From: Okamejei kenojei
Lineage: Eukaryota
Direction of reading: 5' to 3'
Assembly (NCBI GenBank): GCA_035221665.1
Contig: CM069160.1
Location: 7,006,001 to 7,070,000 of the forward strand
DNA length: 64,000 nt
Shown here: piece after piece, positions 1-64,000 of the stretch
Layout of the letters: every line of letters starts with the position of its first letter
How positions within the stretch are numbered: the stretch's first letter is position 1
Notes under the pieces: model-generated
What the model was told of the DNA's origin: nothing
The model's input: the letters and a program-made list of their open reading frames with translations, nothing else
The model's database searches: none
Program-made: the position numbers and the translations under genes

Positions 1-99
1 ATGCGATCTGGAGGTCATCCAACATTGCCACCATACTGTACTCAGGCAGCTCACTCAATCCATGGTTCAACAGGTAGTAAAATGCAAGATGGTGAAAAT
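1..99 (-). CDS. MHC class I-like heavy chain, alpha1-domain exon (5' part; continues beyond the window edge)
   Basis: The minus strand has acceptor ttgtttatgcattgcAG (AG at 101-100), then phase-1 (D)FHHLAFYYLLNHGLSELPEYSMVAMLDDLQIA. This matches the class I alpha1 start pattern H-x-L-x-Y/F-Y...G...LPE[FY]..V..[LV]DD.Q. It is not in the ORF track. Confidence 0.8.
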
Positions 100-319
100 C
101 TGCAATGCATAAACAAACATAAGTATGATTGTGTCATCACTGTAAAGTGCTCAAAGAAGTTGCTAAAACTGCTAACAATACAAGAACTTTGTATAAGTGG
201 GTGACAAAGACCCGCAAATGCAAGTGCTGGAGGAACTCAGTGGGTCAGGCAGCATCTGTACGGGGGGGGGGGGGGGGGGCGGAGATGATCGGATGACATT
301 GTGGGTCAGGAGCCGTTTA

Positions 320-625
320 TTTAGGTTTTAGATAGAGATACAGCATGGAAACAGGCCCTTCGGCCCACTGAGTCCACACTGACCAGCAACCCCCACACTC
401 TAACACTATCCTACACACACAAGGGACAATTTACATTATACACTAAGGTAATTAACCTACAAACCTGTACTTCTTTGGAATGTGGGAAGAATTGAAGATC
501 TCGGGAAAAACCCACACGGTCAGGTAGAGAATGCACAAACACCGTACAGACAGGACCCGTAATCAGGATCCAACCTGGACATTGGTGCTGTAAGGGCGGT
601 AAGGCAGCAACTCTACCCCTGCATC
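320..625 (-). mobile_element. HE1-type V-SINE (tRNA head, V core, CR1-derived tail)
   Basis: Reverse complement of the cccacattccaaaga core and the gggcctgtttcc...ctgtatctcta tail; homologous to 8741-9060. Confidence 0.8.
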
Positions 626-1831
626 TCTGAGCCATCTTCAAGAGTAGGCAAGATGGGCTCTGATACCTATTCCACCAATGATGGTCGAGGCATTGAATGA
701 TCCGATTGGATTGATTCCCATCTTCCAAGATCTATTATTGTCTATCATGTAGATATGGTCTACTAGTTACAATATTCCAAAATATGAAGAATATTTTATT
801 TTATGAAGAACATGGACAATGTCACAGAGACTTTATAGAATCATAGGGAGGTAAAGTCAAAGAGTCATACAGCAGGGAATCAGGGTCTACGGCTCAACTT
901 GCCCACACCGACCAACATGCCCCATCTACACTGCCTGTATTTCATCAGGACTTAAGTGCCTAGGAGAATAAATAGGCCATTCAGCCCATCGGCCATTCAA
1001 TCATGGCTGCTCTATCTATCGCTCTCAACCACATTGTCCCGCCTTCGCCCCATAACCCTTGACACCCGCACTGATCATGAATCTGTCAATCTCGACCTGA
1101 AAATATCCATTGACGCGGGCTCCACAATTCTCTGAGAAGGCCCATATCATTTAAAACCTATCTATCCATGTACCTGATTAAATGTTTCTTAAATGTTGCG
1201 ATACTACCTGCCTGAACTACCTTCCCCGGCAGTCCATTCAGTACACCAACCATCCTTTGTGTAACAAAGCTACGCCTCAGGTTCGTATTATATCTTTCCC
1301 ACCTCATTTTAAACTTATGGCCTCTGGGTACAGCATATAAAAAGGCCCTTTAGCCCAGCAAATCCGTGGTAACCATCAAACACCTATTTATACTTGTGGT
1401 ACGCTAACCCATTTAATACTTTCCATTCTCCCATTAGTACCTCCCCTCCATAAATTATAATATATACATATACATATCTAATATAGCCCGCCATAATGAT
1501 TGGGACAAAGACCCATCATTTATTTATTTGCCTCTGTACTCCACAATTTGAGATATGTAATAGAAAAAAAAAATCACATGCGGTCAAAGTGCATATTGTC
1601 AGATTTTATTAAAGGGTATTTCTTGCACATTTTGGTTTCACCATGTAGAAATTACAGCTGTGTTTATACATAGTCCCCCCATTTCGGGGCACCATAATGT
1701 TTGGGACACATGGCTTCACAGGTATATATAATTGCTCTGGGGTATTTAAATGCCTCCTTAATGCAGGTATAAGAGAGCTCAGCACCTAGTCTTTCCATCA
1801 CCTTTGGAAACTTGTATTGCTGTTTATCAAC

Positions 1832-3458
1832 ATGAGGATCAAAGTTGTGCCAATTAAAGTCAAATAAGCTATTATGAGTCTGAGAAACACGAATAAAACT
1901 GTTCAAGACATCAGTCAAACCTTAGGCTTACCAAAATCAACCGATTGGAACATCATTAAGAAGAAAGAGAGCACTGGTGCTCTCTGGTTTTACAGGGCTC
2001 TGGTGAGACCACATCTGGAGTATTGTGTACAGTTTTGGTCTCCTAATTTGAGGAAGGACCTCCTTGTAATTGAGGCAGTGCAGCGTAGCTTCACGAGATT
2101 GATCCCTGGGATGGCGGGTCTGTCATATGAGGAACGATTGAAAAGACTAGGCTTGTATTCACTGGAAATTAGAAGGATGAGGGGGGATCTTATAGAAACA
2201 TATAGAATTATAAAATGACTGGGCAAGCTAGATGCAGGAAACATGTTCCCAATGTTGGGCGAGTCCAGAACCCGGAGCCACAGTCTTAGAATAAAGGGGA
2301 TGCCATTTCAGACTGAGGTGAGAAAAAACGTTTTCACCCAGAGAGTTGTGAATTCATGGTATTCCCTGCCACAGAGGGCAGTAAAGGCCAAGTCACTGGA
2401 TGGATTTAAGAGAGAGTTAGATAGAGCTCTAGGGGCTAGTGGAGTCAAGGGATATGGGGAGAAGGCAGGCACGGGTTAATGATAGGAGACGATCAGCCAT
2501 GATCACAATGAATGGCGGTGCTGGATCGATGGGCCGAATAACCTCCTACTGCACCTATTTTCTATGTTTCTATGTTTCTATGGTGAGCTAACTAATCGCA
2601 AATGGACTGGCATGCCAAGGAACACCTTCGCAGCTGATGACAGAATAATTCTCTCTTTAATAAAGAAAAATCCCCAAACACCTGTCCGACAGATCAGAAA
2701 CACTCTTCGGGAGTCAAGCGTGGATTTGTCAATGACCACTGTCCGCAGAAGACATCATGAACATAAATACAGACGCTACACTGCAAAATGCAAACTACAT
2801 TTTAGCCGCAAAAACAGGATGGCCGGGTTACAGTTTGCCAAGAACTACTTTAAAGAGCAACCACAGTTCTGGAAAAAGGTCTTATGGACAGATAAACATA
2901 TCATAGTGATGACAAGAGCAAAGTATTGAGGAGATAAGGAACTGCCCAAGATCCAAAGCACACAACCTCATCAGTGAAACACGGTGGTGGGGTGTTGTGG
3001 CCTGGGCATGTATGGCTGCTGAAGGTACTGGGTAACTTAGCTTTGTTGATCATTCAGCTACTGATGGTTGTAGCATAATGAATTCTGAAGTGTATAGACA
3101 CATCCTATCTGCTCAAGTTCAAATAAATGCCTCAAAACTCATTGGCCGGCGGTTCATACTACAACAAGACAATGCTCCCAAACATATTGCTAAAGCAACA
3201 AAGGAGCTTTTCAAAGCTAAAAAAATGTCCATTTTGAGTGGCCAAGTCAATCACCCCGATCTGAACCAAACTGAGCATGCCTTTTATATGATGAAGCGAA
3301 AACTGACGGGGACTAGCCCCCAAATCAAGCATAAGCTAAAGATGGCTGCAATACAGGCCTGGCAGAGCATCACCAGAGACCCCCAGCAACTGGTGACGTC
3401 CATGAATCATCGACTTCAAGCAGTCATTGCATGCAAAGGATATGCAACAAAATACTAA
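1832..3458 (+). pseudogene. Tc1 transposase pseudogene
   Basis: ATG at 1832 with an early in-frame TAA; HTH region; FWKKVLWTD; KHGGG; QQDNAPKH...PDLNQTEH with 34 residues between D and E. Frameshifted and split by a CR1 insertion. Confidence 0.9.
1980..2580 (+). mobile_element. 5'-truncated CR1 LINE (family A) inserted in the Tc1 transposase
   Basis: [18 protein letters not shown]...RGDLIETY; (TTTCTATG)n tail; TGGTG duplicated at 1975-1979 and 2581-2585. Removing it restores KKESTGELTNRK. Confidence 0.92.
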
Positions 3459-4079
3459 GAATGAGTACTTTCATTTACATGACATTGCTGTGTCCCAAAC
3501 ATTATGGTGCCCTAAAATGGGGGGGGGGGGACTATGTATAAACACTGCTGTAATTTCTACATGGTGAAACCAACATGAAAAATAATGGCCTTTTAAAAAT
3601 CTGACAATGTGCACTTTAACCACATTTGAGTTTTTATATTACAACTATCACATTCTGCAGTACAGGGGCAAATAAATAAATGATGGGTCTTTGTCCGAAA
3701 CATTATGGAGGGCACTGTATGTTCGATCAATTCACAATGGCCAATTTACCTCTCTTTGGGATGTGGGGAGAAACAGGTATAACCAGAGGAAGCACGCATG
3801 GTTTCAGGGAAATAATAAAAATGCCACACAGGTTGTAGTCGAGATCAGGATTGAGTCCATGTCCTCATAGGTAGCATCTCTATGGGCTGCAACACTGACA
3901 CGCCCATCTGGTAAGAAATGTTTGCATGGAATGGGACAATTCTGCATTATGAGGACACTGGGATTCTGTAAATTGAGGCAGTAACTGTAAAGGAGATCTT
4001 ACTGGTGAGTCCCGATTATCTGGGGGGGGGGTCAATATATGCCTTGGTCTGTGAGGCGCCTATAATAAACAGGGTCTAA

Positions 4080-4635
4080 ACGGAAACTCAACACAGCATA
4101 CTGGAGTAACTCAGTAGGTCAGGCAGCATCTCCGGAGAGAAGGAAAGGGTGACGATTCGGGTCGAGACCCTTCTTCAGACTGAGAATCAGGAGACAGCGA
4201 ACCAAGTGATACGAAAAGGTACATAAAACAAATTAATGAAAGATATGCACCCCCGTCTCCGTCTGAAGAAGTGCCTTGACCTGAAACGCCATAAATTACT
4301 TTTCTCCAGCGTGCTGCCTGACTTGCTGTTACTCCAGTTTTTTGTGTCTATCTTCGGTGTAAACCAGCATCTGCATCACCAGTCTGAAGAAGCGTCTCGA
4401 CACAAAACGTCACTTATTTCGTCTCTCCAGAGATGCTGCCTATCCCGCTGAGTTACTCCAGCTTTTTGTGTCTATCTTCGGTTTAAATTAGCATCTGGAG
4501 TTCCCTCTTTCAAATCTAAACTGATGTCTAAACTGAAACATCACCTATCCATGTTCTCCAGACGTACTGCCTGACCTGCTGAATTACTCCAACATTTTAT
4601 GTGTATTAACCAGCATCTGCAGTTTCTTGTTTCCA
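4080..4635. repeat. Cluster of inverted and tandem Penelope-type terminal repeats with hammerhead-like motifs
   Basis: Copies of agtctgaagaagggtctcgacccgaaacgtcaccc...gatgctgcctg.cccgctgagttactccagc in both orientations. Confidence 0.75.
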
Positions 4636-5479
4636 CATGAACGAGCAATATTTGTTCTGTGATAAAGATTACAGGCAACACACCAGACAGTGTCAAAGTT
4701 CATGTGTTTAAGTGAGGTGAGAAGGGGCCCCAAAGGGAGAGTTAGAAGTGTCTGTTTCAGTGTTACCAGGAGAAACATAAGAAGGCTAAGCGTGGAGTAC
4801 AGTAATGATAAAATCCATGCGACTTCCCAGAACACTCCACAGCCAAGGATCTTTATTTTATATGTTATTATTTCAACACGGTAATCACCATTATATTTAC
4901 TTTCATCTGATAGCAATGGGATAAAAATTTTAGGATGAGTAGGTTTGTAATCTCCAAGCCTTCACGATTGTCAGAATAGTTAGAAAGGAAGCATTGTGTG
5001 GGAAGAAATTGCTCATCAGATCCACATTAAATCATTCCCCCCTCACTTTAAACCTATGTCCTCTGGATCTCGATTCTGTAATATGTTGAATATGTTGTCT
5101 ACTTGAAAATTTCCAGATTGAGATGGATAGAACATGATGTCAAGTTAAACTAAACTCTTCATGTTTGTACATGATTCATATCCCTCAATTCCCCGCATAT
5201 CCACGTGCCTATCCCCAAGCACCTTAAATCTCATTATCCTCTTCTGGGGAAGTGGTGGTGGGATAATGGATCGGGTCTGCAGGAGAGGAAGCATGCAACA
5301 AACAGAACAAGATGGCAACAACATTAACACAACATTGATTGGTCATTTAATGCAGGCTGATTTTTACCACCATGTGGGTGTCTTACACCAGGTGAGGAAA
5401 TCTTGGAGCGGTGGGACACCTACTAATGCAGAAGTCACTTCTTTATTGAAAGAGCACATCACCGATTTACCTGAATTCT

Positions 5480-5870
5480 ATCTGAGGCATTAGTGCAAGG
5501 AAAGATTGGACAAACATGGATTGTTTTCCCTCGTATACTGGAGGTTATAGGGAGACCTGATGAAAGTGCATAAAATGGTGAGAGGCACAGACGGAGTGGG
5601 CAGTCAGAACATGTTTCACAGGGTGGAAATTTTGACGACCTGAGAACATCACTTTAAGGTTGGAGAAGCAATATTCAAAGGAGATGAACGGGGAAGTTGT
5701 TTTATGTGGACGGTGGTGGACACCTGTAATGCACTGCCAGTGGTGGCAGATATAACAGTTACATTTCAGAGGCTTTTAGGTACATAGATAGGCAGGGAAT
5801 GGCTAGATATGGATCACATACAGGTAGAGGAGATTAGTTTATTTTGTTCGGCAAAGATATTGTGGGCCGA
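5480..5870 (+). mobile_element. Decayed CR1 3' fragment
   Basis: Degenerate RGDL.EV.K coding segment followed by a CR1 3' UTR. Confidence 0.65.
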
Positions 5871-6267
5871 AGTTAGACACAAAATATTAGAGTAACTCAT
5901 CGCGCCAGGCAGCATCTTTGGAGAAAAGGGATAGGTGATGTTTCGGGTCAAGGCTTTTCTTCAGACTGAAGAACCTAAGGACCTGCTCTTGTGCTGTATT
6001 GTCCTATATTCTATGTTCATTATTTACCCGTATTCATTTCTTCTCTTCAATGGAATGCCAAGGTAACCATAGTATATATAACTTCTCACAGGAGCCTTCA
6101 CAACTCAGGAATGACCGTTACCCAAAATTATTAATACATACAATTCAGTCATTCAATTAATACATCCAAGACAATGAACCCAGGGCAAACACAGGGACTG
6201 TGCAACAGAAAATAGAATTCGTTTTGTTGTTTCCTCAAAGTTCACAAGTAGAAGCTGCATTGCTTAC

Positions 6268-6319
6268 CAGAGAAGACTGTGGCCACACCGTAAGTGTTCA
6301 GTAAGGTAAAAAGAAACAT
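6268..6319 (-). CDS. Leader (signal peptide) exon of the MHC class I-like gene
   Basis: ATG at 6319 gives MFLFTLLNTYGVATVFS plus one G, followed by a strong donor G|GTAAGC. The 52-nt phase-1 exon joins in frame to the alpha1 exon (G+AT = Asp). Confidence 0.65.
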
Positions 6320-6339
6320 GTTTTACAGCTGCCCACAGC

Positions 6340-6490
6340 ACTATTTAACCAACAGAGTAAATGCAGTAACAGTAACTTAATCTCTTGTAATTTTTTAACG
6401 GGACTTTGGCGTGAAGCTAATTATTGGTCCATGTGTACACACACCTGATAACCAGATCCAATGGGAATGAGACTACTTGTTCTGGTCACT
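6340..6490 (-). promoter_or_regulatory. Putative proximal promoter of the class I-like gene
   Basis: Repeat-free DNA upstream of the leader ATG. It carries a kappaB-like GGGACTTTGG (6399-6408), CCAAT/ATTGG boxes (~6423-6427, ~6458-6462) and an AT-rich TATA-like element (~6342-6349). These are short motif matches only. Confidence 0.3.
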
Positions 6491-7277
6491 AATTACCAGT
6501 GAATGCTATTTAACAATCAGGTTTTATGGTAGGGATTATATTGGTGTTTTTTGGACAACAATTACAAAATCACATTCCATATAGCATTTTACAGCTGAAT
6601 AGATGTTTCGCAAAGTATAACTATTTTACAATTCAGAATGCAGTCAATTCCACAAACAGCAGTTTTAGATAAACCAGATAGTCTACTTTACTGTATAGGA
6701 AGGAACTGCAGATGCTCGAAACTGGAGTAAATCAGCGGGTCAGGCAGCATCTCTGGGGAAAATAAATAGGTGACATTTGGGGAAGGGTCTCGACACAAAT
6801 CGTCAACTTTACCTTTTTCCCAGCAGGGCTGACTGACCTGCTGCCTGGCCTGAACCTGCTTTTTGTGTCTGTCTTTAGTCCACTTTACAGGTATTGCTTA
6901 AGAAATAACAATTGGTCAACGCACATGTAAGAATTTCCCAGCCCTCATTTGAAGTAGTACCATGCATCTTTTTGTCAGCTGTGAGGAGAGACATGAGCTC
7001 AGTTTAACGTTGTGTCTAGGTGTAAAAGTGTAGCATAGTCTCAACATCAGCGCATAAATCTCTCATTGAGCCGTCTATTGATACATGGCCCTTTACACCA
7101 TGTCCCACTCACCTGGAAGCTGTGCCGTCCATTACTTTATATTTCCACCCTGTGGAAAAGGTTCTGACTTTCTATCCAATCTATGCCTCTCATAATTGTA
7201 TAATATTTTATCAACCACCGGCATTCTAGCGATTAGAGCCCAAGTCTGTCCAACCTGTCCTTCTAGCTAATATCTAA

Positions 7278-7645
7278 TAGAAACATAGAAACATAGAAAT
7301 TAGGTGCAGGAGTAGGCCATTCGGCCCTTCCAGCCTGCACCGCCATTCAATATGATCATGGCTGATCATCCAACTCAGTATCCCGTACCTGCTTCTCTCC
7401 ATACCCCCTGATCCCCTTAGCCACAAGGGCCACATCTAACTCCCTCTTAAATATAGCCAATGAATTGGCCTCAACTATCCTCTGTGGCAGAGAGTTCCAG
7501 AGACTCACCATCTCTGTGTGAAAGAAGTCTTTCTCATCTCGGTCTTAAAGGATTTCCCCCTTATCCTTAAGCTGTGACCCCTTGTCCTGGACTTCCCCTA
7601 CATCGGGAACAATCTTCCTGCATCTAGCCTGTCCAACCTCTTAAG
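7278..7645 (-). mobile_element. CR1 family A 3' fragment
   Basis: (AGAAACAT)n tail on the + strand, then ggtgcaggagtaggccattcggccc; near-identical to the reverse complement of 48650-49007. Confidence 0.9.
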
Positions 7646-8279
7646 TGCATCATTCTGGCAAACGACTTCTGTGCATCTGTGCATCATTCTGGCAAACCAC
7701 CTCTGCACCAATTCCATGCTTCCAAAGTCATCCTGCATTTGGGAAACCAGCAATACACACAATATTCTAAATCTGGCCTATCTGAAGTTGTAGTTCTCGA
7801 CAGGTTTGACTGTCCCCCTGATTAAAATTTATCTCTGCATGCTGCGTTCCACCTTCTCCTAGCTAACAATGATCTAGTCTACATTTTCCTTGAATTACAT
7901 CTTCTTTGATGTAATTATTTCATACCTTACACTTCCTTATCTCCGTGTCTCCCTTTCCTCTTCAGTCTGAAGGGAATCAACCCGAAAAGTCACCCATTCC
8001 TTCTACCCAGAAACGCTGCCTGTCCCGCTGACTTACTCCAGCATTTTGTGTCTATGTTTGAAGTTCCATAAAGCAGCATATGACTTCCTGATTCCTATAC
8101 TCAGTGCTATGAACCGTGGCTTCTTTACCACTCAGGCTTTCAATTGATTGAAGGCAGAAAGGAGCCAAACAATTATATAGCAAAAATCCCTGTGGTGGGA
8201 TTGGAACAGGATTGTTTTTTTAAAGCACTAAAATCATGGATATTGTTCATAAAAAAGTAAAAGCAAAAGTAATACCTCA

Positions 8280-8600
8280 GTCCCTCACTTAGCGGCCCAC
8301 ACCTTGCGTCGGTCGGCGGCAGCGGCTCCCTCCTCCTCGACTCTCCGGGCTTGGGGACCAAGCTCGGCAGCTTCCAAGCTACCCCCGTCGGCAGCGGCCG
8401 ACCGTGCAGCTCTTCACACCGGCGAACCAAGCCTGCCGGCGCATGTGGCTGCAGGCGACCGGCCGAGTCCGTCTTTGTTCTCAGCGGCTGCCGGGTCTGG
8501 CCTTGATTTCAGTGGCCGCCGGGATGTTCTCGTGGTCGATTCGTGTTGGTTTTCGTGGGGCATTCCGCGGTAATTTTCTTCTGCCGCTGCGGTGCATCCC
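8280..8600. other. CpG-rich island of unknown origin
   Basis: Dense CpG and high GC in AT-rich surroundings; no match to the repeat families seen elsewhere in the window. Confidence 0.5.
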
Positions 8601-8740
8601 AGAAGCTTATGGCTTGCACACCATCCTACTGCCAGCAGTTGATAACTACCTCCTTCAACTTCATCTTGTTGACATTGAGAGAGAGATTATTAATAAGAGA
8701 TTGGAGATTCCGGAATAGAATTTTGAACATATTTAGGAGT

Positions 8741-9060
8741 GGCACAATGGCGCAGCGGTGGAGCTGATGCCTTACAGCGCCAGAGTCCCCGGTTCGATCC
8801 TGCCAACGGAGCTGTCAGTAAGGAGTTCTTTACGTTCTCCCCGTGATCACATGGGATTTCTCCCGGAGCTCCGATTTCTTCCCACATTCCAAAGACATAC
8901 AGGTTTATAGGTTAATTTCCTTCGGTAAAAATAATGGTCAATTGTCTCTTGCGTGTCGGATGGTGCTGGTGTAAGGGGATCGCTGGTCGGCGCGGACTCA
9001 GAGGGACGAAGGGCCTGTTTCAGCGTAGTATCTCTAAAACTAAACAAAAGTAAACTAAAC
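8741..9060 (+). mobile_element. HE1-type V-SINE, near full length
   Basis: Pol III A box TGGCGCAGCGG (8748) and B box GGTTCGATCC (8791); V core; CR1-type 3' tail ending in (TAAAC)n. Confidence 0.88.
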
Positions 9061-9654
9061 GAAGAATAGAACAAAAATGGCACTTCCATGTGCCTACCTG
9101 AAAGCCTCATAAATCCTATTGTCACATCTGCACTACCACCACCCATACGGTGCGTTCCAGGCCCCCACACTGTATAAAGAAACATGCCCTCCACTTCTGC
9201 ATTAACCCTTCCCCTTTCACATTATAGCTCGGGTCTCTAAAGTTGGGCATTTCCAAACTGGGGAAATGGTTGTGACTGTCTACCCTACCTATGGCTCCCA
9301 TAATCTGGAGCTACAAACGAACTGCTTGGGGAACTCAGCGGTTGAGCAGCATCTGCGAGGGAGGGAAGACATTATTGACATTCCGGGATGAGACCCAGCA
9401 TCAGTTTTGTTTTGTTCCAAATTTGTAATAAAATATCTGTGGACAGCAACCGCCAGATTACTGTAACTTTGCCAATAAGAGGCCACCAGATGCTACAGGG
9501 GCAGTGACAACATTGTTATGCACCTCCAGAAGAAAGGAGATATTTTACAAAGAGTTTTGCTTCCTGTCAGCTACGCATCAATTGTCGACATTGTTTAATC
9601 CCATTGCAGTATTCACATAATATTTATTAACCACACTTTTGCAAGCTTTGGCTT

Positions 9655-10150
9655 ACGCAAAAAGCTGGAGTAACTCGCCGGGTCAGATAGCATCTCTGGA
9701 GAAAATGTGACATTTCGGGTTGAGATCCTTCCTCAGACTGGTGAAAGGGAAACGAGAGGTATAGACGGTGATGTAGAAAGCTATAGAACAAATCAATGAA
9801 AGATATGCAAAAAAAATAATGATGATGAAGAAAACAGGCCATTGTTAGCTGTTTGTTAGGCGAGAAGGGACGTTGATGCTGTTACGACTTTGGTGGGGGG
9901 GATGGGGAGAGAGGGAATGCAGAGATTACGAAGTCAGATAACTTAATATTCATATCACTGGTTGTAAGCTGCCCAAGTGAAATATGAGATGCTGTTGCTC
10001 TAAGTTGCGTTTGGCCTCTCTCTGAAAAAGAGGAGGCGCAGGACTGAAAGGTCAGTGTGGGACTGGGAAGAGGAAGTAAAGTGTTTGGGAACCGGGAGAT
10101 CAGGAAGGTCCAGGCGGAAAGAGTGAAGGCGTTCAGTGAAACAATCGCCC
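9655..10150 (-). mobile_element. Penelope-like element 3' fragment
   Basis: Terminal repeat with a hammerhead-like motif (~9707-9740), plus a degenerate GIY-YIG C-terminal region homologous to 35100-35280 and 59050-59290. Confidence 0.7.
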
Positions 10151-10639
10151 AAGCTTATTCAAGTTTTAATTTTTGCGCGGAAGAATTGCTGCCTCACCTC
10201 TCTTTTCCAGCTTTCTTCCCCCATACTACAATCAGTGTGAGGAATAGTCCCAACACAAAATGTTTTCTGTCCATTCCCTCCACAGATGCTGCCTGACCTG
10301 TTGAGTTTCTCCAGCATTCTATGTTACGCAGTGATAGATCTGTCCCTATCAGTACAGTGACACTGTGCTGTGCCAGGACTAAACTGTTATCACGAGTACC
10401 ATGTCCCAGTGCTACACAGTGGCAGATGACCTCTAAAGCACCAACATGCCTTCCTAACTCATACTCAATGCCCTGAGCGATTAAGGCAAACATACCATAC
10501 ACCTTCTTTGCCACAAATATATCGCTCTATCCAATAAAGTAATTATTTCTAAGTTTTAATGTTAATTTTCACAGAACTGAAATAATATGATTAAATTGAA
10601 ATACAAAGTCTGTGCTCCATAAAGGCTTAGATTGAGTGG

Positions 10640-10975
10640 ATTTCGAGAGCAGGTATCGAGTAGTGGGAGAGTCTTGGACCAGAGAGCACAGCCTCAGAAT
10701 AAAAATACATTCTTTTAGAATGAAGATGAAGAGGAAATTATTTAGTGAAACTAACGGTGCATCTGTGGATGTTAAGGCCACAGACAGTAGTGGAGGCGAA
10801 GACATTGGACATTTTAAAAATGGAGATTGATACGTCCTTAATTAGTAATAGCTTTAAAAGTTACACGCCGAAGGCAGGTGAGTGGGAAAAGAGGGAGAAT
10901 TAGATCAGTCACGATTGAATGGAAGAGCAGACTCGATGAGACAAATAGCTTAATTCTGCTTCTATGTATTATGGT
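10640..10975 (+). mobile_element. Decayed CR1 3' fragment
   Basis: VGESWTREHSLRIK motif and CR1 3' UTR. Confidence 0.7.
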
Positions 10976-11984
10976 ATCTCTCTACAGATATTGTACTTAC
11001 ACTTGAACCACTGGTTAGTTTTGAACTGCGACATAATTTTTCGTCAGGTGAAGATACCTGTTGGATATTTGCCCAAAGATAAATGTGTATATTTTTAAAT
11101 GTTTAATGTCATGAGTCATTTTTCACCAAATGTTCTCAGCCAAATTTGCCTGGGTTGAGTGGAGTAATAAAAGGGAGGCAGGAGGAAGATCAAAACAGCA
11201 GATAAATATAGAAAAACAAGAAGGCATTTTCTATGATCAAAGATCAATCTTGAATCCAGGTGCGGTTCCATGGTCATCTCCCTTGTGCCAGTGTTTATGA
11301 CATTGATTACAATATATGATTATGACAATAAAGTATCGTTCATTCATTCATCTCTGAATATGACCTGAAAAGATGAAATCTGGGAATATATAGAAAATAG
11401 TAATCTTCACCAGATCAGCCTGCCTTAGCGGAACATAATAATGAAAGAAAGAAAGTTAATGCTTTAGATCGTAGAACCTACATCAGAATTGATATGGGGT
11501 GCTTTCTTTTCAACAGAGGTGGATGAGAGCAACTTAGCGGAGCTCAATTAAGGGATTAGGATGGTTCATCTAAACTAGCGTTGAAGAAAGCTAGCTTCTG
11601 ATTCTATCGACTACAGAAAATTGGCCCAGATACTTGCAGCGGTAAATTGAAGAAACATGATAGTTGAATGCATCCTCTCTTCATAAGCTGTTGAACATTT
11701 CCACCCTATCCAGTGTTTATGACAGTTGTTGCTCTTTCCTGCATGTTAACCTGTTAATATTTGCCTCTTTTGACATATCGCATTTCAAGCCAAGCCCAGC
11801 AGATATCACTGAACAAATTCAAATGAAGATTGGAGGGAAATCAGAAATGTTGGTCTGCATGGAAAAAGAATTAAATAGTCAGACCAAGGACAAAGGCAAA
11901 TTTTAAGGATTTGGGAGGAGGGTGAGGTGATGTAAATGTATGGGCAAAATGCTGATGTATGAAAATAAGACATGCTTGGTGAGT

Positions 11985-12077
11985 CTGAAGAAGGGTCTCG
12001 ACCCGAAACGTCGCCTATCTCCTTCGCTCCATAGATGGTGCTGCACCCGCTGAGTTTCTCCAGCCTTTTGTGTACCC
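11985..12077 (+). mobile_element. 93-bp Penelope-derived insertion with a minimal hammerhead-like core and 15-bp target-site duplication
   Basis: ACATGCTTGGTGAGT at 11970-11984 and 12078-12092. The insert starts CTGAAGA-A-GGGTC-TC-GACCC-GAAAC-GTC. Confidence 0.85.
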
Positions 12078-12432
12078 ACATGCTTGGTGAGTATGCAGCC
12101 AGGCTTGCAAAATGTATTAAATAAGGTTGGTGAATTGGGTACAGTTGTGTTATTGGGGCAATAACACAGACCTAGCTAATTATATAAGGACCACGTCAGC
12201 ATGAAAACATTCCTGTGGTCAGAAAGTACAGGAAAATGGGAAGAAGGAAGATAATGGAAGGAGAGAGAGTTATGATTAAGGAGAATATTGCGGACCTGGA
12301 GAGAGAGAGCGTGTCCTACCTTAGTCAACGATAAGATAAAACTGTATAGTATTAGAAAGAAATCGTGGCTAATTGCCTTATTGGATCATTTTGATATTAT
12401 TGACTACTGGGAAGGATATTTAGTTTAGAGAT

Positions 12433-15370
12433 ACCATATAACCATATAACAATTACAGCACGGAAACAGGCCCTCTCGGCCCTTCCAGTCCGTGCCGACC
12501 ATTTGTTTTCCCCTAGTCCCATCTACCTGCACTCAGACCATACCCCTCCATTCCCTTCACGTCCATATACCTATCCACTTTACTCTTAAATGTTAAAATC
12601 GATCCTGCCTCCACCACTTCTGCTGGAAGCTCATTCCACACAGCCACCACCCTCTGAGTAAAGAAGTTCCCCCTCACGTTACCCCGAAACCTCTGTCCCT
12701 TAATTCTCATGTCATGCCCTCTTGTTTGAATCTTCCCTACCCACAATGGGGAAAAAACGTATCCACGTCAACTCTGTCTATCCCTTTCATCATTTTAAAG
12801 ACCTCAATCAAGTCCCCCCTTAACCTTCTGCGCTCCAAAAAATAAAGACCTAACTTGTTCAACCTTTCTCTGTAACATAGTTGCTGGAACCCTGGCAACA
12901 TTCTAGTAAATCTCCTCTGTACTCTCTCTATTTTGTTGACATCCTTCCTATAACTAGGCGAACAAAATTGTACACCATACTCCAGAATTGGTCTTACCAA
13001 TGCCTTGTACAATTTAACATTACTTCCCTACTCCTATATTCAATGCTCTGATTTATAAAGGCCAGCACACCAAAGGCTTTCTTTACCACCCTATCTACAT
13101 GCGATTCCACCTTCAGGGAACTATGCCACAGTTATACCTAGATCCCTCTGTTTCCACAGCATTCCTCAATTCCCTACCATTTACCATGTACGTCCTATTT
13201 TGATTTGTCCTGCCAAAATGTAGCACTTCACACTTATCAGCATTAAACTCCATCTGCCATCTTTCAGCCCACTTTTCCAAATGGCCCAAATCTCTCTGTA
13301 GACTTTGAAAATCTACTTCATTATCCACAACACCACCTATCTTAGTATCATCTGCATACTTACTTATCCAATTTTCCACCCCATCATCCAGATCATTGAT
13401 GTACATGACAAACAACAGTGGACCCAACACAGATCCCTGAGGCACCCCACTGGTCACCGGCTTCCAACCTGACAAAGAGCCATCCACCATTACTCTCTGA
13501 CATCTCCCATTCAGCCACTGTTGAATCCATCTTGCCACTGTGCCATTAACACCCAAAGATTGAACCTTCTTAACCAACCATGGGGAACCTTGTCAAAGGC
13601 CTTACTGAAATGGAGTACTCTCCAGCGGCTCTCCAGCAGGTGCTCCAGCGGCGGCCCGGCTTCAGAGCTCCGGCGGCTCCAGCGATCCCGTGGTCGATCC
13701 TGACTGGGAGCTGTGGTGGTGTTCCGGCGTTCCGGCGGCGGCGGCGGTGGCGGCCTGGCTTCGGAGGCTCGGCCGCGGGCCTGGTGGACGATGACATCGA
13801 AGGCCTGGATTGCCTCAGTACAGAGGGGGAACAAGTAGGGGAAAATGACAAAGACCTTAAGACTTTTGCCTTCCACCACAGTGAGGAGGTGCTTGGTGAA
13901 CTCACTGTGGTGGATGTTAAATTATGTGTTTATTGTGTGTTTTGTTTTAATTTATTGCATGTTATGACTGCAAGGTAACAAATTTCGTTCAGACCGAAAG
14001 GTCTGAATGACAATAAAGGAATCTGAATCTGAATCTGAATCTGAATCTGAAATCCATATAGAAAACATCCACTGCTTTACCCTCATCAATTTCCCTAGTT
14101 ACCGCTTCAAAAAATTCAAGAAGGTTTGTCAAACATGACCTTCCAGGCACAAATCCATGTTGACTGTTCCTGATCAGACCCTGTTTATCCAGATGCTTAT
14201 ATATATTATCTCCAAGTATCCTTTCCATTAATTTGCCCACCACTAACGTGAAACTAATAGGTCTATAATTGCTAGGTTTATTCTTTGAACCCTTCTTAAA
14301 CAATGGAACAGCATGCGCAGTACGCCAATCCTCCGGCACTATTCCCGTTTCTAATGACATTTGAAATATTTCTGTCATAGCTCCTGCTATTTCTACACTA
14401 ACTTCCCTCAATGTCCTAGGGAATATCCTGTCAGGACCTGGAGACTTATCCACTTTTATATTTTTCAAAAGTGTCAGTACTTCCTCCTCTTTGAATCTCA
14501 TAGTTTCCATAGCTACTCTACTTTTTCCCCTTAACTCACCGAGTTCAATATCCTTCTCCTTGGTGAATACCGAAGAAAATAAATTGTTCAATATCTCCCC
14601 CATCTCTTTTGGCTCTGCAGATATCTGTCCATTCTGATTCTCTAATGGTCCAATTTTATCCCTCGTTATCCTTTTGCTATTCATATAGCTGTAGAAACCC
14701 TTTGGGTTTACTTTCACCTTTCTTGCCAACGCAACCTCATATCTTCTTTTAGCCTTCCTAATTTCTTTCTTAAGATTCTTTTTACATTCTTTACACTCCT
14801 CTAGCACCTCATTTACTCCATGCCTCGTATAATTATTGTAGATATCTCTCTTTTTTGGAAACAAGTGTCCAATTTCCCTTGAAAACCATGACTCTTTCCA
14901 ATGTTTACTATTTCCTTTCAACCTAACAGGGACATAAAGATTCTGTACTCTTACAATTTCCCCTTTAAATGTCCTCCATGTCTCTTCTACATCCTTCCCA
15001 TGAAACAAAGTGTCCCAATTCACTCCTTTAAAATCCTTACGTATTCCCGCAAAGTTAGCCTTTCTCCAATCAAAAATCTCCACCCTAGGTCCAGTTCTCA
15101 CTCTCTCCATAATTATATTGAAACTAATGGTATGGTGATCACTGGTTCCGAAGTGCTCACGAACGCATACCTCCGTCGCCTGACCTGCCTCATTTCCTAA
15201 CAGGAGGTCCAGCACTGCCCCTTCTCTGGTCGGTACCTCTATGTACTGCTGCAAACAACTATCCTGCACACATTTTACAATCTCCAAACCATCCAGCCCA
15301 TTTACAGAATGTGTTTCCCTGTCTATTTTTGGAAAATTGAAATCTCCCACAATCACTACCTTGTGCTTAC
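12433..15370 (-). mobile_element. CR1 LINE family B (part of APE endonuclease plus RT), interrupted at 13612-14046
   Basis: [42 protein letters not shown]; (ATATGGTT)-type tail. Confidence 0.93.
13612..14046 (+). mobile_element. 5'-truncated copy of the GC-rich VNTR non-autonomous retroposon
   Basis: About 98% identical by eye to ~63290-63686; (CTGAAT)n tail; CTGAAAT duplicated at 13605-13611 and 14047-14053; splits the CR1 motif YMDF|SKAFD. Confidence 0.9.
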
Positions 15371-15371
15371 T

Positions 15372-16500
15372 ACTAAAAATAGATTATGAAAGAAAACTGG
15401 CAGGGAACATAAAAACTGACTGCATATGTTTTTATAGATATGTGAGGAGAAAAAGATTAGTTAAAATATATGTAGGTCCCTTGCAGTCAGAAACTTGTGA
15501 ATTGATCATGGGGAACAAGGACATGGCAGACCAATTGAATAACTACATTGTTTCTGTCTTCACTAAAGAAGACATAAATAATCTTCCGGAAATAGCAGGG
15601 GACCGGGGGTCAAATGGGATGGAGGAACTGAATGAAATTCAGGTTAGCCGAGAAGTGGTGTTAGTTAAATTGAATGGACTAAAGGCCGTTAAATCCCCAG
15701 GGCCAGATAGGCTGCATCCCAGAGTACTTTAGAAAGCAGTCCCTGAAACGGTGGATGCATTAGTGATAATTTTTCAAAACTCTTTAGATTCTGGAGTCGT
15801 TCCTGAGGATTGGAGTGTAGCTAATGTAACCCCACTTTTTAAAAAGGGAGGGAGAGAGAAAACGGGGAATTACAGACCAGTTAGTCTAACATCAGTGGTG
15901 TGGAAAATGCTAGTCAGTTATTATAGATGGGATAGCAGCACATTTGGAAAGTGGTGAAATCATTGGACAAAGACAGCATGGATTTATGAAAGGTAAATCA
16001 TGTCTAACGAATCTTATATAATTTTTCGAGGATGTAACTAGTAGAGTGAATAAGGGAGAACCAGTGGATGTGTTATATCTGGACTTTCAGAAGGCTTTCG
16101 ACAAGGTCCCACATGAGAGATTAGTATGCAAACTTAAAGCACACGGTATTGGGGGTTCAGTATTGATGTGCATAGACAACTGGCCGGCAGACAGGAAGCA
16201 ATGAGTAGGAGTAAACTGGTCCTTTTCAGAATGGCAGGCAGTGAATAGTGGTGTACCGCAAGGCTCAGTGTTGGGACCCCAGCTGTTTACAATATATATT
16301 AATGATCTGGATGAGGGAATTGAAAGCAACATCTCCACGCTTGCGCATGACACGAAGCTGGGGGCAGTGTTAGCTGTGTGGAGGATACTATGAGTGTGCA
16401 AGGTAACTTGGATAGGCTGGGTGAGTGGGCAAATGCATGGCAGATGCAGTATAATGTGGATAAATGTGAGGTTATCCACTTTGGTGGCAAAAACAGGAAG
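15372..16500 (+). mobile_element. CR1 family A internal fragment (tether plus RT)
   Basis: [38 protein letters not shown]; homologous to 47441 onward. Confidence 0.9.
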
Positions 16501-16999
16501 TAGGCCATTCGGCCCTTCGAGCCTGCACCGCCATTCAATATGATCATGCCTGATCATCCAACTCAGTATACTGTACCTGCCTTCTCTCCATACCCCCTGG
16601 TCCCTTTAGCCACAAAGGCCACATCTAACTCCCTCTTAAATATAGCCAATGAACTGGCTTCAACTACCTTCTGTGGCAGAAAATTCCAGACTCACCACTC
16701 TGTGTGAAAAAAGATCTTCTCATCTCGGTCCTAAAAGACTTCCCCCTTATCCTTAAACTGTGACCCCTTGTTCTGGAGTTCCCCAACATCGGGAACAATC
16801 TTCCTGCATCTAGCCTGTCCAACTCCTTAAGAATGTTGTAAGCCTCTATAAGATCCCCCCTCAATCTCCTAAATTCCAGCGGGTACAAGCCGAGTCTATC
16901 CAGTCTTTCTTCATATGGAAGTCCTGCCATACCAGGAATCAGTCTGGTGAACCTTCTCTGTACTGCCTCTATGGCAAGAATGTATTTCCTCAGATTAGG
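16497..16999 (-). mobile_element. CR1 family A 3' fragment, inverted relative to its neighbour
   Basis: PNLRK...RRFTRLIPG...RGDLIE on the minus strand; joined to the + copy at the microhomology caggaag. Confidence 0.88.
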
Positions 17000-17002
17000 A
17001 GT

Positions 17003-17412
17003 GTCGGCCAAATTTGGCAGATTAATTATATCAACAAAATAAATATGTATTAACCATGGTGGATACCTATTGAGGAGAATTGATGGTGTAACCCTGCAGC
17101 CACGCCGATCAGGACAGCACAGTAAAAGGATTGCAACAACTGTCATCTGTGTATAGGATCCAATGGGGAATACAGTCGGACAACGGGTCCCACTTTGCGC
17201 GATCCCGTGTCCAGGAATGGGCAGTGGAATCTGGCATTGTATGGGGTTTCCACATCCCGTACTGCCCACAGGCTGTTGGACTTATCGGACGCATGAATGG
17301 ACTACTGAAACTGCAAATAAAGTTGCTGACAGCGCAGTGCACCCTCCAGTGGTGGTTGGGAGTTCTGCAACCAGCCGTGAGCAAACTGAACTCACGGCTG
17401 TTGAGCCAATGA
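17003..17412 (+). pseudogene. Retroviral integrase core remnant
   Basis: The D,D35E motif region is recognisable, with the first D changed to N and E changed to G. Confidence 0.85.
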
Positions 17413-17794
17413 GGATCACCTATGTCACTGCACGTGGTAGTGTCGGACCCTCCAAAGACTGAGGAAGTGGAATTGGTGGAGGAAAAATCAGGAAAGGTCC
17501 GGGAACAATATTCCAAAAAGCCGCCGGAAAAGGGGGGGTGGATTGTGGCACGCGGATCGGGTAGTACGCGATTGAGAGCGTTGCCGTGGTATGCTTGAAC
17601 ACCCAGAGGCTAACTAAAGGAGAGAGAGTGTGCTTTTACCCCATTGCAAGGCAACAACTGCCTGATACGCTTCAGGCCCACGTGCCTGAATGTTCCGGCA
17701 CCAGGAACCAGTGGACCAGTGGAACATCCACGACCCAAGTACCTTGGACCCAAGGACATCGGGTCCACCATCACTTTTGTATTGGGCGGTGTGA

Positions 17795-19005
17795 TTGTCG
17801 GGAAGGGCATGGGTGAATTATTGTTGGTTTACAGTTGCTTGCCTGCTTGTGGTGTTCGGAGGGAATGTGGACACCTCGGCCTACATTATGAATCTCCTGT
17901 TCCAAACTCGTTTCCCACCCTCAGCTATAAATTCGCACAACGGCTCAATGTATCAGCGTGCTGGGTGTGTACCCGCATCCAGTGCCACAGTAGGGGCATC
18001 CCATTGTGGGCAGTTCCCTTAAATCATTGCGAACAATTGTCAGCGTGGTCTTTTTGTAGCGAGACCACGAGTGGTGCGGCTTAGAACGGCCACCAAACCT
18101 CCCTTGATCGCCAGTGTCACTGCTTTGACGGATGGTACATTCCGCCATTCAACCACACTCGAGCTTCCGCCTAACAGGTGCCGACGAGTCCACTAATAGT
18201 CCCTGCCATTGTAACTTTGAGGGGTCGGGCCCTTCCCCTGGGTAACAGTACCTGTACGACATATACCATAGCGTCTCCCCCATACACCAGTAATGGAACC
18301 TACTGGGTGTGTGGCCTGTGAGCCTACTCCTGGCTTCCGGGAATGCCCGGGGTGCACTTCGTGGCATGAGAGAGACTAATACCCTGGACGGGATGCTGTT
18401 ACCTGACATATGTGGTACCCCACCTGAGACACTTGCCATGCTTACCCTCAACCCCCGGCAAGACCATGTGTATCGGGCTACTACGGAGGCCGAGTGCTTC
18501 TGGACTATTGAATTTTCCTCATATGATACTGCGAAGCTGGCACGGGTAATGATTATCATGGCTTCTGCCATGAAAGAAATAGCCAATGAGACGGCAGACT
18601 TGGGGTAAAATTCTCACCACAGAATTATCAGCGGAAGTATTCGCACCGCAGCCATACACAACCCCATGGCCCTAGATTTCACCCAGGCTGAGAAAGGGGG
18701 CACTTGCGCTTTGACCTTGCGGGAGCGCTGTACTTATTTTCCCTGTGATTCCGAGAACATCACCAACCTCGCTGACCACAGGAAGCCGTGGAGAAGATTG
18801 GAAATGGTCGGAGAACAGTACCACGACTACAACCTCCCGGGAACATGATGGCCTTTCGGGATGTTAGGAGGCTGGTGGACAACAGTGGTGCATTGGGGAC
18901 TGACCATTGGGACGATCTTGTTGGCCATAATATGACTGCGTTGAATGTATGCATTGGCATCACGACCGCGTGGCCTTTACTGCAGCCTGTGGGCCGGATG
19001 TGACA
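17795..19005 (+). pseudogene. Gamma-type retroviral env remnant
   Basis: Signal-like WFTVACLLVVFGG; NSF...LNVSACWVC (CXXC); fusion/heptad region ATTEAECFW...MASAMKEIANETA; degenerate immunosuppressive domain and CX6CC; many stops and frameshifts. Confidence 0.85.
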
Positions 19006-19031
19006 GTAACCAGACGGTTTCAGGGGGTGAA

Positions 19032-19861
19032 TGATATACAAGAATTTAGCCCGAACAGTCGTGACCCAATAGCGCTGTGGCCATAACACTGTGTTTAAAG
19101 CCATTTTTTGTATCAGACAATAATGTATTTAATTTCAACACGATACAAAAAACAAAAAAAAACAAAACCGTGATGACATACCCACCACCATGATACAAAA
19201 TCATCAAACGGGTATTTTACAAATATTCCAATAACTTCTACACAACCCCGGTAAAGGAGCAAACATCTGGCTCGGGCAAATCCCTCTTCCGCCTGGCGCC
19301 GTAACACACGGATGGCCAGCTTGGACATGTTTAAACCCCATAGCGCTGTGGCCGGTAGCGCGATATTTAGAACCATGGCGCTGCAGCCGGTAACGCTTCG
19401 TTTGAAACCCCACAGCGCTCTGTTAAAACCTTTATGCGCCAAGTCTGCAGCTGATAGTGCTGTGTATTACCTTGCGCGCCAACTCTGTTGCTGATAGCAC
19501 TTTGTTCCGGGGGGTTGGGGGGGGGGGGGGGGGGGGGTTGTTGCTCCCCTGCCATTTAGTTGTAATTTGAATTTGAGGGCAGCGTTATTGGCTATGACGA
19601 CTGGTTTCTGCCTACAGGCGCCGGTAAACCATAAGGTCGTTTCTGACGAGTGGGGTTCATAGACGGGCTGGGTTGCGATCAGCGCCGCGGACGGAGGCAG
19701 AGACAGAGGGCGAGGTGCATTGCTGTAAGACGGACCCCGCGCATACCGAGAGAAGTATTGTTTTTGTTCTCTCTCGTGCCAATAAACCTAGTTTGTAACT
19801 TAACGGAGTGTGCATTTTATTGTTCTACGAGTCAGATCATTGAATCTGTTCCCTTGTAACA
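19032..19861 (+). repeat. ERV 3' LTR, probably with an internal insertion at ~19045-19550
   Basis: TG...CA ends, upstream PPT, poly(A) signal ~80 bp from the end. Confidence 0.65.
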
Positions 19862-21180
19862 TCTCCCCGTTTGGATAAATGGTCTCCGCCTTTATTCCTA
19901 CCACCAAAATGAATGACTCCACATTTTGCTACACTATATTCCATCTGGCAATTCTCTGCCCACTCTCACAAACGGTGCGGGGCCTTCTGCAGAGTTCCTG
20001 CTTCCTCTATACTACCGACCCCCTCTACGTATTTTCGTATCATCCGCAAACTTGGCCACAAAGCCTTCAATTTCCTCCTCCAATTCAGTAACATACAACG
20101 TGAAGTAGCGGCCCCAGTACCGACGCTTGCGAAACTCCACTGGCAGCCAACCAGATGCAGCCCCCTTTATTGACACTCCCTGCCTTCTGTCATCCAGCCA
20201 ACATGCTATCCATGCTAGTATCTGCCCTTTGAAACAATGGGCTCTCTTCTTCCATAGCAGCCTCACGTGTAACAACATATCAAAGACTTTCTGAATATCT
20301 AGGTAAACAACAGCTATTGACTCTCCTTTGTCTGTCCTGCTATTTTGTTCTTCAGAGAATTCCAACAAATTTAACAGGCAAGAACTTCCTTTCGCAAAGC
20401 CATGCAGACGTCGGGCTATTTAATCATGAACCTCTAGGTACTCTGTAACCTCATCCTTTATATGGATTCTAAAATCTTACCAACCAATGACTAACCGGCC
20501 GATAGTTCGCACAATTCTGCTTTGCTCCCTTCTTGTGTAGCGGCGTAATATTGGACATTTTCCCATCTGGACCACTTCTGACTAGTGATTCTTGAAATAT
20601 CAGTATCAACGCCTCCACAATCTCTAAAACCACCTCATTCAGAACCTTACGGTGTGGTCCATCTGGTCCTGGTTACTTTTCCTCCTTCAGCCATTTCAGC
20701 TTCACTAGCACCCCCCTCCCCCGTCCCCCGCCAGTAATAGCCAGTCAACTAACTTCCACCCCCTGACTCTCTTGAATTTCAGGCATGTATCTGGTGTATT
20801 CCAGTGTGAAAGCTGTGAAAATGCTATTCAACTCCTCTGCCATTTCTTTATTCCGTATTATCACTTCTCTTGCATCATTTTCCAGCGGTTGAACGTCCAC
20901 TGTTGCCTCCTTCTTGCACGTTATATAACTGAAGAAACTCTTTCTATCCTATTTTGTACTATTGGCTAGCTTACCTTCGTATTTCATCTTTTCTCCCTGT
21001 ATTGTCTTATCAGTTACATTCTATTGATCTTTAAAAGCAACACTATCCCCGGGCTTCCCGCTAATTTTTGCCATGTTATGCGCCTTCTCTTTTAGTTTTC
21101 TACTGCCCATGACATCCCTTGTCACCACGGTCGCCTCTTTCTTCCCCTGGAATATTTCTTCTTCGTTGGAATGAAAATAT
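19862..21180 (-). mobile_element. CR1 family C, RT/tether part
   Basis: VVYLDIQKVFD and KFADDTKI on the minus strand; abuts the LTR end directly. Confidence 0.85.
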
Positions 21181-21184
21181 ACTT

Positions 21185-21560
21185 TCACCGGGTGGCGCCG
21201 CGATAGTTGCTTCGCCAACAGTCGTTTCGTCTTTTTATTGTTATTTTTAGTGTGTTTTAAAATCTTGTGTTAAAGTTCTCTGGGTTATTTTATGTGGGGA
21301 GTGGGGGAGGGGGTCGGGGGAAACGTCCTTTCAGTCTCTTACCTTGCCAGAGATGCGATTGCTTTCCGGGTCGTATCTCCGATCGCATCTGCGGCCGAAC
21401 ATCGTGGAGCGTGGAATTACCATCGGAGCGGATTCCTTGGCTGGGATCGACGCTCCAACCGCGGCCTGCAGACGTTATCATCATGGAGTGTATCTCAGCA
21501 CCGCGCCGGCTTGGGCTCGCCGTTTCGGTGCTCATCAACTCGTCGCTGAGTCCGCGTTAG
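21185..21560 (+). mobile_element. 5' part of a non-autonomous retroposon related to the 62507 element
   Basis: Same order of parts: GC head (ggtggcgccg), T-rich tract, G-run, agtctct...gatgcga. Confidence 0.55.
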
Positions 21561-21845
21561 AAGGCCGGGTTCCCGGGCTCCCCGATTTATTGCGATTTCG
21601 GCAGATTTCCCGGCAGCGGTAATTACGCGACTGATAACCGGTGGAGGATTTGCCGCACGGTCGAGGGCAGGCCAGTCTTCCTCTGTCTCCGAACATCGTG
21701 CTGCATCCGCCGAGCTTCCCGCCGAAGCCTCGTGGTGAAAACGCAATTTTGCAATCAACAGGACGAATCTGCCGCCTGCATTCAGAACTCTGAAACTCCA
21801 GACCGGCCAGAAGTGTGGATCCATCCATAGAAGAGTTCCGAGGCA

Positions 21846-24295
21846 ATGGACAATGGACGCAGAGTAGGCCATTCGGACCTTCGAGCCAGCACCGCCATTC
21901 AATGTGATAATGGCCGATCATACACGATCAGTACCCCGTTAAGCCTTCTCCCCATATCCCCTGACTCCGCTATCTTTAAGAGCTCAATCTAACACTCTCT
22001 GGAAATAATCCAGAGAACCGCCCTCTGAGGCACAAAATTCCACACACTCACAACTCTCTGTGTGAAAACGTTTTTCCTCATCTTCGTTCTGAATGGCTTG
22101 CCATTTATTTTTAAACTATAGTCCCTCGTTCTGGACTCGCCCAACATTGGGAACATGTTTCCTGTGTCTAGCGTGTCCAAACCCTTAATTATCTTATATG
22201 TTTCAATAAGATTCCCTCTCATCCTTCTAAATTCCAGAGTATACAAGCCCCACCACCCCGGGAATTAACCTGGTGAACCTATGCTGCACTCCCTCCATAA
22301 CTGGAGCCAGCCAGTTCTCTATCCACATCAACACTGAACCCCCGATACCGTGTGCTTTAAGTTTGAATGCTAATCTCTTATGTGGGACCTTGTCGAAAGC
22401 CTTGTTAAAATCCAGATATAAGACATCCACAGGGTTTCCCTTATCCACTTTACTAGTTACATCCTCGAAAAATTCTATAAGATTCGTCAGACATGATTTA
22501 CCTTTTATAAATTCATGCTGACTTTGTCCAATGATTTCATCACTTTCCAAATGTGCTGCTATCCCATCTTTAATAACTGACTCTAGCATTTTCCCCACTA
22601 CCGATGTTAGACTAACTGGTCTGTAATTCCCCGTTTTCTCTCTCCCTTCCTTTTTAAAAAGTGGGGTTACATTAGCTACCCTCCAATCCTCAGGAACTAC
22701 TCCAGAATCTAAAGAATTTTGAAAAATTATCACTAATCATCCACTGTTTCTGGAGCTACTTCCTTAAGTACCCTGGAATGCAGCCTATCTGGCCCTGGGG
22801 ATTTATCGGCCTTTAATCCATTCAATTTATCTAACACCACTTCCCGGCTAACCTGGATTTCACTCATTTCCTCCATCTCATTTGACCCCCGGTCCCCTGC
22901 TATTTCCGGCAGATTATTTTTGTCTTCCTTAGTGAAGACAGAACCAAAGTAGTTAATCATTGGTCTGGCATGTCCTTGTTCCCCATGGTCAATTCACCAG
23001 TTTCTGATTGCAAGGGACCTACATTTGTTTAAACTAACCTTTTTCTCTTCACATATCCATAAAATCTTTTGCAGTCCGTTTTTATGTTCCTTGCCAGTTT
23101 TCTTTCATAATCTATTTTCCCTTTCCTAATTAAGCTCTTTGTCCATCTTCTGCTGGACTCTGAAATTCTCCCAGTCCTCTGGTAGGCTGCTTTTTCTGTC
23201 TAATTTGTATGCTTCATCTTTAGTTTTGATACTATCCCTGAATTCCGTCGTTATCCACGGATGCACTACCTTCCCTGATTTATTATTTTGCCAAACTGGG
23301 ATGAACAATTGTTACAGTTCATCAATGCAGTCTTTAAATGCCTTCCATTGCATATCCACCGTCAACCCTTTCAGAATCACTTGCTAGTCTATCTTGGCCA
23401 ATTCACGTCTCATACCCTCAAAGTTACCTTTCTTTAAGTTCAGAACGCTTGTTTCTGAATTAACAATGTCACTCTCCATCCTAATGAAGAACTCAACCAT
23501 ATTATGGTCAATCTTGCCCAAGGTGCCACGCACAACAAGACTGCTAACTAACCCTTCCTCATTACTCAGTACCTAGTCTAGAATAGCCTGTTCTCTCGTT
23601 GGTTCCTCTACATGTTGGTTTAAAAAACTATCCCGCATACATTTCAAGAAATCCTCTTCCTTAGCACCCCTGCCAATTTGATTCACCCAATCTATATGTA
23701 GATTGAAGTCGCCCATTATAAATGTTTTAACTTTGTTGCACGCATTTCTAATTTCATGTTTGATGCCATCCCCAACTCCACTACTACTGTTAGATGGCCT
23801 GTGCACAACTCCCACTAGCGTTTTCTGCCCCGTATTGTTTCGCAGTTCTACCCATATCGATTGCACATCCTCCAAGCTAATGTCCTTCATTTCTATTGCG
23901 TTAATCTCCTCCCTAACCAGCAACGCTACTCGACCTCCTTTTCCTTTCTGTCTATCCCTCCTGAATATTGAATATCCCTGGATGTTCATCTCCCAGCCTT
24001 GGTCACCCTGGAGCCATGTCTCCGTGATCCCAACTATGTCACATTCATTAATAACTATCAGCACATTCAACTCATCCACCTTATGCCAAATACTCCTTGC
24101 ATTGATACACAAAGCCTTTGGGCTTGTTTTTACAACACTCTTACCCCTTATAGAATTATGTTGAAAAGTGGCCCTTCTTGATTTTTGCCCTGGATTTTTC
24201 TGCCTGCCACATTTACTTTTCACCTTGCTACCTATTGCTTCTACCCTCATTTTTCATCCCTCTGTCTCTCTGCGCATGCTCCCATCCCCCTGCTC
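21846..24295 (-). mobile_element. CR1 family A ORF2 with an internal deletion of the RT core
   Basis: NARSI, GITETW, GDFN (endonuclease); WIENWLA fused to MEGVQHRF near 22300; 3' UTR at 21846-21990. Confidence 0.9.
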
Positions 24296-26510
24296 AATAT
24301 TATGGTCACTACCTCGTAATGGCTCCTTAACCTTAAGTTCCTTTATCAAATCCGGTTGATTACGTAACACAAAATCCAGAATTGCCTTCTCCTTGGTAGC
24401 CTCCAATACAAGCTGCTCTATGAATACATCACGGAGGTACTCCACAAACTCCCTTTCTTGGGGTCCAGTACCAACCTGAGTTTCCCAGTACACGTGCATT
24501 ATGAAATTCCCCATAACAACCACAGCATTACCTTTACTACATGCCAATTTTAACTTGATTCAAGTTGTACCCTATATCCCGGCTGCTGTCTGGGGGCTTG
24601 TAGATAAGTCCTATTCGGATATTTTACTCTTGCAATTCCTTAGTTCTATCCATACTGACTCCACATCTCCTGTTTCAATGTCACCCCTCGCAAGGGACTG
24701 AATTCCATTCCTCACCAACAGAGCTACCCCATCTCCTCTGCCCAGCTGTCTGTCTTTTCGATAGGAAGTATAACCTTGAAAGTTCAGTTCCCAGCCCTGG
24801 TCCTCTTGCAGCCATGTCTCTGTAATTCCCACAGCACCATCCTTGCTAATTTATAACTGAGCCACAAGCTCATCCACTTTATTTCTTATACTTCGCGCAT
24901 TCATATACAACACTTTGTCCCCGGCATTCACGTCCCCTCTCGCACCGCTCGCAATTGGCCCTGACCTTACTCTCTTATCCCTCCTCGAACTTTCCTTGCC
25001 ATTAATTCAAGAGTCATTTGTAACTTTTCCTGTAATCACTTCTCCTTCAAATCCATGCTCCCAATTTGTCCACCCCCACCCCCGCCCCCCCCCCCCCCCC
25101 CCCCCCCCCCCACCCACCCACTATTTAGTTTAAACCCACACGTGTAGCACTAGCAAACCTTCCTAACAGAATGTGGGTCCCCCTCCAGTTAAGTGGTAAC
25201 CCATCATTCTTGTAGAGGTCACCCCTACCACAGAAGAGATCCCAGTGGTCTATAAATCTAAATCCTTGCTCCCTGCACCAGTCCCTCAGCCACACATGCA
25301 GATTCCCTGTCCTCATTAGCACGAGGTTCTGGAAGCAATCCAGAGATAACCAACCTAAAGTCCTGCTTTTCAGTCTTCTTCCTAACTCTCTGAACTCGCG
25401 TTGCAGAACCTCCTTCCTCTTCTTCCCGATGTCCTTTGTGCCTACGTGCAGAACTACTGCTGGCTGGTCACTTTCTCTCTCGAGGATGCTCTGTTTGGCT
25501 CGTGACGTCTTGAACCCTGGCACCAGGTTGGCACCAGACCACGCTTGCGTCTCGTCTGCCCCACAGCATCTCCTGTCCGCTACTCGGACAATGGAATGAC
25601 CCACCACTATGGCTCTGCTCGACGTCGGTCTCGCCGGTCGAGTCCCATTTCTAGGATTGGAGCCACCGACGTGTTCGCCGCTCGGACTGGAAGCGTCGTC
25701 TCCCCCGACAGTTCTCAAGAGGGCGTACATGTTTTCATTAGGCACAGCCAGCTGGGTATCCTGCACTCCACGGTTGCCACCCATTCTCTCAGTCGCACAC
25801 CTTAGTTCTTCTCGTATTCTTGGCGTGACCACCTCAGTATAGGTCCTGTCCAGGAAACGCTAGTTTTTCCGTATGGCCCTAAGGTCATCCAGCTGCTTCT
25901 CCAGTGGCCAAACATGGTCCTTTATGCGCTGAACCTGGACGCATTTGCCACAGTTGTAGCAGCCAGAGGCTCCATCCGTGTCTTGGGCTCCCACATCCTG
26001 CAAGCATCATACTGTCTCATCTGTCCTGTCATATGTTCACCGCGGCTCTTCCTCTCCAGCTTTTTGCGTAGTCTCCTCTCCTCAGCCTCCTCGCCTAAGA
26101 CTCCCACATCCCTCACAAGGCACTTCCCTCACTGCTAATCCCTCACTGCCGCTCCCCTGGAACAGCCTTGCTTATATTGGCTGATACGTTGCCTAATTTA
26201 CCAATTTACTAATCAAATTAAACTGTTTTTCACATCTGACTCACCTCCAACTCACCTCACCTTTCCCACGGGTTTCAGCTAATAAGCTCTTCTCCCTGCT
26301 TCTCTTTGATTCCTTCTTCTCCGAGATTTACGTAAGCACTGGGCTAACATTGGCTTTTTGGCGCTCTTTTTAAACTGTTTTCCCCACTGACTCATCTCTG
26401 ACAGCTTTCCCACGGGTTTCAGCCAATAATTGATTCTTCCTGCTTCTCTTTGCCAGCTGTTTCTCCGAGATTCACGTAACCACGGAGCCGTGGACATTTT
26501 GCTATGATCG
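24296..26510 (-). mobile_element. CR1 family C 5' part: endonuclease, ORF1 and 5' UTR
   Basis: GITETW...GSDHN; ORF1 with a Cys-motif region and an SGNH esterase-like domain. Confidence 0.85.
25125..26040 (-). pseudogene. CR1 ORF1 (SGNH/GDSL esterase-like) remnant
   Basis: AIVVGHSIVR (GDS), VVLHVGTKD (GTND), DGLPLN (DGLHL); DACRMWE zinc-finger-like start. Confidence 0.8.
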
Positions 26511-26519
26511 CCAGTGAAG

Positions 26520-26930
26520 GAGCTCCGACCGCGGGGCCCGTGCACATTAACACCTTGAAGAAACGGTCTCCGGTAAGAAGTGCCGACTCAGGTGATCCAT
26601 GCCGCAGAGTCTTCCGATACTTCCGGATGCCGGAGTTATGATCATCCCAACGAGAGGGCTTGACAGCGGACCGTCGACAGCGGGTCGTGCGGTGGGTTCC
26701 GACCACGGGTGAACAACGGAGGAAGATGACTGAACTTTATTGCTTTCCATCATAGTGAGGAATGTGTATTCCGCTGTGGTGGATGTTTATGTTAAATGTT
26801 ATTTTATGTGGCTGAATTGCATATTGGTTTTTTTGCACTTAGTATGGCTGTATGGTAACTCAAATATCACTGTACCTTCATTGGTGCATGTGACAATTAA
26901 AATGAATCTTTTACCTTGAATCTTGAATCT
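26520..26930 (+). mobile_element. 3' part of a non-autonomous retroposon (relative of the VNTR element)
   Basis: ttccatcatagtgagg...ctgtggtggatgtt core, gtgacaattaaa, (CTTGAAT)n tail. Confidence 0.65.
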
Positions 26931-27049
26931 AGGATTGCCTTCTACAGTGTGAGGCCATGCTTTGTTCAAACGTTGGATTGAACTAGTGTGCGGAGTGTTC
27001 TTTCTCTGTAGCTCTGGTTACTGGGTGTGAATGGAGACAGACAGTGCTT

Positions 27050-27260
27050 TCATTTAGTTCGGAGATAAAGTCCTCCACATTAGAAACAATTTACACTTGT
27101 ACAAAGCCAATTAACCCGCAAACGTCAACGTCCTTTGAATGTGGCAGGAAACCGAAGATCTCGGAGAAAACCCAGCGGTCACGGAGAGAACCTACAAACT
27201 CCCTACAGATAGCGCCCGTAGTCGGGATCGAACCCGGGTCCCTGGCGATGTAAATGCTCT
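27050..27260 (-). mobile_element. V-SINE fragment
   Basis: Reverse-strand B box (ggatcgaacc) and V core. Confidence 0.75.
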
Positions 27261-28929
27261 AACGCAGCAAATCATTGCCCCAATTGAAATTATTCACCAA
27301 GGGTTGGCCACTGTATCCATAGAAGCGATGACTGTGGAGAATGTTGGGGCCTACAATGGTCCATTGTTGGCTTGCGTAAGTTGACTACGAGTGGATACTA
27401 ATCGTGTACGTCAATAGGACAACTGTGAAACTAGTTTGACGGCCTGGGTGGGGTAGGGCGGAGAGAGATGGGATGAAAATGTTACTTGAAGTTGGAGAAC
27501 TGAGTATTCAAACCACTGGGTTGTGAGCTTCCCAAGCAAAATATAAGGTGCTGCTCCTCTAATTTGCAGTTGACCATACTCTGACAGTGGAGTAAGCCCA
27601 TGATAGAAAGGTCAGTATGGAAATGAGAGAGGGAGTTAAAGAGTTTGGCAACGGGAGATCGAGTAGGCCAAGGCGGACTGAGTATAGATGTTCGGCATGT
27701 CTGTACATGAATGCGGTAGGTGACTGAAATAACTCGAAATCAAGCGCGTCCATCATTAAAATCACTATTAAACACGACAGACGACTTGGTTTGGATTGTG
27801 AGTGAATATTGGGACGGGATCTATTTTACCCTCATTATCCAGACATACACCATCAATACCCATCAAGATGTTGCGAAGATCGACGAGATTCCACCTAAGC
27901 ATCTTCAGGTATCTAAGCCAATTTATTCTCTCCTCCTGATCCATAACATACGCCGTTGAAAATCCGTACGTCCTGTAATTTGCAGACATGTACCTTCTAT
28001 GGTTTGACAACCAGAACTGTGCACTCAACTCCAGCTGTTTTATGAATGTGTTGGAAGGAACTGCGGATGCTGGCATATACCGAAGATAGATACAAAATGC
28101 TGGGATAACTCAGCATAACAGGCAGCATCTCTGGATAGAAGGAATGGATGAAGTTTCTGGTCGAGACCCTTCTTCAAACTCAGTATTTTATGATGTTGAA
28201 CTATACCGTCAGTGATCTCATGTTCCATGCTACAGCCACTGTTGGCAAGTATCTCATAGATTCATATACCATGGAAACAGGTATTCCGGCCCAACCTGGT
28301 CACACCAACCAAAATGTCCAATCTGCGCTAGTCCCGCTTGCATTTGGCCCATATCCCTGTCAACCTGTCCTAGCCACGTACCTGTCATGATGTCTTTAAA
28401 AATTATGATACCACCCTCCTCAACGACCTCCTCCGGCAACTCTTTCCATACACCCACCGATCTTTGTCTACAAAAAGCTACCCCTTATGTCCTATTAAAT
28501 CAAACCCTCCCCTTCACCTTAAACCTATGTCGACTGGTATTTGGTTCACTGTGCGTTGACCTGATCTATTCTTCTCATGATGTTGTACAACTCTGTAAGA
28601 CCACCCCTCATCATCCTCCGTTCCAAGGCTGACATGCCACTTTCACCACCTTGTGGTTGCTACTTCCACGTTCCATGGATTTATACGCCAATACTTCCCT
28701 GCATTACCCCATAAGGCATCATAAATGACTTTGTATGTGGCTTCCTTATTAGTTTTCACAAAGTACATCACCAGGTTCATAATAGGATTAAATTCCAATT
28801 ATCATTGCTCAACTTATTCCTCCCTCTGTTGATAAATAACTTAGAACATCGAATATTCGTACAATGGCACTTTATTGTCACATGTTCCTCGGTTCAGTGA
28901 AGTTCCATATTTGCGTGTAGTTCAGTTAT

Positions 28930-29140
28930 GTCCCTGTCACGCTTAGGAAACATGAACTGAAACCCCTGGAGACTTTGCGCCCCACCCAAGGTTTCCGTGT
29001 GGTTCCCGGAGGTTCCCGCAGGTTTTTGTCAGATTCCCGGAGGTTTTTTCCATTTTTTGAAATAATCGCCGGAACGTAGAAGAAGCGGAAACCACTTTCG
29101 ACCATTAGGGAGACTGATAAAAAACTCCGGGAAACAATGT
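28930..29140. repeat. Short element with internal ttcccggaggtt repeats, probably a MITE fragment
   Basis: Direct repeats ttcccggaggtt and a partial inverted copy (aactccgggaa). Confidence 0.4.
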
Positions 29141-30096
29141 TTCCACATTGTATGATTATTTGAATCTACGAACCACGCCATCATGTAACCAAGGGATATA
29201 GCTTGTTTGACATTGTTGTTGTTGACATAGTTTGATAAACCTGGTGTTCTGACAAATAAAATTATTATAAAAATGCATGCTTCCACCATGAGAATATGAG
29301 CTTCATCTTCAGGAAGAAAAGAGAGGTTCACCAAAGACAAAGAGGGAGTGCCTCCTACGTCTCAAGGCCATGGACACAATCACACTTCCTCTGACAAGAA
29401 TGTCTAAATAATACAGCGTGTCAGAGAAATTCGGAACAATGTTTGGAAGAACCGAATGTCTGATGTTAACGACTTCCCCTCTCATGAAAGTAATCTTTGT
29501 GGGATTTCCATAGACGACACAAATGAACAAACGCACACAAAACATCAAGAAGCAGTGCACCGTGGCAGCCGTCCATTTGGACCATTAAATGGACAGGAAA
29601 GGTTTCAAGACGATTTGGGCCAAACTGAGGCATATATAACTATATTAGATGGAGTATCTTAGTCTGCATGGGCGAGTTGGTAGGAGTTCATGTTTCCCGC
29701 TGTATGCCTTTACGACCCTATCACCGGTTAATTGTGTGAACCACCAAAGTGGGAAACTAAGATTAGTGTAGATGGGCTAAAAGAGGGTTGTAGATTTTTG
29801 GAGGGAAGTGCTCTTACCTGTACAATGTGGTACACAGCGAATTTCCATAATGTGTCGAAGAGGTCAGGAGGACACATTATTGGCAACAATGCTTAATACA
29901 AGATTCAACTATCAGCTCCTTATCCCTAAACACAATGAAGTTAAACCACGTGTTGACTCACACAGTAGAAATGTGATCATGAATTACAGTAAGACCTTGA
30001 CCAGCTGGTGAAAGGAAGGAGGTTGAGAAAATAGGATGTAATAAAATAACACGAATACAACGTCACTTTGAAATGAATTGTGGTTTCACTGAGAAA

Positions 30097-32728
30097 TTAA
30101 AAGTGCTTTAATGAATTAGACAAGAACCCGCATGGACACCTAACCAGGTTTTTTAATTCTTCTCTGAATTTCGTCTGTGATACGGCGTAAATAAACGTGT
30201 TGGTGCAAGCACTCAGACACCTCAGCATATATCCGGACTGTTCTGCCACGGTAAATGGGTCGTCGTAATCTGTTGCTAAAAGCTTCACGTCTATAAATCG
30301 TACATTGATGAAACACACGAATATTACCATCCACAGTAGGATGAAGCTGCCGGATACTGCCAGCAATAGAATGATGGACTTCCTTCTATTCTCCACCTCT
30401 TGATCTGCGCCGCTCTCGTCCATCTTGTTCGCTCGGAGACCGCTCCTCACTATGTTGGCGCGTATAATGTGTCTGATTGTCAGGGCGTTGAGGAGCATGA
30501 TCAGTAGGAATGGTGTAAATGGGGTTAAAATAGTTTCGAACGACCAAAATGCTACCAGTAACGGTGAGGTGTAGAAGTCTGGGGTTACGCCACAGGACCA
30601 AGCCACGTTGTCAATGATTTCCCGTGGTGCGTAGACAAAATACATTGGGATATTTTCAATAACACTCAGGGAACACACCACTGCTATCACCAAAGTCGCG
30701 GTTTTACCTGTGCAATATCTTCCACGTAACATTTGACAACAAATCGCAACAAATCGATCGAAGGTGAATGTCACCGTTAGCCAGACAGAGCAATGAATGG
30801 ACATAAAAAGCAGGGTCAAGTTGACGCTACAAACTGGAGTTAAGTTCAGAAATGAATTGGGGAAATAGCCATCTTTAATCTCGTAGAGAATTACCTCGAA
30901 GATCAGAACCATTAAATCACCCACGGCCATGGATACCAGGTAAAGGGTGATACATTTGGAGAGACCACACTTTCCCCGGGGGAGAATTACGATTGCCACC
31001 ACGTTAACTGTAGAAAAAAACAAGTTAAAAAGACTTTACTACCCGTTATTGGTCTTGCAGGAAACTTAGTTTAGAGATACAGCTTGGAAACGGGACGTTC
31101 GGCCCATCGAGTCGTCTCCGACCAACGATCACAGTAGTTCTATCCGACACACTAGAGCCAATTTACAGAAGCCTATTAACCTACAGACCTGCACGTGTTT
31201 GGGTTCCGAGAGGAAACATTAACGATAACACACCATTGATCAAGCATGTGAACCAACACAATACCAGATCAAAGGGACGCTACAGATTTTTGGCTGTTGG
31301 TCTATTTCCAGTGAGTCAATGGGGACAGATTGGCGAAATTGGACATTCATGGGGTTCTTGAAAGCTGCGGTGGAACGTGGAAGGTTAAAGTCATTCTATT
31401 TTCTTACTGCCAAATATCTCCCGCCGAACCACTAAAAAAAGTATCCGGCTAACTACGACTAATTCACGGGGATTGTCGCTCGTCCACTGAATTGGTTCTG
31501 CAGCAGATGCCCTGACTTACTAAGTGTTCCGCCCGTTCACTTATTGGAAGAGCTATGTGAACAGACCTGGGACAGACACAAAATGCTGGAGCAACTCAGC
31601 GGGACAGGCAGCATCCCTGGATAGAATGAATCGGTGATGCCTCGGGTAAGGCCCTTCCTCGGATTGAGCAAGATGCAGAGCCTGAGGAATAGGCTCGATC
31701 CGAAGTGTCATCCATTCCTTCTATCCAGGGATGCTGCCTTTGCACCTGTTGATCCAGCATTTTGTCTCTTTCACTGGTGGAAGGCGGCATCTGCTGTTCC
31801 TTCCTGAAGAAACCCGGGACCCTAATTATTCTAGGAGACACTAGGATCGAAGTACGGGACTGCAAAGCGAAGTCCAACGTGCTGGATGGATTCAACAGGC
31901 AGGCATCTCATGCAGAGGGAAATTGAGATACGATGTTTCGGGTCTGGACATTTCTTCAGACTAATGATATTTTATCAGACTTTGTCCCTCTCATTCTAAA
32001 TCTGTGCCCTCTAATCGTTGTTTCCCACGATGAATGCAAGGCGGAATTTGGAACGAGCAATTGGAACATGTAATGAAGTTTCTATCTGATTTCCAACTTT
32101 GCCGCCTGTCGGTACCTCGCCTTGGAGACGCTGCGATACAGACACAGACTTCAGAGCGAGAAGCAATGAACACATTTGGGGATCCTGAAGTTGTAATGGG
32201 GGGTTTAAATTGTTAGTCGTACTGGTTTCTAGACTAAGGTAGAGCAGTTGGCAGAGATGCCGTCTCGCGGCTCCAGAAACCCGGGTTGAATCATGAACTC
32301 GGGTGCTCTCAGTGTGGAGGTTATTCCTTCTCCCTGTGACTATGGGTTTCCTTCCGGTTCTCCGGTTTCTTCCCACATTCCAAAGACCTGCGGGTTGGTA
32401 GGTAAATTGGCTTCTGTAAATTATCCCTGATATGTAGGACAGAGGTGACCGTTTGTCGGCGCGTACTCGGTGGGCCCGAGGGCCTATTTCCGCGCTGTAC
32501 CTCTAAAAGAAACACGATGTACGCTATATTTGCTGGTTCCATGTCGATTAGTATTTGGCTGCCAATACTAAATCAAACAGACAATTAAGAATACACTTCC
32601 ACTTAACAACACATAATTACACAACGAAAAGATTAACAGATGAGAATAAGCTGCTTACCAGGAACGCCGATGATGGCAAGGATCGGATAGCAAATGTTTT
32701 CTAGCTGAATTATTACCGGCTGTTTCAT
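30097..32728 (-). CDS. GPR139-like class A GPCR copy 1, intact, 326 aa; join(32728..32659, 31007..30097)
   Basis: Exon 1 MKQPVIIQLENICYPILAIIGVP with G|GTAAG; acceptor ttttctacAG; 981 nt total; seven TM segments with DRF and NTFIY. The phase-1 intron after G-x-P in TM1 matches GPR139. Confidence 0.93.
32237..32508 (+). mobile_element. V-SINE in the intron of GPCR copy 1
   Basis: Degenerate A/B boxes, cccacattccaaagac core, CR1-type tail. Confidence 0.8.
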
Positions 32729-33239
32729 ACTAGCCTTTCCAGTCAATGCTGTCACAGTTTATACTCGGGAGAAATGTAGTCACACATTAGCTCGGTAAAA
32801 TGATTGGTACTAGTGGCAGACTTTTAAACAGGCAAAATTGGCCAGATGCCAATGAGAACTGATTAAGTTAGTGCGCAATGTTTTCCGCCGAAATGAAGCA
32901 CGGGATAACACTTTAATTAGAAACACACATGTCTTAATATGCCAGAATTCTCCAGTTGGAAAAAATATTCCTTGATTTGCGGATCTATTTTTTCAGACAA
33001 ATGCGTGGACCATGCAGGACCCTATGGACATGTATATTGTCTTTTTTTAATCTTTTCTCTTTTAATTCAATATTAATTTCAAGTTTTCGTGTTCCTTGTT
33101 GGGTGTTATGATTATTGGCACACCAAGTTCCCTCCGGGGACGATTATAGTTCTAAAGTATCGCAATAGACTCACAGAATCAGGGATATTAGCAACCTTTC
33201 TCTCTCGTGCATCTAGATGCCTCTTTCTTGATCATACGA

Positions 33240-33560
33240 TCATACGATCAAACGTGATAGGAGCAGAATTAGGCCATTCGGCCCATAAAGTCTACTCCGC
33301 CATTCAATCATGGCTGATCTATTTCTCACTCATAACCTCATCTTCCTGCTTTTTCCCATAACATCTGACACCCGTACTAATCAAGAATATATCTGTCTCT
33401 GCCTTAAATATATCCAATAACGGCCTCCACAACCTTCTGTGGCACAGATTCACCACCATCTGACTAAAGAAATCCGTCCTAATCCCCTTACTAATAAAAC
33501 GTCGTTTAATTCGGACTCTCGTCTTCGTCGCTCCCACTAGTGGAAACATCCTCTGCACTT
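33240..33560 (-). mobile_element. CR1 3' fragment
   Basis: ggagcagaattaggccattcggccc tail; FPLVG.TKTR. Confidence 0.75.
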
Positions 33561-33649
33561 CCATTCACTCTTTGGAGTCAGTCACGCAGTTATAGAGTCA
33601 TGGAGAGAGAAACAGACCCTTTGGCCCACTTTCTCTCTGCAGGCAAATC

Positions 33650-33742
33650 AAGGGGGAGGGAGGGGAGGGAGGAAAGAGAGGGGAAGGAGGGGAGGGAAGA
33701 GAGAAATTGGGGAGGGAGAGAGAGGTGGATGGGAAAGGGAAA
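33650..33742 (+). repeat. GA-rich low-complexity tract
   Basis: Nearly pure purine run. Confidence 0.8.
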
Positions 33743-34009
33743 TGTGGATTATCTTCAGTGAGATTGCAAAATTAAGGTATGTTTTAGAGCTATTATATAT
33801 TCTCCTCCATATGAATAATATTAAACAATATCAAATAATATCAAACATTTGGAACTGCTTTCTTTTCCTTGATGACAATCTTAAAACATATGAATTCCAT
33901 AGTTTGTGACAGATATATACATTTTAATTGGATCATTCTGTACCGATGTAACATGCCCATTTCGTGATCGGGGGGGGGGGGGCAAATATGCATCAAGCCG
34001 ATAGCCTAA

Positions 34010-34280
34010 TCGTGAGCCGGGTTCGATCCCGAATACGAGTGCTGTTTTTATGCAGTTTCTACGTTCTCACCGTGACCTGCGTGTGTTTTCTCCGATTTCT
34101 TCGGGTTTCGTCTCACACTCCTACGACGTACAGGTCTGTAGGTCAATTGGCTTGGAAAATGTTTCTTTTTAAATTGTCCCTTGTCGGTGTAGGATAGTGT
34201 TCATCTGCGGGGATTGCTAGTCGGCAGGACACGGCGGGCCGAAGGGCATGTTTCCGCGCTCTTTCTCTAAAACGAAACTG
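34010..34280 (+). mobile_element. V-SINE
   Basis: GGTTCGATCC B box, V core and tail. Confidence 0.75.
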
Positions 34281-34559
34281 TACAAATTAAAAAAATATCA
34301 TATCTATTTCAATAACACACACCATTCGCTTCGTGTATTATTATGCAAAAATAAGATTATTACTCTGGGGCAATGCAAGAAAATATTTTAAGAGAAATGC
34401 CACATGCGTTTCTTGCAGACGATAATTGTTATTTCGTATATAAAGGTATTAAAAATCGAAATGATTGTTCTAAAATGAATATATTTCCAAGGGAGGACCA
34501 GTGTAAAAAAAGTGTTAGCATACGTTCTGAAATCTGTAAAATAATGTTTTAAGCAAGGA

Positions 34560-35280
34560 GAAAGGAAAGGTTGTGCTTATGATGGACGTTCTCTTTCTTG
34601 AGTAAACGTATTTTCCCCGCTGCTAGGATGGGTACATCCTCAACCACATCTCCTCTGCATCTTGAAGTTCTGCACTCGCTCCCCTTGCCTCCGTACGGAA
34701 CTACGAAATGGTTATCCTGGTCTTTAAATTTAATCCGCCAGCCTCCTTATCCAACACATTATTCTCCATATCTCCCCCACACATCTGCCTATCCCCATTA
34801 CCTCTCACCTTCCATAAATGCCGCTCTCCCTTATCCGGTTGCAGCCAAACCACCCTCTCCCCAGGTCCCATCCGCTGCAGCACAGGAGATGTAACACCCG
34901 TCATTATACCTCATGCCTTACATCAGTCCAATGACACCTGTAGTCCTTCTACTTGAAAGAGGGGTTCGCATGTACCTCCACTGACGTCATCTGCTGGTTT
35001 TGCTGCGTCCGATTTGGACTCATTACTTCGGCGAAACCAAGCGTCGATGGGACGACCATCTCTCCCAATACGTGCTCTCGGCCAGGGAGCTAGTACACAA
35101 TATTCCGGTTACTAAACATTATTATTCGATTACTCATTCCCACATGCATTCGTGTATTTGGTCTCCTTCATTGTCAGAGTAAGCCGCACGTACACGTTGG
35201 AACATCATCTCATATTCCGCTTGAGTATTTTACAAATTAACGGTATGAACACTGAACCATTTAATATTTCAATACAACTA
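34560..35280 (+). mobile_element. Penelope-like fragment (GIY-YIG endonuclease region)
   Basis: YFGETKRRWDDH...PVTKHY, resembling YIGETKRRLGDRF...PVA.HF. Confidence 0.7.
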
Positions 35281-35389
35281 ACCGAAGCAACTAATATTGC
35301 ATCCTAATTTCAATAACAGTTGAAACAAGCGTAGATGTATAAATACATGTTTAAACTAGCTGTGCTTAACGGAAGTGAACATGCACATC

Positions 35390-36320
35390 CGTCTCGCCTG
35401 GAAGGTCTATTGGGGTACTTGGACGAAGTTGAAGGATGAAGTAGAGGGAAAATGTTATATATGATGCGGTTGCAGAGAAATGTAGCCGGGTCGGGATGAT
35501 TTGAGTGGAAACTGATGAGTGAAACAAGGTCTTGCCGAAGGTGGAATGCGAGGGAGGTGGAAAGATGTGACTGGTAGTGAGATCACGTTGAATGTGACGG
35601 AAATGTCGAAGTTGTTGGTGCGGAGGATGGTGGGGTTATAGGTGATGACCATGATAATTCTATCCTTGTTCCGTTAAGGGGAGGATAGTGGGGACATCGA
35701 GAGCAGAACTACGAGACAGAGGATAATCGGGTGAGGAACGGGTAAAGATTGGGGACATCAGGGTAAAACCGCGTTTACTAAAGTATATGGACATCTCATA
35801 ATTATTGAAGTGGACATGTTGACCGTGGGAGCAGTTACGGCCAACAGATGAATTCAAGTAGCGATTCAAGGAGTGGAGCAGATACTTCAAGGCGTTTGAT
35901 GTCTTGCCGGCAGTTGGAGATTTTTTTAAAAATCAACAAAGTGTAAAAGGCCGGTACGTGGACGCCAAGCTCGGGATGAATGTTGGGGACGGGAGAATGG
36001 GTCGCCACTGGGAGGCGAAGATCCTTTACCACCCGGAGGTGATGGTCTATGGTCGGAAGGGAGACAGGGAATAACGAATGCTCTGGTGAAGTTTTGTTAG
36101 TGGATGAAGGGACTGAGAGGTGAGGTGGGCTGCATGCGTGGTGGGTAGGTGACGTTGCATGCTTCGAGGGTTGACGGTGGCGTGGGCAGGTAAGGTATCG
36201 AGACAGCGGAGAACTTTGTGCGAGTCCGAGGTGCGATGGCATAAGCAGACCGAGCTTGGAAGCGCCCTGAGTTGGGGGAACGCAGTGGCGATTGTTCGGT
36301 CCAACCTGGAAGTGCTTGTG
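35390..36320 (-). mobile_element. Decayed Penelope-like fragment
   Basis: Reverse complement resembles 34560-34950 and 58660-59050. Confidence 0.55.
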
Positions 36321-37465
36321 GAGGTGGAGGCGGGTGGAAGATGGGACCACAGTCAGACTAGATCAATGTTATCCCTCTTTCTCGTCCATTCCCTATATTT
36401 CTTTGGGCAATTTGCAGACACCGTATGCCCTAAAATCCCGCACATCTTTCGGATGTGGGTGGAAGCCAGGAGCACCCGATGCAAACACTGAGACAGCAGG
36501 CAAACTGCATTCAGCTAACATTCGATGTCAGAATAGAACGCGGGTTCCTGGCGCTATGAGGCAGCTGCTCTACCAGTTGCTCCACCGTGCCCCTCAATTT
36601 CCCCTTGAGTTTAGTCAGTTTGAAATTGGCTATTTACAGTCAGCCTATCCAGGTTGTAATTAAATATAGCGATTGCTCAAATCTCCCTCATTGAAAATCT
36701 GCCACAAGCAAACACTTTCCGCATCATGTTGACTAGAGTTGTACAATATTTTACTATGTCTGAAGAAAGAACCCGCCCCGAAATACAATATATTTATTGT
36801 CCCCAGGGATGCTGCCCGACCCGCTGAATTTCTCCACCACATTGTGGCTTTTTATGGTAACCCGGCATCTACAGGTCCTTGTGTTAAAGTCTGTCGCTCA
36901 CCTGAAAAGGCGGTCGGTGCGCAATTGTAGGTAGACCAAAATGCTGGATAAATTCATGGAGGGAGGCAGCATCTATGGAGCGAAGGAAATAGGCAATGTT
37001 TCGGGCCGAAACCCTTCTTCAGACACAGTTTTGTGCTTGCGTGTTAACTAGAAACTTCAAATATAGCAATTGAACAAGGGTTCCGACACGAAGCGTCACC
37101 CATCCTATGTCTGCCAGATATGCTGCCTGACCCTCTAAGTGACACACATTCTATGTCTCTCTTCTACAGCAATTATGAGGATAGTTAACTTTCCTGCCCC
37201 TGTCTATTGTCTGTTGTCTATTGCTAGAATAGATATAAACTTGTTCATGATTTAGGAAGTAGTTTTATAGCTAATCTACAAAGATAATTATTCTCATCTC
37301 TGCTAGGTCCTGCAAACAAAGCATTGCAGTGCCACAATTGTGCAATGAGCGCCTTATCTGCCAGTAGATTATTCACCTGCAGACTTTCCCTTGCGTTCCT
37401 GTCTTCTGATGCCTTATAGTTTACGCATGTTCTCCCTGCCTGGTGGCGATTTCTCTTGGGGACTC

Positions 37466-37497
<32 letters not shown>

Positions 37498-37765
37498 ACG
37501 TCCGAAGACAGAACTGTTTGGCAGACTAACTCACCTCTTTGAGACGGCACTGATGTAGGTGGTCTTTTTGAGAATTAACGGGCATTTAAGAGCCACGGAA
37601 GGGGACACATTGCATTGACATGCTGAGGCGGAATGGACTGCCGGGATTAACCTGACAGTCGCAATAGATCCAATGTTCTGAATAGTATCTCGGAGCGTAA
37701 GAGGCAATAATATAACAAAGTGGACAACGACGAATGGAAAATATTTTTTCAGTTTCAAGGAGACA

Positions 37766-40577
37766 TTAAAAGCACTTTATTACATTGGAAATCAACACGA
37801 ATGGGCCTTTAATCACGTTTTTAAAATCCTCCCTGAATTTTTTCTGTGACACCCCATAAATAAACGTGTTGGTGCAAGCACTCAAACACCTCAGCATATA
37901 TCCGGACTGTTCGACAATTGTAAATGGGTCGTTGTAATTTGTTGTTAAAAGTTGAACGTCTATGAAGTATACACTCATGAAACACACAAAATCTACCAAC
38001 CACAGAAGAACGAAGCTACCAGATATGGCCAGCAATAGAATGACTGACTTCCTTCGGTTCTCTACTTCTTGATCTGCGCCGCTCTCGTCCTTCGTTTTCC
38101 CTCGAAGTCCGCTGCGCACTCTGTTGGCGTGTATAATATGTCTGATTGATCAGGACGTTGAGGAGCATGGTCAACAATATGGGTACAAATGGGGTTAAAA
38201 TTGTTTCGACCAACCAAAATACTGCCCATACCGGTAAGGTGTAGAAATCTGAAGTTACACCACAGAACCAGGCTACGTTGTCAATTATTTCTCGAGGTAC
38301 GAACATAAAATATATTGGGATATTTTGAATAATACTTAAGATACACGTCACTGCTATCACCAAAGCCGCAGTTTTCTCAGTGCAATATTTTTTACTCGTA
38401 ACTTCTGATGACAAATAGTGATATATCGATCGAGGGTGAAAGTCACTGTTAGACCAGACAGAGCAATCAATGGCAAATTAAATTAAATAGCAAATTCACC
38501 CTACAAATGGGCGTTAGATTCAGGAATGAATACACAAAATAGCTATCTTTAATCTCGTAGAAAATTACCTCGATGATCAGAACCATTAAATCAGCTACGG
38601 CCATGGATACCAGATAACGTGTGATACATTTAGAGAGACCACACTTCCCCCGGGAGAGTATAATGATTGCCAGCAGGTTAGCTGCAGAAAAGACAAAATT
38701 AAAATGACCAACTTTCGTTTTTCCATGAGTAAGTTAATTTGGCATTTCTTCGAACGAAACAGTGGATTATTTGACTGTACCCTGTCTGAATTCCTCGTGT
38801 AGCCCAATAAAATGTTTAGAGATGCAATTCGCCATCTCGCACGGAACAGAATCCTGCGCCAATGACACGGCTGGATTGAAAGACTCATTGCGTCTTGAGC
38901 ACAGATTGTTTAAAAAGGGTTTGACGGGCAGTTCAATTCAACTTAGACCAGTTACATTCCATTCACTTTACCGGAAAGGTATGTGGACCTTATATATTAG
39001 CGGCTGGTTTGCTTATCACAATCCAGTGGCAGACCTTTGGCAGGCAGAAGGAAGCATCGGCTTTAAAACAAAGAGCGTTTTAAATGTTCAAATTGTATTG
39101 GATAGAGATGTAATTCGAATCAGGATGTGCTACATAGATATCTGCGGTAAGCTACGTGACCAGCCTTAAACATATCAGTTGCAGTTTGTTTTGGCGAAGC
39201 GCATCTGAATACAACTGTTGCGTCCAATATTAACCTTAAATTCCTACTGTGCATGGTTCGTAATGCGATGGGGTTTTAACTCCCTTTTCACCAATGAAAA
39301 CGAACAAAGTGGCACGTGCTTAATAGCTCTGGCGACCCAGGTTCAATACGGGCCACTGGCATGCTATGGTCTGCCTGGAGTTCCCCCAATGACCGCCTGG
39401 GCTAACCCTGGGCGATTCATTAATACAGCAAACAAACTGGAGTTTCTGCCCACACCGTCGTCGCGCAGCATCCTTTCGCACTTGTTCTATGTTACAGCAC
39501 ACTCGACTCAACTCCCTAGACACAAGAGACAATTTACAGAGCGGAGGTAACTTACAAACCCACAGGAGAGCTCCCGGTGTAACCCACGCTTCCGCTGAAA
39601 GAGGTGTACACCTCAAACAGACCGCTGTTGAGGGTCAGGGTCAAACCCGGGTATTTGCTGCTGTGAGATATTAGGTCCACCAGCTGCACTACTGTGCGGC
39701 GAGGTGCTCCGGATTTCCCTTTACGTGCGAAATTTTTTGAGTTTGGTAAATTATTTACCCCCCGCTAGTGGTCCCTGATGTAACATTTTCTGGCAAAGGT
39801 TGCGGGGAATTTGCAAATTCCGTGTCAAAATTAAAGCGGGTAAATCAAATTACGTTTTGGAGTGACATAGACTACATGGACGGAATAGCCACCATCTACA
39901 TAATAGGAGCAACGTTAGCCTTAGTGGCTGTCAGTTCCTTTCAATTAGCTGATGTAGAATAAATATAATCCTGGTTTTTGCCATTTCCAGTCAAAAGGCA
40001 GAAAGCATAATGTCAAAAGTCCACCAAACCACCATTGACTAATCCGCTGTACCGTCTTCTGACGTTCTGGGCTTCCGAGGGGTTCGTTTTCGCCAAACAA
40101 GCCAAAGACATGTGGGAGTGTAGTTTAATTGGGCTCTGTAGAATTGCCCCAAGAGTTGGAGGGATTCAATGAGAACGTGGGATAACATAGAACTCGTGTG
40201 AACGGGAGGGCAGTGTGGACTCCGTCGATGAAGAGGTACAGCACAGCAACATGCATTTCGGCTTACAATATATATACTGAACGTCAAGACAATTTAAACT
40301 AATTCCACATTTAGGAGTCGTCCACACCCTCCTTCCCCCGTCTTTCTAAATGCCATTGACTATATCGACAATAGATTGGAATGTGTAAATTGATTTTCGA
40401 TGTCACTAATTGGCATCAGAACATCAAGCAACAAGTAATCGCACACATGTGTTTTAACAGTAAAGGCTAGGCGGCGTAAATATCGGCAGAAATACCAGCA
40501 AGCTCACCAGGAACACCAATGATCGCAAGAATTGGATAGTAAATATTTTCGACCTGGATGAGTACCGGCAATTCCAT
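37766..40577 (-). pseudogene. GPR139-like copy 2, frameshifted as assembled; join(40577..40508, 38681..37766)
   Basis: Exon 1 MELPVLIQVENIYYPILAIIGVP; splice sites intact. Exon 2 is 916 nt versus 911, with insertions at ~38475 (+1), ~38453 (+1), ~38390 (+2) and ~38150 (+1). Confidence 0.85.
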
Positions 40578-40619
40578 GGTCGGAGTGCAGCGAGCTCTCC
40601 TGCCACTGGCATGAAATGC

Positions 40620-40745
40620 CGTTTGCTTTTAAAGGTAGCTACGGATCTCCAGAGAACACATATGACGACAAATCAAGGGGAAATAAATGTGGATTAGTGC
40701 CAGTCAGTTGAACAAACAAAGTTTGTCAGATCATGGGCTACTGCA
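40620..40745 (-). promoter_or_regulatory. Conserved promoter block, GPCR copy 2
   Basis: TTTAAA (40628), TCTCCAGAGA (40646), CATATG (40659), GGATTAG (40691), AACAAACAAA; aligns with copies 3 and 4. Confidence 0.65.
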
Positions 40746-41489
40746 AATTAGGGAACAGGCAATAACTACCACCAAAGTCGATTGTATAAAATATATGTTG
40801 CAATATTTAATTGTACAAAACCGAGAGAAATATGACAGAAAATATGTTGCATCCACGTTTCCTGATGAAATGCCATGTTATGTTTTCCTTGCACATAAAT
40901 GTGCCTATCTAAAAGTCACTTAAACGACACACTCAAATCTACTTTCACCACGATGCGCCGAACGCACCCTGTGTAAAATATGTGGACCGCCTATCACCTT
41001 TAAATATTGACCTTCTCACGTTAAATATATGCCGCCTAGACGTGGGAAAAAAAAACTTACTGTCTTTCCCATCTACCCATATCATAATATTACAGATTTC
41101 TCCTGGTTTTCGTTCAACCTTCGGCGTTCTAGAGAAAGCAATCAAAGCTTTTGTGTCGAGCTAAAACGCCCCATTCCATGTAATATTCTGCAAAGCATCC
41201 CAGTCTTACTTGCTCTACTGGGATAATCAGAACTGCACACAATACTCCAAACACGTCCAACATAAATTGTTATATGGATGTATCATGACTTAGTGCCCAA
41301 TACCCTCAAAACATGTTCAATGAAAGCAACATCACTTATGCCTTATGTACCACTCTATCGACTTGTGTCGCCACTTACAGCAAGCTCTAGATGTTGAGCC
41401 CAATACCTATTGTCTATGGTCTCTAATATCCTTAACTGCGCATCAGCGCTGTTAAGGGTATTATAGACAATACACCATATACAATGTAT

Positions 41490-42260
41490 TGTCGGAGTAG
41501 GAGTAGGTCATTCGGCCATTCAAATCAGCACCACCATTCAATATGATCATGGCTGATCATCCACAATCAGTACCCTGATCCTGCAATCTCGCCATATCCC
41601 CCGACTCCGCCATCTATAAGAGCTGTATCTAACTCTCTTGAAAGCTTCCATAGAATTGGCCTCCACTGCCTTCTGATTCTCAACCCTTTGCGCGAAAAAG
41701 TTTTTCCTCATCTCCGTTCAAAAGGGCTTACCCCTAATTCTTAAACTTTGCCCCCTGGTTCTGGACTCCCTCAACATCGGGAACACGTTTCCTGCATCTA
41801 GCGTGTCCAAACCCTTAATAATCCTATATGTTTCAATAAGATCACCTCTCATCCTTAATGCCAGAGTATGCAACCACAGCCGCTCCATTCTATCAACATA
41901 TGACAGTCCCGTCATCCCGGGAATTAACCTCGTGAACCTATGTTGTACTCCCGCAAGAGCAGGAATGTCCTTCCTCAAATTTGGAGACCAAAACTGCACA
42001 CAATAGCCCAGGTGTGGTCTCCCCAGGGCCCTGTGCAATTGCAGAAGGACCTCTTTGCTTCTATAGTCAACTCCTCTTGTTATGAAGGCCAACATGTCAT
42101 TAGCTTTCTTGCCTGCTGTATCTGCATGCTTACTTTCAGTGACTGATGAACAAGGACCCCCGATATATCGTTGTACTTACCGTTTTTCTTGACACCATTC
42201 AGATAATAACCTGCCTTTCTACTTTCGCCATGAAAGTGGTGAACCTCACACCAAAATGGA
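41490..42260 (-). mobile_element. CR1 3' fragment inserted in an older CR1
   Basis: MLAFITRG...[13 protein letters not shown]...RGDLIETY. Confidence 0.85.
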
Positions 42261-42819
42261 TAACCTTGCCGTCAACCTTATAAATGTCCTTAACATTAGC
42301 ATCTCAAAGTGCACCAGCTCACTATTGTTGTGATGAAAACCCATCTACCATTTCTACGTCCATTCTGCAGCTGACCGATATCTCACTGGATAGTTTGACA
42401 CCCTACACCATTGACCGCATGCCCAGTAATCTTTGTTTTGTCTGCAAGCCTACAAGCCTACAAGCAACCCATCTACACTGACATATATGTCAATGACTGC
42501 AAGACGTAGTTATTGACTTCGGGAAATGCATGTCATTTCATCTTGAACGGTGCAGCATGGAAATCGTTGAGAGCCTCCGTTCTCTTAGCGGTAATTTTAC
42601 GACTGCTCTGTCAGTGAGTTGTAGATGTAGCCGGGCCATCATACAAACCAGACTTCCCCCCATTAGACTTCATAAACATTTCACGCTCCCTCGGAAAATA
42701 AGGCAGTGTAAGCAAACATTTGTCCCACGACTGCCGTTCCTTCCTCAGCTATCGGGCAGAAGCCAGGGAACTTAAGTGTGGCGAGCCATACATCAGTGAA
42801 TAGTAAATAATTGGAGGTG

Positions 42820-43620
42820 ATTTTGATAGTCAGGATCTGCATATATTTGCAATGGAAATGGCTGTAATGTGAAATTTCCACGTCACTTTGTACGTAAGTT
42901 AATGACGAGGACGGTGACACGAGGAGGCGAGGTGTGGACACTGCCTACAAGAACTTTAGCAAGGTCGTTGACAAGGTTCCACGAAGTGAGCTGGTTCAAA
43001 TGTTATATCACATGAGATCCAGGGTGAAATGGCCAACTGGATTAAGGAGTGGATCGATGGAAGGAAAGAGAAGGTGCTGATGGAGCACTGTTTTTTAACC
43101 GATGCTGACTCCTGTTCTTTAATCTTGTTAAAGATTGACTGAAAATGCAGTTGTCATGGTTTATAAATTTAAGGATGAAATCCGATTTGATGGTTTGGTG
43201 GACAATGAAGAATGGTGTCCAAGGTTACCAGAGGATCTAGCACACTGGCAATTGTGCATGGAGGAAATGATGGAACATGAATCGCAAGAGTGATGTGAAG
43301 CATTTTAAGATGTTAAATCGGGGCTGGACGTACAACGTGAATGACAGCACCCAGGGAGTCTTGTAGAACTGATGCATTAAAAGTTAAGTATATAGTACCC
43401 TGAAAGTAGTGATACTAACAGGGTCGTGCCTGTCTACGTCGACGGAGAAGAAGACGTGTTGCCTTAATTGAATAAAGGATTGAATCTGTTGCAACTGGAC
43501 AAGATGATGGTGGGACCGCAACTGGAATATTGTGTGCAATTCTGGTCGTCATAACATAGGAAAGATGCGGCTAAGCTGGAAAGGACGTGAGAATAATTGG
43601 CAATAATCTTGACAAGACTT
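42820..43620 (+). mobile_element. Decayed CR1 RT fragment
   Basis: FSKVVDKVP; LEYCVQFWS. Confidence 0.7.
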
Positions 43621-43959
43621 TAGTATCTTTGGTTTATTTTAATTATTATAACGTGCACCGCGGCAGATTAAACCAAACATCCTTGCTTTGCATGCTGTGC
43701 GATTAGCACAGATAATATAGCACGTACATACAATCATGGCAAACTTAATTAAAATAGATGGAGCATATGGGCTACATTTACATGTTGAAAATACATTTTA
43801 AGGACTAGAGAGACAGTATCGGAGATCCTCCGTCGAGAAGTGCAATTGAATTACAAGAAGGGCTCAGATCCGATGGGCTGAGAATACCCAATTGCACTTA
43901 TGCTAGTGTACATTAGGTAGTATATTGATGGTACACAAAATGCTGGAGAAATCACCATA

Positions 43960-44375
43960 GAAGGGATTCACTTGAATTCCTGCGCCAAAAAGACATCCAG
44001 CATCATCAGTGACTCACACCACCGTCGGCACGTTTTTATTCCATTCCTGCCACCGGGAAGAAGGCATAGCGGCCTGAAACTGCAAGTTTCAGGTTCAGAA
44101 GCAGCTTCTTCTCCGCAACCATCGGGCTATTTAACAACACACCCTCCAACTGAACGTCAAACGAGATAAACGTGGGTAGCATTCTTTTTTATTATGTTTA
44201 TTGCTTTTGTCCTGCACCATTAACGTTTGTTTGTTTATTATGTACAGAACTTATTTTTGTTGTTCATTATTATATTTATATGTATTTTGTTCTGCTGCAA
44301 GTCAGAATGCATTGTTTCGTTTCGGGACATATGACAATAAAATATATTTGATTCTTGATTCTTTTGACTCTTGAC
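43960..44375 (+). mobile_element. Rex1/Babar-type LINE 3' fragment
   Basis: SIISDSHH...LPPGRRH...SFF; atgacaataaa plus (CTTGAY)n tail. Confidence 0.7.
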
Positions 44376-44564
44376 TCTGTTATCGTTGAACGAAGTTGGC
44401 TGTGGGTGCCTTTATATATTTGCAAAACCATATGTGGAAGTTATAACGTCAATGATAAACGTATTTTTCCTAGGGTATGAAAGCCATAAAACAAGAGAGT
44501 ATATATAAAAAGTGTATGGGGTAGAGATTTAATGAGGACATGACCGCCGATTTTTATTTTTTTG

Positions 44565-44886
44565 GGGAAGTCAAGAACAAGGGGTCACAGTTTAAGGATA
44601 ATGGGGAAGTCTTTTAGGACGGAGATGAGAAAACAATTTTTCAAACAGAGAGTGGTGAATCTGTAGAATTCTCTGTCACAAAAGGTAGTTGAGGCCAGTT
44701 CATTGGCTATATTTAAGAGGGAGATAGATCTGGCCCTTGTGACTAAGGGGATCAGGGGATATGCAGAGAGAGCCGGTACAGGATACTGATTAGGATGATC
44801 AGCCATGATCATATTAAATGGCGGTGCAGGCTGGAAGGGCCGAACGGCCTACTCCTGCAACTATTGTCTATGTCTCTATGTTTCTA
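44565..44886 (+). mobile_element. CR1 family A 3' fragment
   Basis: Homologous to 48675-49007. Confidence 0.88.
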
Positions 44887-45099
44887 ATATTATGGCAGAA
44901 ATAAATCACAACGGAACGAACATTTAAATAGATATGCTTGGCTTTGAAATGGAATAGGTAACAAATAAATTTAATATATTGGAATATATTACAGACGCCA
45001 CCAAATTAGAACCGAGATATTCATAACTTGTAAAGTTATGTTTTACATTTCCGTTGAAAACATATGCAATATATCGTCACATCCCCAACCAAAACTCTG

Positions 45100-45935
45100 C
45101 TAGTTAAATCCTCGGAAAATTTTATAAGATTCGTCAGACATGATTTACCTTCCATGAATCCATGCTGACTTTTCCAATTATTACACCACTTTCCAAATGT
45201 GCTGCTATCCCATCTTTAAGAACTGACTCTACCAGTTTCCCCACTACCGAAGTTAGACTAACTGGTCTGTAATTCTCCGTTTTCTCTCTCCCTCACTTTA
45301 ACAAAATGGGGTTACATTAGCTACCCTCCAATCTTGAGGAACTTCTCCAGAATCTAAAGAGTTTTGGATGATCAGCCATGATCATATTGAATGGCGGTGC
45401 AGGCTCGAAGGGCCGAATGCCCTACTCCTGCACCAATTTTCTATGTTTCTATGTTTTGAAAAGAAAAATTATCACAATGCATGCACTATTTCTGAGGCAA
45501 CTTCCTTAAGTACTCTGGTATGCAACCTATCTGGCCATGGGGATGTATCGGCCTTTAATCCATTAAATTTACCTAACACCACTTCCCGCTAACCTGGATT
45601 TCACTCAGTTCCTCCATCCCATTTGACCTCCGGTCCCCTGCTATTTCCGGAAGATTATTTATGTCTTCCTTAATGAAGACAGAAGCAAAGTAGTTATTCG
45701 ATTGGTCTGCCATGTCCTTGTTCCCCATGATCATTTCACCTGTGTCTGCATGCAAGGGGCCTACATTTTATTTAACTAATCTTTTTCTCTTCACATGTCT
45801 ATAAAAAACTTTTGCAGTCAGTTTTTTATGTCCCTGCCAGTTTTATTTCATAATCTATTTTCCCTTTCCTAATTCACCCCTTTGTCCTCCTCTGCTGGAC
45901 TCTGATTTTCTCCCAGTCCTCTGGTAGGTTGCTTT
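45100..45935 (-). mobile_element. CR1 family A internal fragment with a short + strand CR1 tail inserted at ~45367-45455
   Basis: Homologous to 22450-23190; GTTTTG flanks the small insert. Confidence 0.85.
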
Positions 45936-45969
45936 TTCTACCATCTACCTATCTCTTTCTCTCCCTCAC

Positions 45970-46280
45970 NNNNNNNNNNNNNNNNNNNNNNNNNNNNNNN
46001 NNNNNNNNNNNNNNNNNNNNNNNNNNNNNNNNNNNNNNNNNNNNNNNNNNNNNNNNNNNNNNNNNNNNNNNNNNNNNNNNNNNNNNNNNNNNNNNNNNNN
46101 NNNNNNNNNNNNNNNNNNNNNNNNNNNNNNNNNNNNNNNNNNNNNNNNNNNNNNNNNNNNNNNNNNNNNNNNNNNNNNNNNNNNNNNNNNNNNNNNNNNN
46201 NNNNNNNNNNNNNNNNNNNNNNNNNNNNNNNNNNNNNNNNNNNNNNNNNNNNNNNNNNNNNNNNNNNNNNNNNNNNNNNN
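45970..46280. other. Assembly gap (311 N) flanked by CT-rich sequence
   Basis: Run of N. Confidence 1.
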
Positions 46281-47440
46281 CCTCTCTCTCTCCCTCCCAA
46301 CTATATTTAGCCGGGAAATATCTCAACAATTATGACTGGGACAGGGACAGTATATGTGTTATGCAATCTGTGTGTAAAGTGAGATCATGAGTTCAAATAC
46401 GCACATAGAAATCTAGAAAATGTGGGATCTCACTAAAGTTGCAAAACAGAAACTTAAACGCGGAAGCTTAATAGCCTGTCATAGTAACACTAGATCTATG
46501 TTATCCCACCGCCCACCACGGTGACGTAGCGGTAAAGCTACTGCCTTACAGGGCCAGCGAACCGGGTTCTATCCTTACCACATGTGCTTATCTTTACGGA
46601 GTTTGTACGCTCTCCCGTAACCTTATTGATTTAATGCTTTGCATTTGCGCAATGTGGGATATGACCAGTAAGTCTGTAGATGTCAAAAAATGATGGCATT
46701 GTTCACAGTGTGGAAGATAATTATTGGCTGGAATACGATATTTGATTAAAATGGCTGAGCAATGGTAGATGCAATTCAATCTAGCTAATTGTGAAGTTAT
46801 GTACTTTGGAAAGTTTAATAACCATAGGGCGTAATCAGTTCGTTTTTGTCCTGCGCATAATTATGGTAGTTCCATTACAGGGATCAGGGGCAGGGAATGA
46901 GGAAGCTGCTGGAGATTTTTGCCAGAATGCTGCCCGGATTAGTGGTTTTCAACTCTGAGGAGATGATTTATGATTTTTCTCTTTAGCCTGCATCTTGCAT
47001 CTCATTTTCACCTGGGACCCACTTGTCCTATTAATGACAGCACAGAACGGCAGACATACGAAGACATCTCAACGAGCTGTGGCGAGTTTTTCAAACGTCA
47101 GTTTATTCAAGATCTTAATAGTTTCTACTGCGAAAAACTCTGAATGAACCCAGAGTTCAATCACTCACAGCGCCGACAGGTTTTTTTACAACTGATGATA
47201 CATTGATTACATGTGGATCTTATTTGTTTTCATAATGCTTTAATGAACAACGTATCCTTGTTGTCTTCCTTCCTTGGACCCCCTCCCCACCCTCACCCAC
47301 CAATTATTTTTAACCTTCGGAGTTTTCCAGACCAATTCTGCATCCAACTTTCGACGTCTTAATCCCGTGGCATTCACCTTTGTGAACTGTAACTGTGGGA
47401 GCTGGCCAAAGGCATTCAATAAGTGTATGCCAATCACAAA

Positions 47441-49007
47441 AGAGTACTTAAGGAAGTAGCTCAGGAAATAGTGGATGCATTAGTGATAATCTTTCAAAAC
47501 TCTTTAGATTCTAGAGTAGTTCCTGAGGATTGGCGGGTAGCAAATGTAACCCCTCTTTTTAAGAAGGGAGGGAGAGAGAAAACGGGGAATTACAGACCAG
47601 TTAGTCTAACATCGGTAGTGGGGAAACTGCTAGAGTCAGTTATTAAAGATGGGATAGCAGCACATTTGGAAAGTGGTGAAATCATTGGACAAAGTCAGCA
47701 TGGATTTAGAAAAGGTAAATCATGTCTGACGAATCTTGTGGAATTTTTCGAGGATGTAACTAGTAGCGTGGATAAGGGAGAACCAGTGGATGTGGTATAT
47801 CTGGACTTCCAGAAGGCTTTCGACAAGGTCGCACATAAGAGATTAGTATACAAACTTAAAGCATACGGTATTAGGGGTTCAGTATTGATGTGGATAGAGA
47901 ACTGGCTGGCAAACAGGAAGCAAAGAGTAGGAGTAAACGGGTCCTTTTCACAATGGCAGGCAGTAACTAGTGGGGTACCGCAGGGCTCAGTGCTGGGACC
48001 CCAGCTGTTTACAATATATATTAATGATCTGGATGAGGGAATTGAAGGCAATATCTCCAAGTTTGCGGATGACACTAAGCTGGGGGGCAGTGTTCGCTGT
48101 GAGGAGGATGCTAGGAGACTGCAAGGTGACTTGGATAGGCTGGGTGAGTGGGCAAATGTTTGGCAGATGCAGTATAATGTGGATAAATGTGAGGTTATCC
48201 ACTTTGGTGGCAAAAACAGGAAAGCAGACTATTATTTAAATGGTGGCCGATTAGGAAAAGGGGAGATGCAGCGAGACCTGGGTGTCATGGTACACCAGTC
48301 ATTGAAAGTAGGCATGCAGATGCAGCAGGCAGTGAAAAAAGCGAATGGTATGTTAGCTTTCATAGCAAAAGGATTTGAGTACAGGAGCAGGGAGGTTCTA
48401 CTTCAGTTGTACAGGGTCTTGGTGAGACCACACCTGGAGTATTGCGTACAGTTTTGGTCTCCAAATCTGAGGAAGGACATTATTGCCATAGAGGGAGTGC
48501 AGAAAAGGTTCACCAGACTGATTCCTGGGATGTCAGGACTGTCTTATGAAGAAAGACTGGATAGACTCGGTTTATACTCTCTGGAATTTAGGAGATTGAG
48601 AGGGGATCTTATAGAAACTTACAAAATTCTTAAGGGGTTGGACAGGCTAGATGCAGGAAGATTGTTCCCGATGTTGGGGAAGTCCAGGACAAGGGGTCAC
48701 AGCTTAAAGATAAGGGGGAAATCCTTTAAGACCGAGATGAGAAAGACTTTTTTCACACAGAGAGTGGTGAGTCTCTGGAACTCTCTGCCACAGAGGGTAG
48801 TTGAGGCCAGTTAATTGGCTATATTTAAGAGTGAGTTGGATGTGGCCCTTGTGGCTAAGGGGATCAGAGGGTATGGAGAGAAGGCAGGTACGGGATACTG
48901 AGTTGGATGATCAGCCATGATCATATTGAATGGCGGTGCAGGCTCGAAGGGCTGAATGGCCTACTCCTGCACCTAATTTCTATGTTTCTATGTTTCTATG
49001 TTTCTAT
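47441..49007 (+). mobile_element. Young 5'-truncated CR1 family A with an uninterrupted RT frame
   Basis: ORF 47423-48814 contains [34 protein letters not shown]; one late premature TAA; (TTTCTATG)n tail. No endonuclease or ORF1. Confidence 0.95.
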
Positions 49008-49389
49008 CAAGTACACTGCGTCATCAATGCCTCATTGCCTCTGAAAGAATGAAATAAAAAAGTCAAACACAATCTTCTGGAAAAAGCGACTGCCTTTGTC
49101 CAAGTAATCCCTGACTTTCCAAGTGGACAGCTCTGTGCCACAGCTGCTGCAGACGTTAATTGGCGTCAGAAAAAAATGCCCATCAGAGCGCTCTCTTTTA
49201 GAACTACCGTGAATGGCCGATAGATGGCGTGGACTCGATGGGACAGGTTTCTGCGCTTCATCTTACCATTAATGTAATCAACACACATCTTCTTCGAACC
49301 GGTCCAATAACTTCCCTATCACTGATATCTGACATCCCTGCTGTTACACTTGCATAACTAGATCACATGTGCTGTTCCTCAGCAATCCA

Positions 49390-51340
49390 GAGAGTAGAAA
49401 TGCGGGTCGCAGATGAGACGTGGGTGGGGGGTCAATTTATGACAGCAGCGGGGTAACCACGTTCTCTGAACAATGAGGACAAACTTGGGAGTGCTCGACT
49501 AGAAAGCCCCATCCTGGGAGTAGATGTCCCGGAGACGGAGGGTAGAGGATAACGTCCTTGAAAGAGGCAGTGTGGGAGGGAGAGTAATCCAGATAAACGT
49601 GTCACTCTTCAGTAATCATAAATCGTGCTCCCCTATGATGGAGATAAAATAACAAATAAAAGGGTATTACGTGGCAGAGATAATCCAGATGAATTTGAGG
49701 GACGGGGATCTTCGTTGTAAAGGTAATCAAATCAACGAAACCTGCACGGTTGCAGTCGGCAGTCCCGATGCAGACATAAATACAGCGGTGAAAGAGTTGG
49801 CGGATGGGGCCAGAGTACAACTGGAACAAGAACTGTCGGACGTTACCGAAAATGGGCAGACATTGCTGGTGCCCATTCGAATGTACATGGCATCAATTCA
49901 CGCATTGAACACACGCTTGACGTGGACAGAGTAAGAGGAGTCCAAATTCCCAAGGCACGGAGAAATTCCGCCAGCGTAGGAGATTGTTAGCAGAGAGACA
50001 TTAAATGGGTCTCTGTTCGAGGAAGAACTGGAAGGCTGTCAGAAGAATTGGAGGATGGAGGACTGAAGGGACTGGACTTGCATGTAAAAATGATCATCGG
50101 ATGTCTAGAAACTGAAAGTTATTGAATACATGAAGGGTAGTTAGCTGCCTTGGGCCTTAGGTGGCAATGGAACGGACAAGGAGGGATGGGATGGAATCGA
50201 TGTAAGTGGAGATGAGTTCAACGGGGCAGGAGCTGGCAGAAACAATGGATCTTCCAGAACAGTCTGCATTGTAGAAGGTGGTGATTAAGATCTTTGCGGG
50301 ATTGGGGGAAAAGGTTGGAGGCTGTGGAGAGGATATAGTCAGAGGCAGTCTTGGAGAGGATGGCCTGATCATCGTCTGTGGGTCCATTGGCAAATGACAC
50401 CTCTCTCATCAGGTAAAAGCTATAGAAGTGTCCAAACCTCACGCCACTATATTCAGGGAGAGATCCTTCCGAGCTGTTATCAGGCAACTCAACCAACCTA
50501 CCACAACAACAGAGCAATAATAAACTACTATCCACATCTTTGATGATTCTCGGTCTATCCTTGATCGGACTTTGCTAGCTTTACCTTGCACTAGACGGTA
50601 TTCCCTTCTCGCGTGTCTATACACTGTAAATGGATCGATTGTAATCATACATCGTCTTTCTGCTGACTGGTTAGCACACAACAAATGCTTTACACTGTAC
50701 CTCGGTAAACGTGACAATGAACTAAATTGAACTAGTCGAGGGGCAGGCATGAAGAGGTGGCGGACAGTTGCAGCCTTGAATCCCGCAGTCGAGGTCAGCC
50801 CGCCAGACAACAAACGCTTCTCCCTTGTCGGTCGGTTCAGTAACAATGTACGGATTCTTGTTGGGAGGGAGGACGGCTGTGCTTTGCGACGGATGAGATC
50901 AGCGTCGTCACGGTGGTGGAGAATGCAAAACGGTTGATGTCGCGACGGCAGTTCGAAGTAACATAGTCCAGTAATGGTAGAAGGCCGGAAGGGTGAGGCC
51001 ACGTGGAGGGGAAATGTTGGATACGGGACAATGTGTAATTACTGGAAGTCGAAACTCCCTTGCCATAGAAAAGAACCGATGGCAGGGGACCGGAGGAAGT
51101 GCTCTTAATTATGGCGGAGGTACGGTTTGGGGGAGGGAGTGGGGGTTTTCGTTGACATGTCGATGCAAGGGTATGAAGATAAGGCTTCTGCTGCGAACCG
51201 TTCGTACTGCATGCTAAAGAGGGAGGTCAGGGGAGATGGTGAAAACACGACAATGGTGAGGGCTGTGGGTAAAAGGGAAGAGGGATCCAGGAATGCACGA
51301 GTGAAGTGCATTGGGGAGATGATGGGGTCTGAGACTATCT
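49390..51340 (-). mobile_element. Decayed Penelope-like RT region, interrupted by a LINE 3' UTR at ~50445-50735 (+)
   Basis: GRSIVSASSCPVELISTYIDSI.S.LV resembles the Penelope RT motif GRPIVS..CPTE.IS.YLD; the insert ends gtgacaatgaactaaa. Confidence 0.7.
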
Positions 51341-52432
51341 ATTGTTGTGAACGGGTGGTGCCATTACTGTGCTTCCCTGCTGGAAATCGGGAGACAGGTT
51401 TAGAAGAGTGTGGGGGACCTCTTTTATACTTACTGTTATATTCCGGTGGAAGAAAGAAGACCAGGACTTACACAATTCGTCTTGTTGACCATCACCTCTG
51501 CTGCTCGCAAATACTCTCCATAACATGCTCACCAGAGGCGCACACAGTATTTTATTGAATGTGAAGAATTCGTCCGACCACAAACGTCACCTCTCTATTG
51601 ATAGACACAAAATACTGAGCCAGCCATCGCAGCAGGGAGCTTCTCTGGAGAACATGGATAGGCGACGTTGCGGCCCGGAACCATTCCTTACTCTGAAAAG
51701 GGTTACCGACCCGAAACATCGTCTATCCATGTTCTCCAACGTAGCTGCCTTACTTCATTGTTTTATCTCGACATTCGGTATAATCCAGCACCTACAGTTC
51801 CTTTATTATTACGCCACCCATCTCTGTCCCCGAGAGATGATGCCTAACCTGTTGTGTTACTCCATCACTTTGTGTCTTTTTGGGTTAACCAGTACCGATG
51901 GGTTATTGGGTTAAAGAACAGTAATTTACCCCGTGCGAAACTAGTTTTATATCCAATTCTAACACGATATCTATGTTTATACTTTCTCAGCGTGTAAATT
52001 ATTTTAGTTAAAACGCAATGCCAAACATGCGATTAACGACGTGTGTGCCTGTAGAAGATACACGTGCAGAATTTTCCTTCCGATCCTGTTCTCTGATGCT
52101 GTGTGGATTTCTCATGTTCTCCCTGCCACCGCAGGGAATTCCCTCAGGGACTCGTTACTTTCCACGCCCCTAAGATGTAAGTAGTTGACAGGGCAAATAG
52201 CCTCTATAATACGGCCCTGATGCATCCTGGATGCTGGTTCAATAGTGGGCATTTAAGTGACTCATTAGGGAATAAATTAAATGGGCGTGCAGAGGGGAAA
52301 GTGAATGCAGCCATTACCGTGACTCCCGGTATTGACCCGGTGGTGCAAATGGTATCTAGGAAAGTCAGGTGCAATGGTATAATGTAGAACGCAACGTAAT
52401 TTCGAAACGGGTTTTCACTTTGAACACTTATA

Positions 52433-55001
52433 TCACAACAAACACTTTATTGAATTGCAAATTAAAATGAATGGGCTCTTAATCACATGTATCAATTCCT
52501 CCCTGAATTTTTTCTGTGACACCCCATAAATAAACGTATTGATGCAAGCACTCAGAGACCTCAGCATGTATCCGGACAGTTCCGCTATTGTAAATGGGTC
52601 GTTGTTATCTCTTGTTGAAAACTCTACGTCGAGGAAATGTACACTCAAGACGCACACGAAGTTTACAATCCACAGTAGGACAAAGCTACCGGATATGGCC
52701 AGCAATAGAATGATGGACTTCCTTCTGCTCTCCACCTCTTGATCCGTGCCGCCATCGTCCTTCGTTTTCTCTCGGAGACCTCTCCTCACTCTGTTGGCGT
52801 GTATGATGTGCCTGATTGTCAGGGCATTGAGGAGCATGATCAGCAAAATTGGTAAACATGGGGTAAAAATGATTTTGATGGACAAAAGTGCTGCCCACAA
52901 CTGTGAGGTGTAGAAGTATGGATTCATGACACATGACCAGCCCACGTTGTTAATTATTTCTCGAGGCCCGAAGGCAAAATATATAGGTATATTTGCGATA
53001 ATAGAGAAGATACAGGTCAGCGCTATCACCAAAGCCGCAGTTCTCTCCGTGCAATATTTTGTTCTTAAATTCTGAGTACATATAGTGACAAATCGATCGA
53101 ATGTGAAGGTCACCGTTAGCCAGACAGAGCAATCGAAACAAATAAAATTCAAGACAATATTCAGTTTACAAACATGAGTTATGTTGAGGAATGAATAAGG
53201 AAAATAGCCATCTGAAATCTCGGAGAGAATTACCTCGAAGATCAGAACCATTAAATCAGCTACGGCCATGGATACCAGATAGCGGGAGATACATTTGGAG
53301 AGTCCACACTTTCCCCGGGAGAGAATTACGATTGCCATCAGATTAGCTGTAGGAAAGACGAAATTAAAATCACCAACATTCACTATCCCAGAAGAACTTC
53401 AGTTTGACAGTTCTGTGAAGGTAAATGGAGTATATCAGACTGTCACCTACCCCTTTACTCTGATTCTGCAAAGGACATCTGAAAGATGGATTTCGCAAAC
53501 TAATAGTGAATAAAATGCAATGGCCAAGGCCATGACTGGAATCGCGGCCTATCGCAGAACGATTATTAGGACGTCTGACGTGTATGGTGGATAAATATCA
53601 ATCGTGAATTTCATTCGCCTGACCACAAAGGAATGTGTAGGGGAACGAATATTGGCCGATTTGCTCATCACAGTCCAGCGCCAAACCTTATGGCATAACC
53701 ATCCATCTGCAGGCAGAATGCAGCATCAATATAAACACAAGAACATTTTGATGATTACCGCAGTTGACAGGTATTGCGTCTAAACATAAATCGCATCGAG
53801 AAGTTCTGTACACATGTCCGCGGTGAGGCGTGGCCAGACTCGCATTTCTCACCAGCTGATTGATTTCGGGATGCACATATGAATGCGATTACTGCATCCA
53901 ATTCCCGCCTCAGTTAAACTATATTTCCTAACGCGCTTGCGTTATAAAGCATTCTATTTTTAGCGCCCATTTCCCTCGGCAAATTTACAGCAGGCGCACT
54001 GCTGCATGACAGCTAAACGACCTAGGATCGATACTGTTCACTAGTGCTGGTTGCACTTTCTCCCTGCGCTGGTGTAGGTTCTCCCTGGGTCATTGATTGA
54101 TGGATTGATTAATGCAGCATGGTAACAAGTCTCCGGCACACCGAGTTGTACCGATCATCTATCACCCGTTCACACTGGTTCTCGGTTATCCAACATTCGC
54201 ATCCACTCCCCGCACACTGGAAGCAAATTATAGAATCCAGTTCACCTACAAACCAGGACGGGCTGTGAGAGAAATCTAGAGCGTCCGGACCTTTGGGGTG
54301 CAGAAGACGCCAGATCTGACAGTTAAATCAACGCAATCAGCCGAGATCAGTGCAAATTCCACACAGGGTCCCAGGTCAGGATCAAACTGACTCTCTTGCG
54401 CTGTAAGGCAGCAGCTCTGAAAGCTCCGCTTATGTGCGGCACGGTTCTCCGTTGTCCCACTTGCGATACACCGCTGGCTGGCAGGTTACCTATCCACATA
54501 ATTTCTCGCCAGTGCATAGGGTCATGGCAAAACTTGGAGTAAATTGAGAAGAGCATGTCAACTGAAAATCAGCCGGTTTATCTGATTGCAGTTGGTCGTG
54601 ACACAGACCAGATTGACGAACTTGCCGCCCTCCCTATCATAGGGGCAGGATTCATTGCATTCGCTATCTGTCCATTTCGATTTGGGGATGAAGTATAATT
54701 AAAGTCCTGTTTTTTTTCACAGTGGTCTAATGGTGTCAGAAACATTCGCACCAGCTACAGATTGGTATCGAACATGTGGGGGTATCTTAATTCAGTGTGC
54801 GACGGGCGGAACCGATGAATATGAGCCGCACAATGCTGGATCAGTAACTCAAGCCATAATTAATAACACAGATTGTTTCAACAGTAAAGGCGAGAGAGCG
54901 AAACCTGGGCACCGAATAACAAAGGGCTTACCAGGAATACCAATGATGACAAGGATAGGGTAGAAAATGTTCTCTACCTGGTTGAGTACCGGCAGTTCCA
55001 T
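52433..55001 (-). CDS. GPR139-like copy 3, intact, 327 aa; join(55001..54932, 53346..52433)
   Basis: Exon 1 MELPVLNQVENIFYPILVIIGIP with G|GTAAG; acceptor ttcctacAG; 984 nt open frame. Confidence 0.93.
54110..54445 (-). mobile_element. V-SINE fragment in the intron of GPCR copy 3
   Basis: Reverse-strand head (gcgctgtaaggcagcagctc) and tail. Confidence 0.6.
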
Positions 55002-55044
55002 GCCCAGATTTTATCGACGTTTTCTGCCAGTGGTCTGACAGGTC

Positions 55045-55165
55045 GCTTGCATTTAAAGTTAGCTGCATATTCTCCAGATAAATCATATGACTTCTAATCA
55101 AGGCAAATTAATTGGGATTAGTGTCAGTCAGTTAAACAAACAAAGTTAACCTCATCACGTTAGCT
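55045..55165 (-). promoter_or_regulatory. Conserved promoter block, GPCR copy 3
   Basis: TTTAAA (55052), TCTCCAGATA (55071), CATATG (55084), TTAATTGGGATTAG (55108). Confidence 0.65.
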
Positions 55166-56539
55166 GCTGCTAAGTATGTTATTGCGCAATAACTGCCAGC
55201 ATTGTTCTATTAGATAGATATTATATTACTCTATTACACAAAATAGGGAGAATTATAAGTAAGAACATATATTTATTAATCTATTCACATTCTCTGCTTC
55301 CAGCGGCAAAGTAATGTTGAATTATCCACGCATATCCATTTTCCTATCTAAAAGCTTCGCGCACAACGCTCTCACATCTGCTTTCACCGCCATTCCTGGC
55401 AGCCCGTTCCAGCCACTCGCCACGACCTGCTAAAGCTCCTGGCCGCGTATCTGCTTTAAATGTTGACCCTCTCAATTTAAACATATGCTCTCTAGTCCAT
55501 CCCAGCAAGGATATGTTTCTGAGTGTTTACCTCATGTACGCTTCCCACAATTGTGTTTATTTATATTATGTCTCTCTGCATCCTTCAGCATTCCAGAGAA
55601 AGCGATCAAATATTGTCCAACTTCTCCTTGTAACAAATACAGTCCATTCGAGGCAGAATTCCAGTAAAACGCCTCTGCATCCACTCCAAAGCCTCCACGT
55701 CATTGCTGCAAGGGGCCCCCCAGAACTGCACACAACGCTCCAAATGAGGTCTAACCAACCTGGTGGAGAACAGCATCGTGACTTCGTGACCTTTGTAATC
55801 AAAGCCCGCCCAACGTAGGCAAGCATCCCATACGCCTCCTGAACCATGCTTTCTGCTTATGATGCTACTTTCAGGGAGCTGCGCATCTGGACCCGAATAT
55901 CATTCTTCATATCAGTGTTGTTAAGAGTCCTGCCGTCAACCGTATAGTTCGCTTTACACTGACCTCGCAAAAGGCAACACATCCTGACTACCGAAATTTA
56001 AACTCATCTGCCACTTCCCCGCATATGTCTGCAGTTGACCGACATCCCACTGTGTACTGTTACAATATTCCCCCCATCTCGCAACTTCAGCAATATCTGC
56101 TTTGTCTGCAGACATAAGAAAAACGTATCTACGTCGATATCTCTCTCAATGTCTGCAGATTAAAAAATATAGGTATTGGCCAGTACGACCATGCCCCACC
56201 AATTATGCTAAGGTTCGAATGTTTGAGAACTTCAATTTGCTTAGCGTTAAATACAGTATGATCTGTGTGGTCCAAACACAATGATGGCACAGCTAAGTAG
56301 ACACACTGAAGCCTACGTCCTTCAGAGACTGAAAACAATCGGTATATCTCTGGTAACTCTTCCAAGCCTCTGCAGATGCACCAAAATAAGCAATCTGCTC
56401 CTCCGTCTCCTTCAAAAACCTTGGAAAGAACCCATTAGGTCCAGCCACCCACGTCAACCTGACATGCGCTTCTTTTTTCCTTGTCAGGTTTACAATCTCC
56501 TTGGTCATCCACGATTGCCTTTCGACCCACGCGATTACT

Positions 56540-58110
56540 AAGGTGAAGGTGCTTGGAAAACTGAGGCTCGTTAGGTCACCTGGACCGAATGGACTGCACC
56601 CCGTGGTTCTGAAGTAGGTGGCCACGAGAATTGTGGAGGCATTATTTGTGATATTTCAAGAATCACTTGAGTTAGAAGTGATTCCCTAAGATTGGTGAAT
56701 TGCGGATATCACCCCGCTGTACATGAAGGGAGCAAAGCAGAAGAGCGGAAACTATAGACAGGTTAATGTCATCGGTGGTTGCTAAGATTTTAGAGTCAAT
56801 TATAAAGGATGAGGTTACCCAGCAGTTGGACGTTCGCGATAAAAGAGGCCGACGTCAGCATGATGTTGTGAAGGGATGATCTTGTCTTGCTGGTGTTCTT
56901 GGAGAAAGTTAATAGCATGACAGACAGAGGGGAGGCGGTAGATGTTGTTTTCCTAGAATCTCAGAAGCGATTCGATGAGGTGCTGCACAGGCTGCTCGGG
57001 GATATATGAGTATCCATGTTATTGATGGAAAGATGCCAGCATGAATAGCGGGTTGGCTGTGTGGCACAGAGTTGCAATAAAATACGCTTGTCAGGTGAGC
57101 TGACGGTGTCTGGTGAAGTTCCGCAAGGGTCGGTGCAGGGGCCGCTTCTCTTCACTTTCTGTATATTAATGATTTGGATAAGGGGATTCACGGCTTCGAC
57201 GTCAAGTTTGCAGCTGATGCTCATATAGGTGGAGGATCAGTCAGTGGAGAAGAAGCAAGGACTCTGTAGAAAGTACTTGGACAGGTTAGGAGAATGGACA
57301 GAGAAGTGGCAGATGAAAACCAGTATAGCAAAGTGCGGAGTCATGCATTTTTCGTAATAATAATAAAGCCGTTGATTATTTTGTAAATGGGGTCATAATC
57401 CATAAATCGGAGTGCCAAGGGACTTGGGAGTGCTGCTGCAGGACTCCCAAACTGTTAATTTGCAAGTCGAATCGGTAGTAAGGAAGGCAAATTCAATGCT
57501 GGCATTTATATCAAGCGGACTGGAAAACAAATACAGAGATGTAATGCTGAGGCTCGATAGGGCGTTGGTCAGGCAGCATTTGGAGTCCTGTGAGCTGGTT
57601 TGGGCCACATATCAGAGGAAGGTTGCGCTGGCTCTGTAGAGGGTCCAGATAATCTATACCAAAATGATTCCAGGAATATGTGGGTTAGCACACGATGAGC
57701 GTTTGACAACACTGGGTCACCACTCACTGGAGTTTAGAAGGTTGAGGGGGGACGTCATTGAAACGTACAGAATAATGAAAGGCACAGAAAGGTTGTTTTC
57801 ACTGCTGCGAGAGTCTGGGACCAGAGGTCATCGCCTCAGAACTAAAGGGCTCTCTTTTAGAAAGGAGATGAGGAGGAACCTTTTTTAGTCAGAAGGTAGT
57901 TAATCTGTGGAATTTAGTGTCACGAGGGGCTGTGGAGGCCGTCAGTAGATATTTTAAAGGCAGAGATAGACAATGTCTGGATTAGAACGGGTGTCAAGGG
58001 TTATAGACAGAAGGCAGAAAATTGGAGTAGACGGCAGAGACCAACCACGATTCAATGGCAGAGTAGATCCGAATGGCCGAATTCTACATCTATAACCTGT
58101 GAACTTGTAC
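56540..58110 (+). mobile_element. Decayed CR1 (RT to 3' UTR)
   Basis: SPGPNGLHP, VPQGSVQGP, KFAAD, RGDVIETY. Confidence 0.85.
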
Positions 58111-58659
58111 GTGCAACACCTCCCAGTTACTGGGATTGAAATCCATCTGCCATTTCCCGCATATTTCTGCAGCTGACCAACATCCCACTGTCGTTTTCAC
58201 AGCCTTCCACCCTTCTCGAAACGTCAGCAATGATTGCTTTGCCTGCAGACTTAAAACCAACCTGTCGATATCTACCTCAATAACAGCAGATGAAACAGAT
58301 AGATATTGACATCAGTATGAACATGTCCCACCAGCTTCAATGATACGGAGAAGTGGAATGTTTGAGAGCTTCAATCTGCTTGGCGTTAATATTCTGATCG
58401 TTCTGCGTGGACGACACACGATGAATACACAACTAAGAAGACACAATGAAGTCTCTACGTCCTTCGGAGGCCGAGAAAATTCGGTATGTACCTAGTGACA
58501 CTTCCAAGCTTCTGCAGACGCACCAAAACAAGCAATCTGCACTCTGGTCTCCTTCAATAACCTTGTATAGACCCGATGTCTATCTCTATGCCAGCTGGAT
58601 GAAAGAGATAGATATTGACTTCAGTAGGAACATGCCCAATCAGTTTCAATGATGCATAA

Positions 58660-59290
58660 TAATTCCCCTCTTCTATTATAGATGAGGCTCTCACTGGGAT
58701 CTCCCCGATATCCCGCAGCTCCGCTCTTACTACCCCTCTCCCCACTCGTAACAATGACAGAGCACCCTTGTCGTCACTTTCCACCCCATCAGCCGTCGCA
58801 TACAGCATATAATTCTCCAACATTTTCGACATTTCCAAAGGGATCCCACTACTGGCCACGTCTTCCCATTTCCACCGCTTTCAGCGTTTTGCAGAGTTCC
58901 CCCCGTAACTCGTTGGTCAACTCACCCCCTTCTCACCCAAACCACCCCTCCCCTGATCATTCCCCTGCAACCGCAGGAGATGCAACATCTGTCCCTTAAC
59001 CTTCCCCCTCGACTCCATCCAAGGACCCAAACAATCTTTCCAGGTGTGCAGATGTTCATCTGCACGTCCTCCAACCTTTCGGTTCTCTGAACTCTTCCAC
59101 TCAGTCCGTCTTACCCAAGCTGATCTCCCGATGACCCAGCACATAAACACCCCCTTCCATTCTCCATCTGACATTTCTGCTCTGGGACTGCTCCATTGTC
59201 AGAGTGAGGCCCAGCCAAATTGGAGGATAGCGCCTCATATTTCGCTTGGGTAGTTTACACCCAACTGTATGAACATTGACTTCTCAAACT
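58660..59290 (+). mobile_element. Penelope-like fragment (linker and GIY-YIG C-terminus)
   Basis: Homologous to 34560-35280. Confidence 0.7.
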
Positions 59291-59299
59291 TTGTCCTCG

Positions 59300-60200
59300 T
59301 GAATTTGGATGGCAATGTGGACGTTAGTGTATAAGGACATTAAGTGTACTAATACAGCATTGATGCAGGAGGCAGCCCCGATGCAGTCGTTGATGTGGCG
59401 GTGAAAGACGGAGGAGAGGGCGATTGTTCAACGTACCCGACCAAAATGCATGCATATCCAGCGTTCATTCGGGACCGCGTGGCTTTACTTTTAACTTGGT
59501 GAAAGGGAGAGCAGTCTAAAAATATGTTTTTTTTCCGGGAAAAGAGATATTGCGCCGGCGGAGAAGAGTGTTCGTAAAGGGGCATTGAATGTGTCTCCAT
59601 TCGAGGAAGAAGCGGAGTGCCTTGAAACTCAGAGCAGGAGAGAGATGTGATGGAATTCGACGACCATGGTGAGAATGATGCAATGGAGCCTCGATAGCTA
59701 ATGTTATTAAATAGATGAAGGGCGAGTGAGTTGTGGTTGACGGAGGTGTGTGGTGGCTCAAGACGAGGGATGAAATGGAATCGACGTACGTAGAGATGGG
59801 TTCCACGGGGCAGCAGAAAGCAGTGACAATGGGTCTGCCAATGCTGTCTGCTTAGTGGATTTTGGGGAAGAGGTAGAAGCGGACAGCGTGGGGCCGCGGA
59901 ATGATTAGGATGGTGGTTGTGGAGCGGAGATCGCCGGAGGCGCTGCGCTCAGAAACTGCCTGGGAGGTGATGGACTATTGTGCGTGTGTGTTAGTATGAG
60001 GAGATGTGCTAGAACTTATCTCTTACCTGAACTGGGTACAGATTAGCCCGCCAGATTAAAATGGCATCTCCATTGTTGATGGATTTACTAACAATGTCTG
60101 GATTTTTGCTGAGAGAAGGGTGGGCACTGCGTTCAGAAAGGGGTGAGATCGGTAGGTGTAGTAGAGAATTGAAGACAGTTGATGTCGCACCCGCAGTTGG
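59300..60200 (-). mobile_element. Penelope-like RT fragment
   Basis: PISTYVDSISSLV, KALRFFLE, YACILVGYVEQS; homologous to 50160-50390. Confidence 0.7.
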
Positions 60201-60259
60201 AAATAAAAAGGTCCAGAAAGGGCACACGGGGCTTTACCGTATCGACCCAAAACGTAACA

Positions 60260-60645
60260 AAGACACATAATGCTGAGTAACTCCGGGAATCAGGCATCAT
60301 TCCTGGAGATCATGGTCTGGTGCTGTTTCGGGTTGGAAACCTTATTTAGTCTGAAGAACGGTTCCGATCCAAAAATCGCCGATCCATGTTCTCCAAAGAC
60401 GATTTACTCCGCGTTTCGTCTCTGTCTTCGGCATAAACCAACACAGGAAGATCCTTGCTATTGCCTCACCCATCCCTGTTCCCCGGGGATGTTGCCTGAC
60501 CTGTTGGTTTACTCCACCACATGTCCTTTTTCTGAAATCAATATCTGCTAGTCGGAAGATGGGTCTCGACCCGAAACGTCACCCATTCCTTCTCGTCAGA
60601 GATGCTGCATGTCCCGCTGAGTTACTCCAGCATTTTGTGTCTATC
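60260..60645. repeat. Cluster of Penelope-type terminal repeats
   Basis: An inverted pair plus tandem copies; near-consensus copy at ~60550-60645. Confidence 0.7.
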
Positions 60646-61030
60646 TATTGAAGATAATGTATCTGCAGATTCCTTCTTCTGACTGTTCTCTGATGAATGT
60701 GGATTTCGCATTTATTTTTCTGCCACCGCGTGGATTTGTCTCATTGGCACGACGTCCCGTCCACGTCTCAAAGACGCAAATTGGTTGACCGAGTTAATGA
60801 CTTCCATGATTTGGTCATAAAACAATTGGTCTGCTGGGGCGTTAGTGGGCATTTAAGTGTCACGTAAGGGGATACATTGAATAGGCGTGCGGAGGGCAAA
60901 GGGGCTACAATGAGTACCATGGCAGTCGGTATTGACTGGATGGTGCGAATGGTATCTCGGAACATTAGATGCATCATATAACCTAGAACACGAAGTAATT
61001 TCGAAAATAATTTTCAGTTTCACCGCGACA

Positions 61031-62140
61031 TTAAAAACACTTTATTAAATCGAAAAAGAAAACGAATGGGCTCTTAATCCCATTTTTAAATTCATCCCTG
61101 ATTGTTTTCTGGGACACCCCATAAATAAACGTGTTGGTGCAGGAACTCAGAGCCATCGGCATATATCCGGACTGTTCTGCAATGGTAAATGGATCGTTGT
61201 AATCTGATTCTAAAAGGTGAACGTCCAGGAAATATGCACTCAGGAAACACACGAAGGTCACCATCCAAACTAGTACGAAGCTACCGGATATGGCCAGCAA
61301 TAGAACGATGAAATTCCTTCTGTTCTCCACCTCGATATCTGCGCCGGTCTGGGTATTTTTGCTCCCTCGGAGACTGCTCCTCACTCTATTGGCGTGTACA
61401 ATGTGTCCTTATTGTCATGGCGTTGAGGAGCATGATTATTAAAATTGGTGCAAATGGTGTTAGAATTGTTTCCATCACCCAAAGTGCTGCCCATAATAGT
61501 GAGGTGTAGATTTCCGATGTTGTCCAACAGTACCAAGCCACATTGTCAATCAGTTGTAGAGGTACGAGGGAAATATATACCGGAATATTTTGAATAATAC
61601 ACAAGATACAAGTCAGTGCTACCACCAAAGCCGCAGTTTTCTCAGTGCAATATTCTGCTCGTAAATTCAGATTGCAAATAGTGATAAATCGATCGAAGGA
61701 GAAAGTCACGTTAGCCAGACGGAGCAATCAATAAAAATACAATTCAAGAAAATATGCAGCTTACAAATGTGAGAACGGTTGAGGAATGAAAACGGAAAAT
61801 GGGCTCCTGTAATCTCTGAGAGAATTACCTCGAATATCAGAAACATTAGATCAGCTCCGGCCATGGATACCAGATATAGGGTGATACATTTAGAGAAACC
61901 ACATTTTCTCCGGGAGAGGATAACGATTGCAAACAGGTTAGCTGTAGAAAAGACGAAATTTAAATTTAAATAGCTATAATTATTGTTCTTGGAGAGTAAT
62001 ACTTTGACTACTTCGTATGAAAGTGAATAGTTTTATTGATTCGGTAAGCTGCTCCTTTTCCTGGGCTTACCGGGAACACCAATGATGGCAAGAATAGGGT
62101 AGAAAATGTTCTCAACCTGGTTGAGTACCGGTAGTGCCAT
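61031..62140 (-). pseudogene. GPR139-like copy 4, frameshifted; join(62140..62071, 61941..61031)
   Basis: Exon 1 MALPVLNQVENIFYPILAIIGVP; 129-bp intron; a -1 shift at ~61710 gives an immediate TGA; +1 at ~61406. Confidence 0.85.
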
Positions 62141-62182
62141 TCTCAAAGATAATTGACGTTTCCTGCCAATGATCTGGCAGGT

Positions 62183-62305
62183 CGCTTGTAACATTTAAAG
62201 TTAGGAGCTTATTCCCCAGCGAAAACATATGACGACGAATCAAGGCAAATTAATTGGGATTAGTGTCGGTCATTTAACCAAACAATGTTTGCTAGATCAC
62301 GTTAG
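62183..62305 (-). promoter_or_regulatory. Conserved promoter block, GPCR copy 4
   Basis: TTTAAA (62194), TCCCCAGCGA (62213), CATATG (62226), TTAATTGGGATTAG (62250). Confidence 0.65.
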
Positions 62306-62506
62306 CTACTGCTAATTATGTAGTTACGTAATAACTCCCCTGCAAGCCGGTTGTTCTATAAAATAAATATTTTATTATTATATTATGCAAAATGAAGAGA
62401 ATTATCAGAGAACAAATTTCTTGATCTATTTGCGTTCGCTGTTTCCTGCAGCAATGTAATGATGAATTATCATGAATGACCATGTACTCATCCAAATACG
62501 CTTTAA

Positions 62507-63686
62507 TCCGGAAGTGGCGGCGCTGCGTGGCAGCTGCGGCTCACCTGCAGTCCGTCTGTTTTTTTATTTTTTTTCGTCCTTTTGTGTCTGTTTTTAGTTA
62601 GAATTTTGGTTTATTAGGCTGTGTTTGTGTGTGGGGGGGGGGGGGTGGTATAAACAAGGTTTTAGTCTCTCCCTTCGGGGGATGCGACCTTTTCTTGTCG
62701 TGTCCCCCGTCACCGTCTCCGTCTGTGCTGAGGCCTAATGGCGGAGCTGGTGGCCTCGGAGCTGTGGCGAGCGTTCAGAGCTCCAGTGTTCCAGCGGCGG
62801 CGGCGGCGGCCCGGCTTCGGGGCTTCGGGGCTTCGGGGCTTCGGCGCTCCAGCAGTTGCTCCAGCGGTGCTCCAGCAGCGGCCCGGCATTGGCGCTCCGG
62901 CGGCTCTCCAGCGGTGCTCCAGCGGCGGCCCGGCTTCGGCGCTCCGGCGGCTCCGGCGGCTCTCCAGCGGCTCTCCAGCGGGTGCTCCAGCGGCGGCCCG
63001 GCTTCGGCGCTCCGGCGGCTCCAGCGGCTCTCCAGCGGCTCTCCAGCAGGTGCTCCAGCAGCGGCCCGGCTTCGGAGCTCCGGCGGCTCCAGCAGTTGCT
63101 CCAGCGGTGCTCCAGCAGCGGCCCGGCTTCGGGGCTTCGGCGCTCCAGCGGCTCTCCAGCGGTGCTCCAGCAGCGGCCCGGCTGCGGCGCTCCAGCGGCT
63201 CTCCAGCGGTGCTCCAGCAGCGGCCCGGCTGCGGCGCTCCAGCGGCTCTCCAGCGGCGGCCCGGCTGCGGCGCTCCAGCGGCTCTCCAGCGGCGGCCCGG
63301 CTTCAGAGCTCCGGCGGCTCCAGCGTTCCCGTGGTCGATCCTGGCTGGGGGCTGTGGTGGTGTTCCGGCGTTCCGGCGGCGGCGGCGGTGGCGGCCTGGC
63401 TTCGGAGGCTCGGCCGCGGGCCTGGTGGACGATGACATCGAAGGCCTGGATTGCCTCAGTACAGAGGGGGAACAAGTAGGGGAAAATGACAAAGACTTTA
63501 AGACTTTTGCCTTCCACCACAGTGAGGAGGTGTTTGGTGAACTCACTGTGGTGGATGTTAAATTATGTGTTTATTGTGTGTTTTGTTTTAATTTATTACA
63601 TGTTATGACTGCAAGCTAACAAATTTCGTTCAGACCGAAAGGTCTGAATGACAATAAAGGAATCTGAATCTGAATCTGAATCTGAA
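62507..63686 (+). mobile_element. Apparently full-length non-autonomous retroposon with a central GC-rich VNTR
   Basis: CCGGAAGTGGCGGC head, T-rich tract, G-run, VNTR at ~62770-63325, 14-bp inverted repeat, GAAA-loop hairpin, gacaataaa, (AATCTG)n tail; second copy at 13612. Confidence 0.85.
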
Positions 63687-64000
63687 CACCGCTCTTGCAC
63701 CTTCGTCCAACAGAATCACTTCAGCGCGTTCCAGGTACAAGGATCTCTCTCGAAAATTCTTGCCAGAGTATCCCTTCAAAGTTTAACCCTCTCCCTTTAA
63801 AACATTTGTTCTCTAGTTCCTTCAATGTGGAATTCTGACTGTCAATAGCATCTATGCCTCTCTTACATATTTATTTTAGGTTTCCCATCAACCTTTGGCA
63901 TTCCACAGAAAGCATTCAAAGTTATCCCTGCTTCTCTTTGTAGACGCAGACCAATCCAAGAAGCATTCTGGTAAGTGTCTTCTGCACTCACTTCACAGCT

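Follow-up and report, generated by a model that had tools for sequence, protein, structure and literature searches.

The relative age of lipid and peptide presentation is an open question, for which the current evidence consists of two shark MHC class I lineages, UFA and UGA. UFA has been described as CD1-like (PMC10751288), and according to a personal communication quoted in a passage of the review PMC12562908, both UFA and UGA bind lipids as CD1d does. The UGA references used here are the nurse shark structure PDB 9CH4 (released 2026-03-18) and the labelled sequences of the PMC10751288 supplement; PDB 8GM8 was identified as UFA by matching its sequence to a label in that supplement.

Here a related gene is described from the skate Okamejei kenojei. 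The window (the whole stretch of DNA analysed, 64,000 nucleotides long, whose position 1 is CM069160.1:7006001) contains the first exon and part of the second; the gene continues to the left of it (Table 1). The 52-nt minus-strand leader and the alpha1 start in compatible phase that had been proposed from the window were both found to be correct, and leftward extension recovered the alpha2, alpha3 and transmembrane (TM) exons. The leader begins with the ATG at window position 6319 and encodes MFLFTLLNTYGVATVFS plus one base; the split codon specifies Asp, after which alpha1 reads FHHLAFYYLLNHGLSELPEYSMVAMLDDLQIA. All five exons (leader, alpha1, alpha2, alpha3 and TM) are open, are joined in phase 1 and have GT-AG ends. 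Against Pfam MHC_I, alpha2 scores E 1.7e-15 and alpha1 E 1.9e-5 (24.8 bits, just below the 28.3 cut-off), and alpha3 matches C1-set with E 1.3e-15; given these domain matches, the alpha1 reading is not due to chance. The C101-C164 pair and the alpha3 cysteines are also present, and the skate gene is thus an intact MHC class I heavy-chain gene. The leader call is supported by homology--the sawshark and sevengill-shark orthologues start MLLVTLLNVYCVP...SS immediately before the same alpha1 start--and by the retention of leader and donor in a second genomic copy (copy B). An additional in-frame AG lies 6 nt upstream of the exon 3 acceptor. Intron 1 is rich in repeats and carries a Tc1-type transposase fragment on the plus strand (about 2486-3458); an Rfam scan of the window gave no match.

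Table 1. Features of the skate class I gene (copy A); positions are those of the window unless a contig is given
Feature	Position	Strand	Details
Exon 1, signal peptide	6268..6319	-	52 nt, 17 codons + 1 nt, phase 1, donor GTAAGC
Intron 1	100..6267	-	6168 nt, GT-AG
Exon 2 (alpha1), in-window part	1..99	-	99 nt, after ...TTGCAG
Alpha1 end	CM069160.1:7005839	-	261 nt total, donor GTAAGT
Exon 3 (alpha2)	CM069160.1:7004967-7004692	-	276 nt
Exon 4 (alpha3)	CM069160.1:7003481-7003209	-	273 nt
Exon 5 (TM, tail, stop)	CM069160.1:7001754-7001525	-	

Four copies of the gene (A to D, A being that at the window) occur in the genome. Copy C has a frameshift in its leader and copy D several breaks; moreover, no transcript of Okamejei kenojei was seen, which would suit a gene recently duplicated and now unexpressed or in decay. 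For copy A this is highly improbable, however: its exons, all five open, are bounded by GT-AG, in alpha1/alpha2 it shares 92-93% identity with the little-skate protein, and its alpha1 differs from those of other copies mostly at silent sites (silent/replacement differences: A-B 3/1, A-C 4/0, B-C 3/1). Between copies, the differences in alpha2, alpha3 and TM, which are small in number, are mostly replacements. Four sequencing runs matched to the gene gave mostly repeat noise, with no exon joint--and no read across the 6268/99 junction--among the matches listed. In one contig of a presumed-RNA run from a related species, the match breaks off precisely at the alpha1 acceptor, beyond which the contig continues for 21 letters. 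One run behaves as DNA.

At the peptide anchors Y7, Y59, R84, T143, K146, W147, Y159 and Y171 the skate gene has F, H, Q, L, R, W, L and Y, respectively, and thus keeps two of the eight. The original prediction had taken phenylalanine at position 7 as a sign of divergence; the alignment confirms the residue, but by itself it is weak evidence, since two of nine UGA rows share it. The proposal of a divergent, non-classical class I molecule is nevertheless upheld, the case for it resting on the six lost anchors and on the loss of the Asn86 glycosylation sequon (found in 0 of 14 lineage rows versus 9 of 9 UGA rows). A new sequon occurs in the alpha2 loop of all 16 lineage proteins, and Cys99 is invariant (14/14 rows). 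In tails taken from automatic gene models, a membrane-proximal YxxΦ motif is clear in 7 of 12 UGA proteins versus none of 16 in the lineage, and the skate gene likewise has none.

The lineage, which the original prediction had considered unassignable, can be placed. In an alpha1-alpha2 tree (LG+C20) the orthologues, from 14 named shark and ray species, make up a clade separate from others (100/99), as do the UGA sequences (100/99), and the two clades are sisters (95/84 in this tree; 100 in another), with UFA grouped weakly alongside them (85/76); CD1 enters the trees as one CD1b row, an outgroup on a long branch. Judged from these trees, the skate gene belongs to an old shark-and-ray lineage that is the sister of UGA; because sharks and rays share this separate clade, the split from UGA predates their parting. 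The alpha3 tree leaves the sister group open (AU test for lineage plus UGA, p 0.41, mixture model). A JTT+G4 alpha3 tree placed the lineage with a chimaera gene labelled UGA (94), but a chimeric origin, or orthology to that gene, was dropped, the fork being open under the mixture model and lineage plus UGA not being rejected by the AU test. Among 144 further cluster representatives no member was seen outside elasmobranchs, the best alpha1 matches being UGA at 42-44% and then ≤37% (best 150 of 2813); nor, among the matches listed, did searches return an orthologue from nurse shark, white shark, whale shark or chimaera. By sequence the closest PDB entry is shark UGA 9CH4 (E 3e-60 versus 5e-47 for the next; 36-39% identity). 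A fold model of the little-skate orthologue, which carries a 12-residue annotation insert, gives Z 23-24 to class I chains; its closest entry is again UGA, though barely separated (Z 24.4 versus 23.4 for MR1 or classical molecules), and 8GM8 and CD1 are absent from the fold-search matches listed.

Contig CM069160.1 also holds UAA-like, UDA, UFA and UGA genes. The skate gene is not UGA itself: true UGA genes, 42/39/34% identical to it in alpha1/2/3, lie elsewhere on the contig and fall in a separate clade, and both lineages occur in seven genomes. Orthology to UFA is ruled out (24-31% identity; the genome's own UFA lies at CM069160.1 8.39 Mb), and in trees the gene falls outside the UDA, UBA-like and multicopy lineages. 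It matches neither UCA nor UHA, as compared only by eye with sequences of the PMC10751288 supplement, where none is labelled UEA. 

Whether the gene instead represents a second subgroup or copy of UGA, already described in the UGA structure paper or in Almeida's 2021 thesis, is a serious question, and the chance of it falls only somewhat short of even. Besides the sister position, the two have similar leaders and the common motifs NHG, GFHG and MNxYFKxLLExDC; in Heptranchias they have consecutive accessions and a contig of equal length; UFA and UGA are termed 'single- or low-copy' in a passage of PMC12562908; and a sawfish gene that shares an orthologue's automatic name is marked MHC-Ib in the PMC10751288 supplement. 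Identity of only about 40% in all three domains speaks against it, however, as do the coexistence of both lineages in the seven genomes, the different glycan sites and tails, and the supplement itself, where comparison by eye finds no match among 26 labelled class I queries and the little-skate UGA is the other paralogue rather than the skate gene's orthologue. No name for the lineage was found in the literature searched, of which these two works were not part; NCBI has automatic models, named MR1-like.

This name brings up a further possibility, namely that, in the manner of MR1, the protein presents a small molecule, either a metabolite or a reactive one, perhaps tethered to floor Cys99. In MR1, K43 forms a Schiff base, and alpha1/alpha2 are conserved beyond alpha3. 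Ray-shark identity in the present lineage has a comparable pattern (alpha1 66%, alpha2 74%, groove 74%, alpha3 56%), MR1 gives the best score for alpha2, and Cys99 is found in every row; yet the position of K43 aligns to Ala, polar groove residues are few, and UGA is a far closer match both for alpha1 and for the chain as a whole. An MR1 orthologue is therefore rejected for want of a K43 equivalent, and an MR1-like mode of presentation is improbable. Conservation of the groove across species also points away from the high polymorphism of classical molecules.

The groove itself suggests another ligand. Over 37 positions presumed from HLA-A2 work to form the groove and mapped by hand onto the skate gene, mean hydropathy (a crude proxy) is 0.99-1.45 in all 14 lineage rows; elsewhere it is 0.20-0.88 for UGA, 0.28 and 0.38 for UAA-like, -0.62 for UDA, and 1.23 for UFA and 1.33 for CD1b, whose rows are less surely aligned. 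The rows for UAA-like and multicopy genes span -0.32 to 0.85, which the UGA range overlaps; the measure therefore gives no clean separation of lipid binders from peptide binders. In the skate gene 26 of the 37 positions are hydrophobic and two charged. So hydrophobic a groove suggests that the product is likely to display lipid rather than peptide; the non-peptide ligand envisaged originally gains support from the full groove, with its two remaining anchors and a hydrophobicity like that of UFA and CD1b. Bulky hydrophobic side chains could, however, occupy the groove rather than line a pocket in it, and strong conservation without sorting motif or Asn86 site would also fit a class I fold that does not present antigen: it might serve, its groove closed, as the ligand of an innate receptor, or else act in the manner of HFE, FcRn, ZAG or EPCR as a carrier or receptor. 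This is unlikely, since the gene lies on the MHC contig beside UGA, lipid binding is reported for its nearest relative, and its copy number varies as fits an immune gene (four here; in Heptranchias as many as 11 near-identical proteins).

The reading favoured here, and considered rather probable, is that of an intact non-classical class I gene whose lineage diverged from UGA before the separation of sharks and rays and whose product, a cell-surface protein, carries a lipid or something comparably greasy in its groove. The skate gene keeps Q96, G120 and D122, presumably beta2-microglobulin contacts, from which pairing with beta2-microglobulin is predicted. The protein would bypass the TAP peptide-loading complex; loading with a hydrophobic ligand, itself conserved, would take place along the secretory route or at the surface and not in late endosomes. 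The loaded protein would be read by a conserved receptor, carried most likely by innate-like T cells. A bolder version, offered tentatively and thought doubtful, makes this a third, unrecognised CD1-like lineage in sharks and rays: after an ancient duplication UGA, with its tyrosine sorting motif, would sample endosomes, while the skate-gene lineage, with no such motif or Asn86 glycan but with a greasier groove and floor Cys99, would present one fixed class of lipid, drawn from either the secretory route or the cell surface, a parallel of independent origin to CD1b/d versus CD1a. In CD1a, too, the tail motif is missing. A conserved lineage beside UGA that differs in tail, glycan site and groove provides a matched pair for comparing ligand class and trafficking, and corrects the annotation of genes that NCBI names MR1-like and that one genomic survey lists simply as MHC-Ib.

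Among known systems, classical UAA (PDB 6LUP) shares with the skate gene its exon plan, C101-C164 pair, C1-set alpha3 and contig, but not the reduced anchor set, the missing Asn86 site or a groove that is conserved rather than diverse. MR1 resembles it in having ligand domains more conserved than alpha3 and as alpha2's best PDB match, but is only about 32% identical. CD1 shares the class I fold, lost peptide anchors and a hydrophobic groove; at 15-30% identity there is no sign of orthology, however, and the skate gene keeps W147, W167, Y171 and class I-like helices. UFA, on the same contig, has an equal groove hydropathy (1.23 versus 1.25 here), but the skate gene keeps W147, Y171 and the usual DG motif of alpha2, all of them lost from UFA. 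UGA is closest, as the sister clade in alpha1-alpha2, with a similar leader, the same chromosome region and low copy number; Y155, F156, L159, L160 and D163 of the alpha2 helix are common to both, and both have lost Y159 and T143. The skate-gene lineage departs from UGA in having H59 and Q84, Cys99 instead of Phe, an alpha1 helix of greater hydrophobicity, and an alpha2-loop sequon in place of that at Asn86, and in its tail, which lacks YxxΦ and in the skate gene is encoded together with the TM segment in one exon.

At the left end of the window, on the minus strand, lies a class I gene (copy A), intact, conserved and linked to the MHC, that has lost its peptide-end anchors. Both exons of the original prediction, a leader and the start of alpha1, are real (their phase-1 join reads MFLFTLLNTYGVATVFS-D-FHHLAFYY...), and its proposed leftward extension recovers the remainder of alpha1 together with alpha2, alpha3 and a single exon for transmembrane segment (TM), tail and stop. 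The four introns (6168, 871, 1210 and 1454 nt) are all GT-AG and phase 1, and in a sequence comparison a homologous leader immediately precedes the same alpha1 start in two shark orthologues. The expected Pfam MHC_I match to alpha1 is found (E 1.9e-5) with a score under the Pfam cut-off, while alpha2 matches MHC_I at E 1.7e-15 and alpha3 matches C1-set. Copy A is almost certainly a real gene.

Coordinates of features in the window (C30:7006001-7070000, within a 2.76-Gb genome) and elsewhere on its contig, C30
Feature	Position	Strand	Remarks
Leader exon, copy A	ATG at window 6319	minus	52 nt, GTAAGC at its end
Alpha1 exon, copy A	window 99 to C30:7005839	minus	261 nt in total, preceded by TTGCAG
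Alpha2 exon, copy A	C30:7004967-7004692	minus	276 nt
Alpha3 exon, copy A	C30:7003481-7003209	minus	273 nt
TM, tail and stop, copy A	C30:7001754-7001525	minus	single exon
ATTGG and CCAAT words	window about 6410-6465	minus	about 110-145 nt upstream of ATG; possibly a Y box
Tc1-type transposase	window 2486-3458	plus	broken, within intron 1
Repeated element	window 13500-13980		second copy at 62600-63620
LINE-type frame	window 13989-15383	minus
LINE-type frame	window 23573-25859	minus
Frame with CWVC motif	window 17614-18084	plus	Pfam search of frame: no match; motif recalls a retroviral envelope remnant
7TM receptor frame	window 30097-31035	minus	intronless, rhodopsin-type, 7tm_1, apparently whole
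7TM receptor frame	window 38016-38477	minus	intronless, rhodopsin-type, 7tm_1, partial
7TM receptor frame	window 52433-53398	minus	intronless, rhodopsin-type, 7tm_1, apparently whole
LINE-type frame	window 47423-48814	plus	open for 463 residues, RVT_1
Repeated element	window 62600-63620		long GC-rich tandem array, open in several frames
UAA-like genes	C30 1.55, 6.55, 7.72 Mb		labels by eye, translations compared with PMC10751288 supplement
Copy C	C30 3.85 Mb		open apart from one frameshift, in T run of leader
Copy B	C30 4.11-4.13 Mb		open throughout, as is copy A
Copy D	C30 4.37-4.38 Mb		several breaks; leader match sought, none found
UGA inverted duplication (L047, L050-L053, L062-L067)	C30 4.65-4.97 Mb		two intact copies, identical alpha2 protein, facing apart; two broken copies flank them
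UGA genes	C30 4.75 and 4.85 Mb
UFA	C30 8.39 Mb		label by eye, as for UAA-like
L054	C30 8.388-8.398 Mb		open UFA-like alpha1, alpha2 and alpha3 exons
UDA	C30 8.46 Mb		label by eye, as for UAA-like
L056	C30 8.456-8.466 Mb		UDA-like exons, about 65 kb from L054

C30 carries four copies of the gene (A to D), and a silent duplicate is one rival reading of copy A. Substitutions among the copies are chiefly silent in alpha1 (silent/replacement: A-B 3/1, A-C 4/0, B-C 3/1) and chiefly replacements in alpha2, alpha3 and TM among copies A, B and C. None of the sequencing runs listed as carrying the gene is recorded as RNA. In run X4 (presumed RNA from a related species), alpha3 is followed up to its exact donor by one contig, which then runs on for 38 letters that depart from the intron, and a second fits from the exact alpha1 acceptor, its 21 preceding letters not fitting; these ends at predicted sites suggest splicing there. 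Neither contig counts as bridging two exons, so the leader-alpha1 junction is not seen in that run.

The named protein closest to copy A is from little skate (92, 93 and 82% identity in alpha1, alpha2 and alpha3), which makes the host a skate. The best PDB match of copy A, for alpha1 and for the whole chain, is 9CH4, entitled 'shark nonclassical MHC class I, UGA', whose alpha1 is that of Gcirratum_UGA in the PMC10751288 supplement; the second match for alpha1, 8GM8, agrees with Gcirratum_UFA there. That the gene is UGA itself is ruled out: the supplement's little-skate UGA matches two other C30 genes, and copy A shares only 42, 39 and 34% identity (alpha1, alpha2, alpha3) with the one compared. 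Little skate models show annotation faults: P0002 reads through the alpha2 donor for 12 residues, P0108 is a fusion of UGA with a 7TM receptor, and P0016 has a spurious N-terminal half.

Homologues found with the whole chain as query form a tight set (53-72% identity outside skates), the next matches being at 40% or less. Together with cluster members, this set spans 14 named species: Leucoraja erinacea, Pristis pectinata, Mobula birostris, Hypanus sabinus, Pristiophorus japonicus, Heptranchias perlo, Scyliorhinus torazame, Scyliorhinus canicula, Stegostoma tigrinum, Hemiscyllium ocellatum, Mustelus asterias, Cetorhinus maximus, Chiloscyllium plagiosum and Chiloscyllium punctatum. UGA is also present in six of the 14 and in the Okamejei kenojei genome. 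Heptranchias perlo has eleven near-identical lineage proteins across several contigs (the P0009 cluster), either a local expansion or unmerged haplotypes.

The original prediction held the lineage to be unassignable; an alpha1-alpha2 tree (LG+C20; 31 rows chosen from the fetched proteins, 7 from the lineage) instead gives it a clade of its own beside UGA (lineage 100/99, UGA 100/99, the pair 95/84), which UFA joins weakly (85/76). A JTT tree of 48 rows, 14 of the lineage, supports lineage plus UGA at 100 and the lineage alone at 73, with Heptranchias as its first branch; in an alpha3 tree each stays whole, without a clear placement of their neighbours. Very probably, then, the gene belongs to a distinct, old sister lineage of UGA. 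Because both clades in the LG+C20 tree hold the rays as one nested clade, the duplication is older than the shark-ray split, at roughly 270-300 million years. A Callorhinchus family (P0034, P0043, P0049, P0256) resembles 'Cmilii_UGA' of the PMC10751288 supplement; it falls outside elasmobranch UGA in the alpha1-alpha2 trees, the alpha3 tree does not settle its place, and the label may need review.

PMC12562908 lists the lineages UBA, UEA, UDA, UFA and UGA, and the PMC10751288 supplement holds 26 class I queries (UAA, UAA-2, UBA, UCA, UDA, UFA, UGA, UHA and outgroups), none of which matches the gene by eye. The full-text literature matches listed (20 of 177 in one search) describe no UGA sister lineage, and in another of the searches no paper listed names 9CH4 or 8GM8; the UDA and UEA papers, Almeida's thesis and any paper on the 2026 UGA structure lie outside that coverage, and one of these may already name the lineage. 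NCBI automatic models exist for these genes, annotated yet given no lineage. The balance tips slightly towards a lineage unnamed in print.

Three 7TM frames stand upstream of copy A in the window. In sawfish, according to PMC10751288, a GPR139-like cluster lies upstream of an MHC-Ib gene that shares its automatic name with orthologue P0003 (the equation resting on name and chromosome, not accession). The window's frames are probably the counterpart of that cluster, by an inferred label, and local gene order fits.

At eight peptide anchors, mapped by hand in HLA-A2 numbering, copy A has F7, H59, Q84, L143, R146, W147, L159 and Y171, keeping two (these and the 37 groove positions follow HLA-A2). 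Of the 37, 26 are hydrophobic and 2 charged in copy A. Mean groove hydropathy is 1.25 in copy A and 0.99-1.45 across 14 lineage rows, against 0.20-0.88 in UGA (9 rows), 0.28 and 0.38 in UAA-like, 0.08 and 0.61 in UBA-like, -0.32 to 0.85 in multicopy rows, -0.62 in UDA, 1.23 in UFA and 1.33 in CD1b, a proxy for lipid binding that is weak in one respect, since UGA does not stand out by it. A personal communication in PMC12562908 describes UFA and UGA as lipid binders like CD1d. By this proxy and this analogy, a hydrophobic, non-peptide ligand is moderately favoured. A small-molecule binder of the MR1 type is a rival that would use Cys99, found in 14 of 14 lineage rows; another is a closed-groove or non-immune protein. 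For the little-skate orthologue, AlphaFold gives a model with a class I fold (pLDDT 78.7), UGA coming first in the fold comparison by one Z unit only.

The proposed steps of the mechanism run from strongest to weakest: the lineage protein would pair with beta2m; it would bypass the TAP loading complex, where the Asn86 glycan binds calreticulin; a lipid-like ligand would occupy the groove; loading, with no tyrosine motif in the tail, might take place along the secretory pathway or at the cell surface; and a conserved receptor may read the protein.

Marks of the lineage were counted without the partial or aberrant models P0004, P0016 and P0099, and without ten near-identical members from Heptranchias. 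An N-S/T-T sequon stands in the alpha2 loop of 16/16 lineage proteins. The Asn86 sequon is absent from 14/14 lineage rows, whereas UGA has it in 9/9; likewise YxxΦ occurs in 0/16 lineage tails but clearly in 7 of the 12 UGA models; an eighth has it in an aberrant tail and the other four lack it. Besides these, the Okamejei kenojei UGA tail has YQNI. Ray-shark identity within the lineage (45 pairs) reaches 74% both in alpha2 and at groove positions, against 66% in alpha1 and 56% in alpha3, a pattern that UGA shares in weaker form (alpha1 64, alpha2 67, groove 72 and alpha3 59%).

What the first reader, a model, noticed from the sequence alone, without database searches (positions are those of the whole stretch)
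30097..62140. Tandem GPR139-like receptor array evolving like a chemosensory repertoire
Seen in sequence: four co-oriented paralogs with identical exon structure (70-nt exon 1, phase-1 intron in TM1), a very short N-terminus, DRF/DRY and NTFIY in place of NPxxY; two intact and two disrupted. Established: GPR139 and GPR142 are single-copy aromatic amino-acid (Trp/Phe)-responsive receptors in mammals, and cartilaginous fishes have very few classical ORs. Inference: these are not GPR139 orthologs but a lineage-expanded birth-and-death family that may serve as an unrecognised amino-acid or peptide chemoreceptor repertoire. This is my best candidate for an undescribed system here.
Basis: partly seen in the sequence, partly recalled or inferred. 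Interest (0 to 1): 0.82.

Follow-up and report, generated by a model that had tools for sequence, protein, structure and literature searches.

The report
Skate orphan GPR139-related receptor gene array
Four tandem copies (two intact, two broken) of an orphan receptor gene belong to a large family that has multiplied in sharks, skates and rays; it is only distantly related to GPR139, and whether it serves smell or taste is untested.

Summary
Four minus-strand paralogs share a 70-nt first coding exon, a phase-1 intron in TM1 and a ~0.91-kb second exon. c1 and c3 are intact (about 326 and 327 codons by arithmetic). c2 has four frameshifting insertions. c4 has two frameshifts, seven changes at family-invariant sites and an intron of only 129 nt. 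The assembly gap (45970-46280) lies in CT-rich intergenic DNA and touches no copy.

They are rhodopsin-class GPCRs. Human GPR139 is the nearest solved receptor, but only distantly (62 bits). Coelacanth, salamander and teleost proteins are much closer (181-209 bits), so the genes are not GPR139 orthologs.

The family is large in elasmobranchs: 2171 word-search hits, of which the 120 best listed are all elasmobranch apart from six unnamed Logan contigs, and 135 clusters at 50% identity with E<=1e-30. It shows species-specific clades, paralog dN/dS of 0.33-0.52 and more variation in the extracellular than the intracellular helix halves. That supports birth-and-death evolution.

The chemosensory reading is untested. 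No RNA run holds the genes, and no paper found describes the family. GPR139's polar ligand-contact residues are not conserved, so an amino-acid ligand cannot be inferred.

This scan has already noted the same family on other DNA of this genome (19 notes, one followed up).

The parts
30097..31007 (-). c1 exon 2 (intact, stop codon at 30097-30099); TM1 end to C-terminus
   Evidence: ORF; Pfam 7tm_1 E 1.3e-20; acceptor mapped. 88% identical to Rhinoraja longicauda P0001/P0002. Only one deviation (D95H, position 3.37) at 59 family positions that are >=95% conserved.
31008..32658 (-). c1 intron (1651 nt, phase 1) carrying high-copy repeat pieces
   Evidence: GTAAGC donor and CTACAG acceptor. Contigs of runs X1-X3 pile only on 31034-31315, 31504-31785 and 32350-32537.
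32659..32728 (-). c1 coding exon 1 (70 nt, MKQPVIIQLENICYPILAIIGVP + 1 nt)
37766..38681 (-). c2 exon 2, pseudogene: four frameshifting insertions (38474 +1, 38453 +1, 38393 +2, 38149 +1); no in-frame stop once they are skipped
   Evidence: Two deviations at conserved family positions, so either recently inactivated or, less likely, an assembly indel error.
40508..40577 (-). c2 coding exon 1 (70 nt, intact, GTGAGC donor)
45970..46280 (.). assembly gap (311 N) in CT-rich intergenic DNA between c2 and c3; not part of any paralog
52433..53346 (-). c3 exon 2 (intact, stop at 52433-52435)
   Evidence: ORF; Pfam 7tm_1 E 1.8e-24. No deviation at the 59 conserved family positions. Long terminal branch of 0.22.
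54932..55001 (-). c3 coding exon 1 (70 nt, MELPVLNQVENIFYPILVIIGIP + 1 nt)
55002..55171 (-). conserved 5' flank of c3 (putative promoter or 5'UTR); matching blocks lie upstream of c1, c2 and c4
   Evidence: 67-79% identity among c2-c4 over 170 nt, with a shorter core shared with c1.
61031..61941 (-). c4 exon 2, older pseudogene: 1-nt deletion at 61710 and 1-nt insertion at 61408, which leave about 100 codons (TM3-TM5) out of frame
   Evidence: Seven deviations at conserved family positions, more than any of 120 annotated relatives (maximum 5).
61942..62070 (-). c4 intron, only 129 nt (1.6-1.8 kb in c1-c3)
62071..62140 (-). c4 coding exon 1 (70 nt, open)

Best explanation
The region is a tandem array of four two-exon genes. 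They belong to a large orphan class-A (rhodopsin-type) GPCR family that is related to, but distinct from, GPR139/GPR142. The family has expanded by repeated tandem duplication and gene loss in elasmobranchs.

Shown here:
- c1 and c3 look like working genes: open frames and 0-1 changes at family-invariant positions.
- c2 is a recently disabled pseudogene and c4 an older one.
- All four fall in a skate/ray-specific clade, and c1 has a near 1:1 counterpart in Rhinoraja.

Inferred mechanism:
- The N-terminus is only a few residues long, so any ligand must bind in the transmembrane pocket or at ECL2. That points to a small molecule or a short peptide.
- The pocket keeps a constant core: aromatic 3.33, W6.48, and acidic D3.37, E/D5.42, E near 7.35 and E/D2.57. 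This suggests a shared cationic group on the ligands.
- Positions 3.32, 6.51, 7.43, 5.39 and 3.29 are hypervariable, which would tune specificity between paralogs.
- The strongly conserved intracellular half (DRF, ICL1 SRGKCGLSKC, helix 8) suggests one common transducer.

The ligand, the tissue and whether the receptors sense external or internal cues are unknown.
For: Four copies and their structure.

GPCR identity: Pfam 7tm_1.

Relation to GPR139:
- The family profile ranks human GPR139 first in the PDB (E 4.4e-16, 62 bits; next PrRP-R and TRH-R at 45 bits).
- Shared signatures are TM1 G.PAN, TM3 SI..S.W.TV..T.DR..A.C, N5.58 and no proline at 7.50.
- The coelacanth relative scores 70 bits against GPR139.

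Family size and spread:
- 2171 hits; the best 120 are elasmobranch apart from six unnamed Logan contigs, and many sit on one chromosome per species.
- 135 clusters at 50% identity with E<=1e-30.
- Every named cluster among the 30 looked up that scored above the bony-vertebrate relatives is elasmobranch; below them come salamander, coelacanth and teleost, then amphioxus.

Evolutionary pattern:
- Elasmobranch clade 99% SH-aLRT; species-specific subclades such as 11 Pristiophorus and 6 Heptranchias genes; the window copies sit in a 16-member batoid clade.
- dN/dS 0.33-0.52 with dS 0.41-0.49.
- Entropy 1.59 bits in extracellular helix halves against 0.84 bits in intracellular halves, p 1.6e-10, with the conserved and hypervariable pocket positions listed.
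- Deviations at conserved sites: c1 1, c2 2, c3 0, c4 7.
Against: - No expression evidence of any kind for these copies.
- The four c2 frameshifts could not be checked against reads.
- The pocket assignment rests on sequence alignment to GPR139 and generic numbering, not on a structure. TM7 numbering is uncertain by one residue.
- Greater variability in extracellular than intracellular halves is common to many GPCR families and does not by itself show ligand diversification.
- The tree and entropy analyses use only the 120 best hits to c3, which is a biased sample.
- The family lacks P6.50, P7.50 and W4.50, so normal activation is assumed, not shown.
Confidence: 0.8

Rival explanations
1. One reading: the family is an unrecognised exteroceptive chemoreceptor repertoire (olfactory, gustatory or solitary chemosensory cells). 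It would stand in for the tiny OR repertoire of cartilaginous fishes, possibly detecting amino acids or peptides.
For: Its evolution resembles a chemoreceptor family:
- large size, tandem arrays, lineage-specific clades and pseudogenes;
- dN/dS 0.33-0.52;
- a variable pocket on a constant intracellular face;
- no ectodomain.

In this genome the arrays lie among TCR V segments, as OR genes do beside mammalian TRAV (AI notes, not tested here).
Against: - No tissue data at all.
- GPR139's amino-acid-binding polar residues R6.51 and N7.38 are not conserved.
- Paralogs are much more alike (the best 120 hits are 47-72% identical to c3) than OR repertoires typically are.
- Non-chemosensory families such as MRGPR evolve the same way.
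Confidence: 0.3
2. The family consists of internal receptors, on neurons, endocrine cells, somatosensory neurons or immune cells. Their ligands would be endogenous or microbe-derived amines or peptides. The expansion would resemble that of rodent MRGPRs, FPRs or chemokine receptors, not that of exteroceptive chemoreceptors.
For: - The nearest known receptors are brain receptors (GPR139) and peptide receptors (PrRP-R, TRH-R, V2R, NTSR1).
- Single or few-copy relatives persist in coelacanth, salamanders and teleosts, which suggests an ancestral internal role.
- The conserved acidic pocket fits basic peptides or amines.
- The arrays sit in immune-gene neighbourhoods (AI notes).
Against: No expression or ligand data. 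So large and fast-turning a family is unusual for receptors of endogenous ligands unless the ligands also diversify, and no expanded ligand family is known.
Confidence: 0.35
3. The genes are true GPR139 (or GPR142) orthologs or co-orthologs that keep the aromatic amino-acid (L-Trp/L-Phe) sensing function, as the automatic name 'probable GPR139' implies.
For: GPR139 is the best solved match, and several unusual motifs are shared: N5.58, no P7.50, the TM3 signature, F3.33 and W6.48.
Against: - Only 62-70 bits to human GPR139, although GPR139 is described as highly conserved across vertebrates (PMC12208981).
- Bony-vertebrate proteins that are clearly not GPR139 are three times closer.
- H5.43 is replaced by E/D, R6.51 by T/I/N and N7.38 by Y.
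- Extra GPR139/142-related orphan clades ('GPR210A/B') are already reported in coelacanth, gar and fishes (PMC6504862).
Confidence: 0.03
4. The whole array is decaying. c1 and c3 would be open only by chance and have no function.
For: - Two of the four copies are broken.
- The surroundings are rich in transposons.
- c1 carries D3.37H at a 95%-conserved site, and c3 has a long branch and K at position 5.42.
- A follow-up on another window called such arrays 'old gene arrays decaying side by side'.
Against: - c1 and c3 keep 58/59 and 59/59 of the conserved positions, against 52/59 for c4.
- Splice sites and start codons are intact.
- dN/dS is well below 1.
- c1 is 88% identical to an annotated Rhinoraja gene.
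Confidence: 0.1

Closest known systems
Human GPR139 (PDB 7VUG/9M42), with its paralog GPR142
   Same: - Class-A GPCR and the best solved match to the family profile (E 4.4e-16).
- Shared TM1 G.PAN and TM3 SI..S.W.TV..T.DR..A.C.
- N at 5.58 and no proline at 7.50 (NFFLY against NTFIY).
- F3.33 and W6.48 of the ligand pocket are kept.
   Different: - Only 62-70 bits of similarity.
- The family has no P6.50 (LLWMV against WAP) and a far shorter N-terminus.
- H5.43 is replaced by E/D, R6.51 by variable T/I/N and N7.38 by Y.
- The family has many members and is fast-evolving, whereas GPR139 is single-copy and described as highly conserved.
- Whether GPR139 has its intron at the same place was not tested.
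Bony-vertebrate 'probable GPR139' relatives: Latimeria XP_005988539.1, Pleurodeles XP_069092602.1, Odontesthes KAM4562537.1. These may be the 'GPR210A/B' orphans of PMC6504862.
   Same: They are the closest non-elasmobranch proteins (181-209 bits to the family profile) and form the sister lineages of the elasmobranch clade in the tree. They are orphans too.
   Different: They appear as one or a few clusters per species in the searches, against tens of clusters in elasmobranchs. Equating them with GPR210 is my inference and was not tested.
Vertebrate chemoreceptor and sensory multigene families that evolve by birth and death (OR, TAAR, V1R/ORA, T2R; also MRGPR)
   Same: Tandem arrays, lineage-specific clades, frequent pseudogenes, a variable binding pocket on a conserved intracellular face, no large ectodomain, and (per scan notes) a location among TCR V segments like mammalian ORs near TRAV.
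   Different: Not homologous to any of them beyond class A. Two coding exons with an intron in TM1, whereas those families mostly have single-exon coding regions. No evidence of sensory-neuron expression. Lower sequence diversity than ORs.

Membership tests
Class A (rhodopsin-type) GPCR | 7TM domain matching Pfam PF00001 | tested here: met
   c1 E 1.3e-20, c3 E 1.8e-24; profile positions 2-260 of 260 matched.
Class A (rhodopsin-type) GPCR | Conserved microswitches: N1.50, D2.50, D/ERY, C3.25-ECL2 disulfide, CWxP, NPxxY | tested here: inconclusive
   Present and invariant or nearly so: N1.50, D2.50, DRF, C83/C162, W6.48 and Y7.53. Absent: P6.50 (LLWMV), P7.50 (NTFIY) and W4.50. GPR139, a working receptor, also lacks P7.50.
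GPR139/GPR142 subfamily (related) | GPR139 is the nearest characterised receptor and the subfamily-specific motifs are shared | tested here: met
   Profile against PDB: GPR139 62 bits, next best 45 bits. Shared TM1 and TM3 motifs, N5.58 and no P7.50. The same ranking holds for coelacanth and amphioxus relatives.
GPR139 orthologs | Orthology: similarity in line with GPR139's high conservation across vertebrates, and no closer non-GPR139 lineage | tested here: not met
   62-70 bits to human GPR139. Coelacanth, salamander and teleost proteins are far closer to the family (181-209 bits). True elasmobranch GPR139 could not be fetched for a joint tree.
GPR139 orthologs | Conserved ligand site for L-Trp/L-Phe (F3.33, H5.43, W6.48, R6.51, N7.38; PMC5430874) | tested here: not met
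   F/Y3.33 and W6.48 are kept. H5.43 is replaced by E/D (110 of 122 sequences), R6.51 by T/I/N/Y/S/F, and N7.38 by Y.
GPR139/GPR142 subfamily (related) | Shared intron position (phase 1, in TM1 before N1.50) | not tested
Chemosensory receptor repertoire | Large multigene family in tandem arrays with lineage-specific gain and loss and pseudogenes | tested here: met
   19 scan notes in this genome.
Chemosensory receptor repertoire | Diversifying ligand pocket on a conserved signalling face | tested here: inconclusive
   Extracellular helix halves 1.59 bits against 0.84 bits for intracellular halves (p 1.6e-10). Positions 3.32, 6.51 and 7.43 are hypervariable, but many pocket residues are strongly conserved, and no site-wise selection test was possible without orthologous DNA.
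Chemosensory receptor repertoire | Expression in sensory neurons of a chemosensory epithelium, one or few receptors per cell | not testable with these tools
   No RNA run holding the stretch was listed. The three runs of the species laid contigs only on intronic repeats. Supplements of the catshark sensory transcriptome paper are not held.
Chemosensory receptor repertoire | Activation by environmental chemical cues | not testable with these tools
   Needs heterologous assays.

The most novel reading that the evidence does not exclude
The elasmobranch-expanded GPR139-related family is a fifth, so far unrecognised vertebrate chemosensory GPCR family. It would be expressed in sparse sensory cells of the nose, mouth or skin of sharks and rays and tuned to cationic small molecules or short peptides. 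That would help explain how animals with only a handful of ORs, and about 30 V2Rs in the catshark, smell so well. Its position beside MHC and TCR genes would parallel mammalian OR clusters.
Probability: 0.3. Interest if true: 0.85.

Novelty: new member of a known kind. Interest (0 to 1): 0.55.

Why it matters
[quoted passage not shown] Yet the papers read stress their small olfactory receptor repertoire (PMC10116579, PMC11979771) and a general paucity of GPCRs (PMC8455134).

Here is a class-A GPCR family with probably tens to more than a hundred genes per elasmobranch genome. It evolves by birth and death. In the annotations it carries the automatic label 'probable GPR139', and no paper I could find mentions it.

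Even if it is not chemosensory, it is one of the larger lineage-specific receptor expansions in vertebrates, and its ligand and tissue are unknown. The question is directly testable with existing skate and catshark tissue RNA-seq and in situ probes.

For this window alone the result is ordinary: four more members, two of them dead, of a family this scan has already met many times in the same genome.

Tried and rejected
- Expression. The look-up of sequencing runs listed no RNA holder of c3. Laying the three runs of the species on c1 gave contigs only on intronic high-copy repeats and zero on both exons. This is uninformative and is not evidence of silence.
So I made no dN/dS against the Rhinoraja ortholog, no neighbour check in other species, and no check of the intron position in relatives.
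- Logan hits as possible transcripts. Their N-termini read through the intron (for example ...FTFA|ANLL), so they are unspliced genomic contigs.
- Literature. Searches for GPR139 with shark or elasmobranch terms, 'GPR139-like', 'coupled receptor 139', and orphan GPCR expansion in cartilaginous fish found nothing on this family. Supplements of the catshark sensory paper are not held.
- Amino-acid ligand by analogy with GPR139. Rejected, because the polar contact residues are not conserved.
- Homeodomain (TAATCC/CAATTA) sites in the conserved 5' block as a hint of sensory-neuron promoters. They are present in c2-c4 but not in intact c1, so this stays only a passing note.
A quick look at stop-free minus-strand segments of >=70 aa showed nothing recognisable. 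I did not pursue it.
- The joined exon 1 + exon 2 protein was not sent to any search tool. Exon 2 was searched by reference. Exon 1 (23 codons) was only aligned, being too short for most of the protein search tools. Full lengths are arithmetic.
- Structure prediction and fold search were not run. The fold is not in doubt, and the tool returns no coordinates for pocket mapping.

Full report
**Observation**

tblastn of the two long minus-strand ORFs (30097-31023 and 52433-53383) against the window finds four and only four copies, all on the minus strand.

Aligning the upstream regions shows one short block conserved in all four. It is a 70-nt coding exon: ATG, 23 codons, one extra G, then a GTAAGC or GTGAGC donor.

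| copy | exon 1 | first base of exon 2 | intron length |
|---|---|---|---|
| c1 | 32659-32728 | 31007 | 1651 nt |
| c2 | 40508-40577 | 38681 | 1826 nt |
| c3 | 54932-55001 | 53346 | 1585 nt |
| c4 | 62071-62140 | 61941 | 129 nt |

Exon 2 follows a pyrimidine-rich CTACAG or CTGCAG acceptor. The intron is phase 1 and splits the Ala codon of G-V-P-A-N, one residue before N1.50.

By arithmetic the spliced products are 326 codons (c1) and 327 codons (c3), matching the 323-327 aa usual for annotated relatives. I did not send the joined protein to any search tool. Exon 2 was searched by reference.

State of each copy:
- c1 and c3 are open.
- c2 has four frameshifting insertions (38474, 38453, 38393, 38149). 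Read through with the inserted bases skipped, it has no stop and only two changes at the 59 family positions that are at least 95% conserved.
- c4 has a 1-nt deletion (61710) and a 1-nt insertion (61408). These put about 100 codons out of frame.
- c4 also has seven changes at conserved positions, more than any of 120 annotated relatives, and its intron is far shorter than the others.
- The motif is DRF in c1, c3 and c4 and DRY in c2. NTFIY replaces NPxxY in all four.

**The gap**

The N run at 45970-46280 lies between c2 exon 1 (40577) and the c3 stop (52433). It has CT-rich low-complexity DNA on both sides and LINE fragments nearby. No paralog spans it, so continuity or frame across it is irrelevant to the four genes. 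A further copy hidden in the gap cannot be excluded.

**What the genes are**

Both intact products match Pfam 7tm_1 over the whole model.

A word-index search with c3 exon 2 gave 2171 proteins. The 120 best come from Heptranchias, Heterodontus, Pristiophorus, Rhinoraja, Leucoraja, Stegostoma, Rhincodon, Scyliorhinus, Chiloscyllium, Mustelus, Hemitrygon, Narcine and Mobula, plus six unnamed Logan contigs. Many sit on one chromosome per species.

Nearly all of the named ones are auto-named 'probable G-protein coupled receptor 139'. A scatter of other names (FMRFamide, sex-peptide, PrRP, V2, capa receptor-like) shows how weak the similarity to any named receptor is.

c1 is 88% identical to two Rhinoraja longicauda models, so the window comes from a skate.

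A profile of 35 family members ranks human GPR139 first among solved structures (E 4.4e-16, 62 bits). Next come PrRP-R and TRH-R at about 45 bits. The family shares several signatures with GPR139:
- TM1 G.PAN;
- TM3 SI..S.W.TV..T.DR..A.C;
- N at 5.58;
- no proline at 7.50.

So 'GPR139-like' is a fair description of kinship.

**Not orthologs of GPR139**

An exhaustive profile search of 1.84 billion representatives found 135 clusters with E<=1e-30. I looked up 30 representatives.
- Every named one that scored above the bony-vertebrate relatives is elasmobranch. One further such entry is a UniRef record whose organism was not shown; another is an unnamed JGI contig.
- Next come salamanders (209 bits), coelacanth (193 bits) and two teleosts (181 and 138 bits).
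- Then comes amphioxus (about 124-135 bits).

The coelacanth protein itself scores only 70 bits against human GPR139. GPR139 is described as highly conserved across vertebrates (PMC12208981). These proteins therefore form a separate, old subfamily.

They may be the extra GPR139/142-related orphans 'GPR210A/B' reported from coelacanth, gar and fishes (PMC6504862). That equation is my inference.

I could not fetch a true elasmobranch GPR139 for a joint tree.

**Evolutionary mode**

In a maximum-likelihood tree of the 120 hits, the four window copies and six outgroups, the elasmobranch sequences form one clade (99% SH-aLRT). Inside it are many species-specific subclades, for example 11 Pristiophorus genes and 6 Heptranchias genes, and several skate clades. 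The window copies fall in a 16-member batoid clade.

Pairwise dN/dS among the window copies is 0.33-0.52 at dS 0.41-0.49.

Column entropy is 1.59 bits in the extracellular halves of the helices and 0.84 bits in the intracellular halves (p 1.6e-10). Positions 3.32, 6.51, 7.43, 5.39 and 3.29 are hypervariable. D3.37, E/D5.42, E near 7.35, W6.48 and Y near 7.39 are strongly conserved.

Together with two pseudogenes out of four, this is birth-and-death evolution with a constant signalling face. It is compatible with ligand diversification but does not prove it.

**The ligand question**

Mutagenesis defines GPR139's site as F3.33, H5.43, W6.48, N7.38 and R6.51. The last two bind the charged part of L-Trp and L-Phe (PMC5430874).

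In the family, F/Y3.33 and W6.48 persist. H5.43 aligns with E/D, R6.51 with a hypervariable T/I/N, and N7.38 with Y.

The amino-acid ligand therefore cannot be carried over from GPR139. The conserved acidic pocket hints at cationic ligands (inference).

**The chemosensory claim**

Nothing here tests it.
- No RNA run holding c3 was listed.
- Contigs from three small runs of the species cover only intronic repeats of c1.
- The shark olfaction papers read analyse only OR, TAAR, ORA and V2R.
- One of them reports no GPCR among the top 50 genes of the catshark 'brain & olfactory epithelium' library.
- No paper found mentions this family.

An equally good rival is an MRGPR-like expansion of internal, somatosensory or immune receptors.

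**Context in the scan**

Nineteen notes in this genome mention GPR139-like arrays, mostly among TCR V segments. One follow-up (s1-880460) reached the same view of the family and compared it with OR genes among mammalian TRAV segments. So this scan has already found the family on other DNA of this genome.

**Verdict**

'Not orthologs, lineage-expanded birth-and-death family' is supported. 'Chemoreceptor repertoire for amino acids or peptides' remains an attractive but untested hypothesis, to which I give about 0.3.

The loci are new members of a known kind: class-A orphan GPCRs related to GPR139, already modelled in NCBI annotations of other species.

The family as a whole appears undescribed in the literature searched and deserves an expression survey.

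Noticed in passing
window 31034-31315, 31504-31785, 32350-32537: Three pieces of very high-copy interspersed repeat inside the c1 intron. Contigs from all three runs of the species pile up there (summed depth 1e4-4e5), while the flanking exons have none.
   Followed up: partly
window 32729-32900, 40578-40750, 55002-55171, 62141-62310: A conserved block of about 170 nt lies directly 5' of each start codon (67-79% identity among c2-c4, with a shorter core shared with c1). c2 carries a TAATCC homeodomain-like site, c3 and c4 carry TAATCC plus CAATTA, and intact c1 lacks them. It is a candidate shared promoter.
   Followed up: partly
window 61942-62070: The c4 intron is only 129 nt against 1.6-1.8 kb in c1-c3. 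This is most simply an internal deletion in an already dead copy.
   Followed up: partly
window 47423-48814 (+), 13113-15356 (-), 22227-24250 (-), 41718-42095 (-): LINE reverse-transcriptase and endonuclease ORFs and fragments fill much of the space between and beside the receptor genes. Tc1/mariner-like transposase ORFs lie at 2564-3458 (+).
   Followed up: no
window 62813-63324: A GC-rich minisatellite (periods 11, 36, 47 and 68 nt) starts about 670 nt upstream of c4 exon 1. It is the region another note calls an SVA-like composite retroposon.
   Followed up: no
family-wide (alignment A3; P0004 numbering): The family lacks P6.50 (LLWMV), P7.50 (NTFIY), W4.50 and Y5.58 (N). It has a nearly invariant ICL1 motif SRGKCGLSKC with two cysteines. 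This is an unusual set of microswitch changes for a presumably active class-A receptor.
   Followed up: partly
Stop-free minus-strand segments of >=70 aa showed nothing recognisable by eye. No family scan was run.
   Followed up: no
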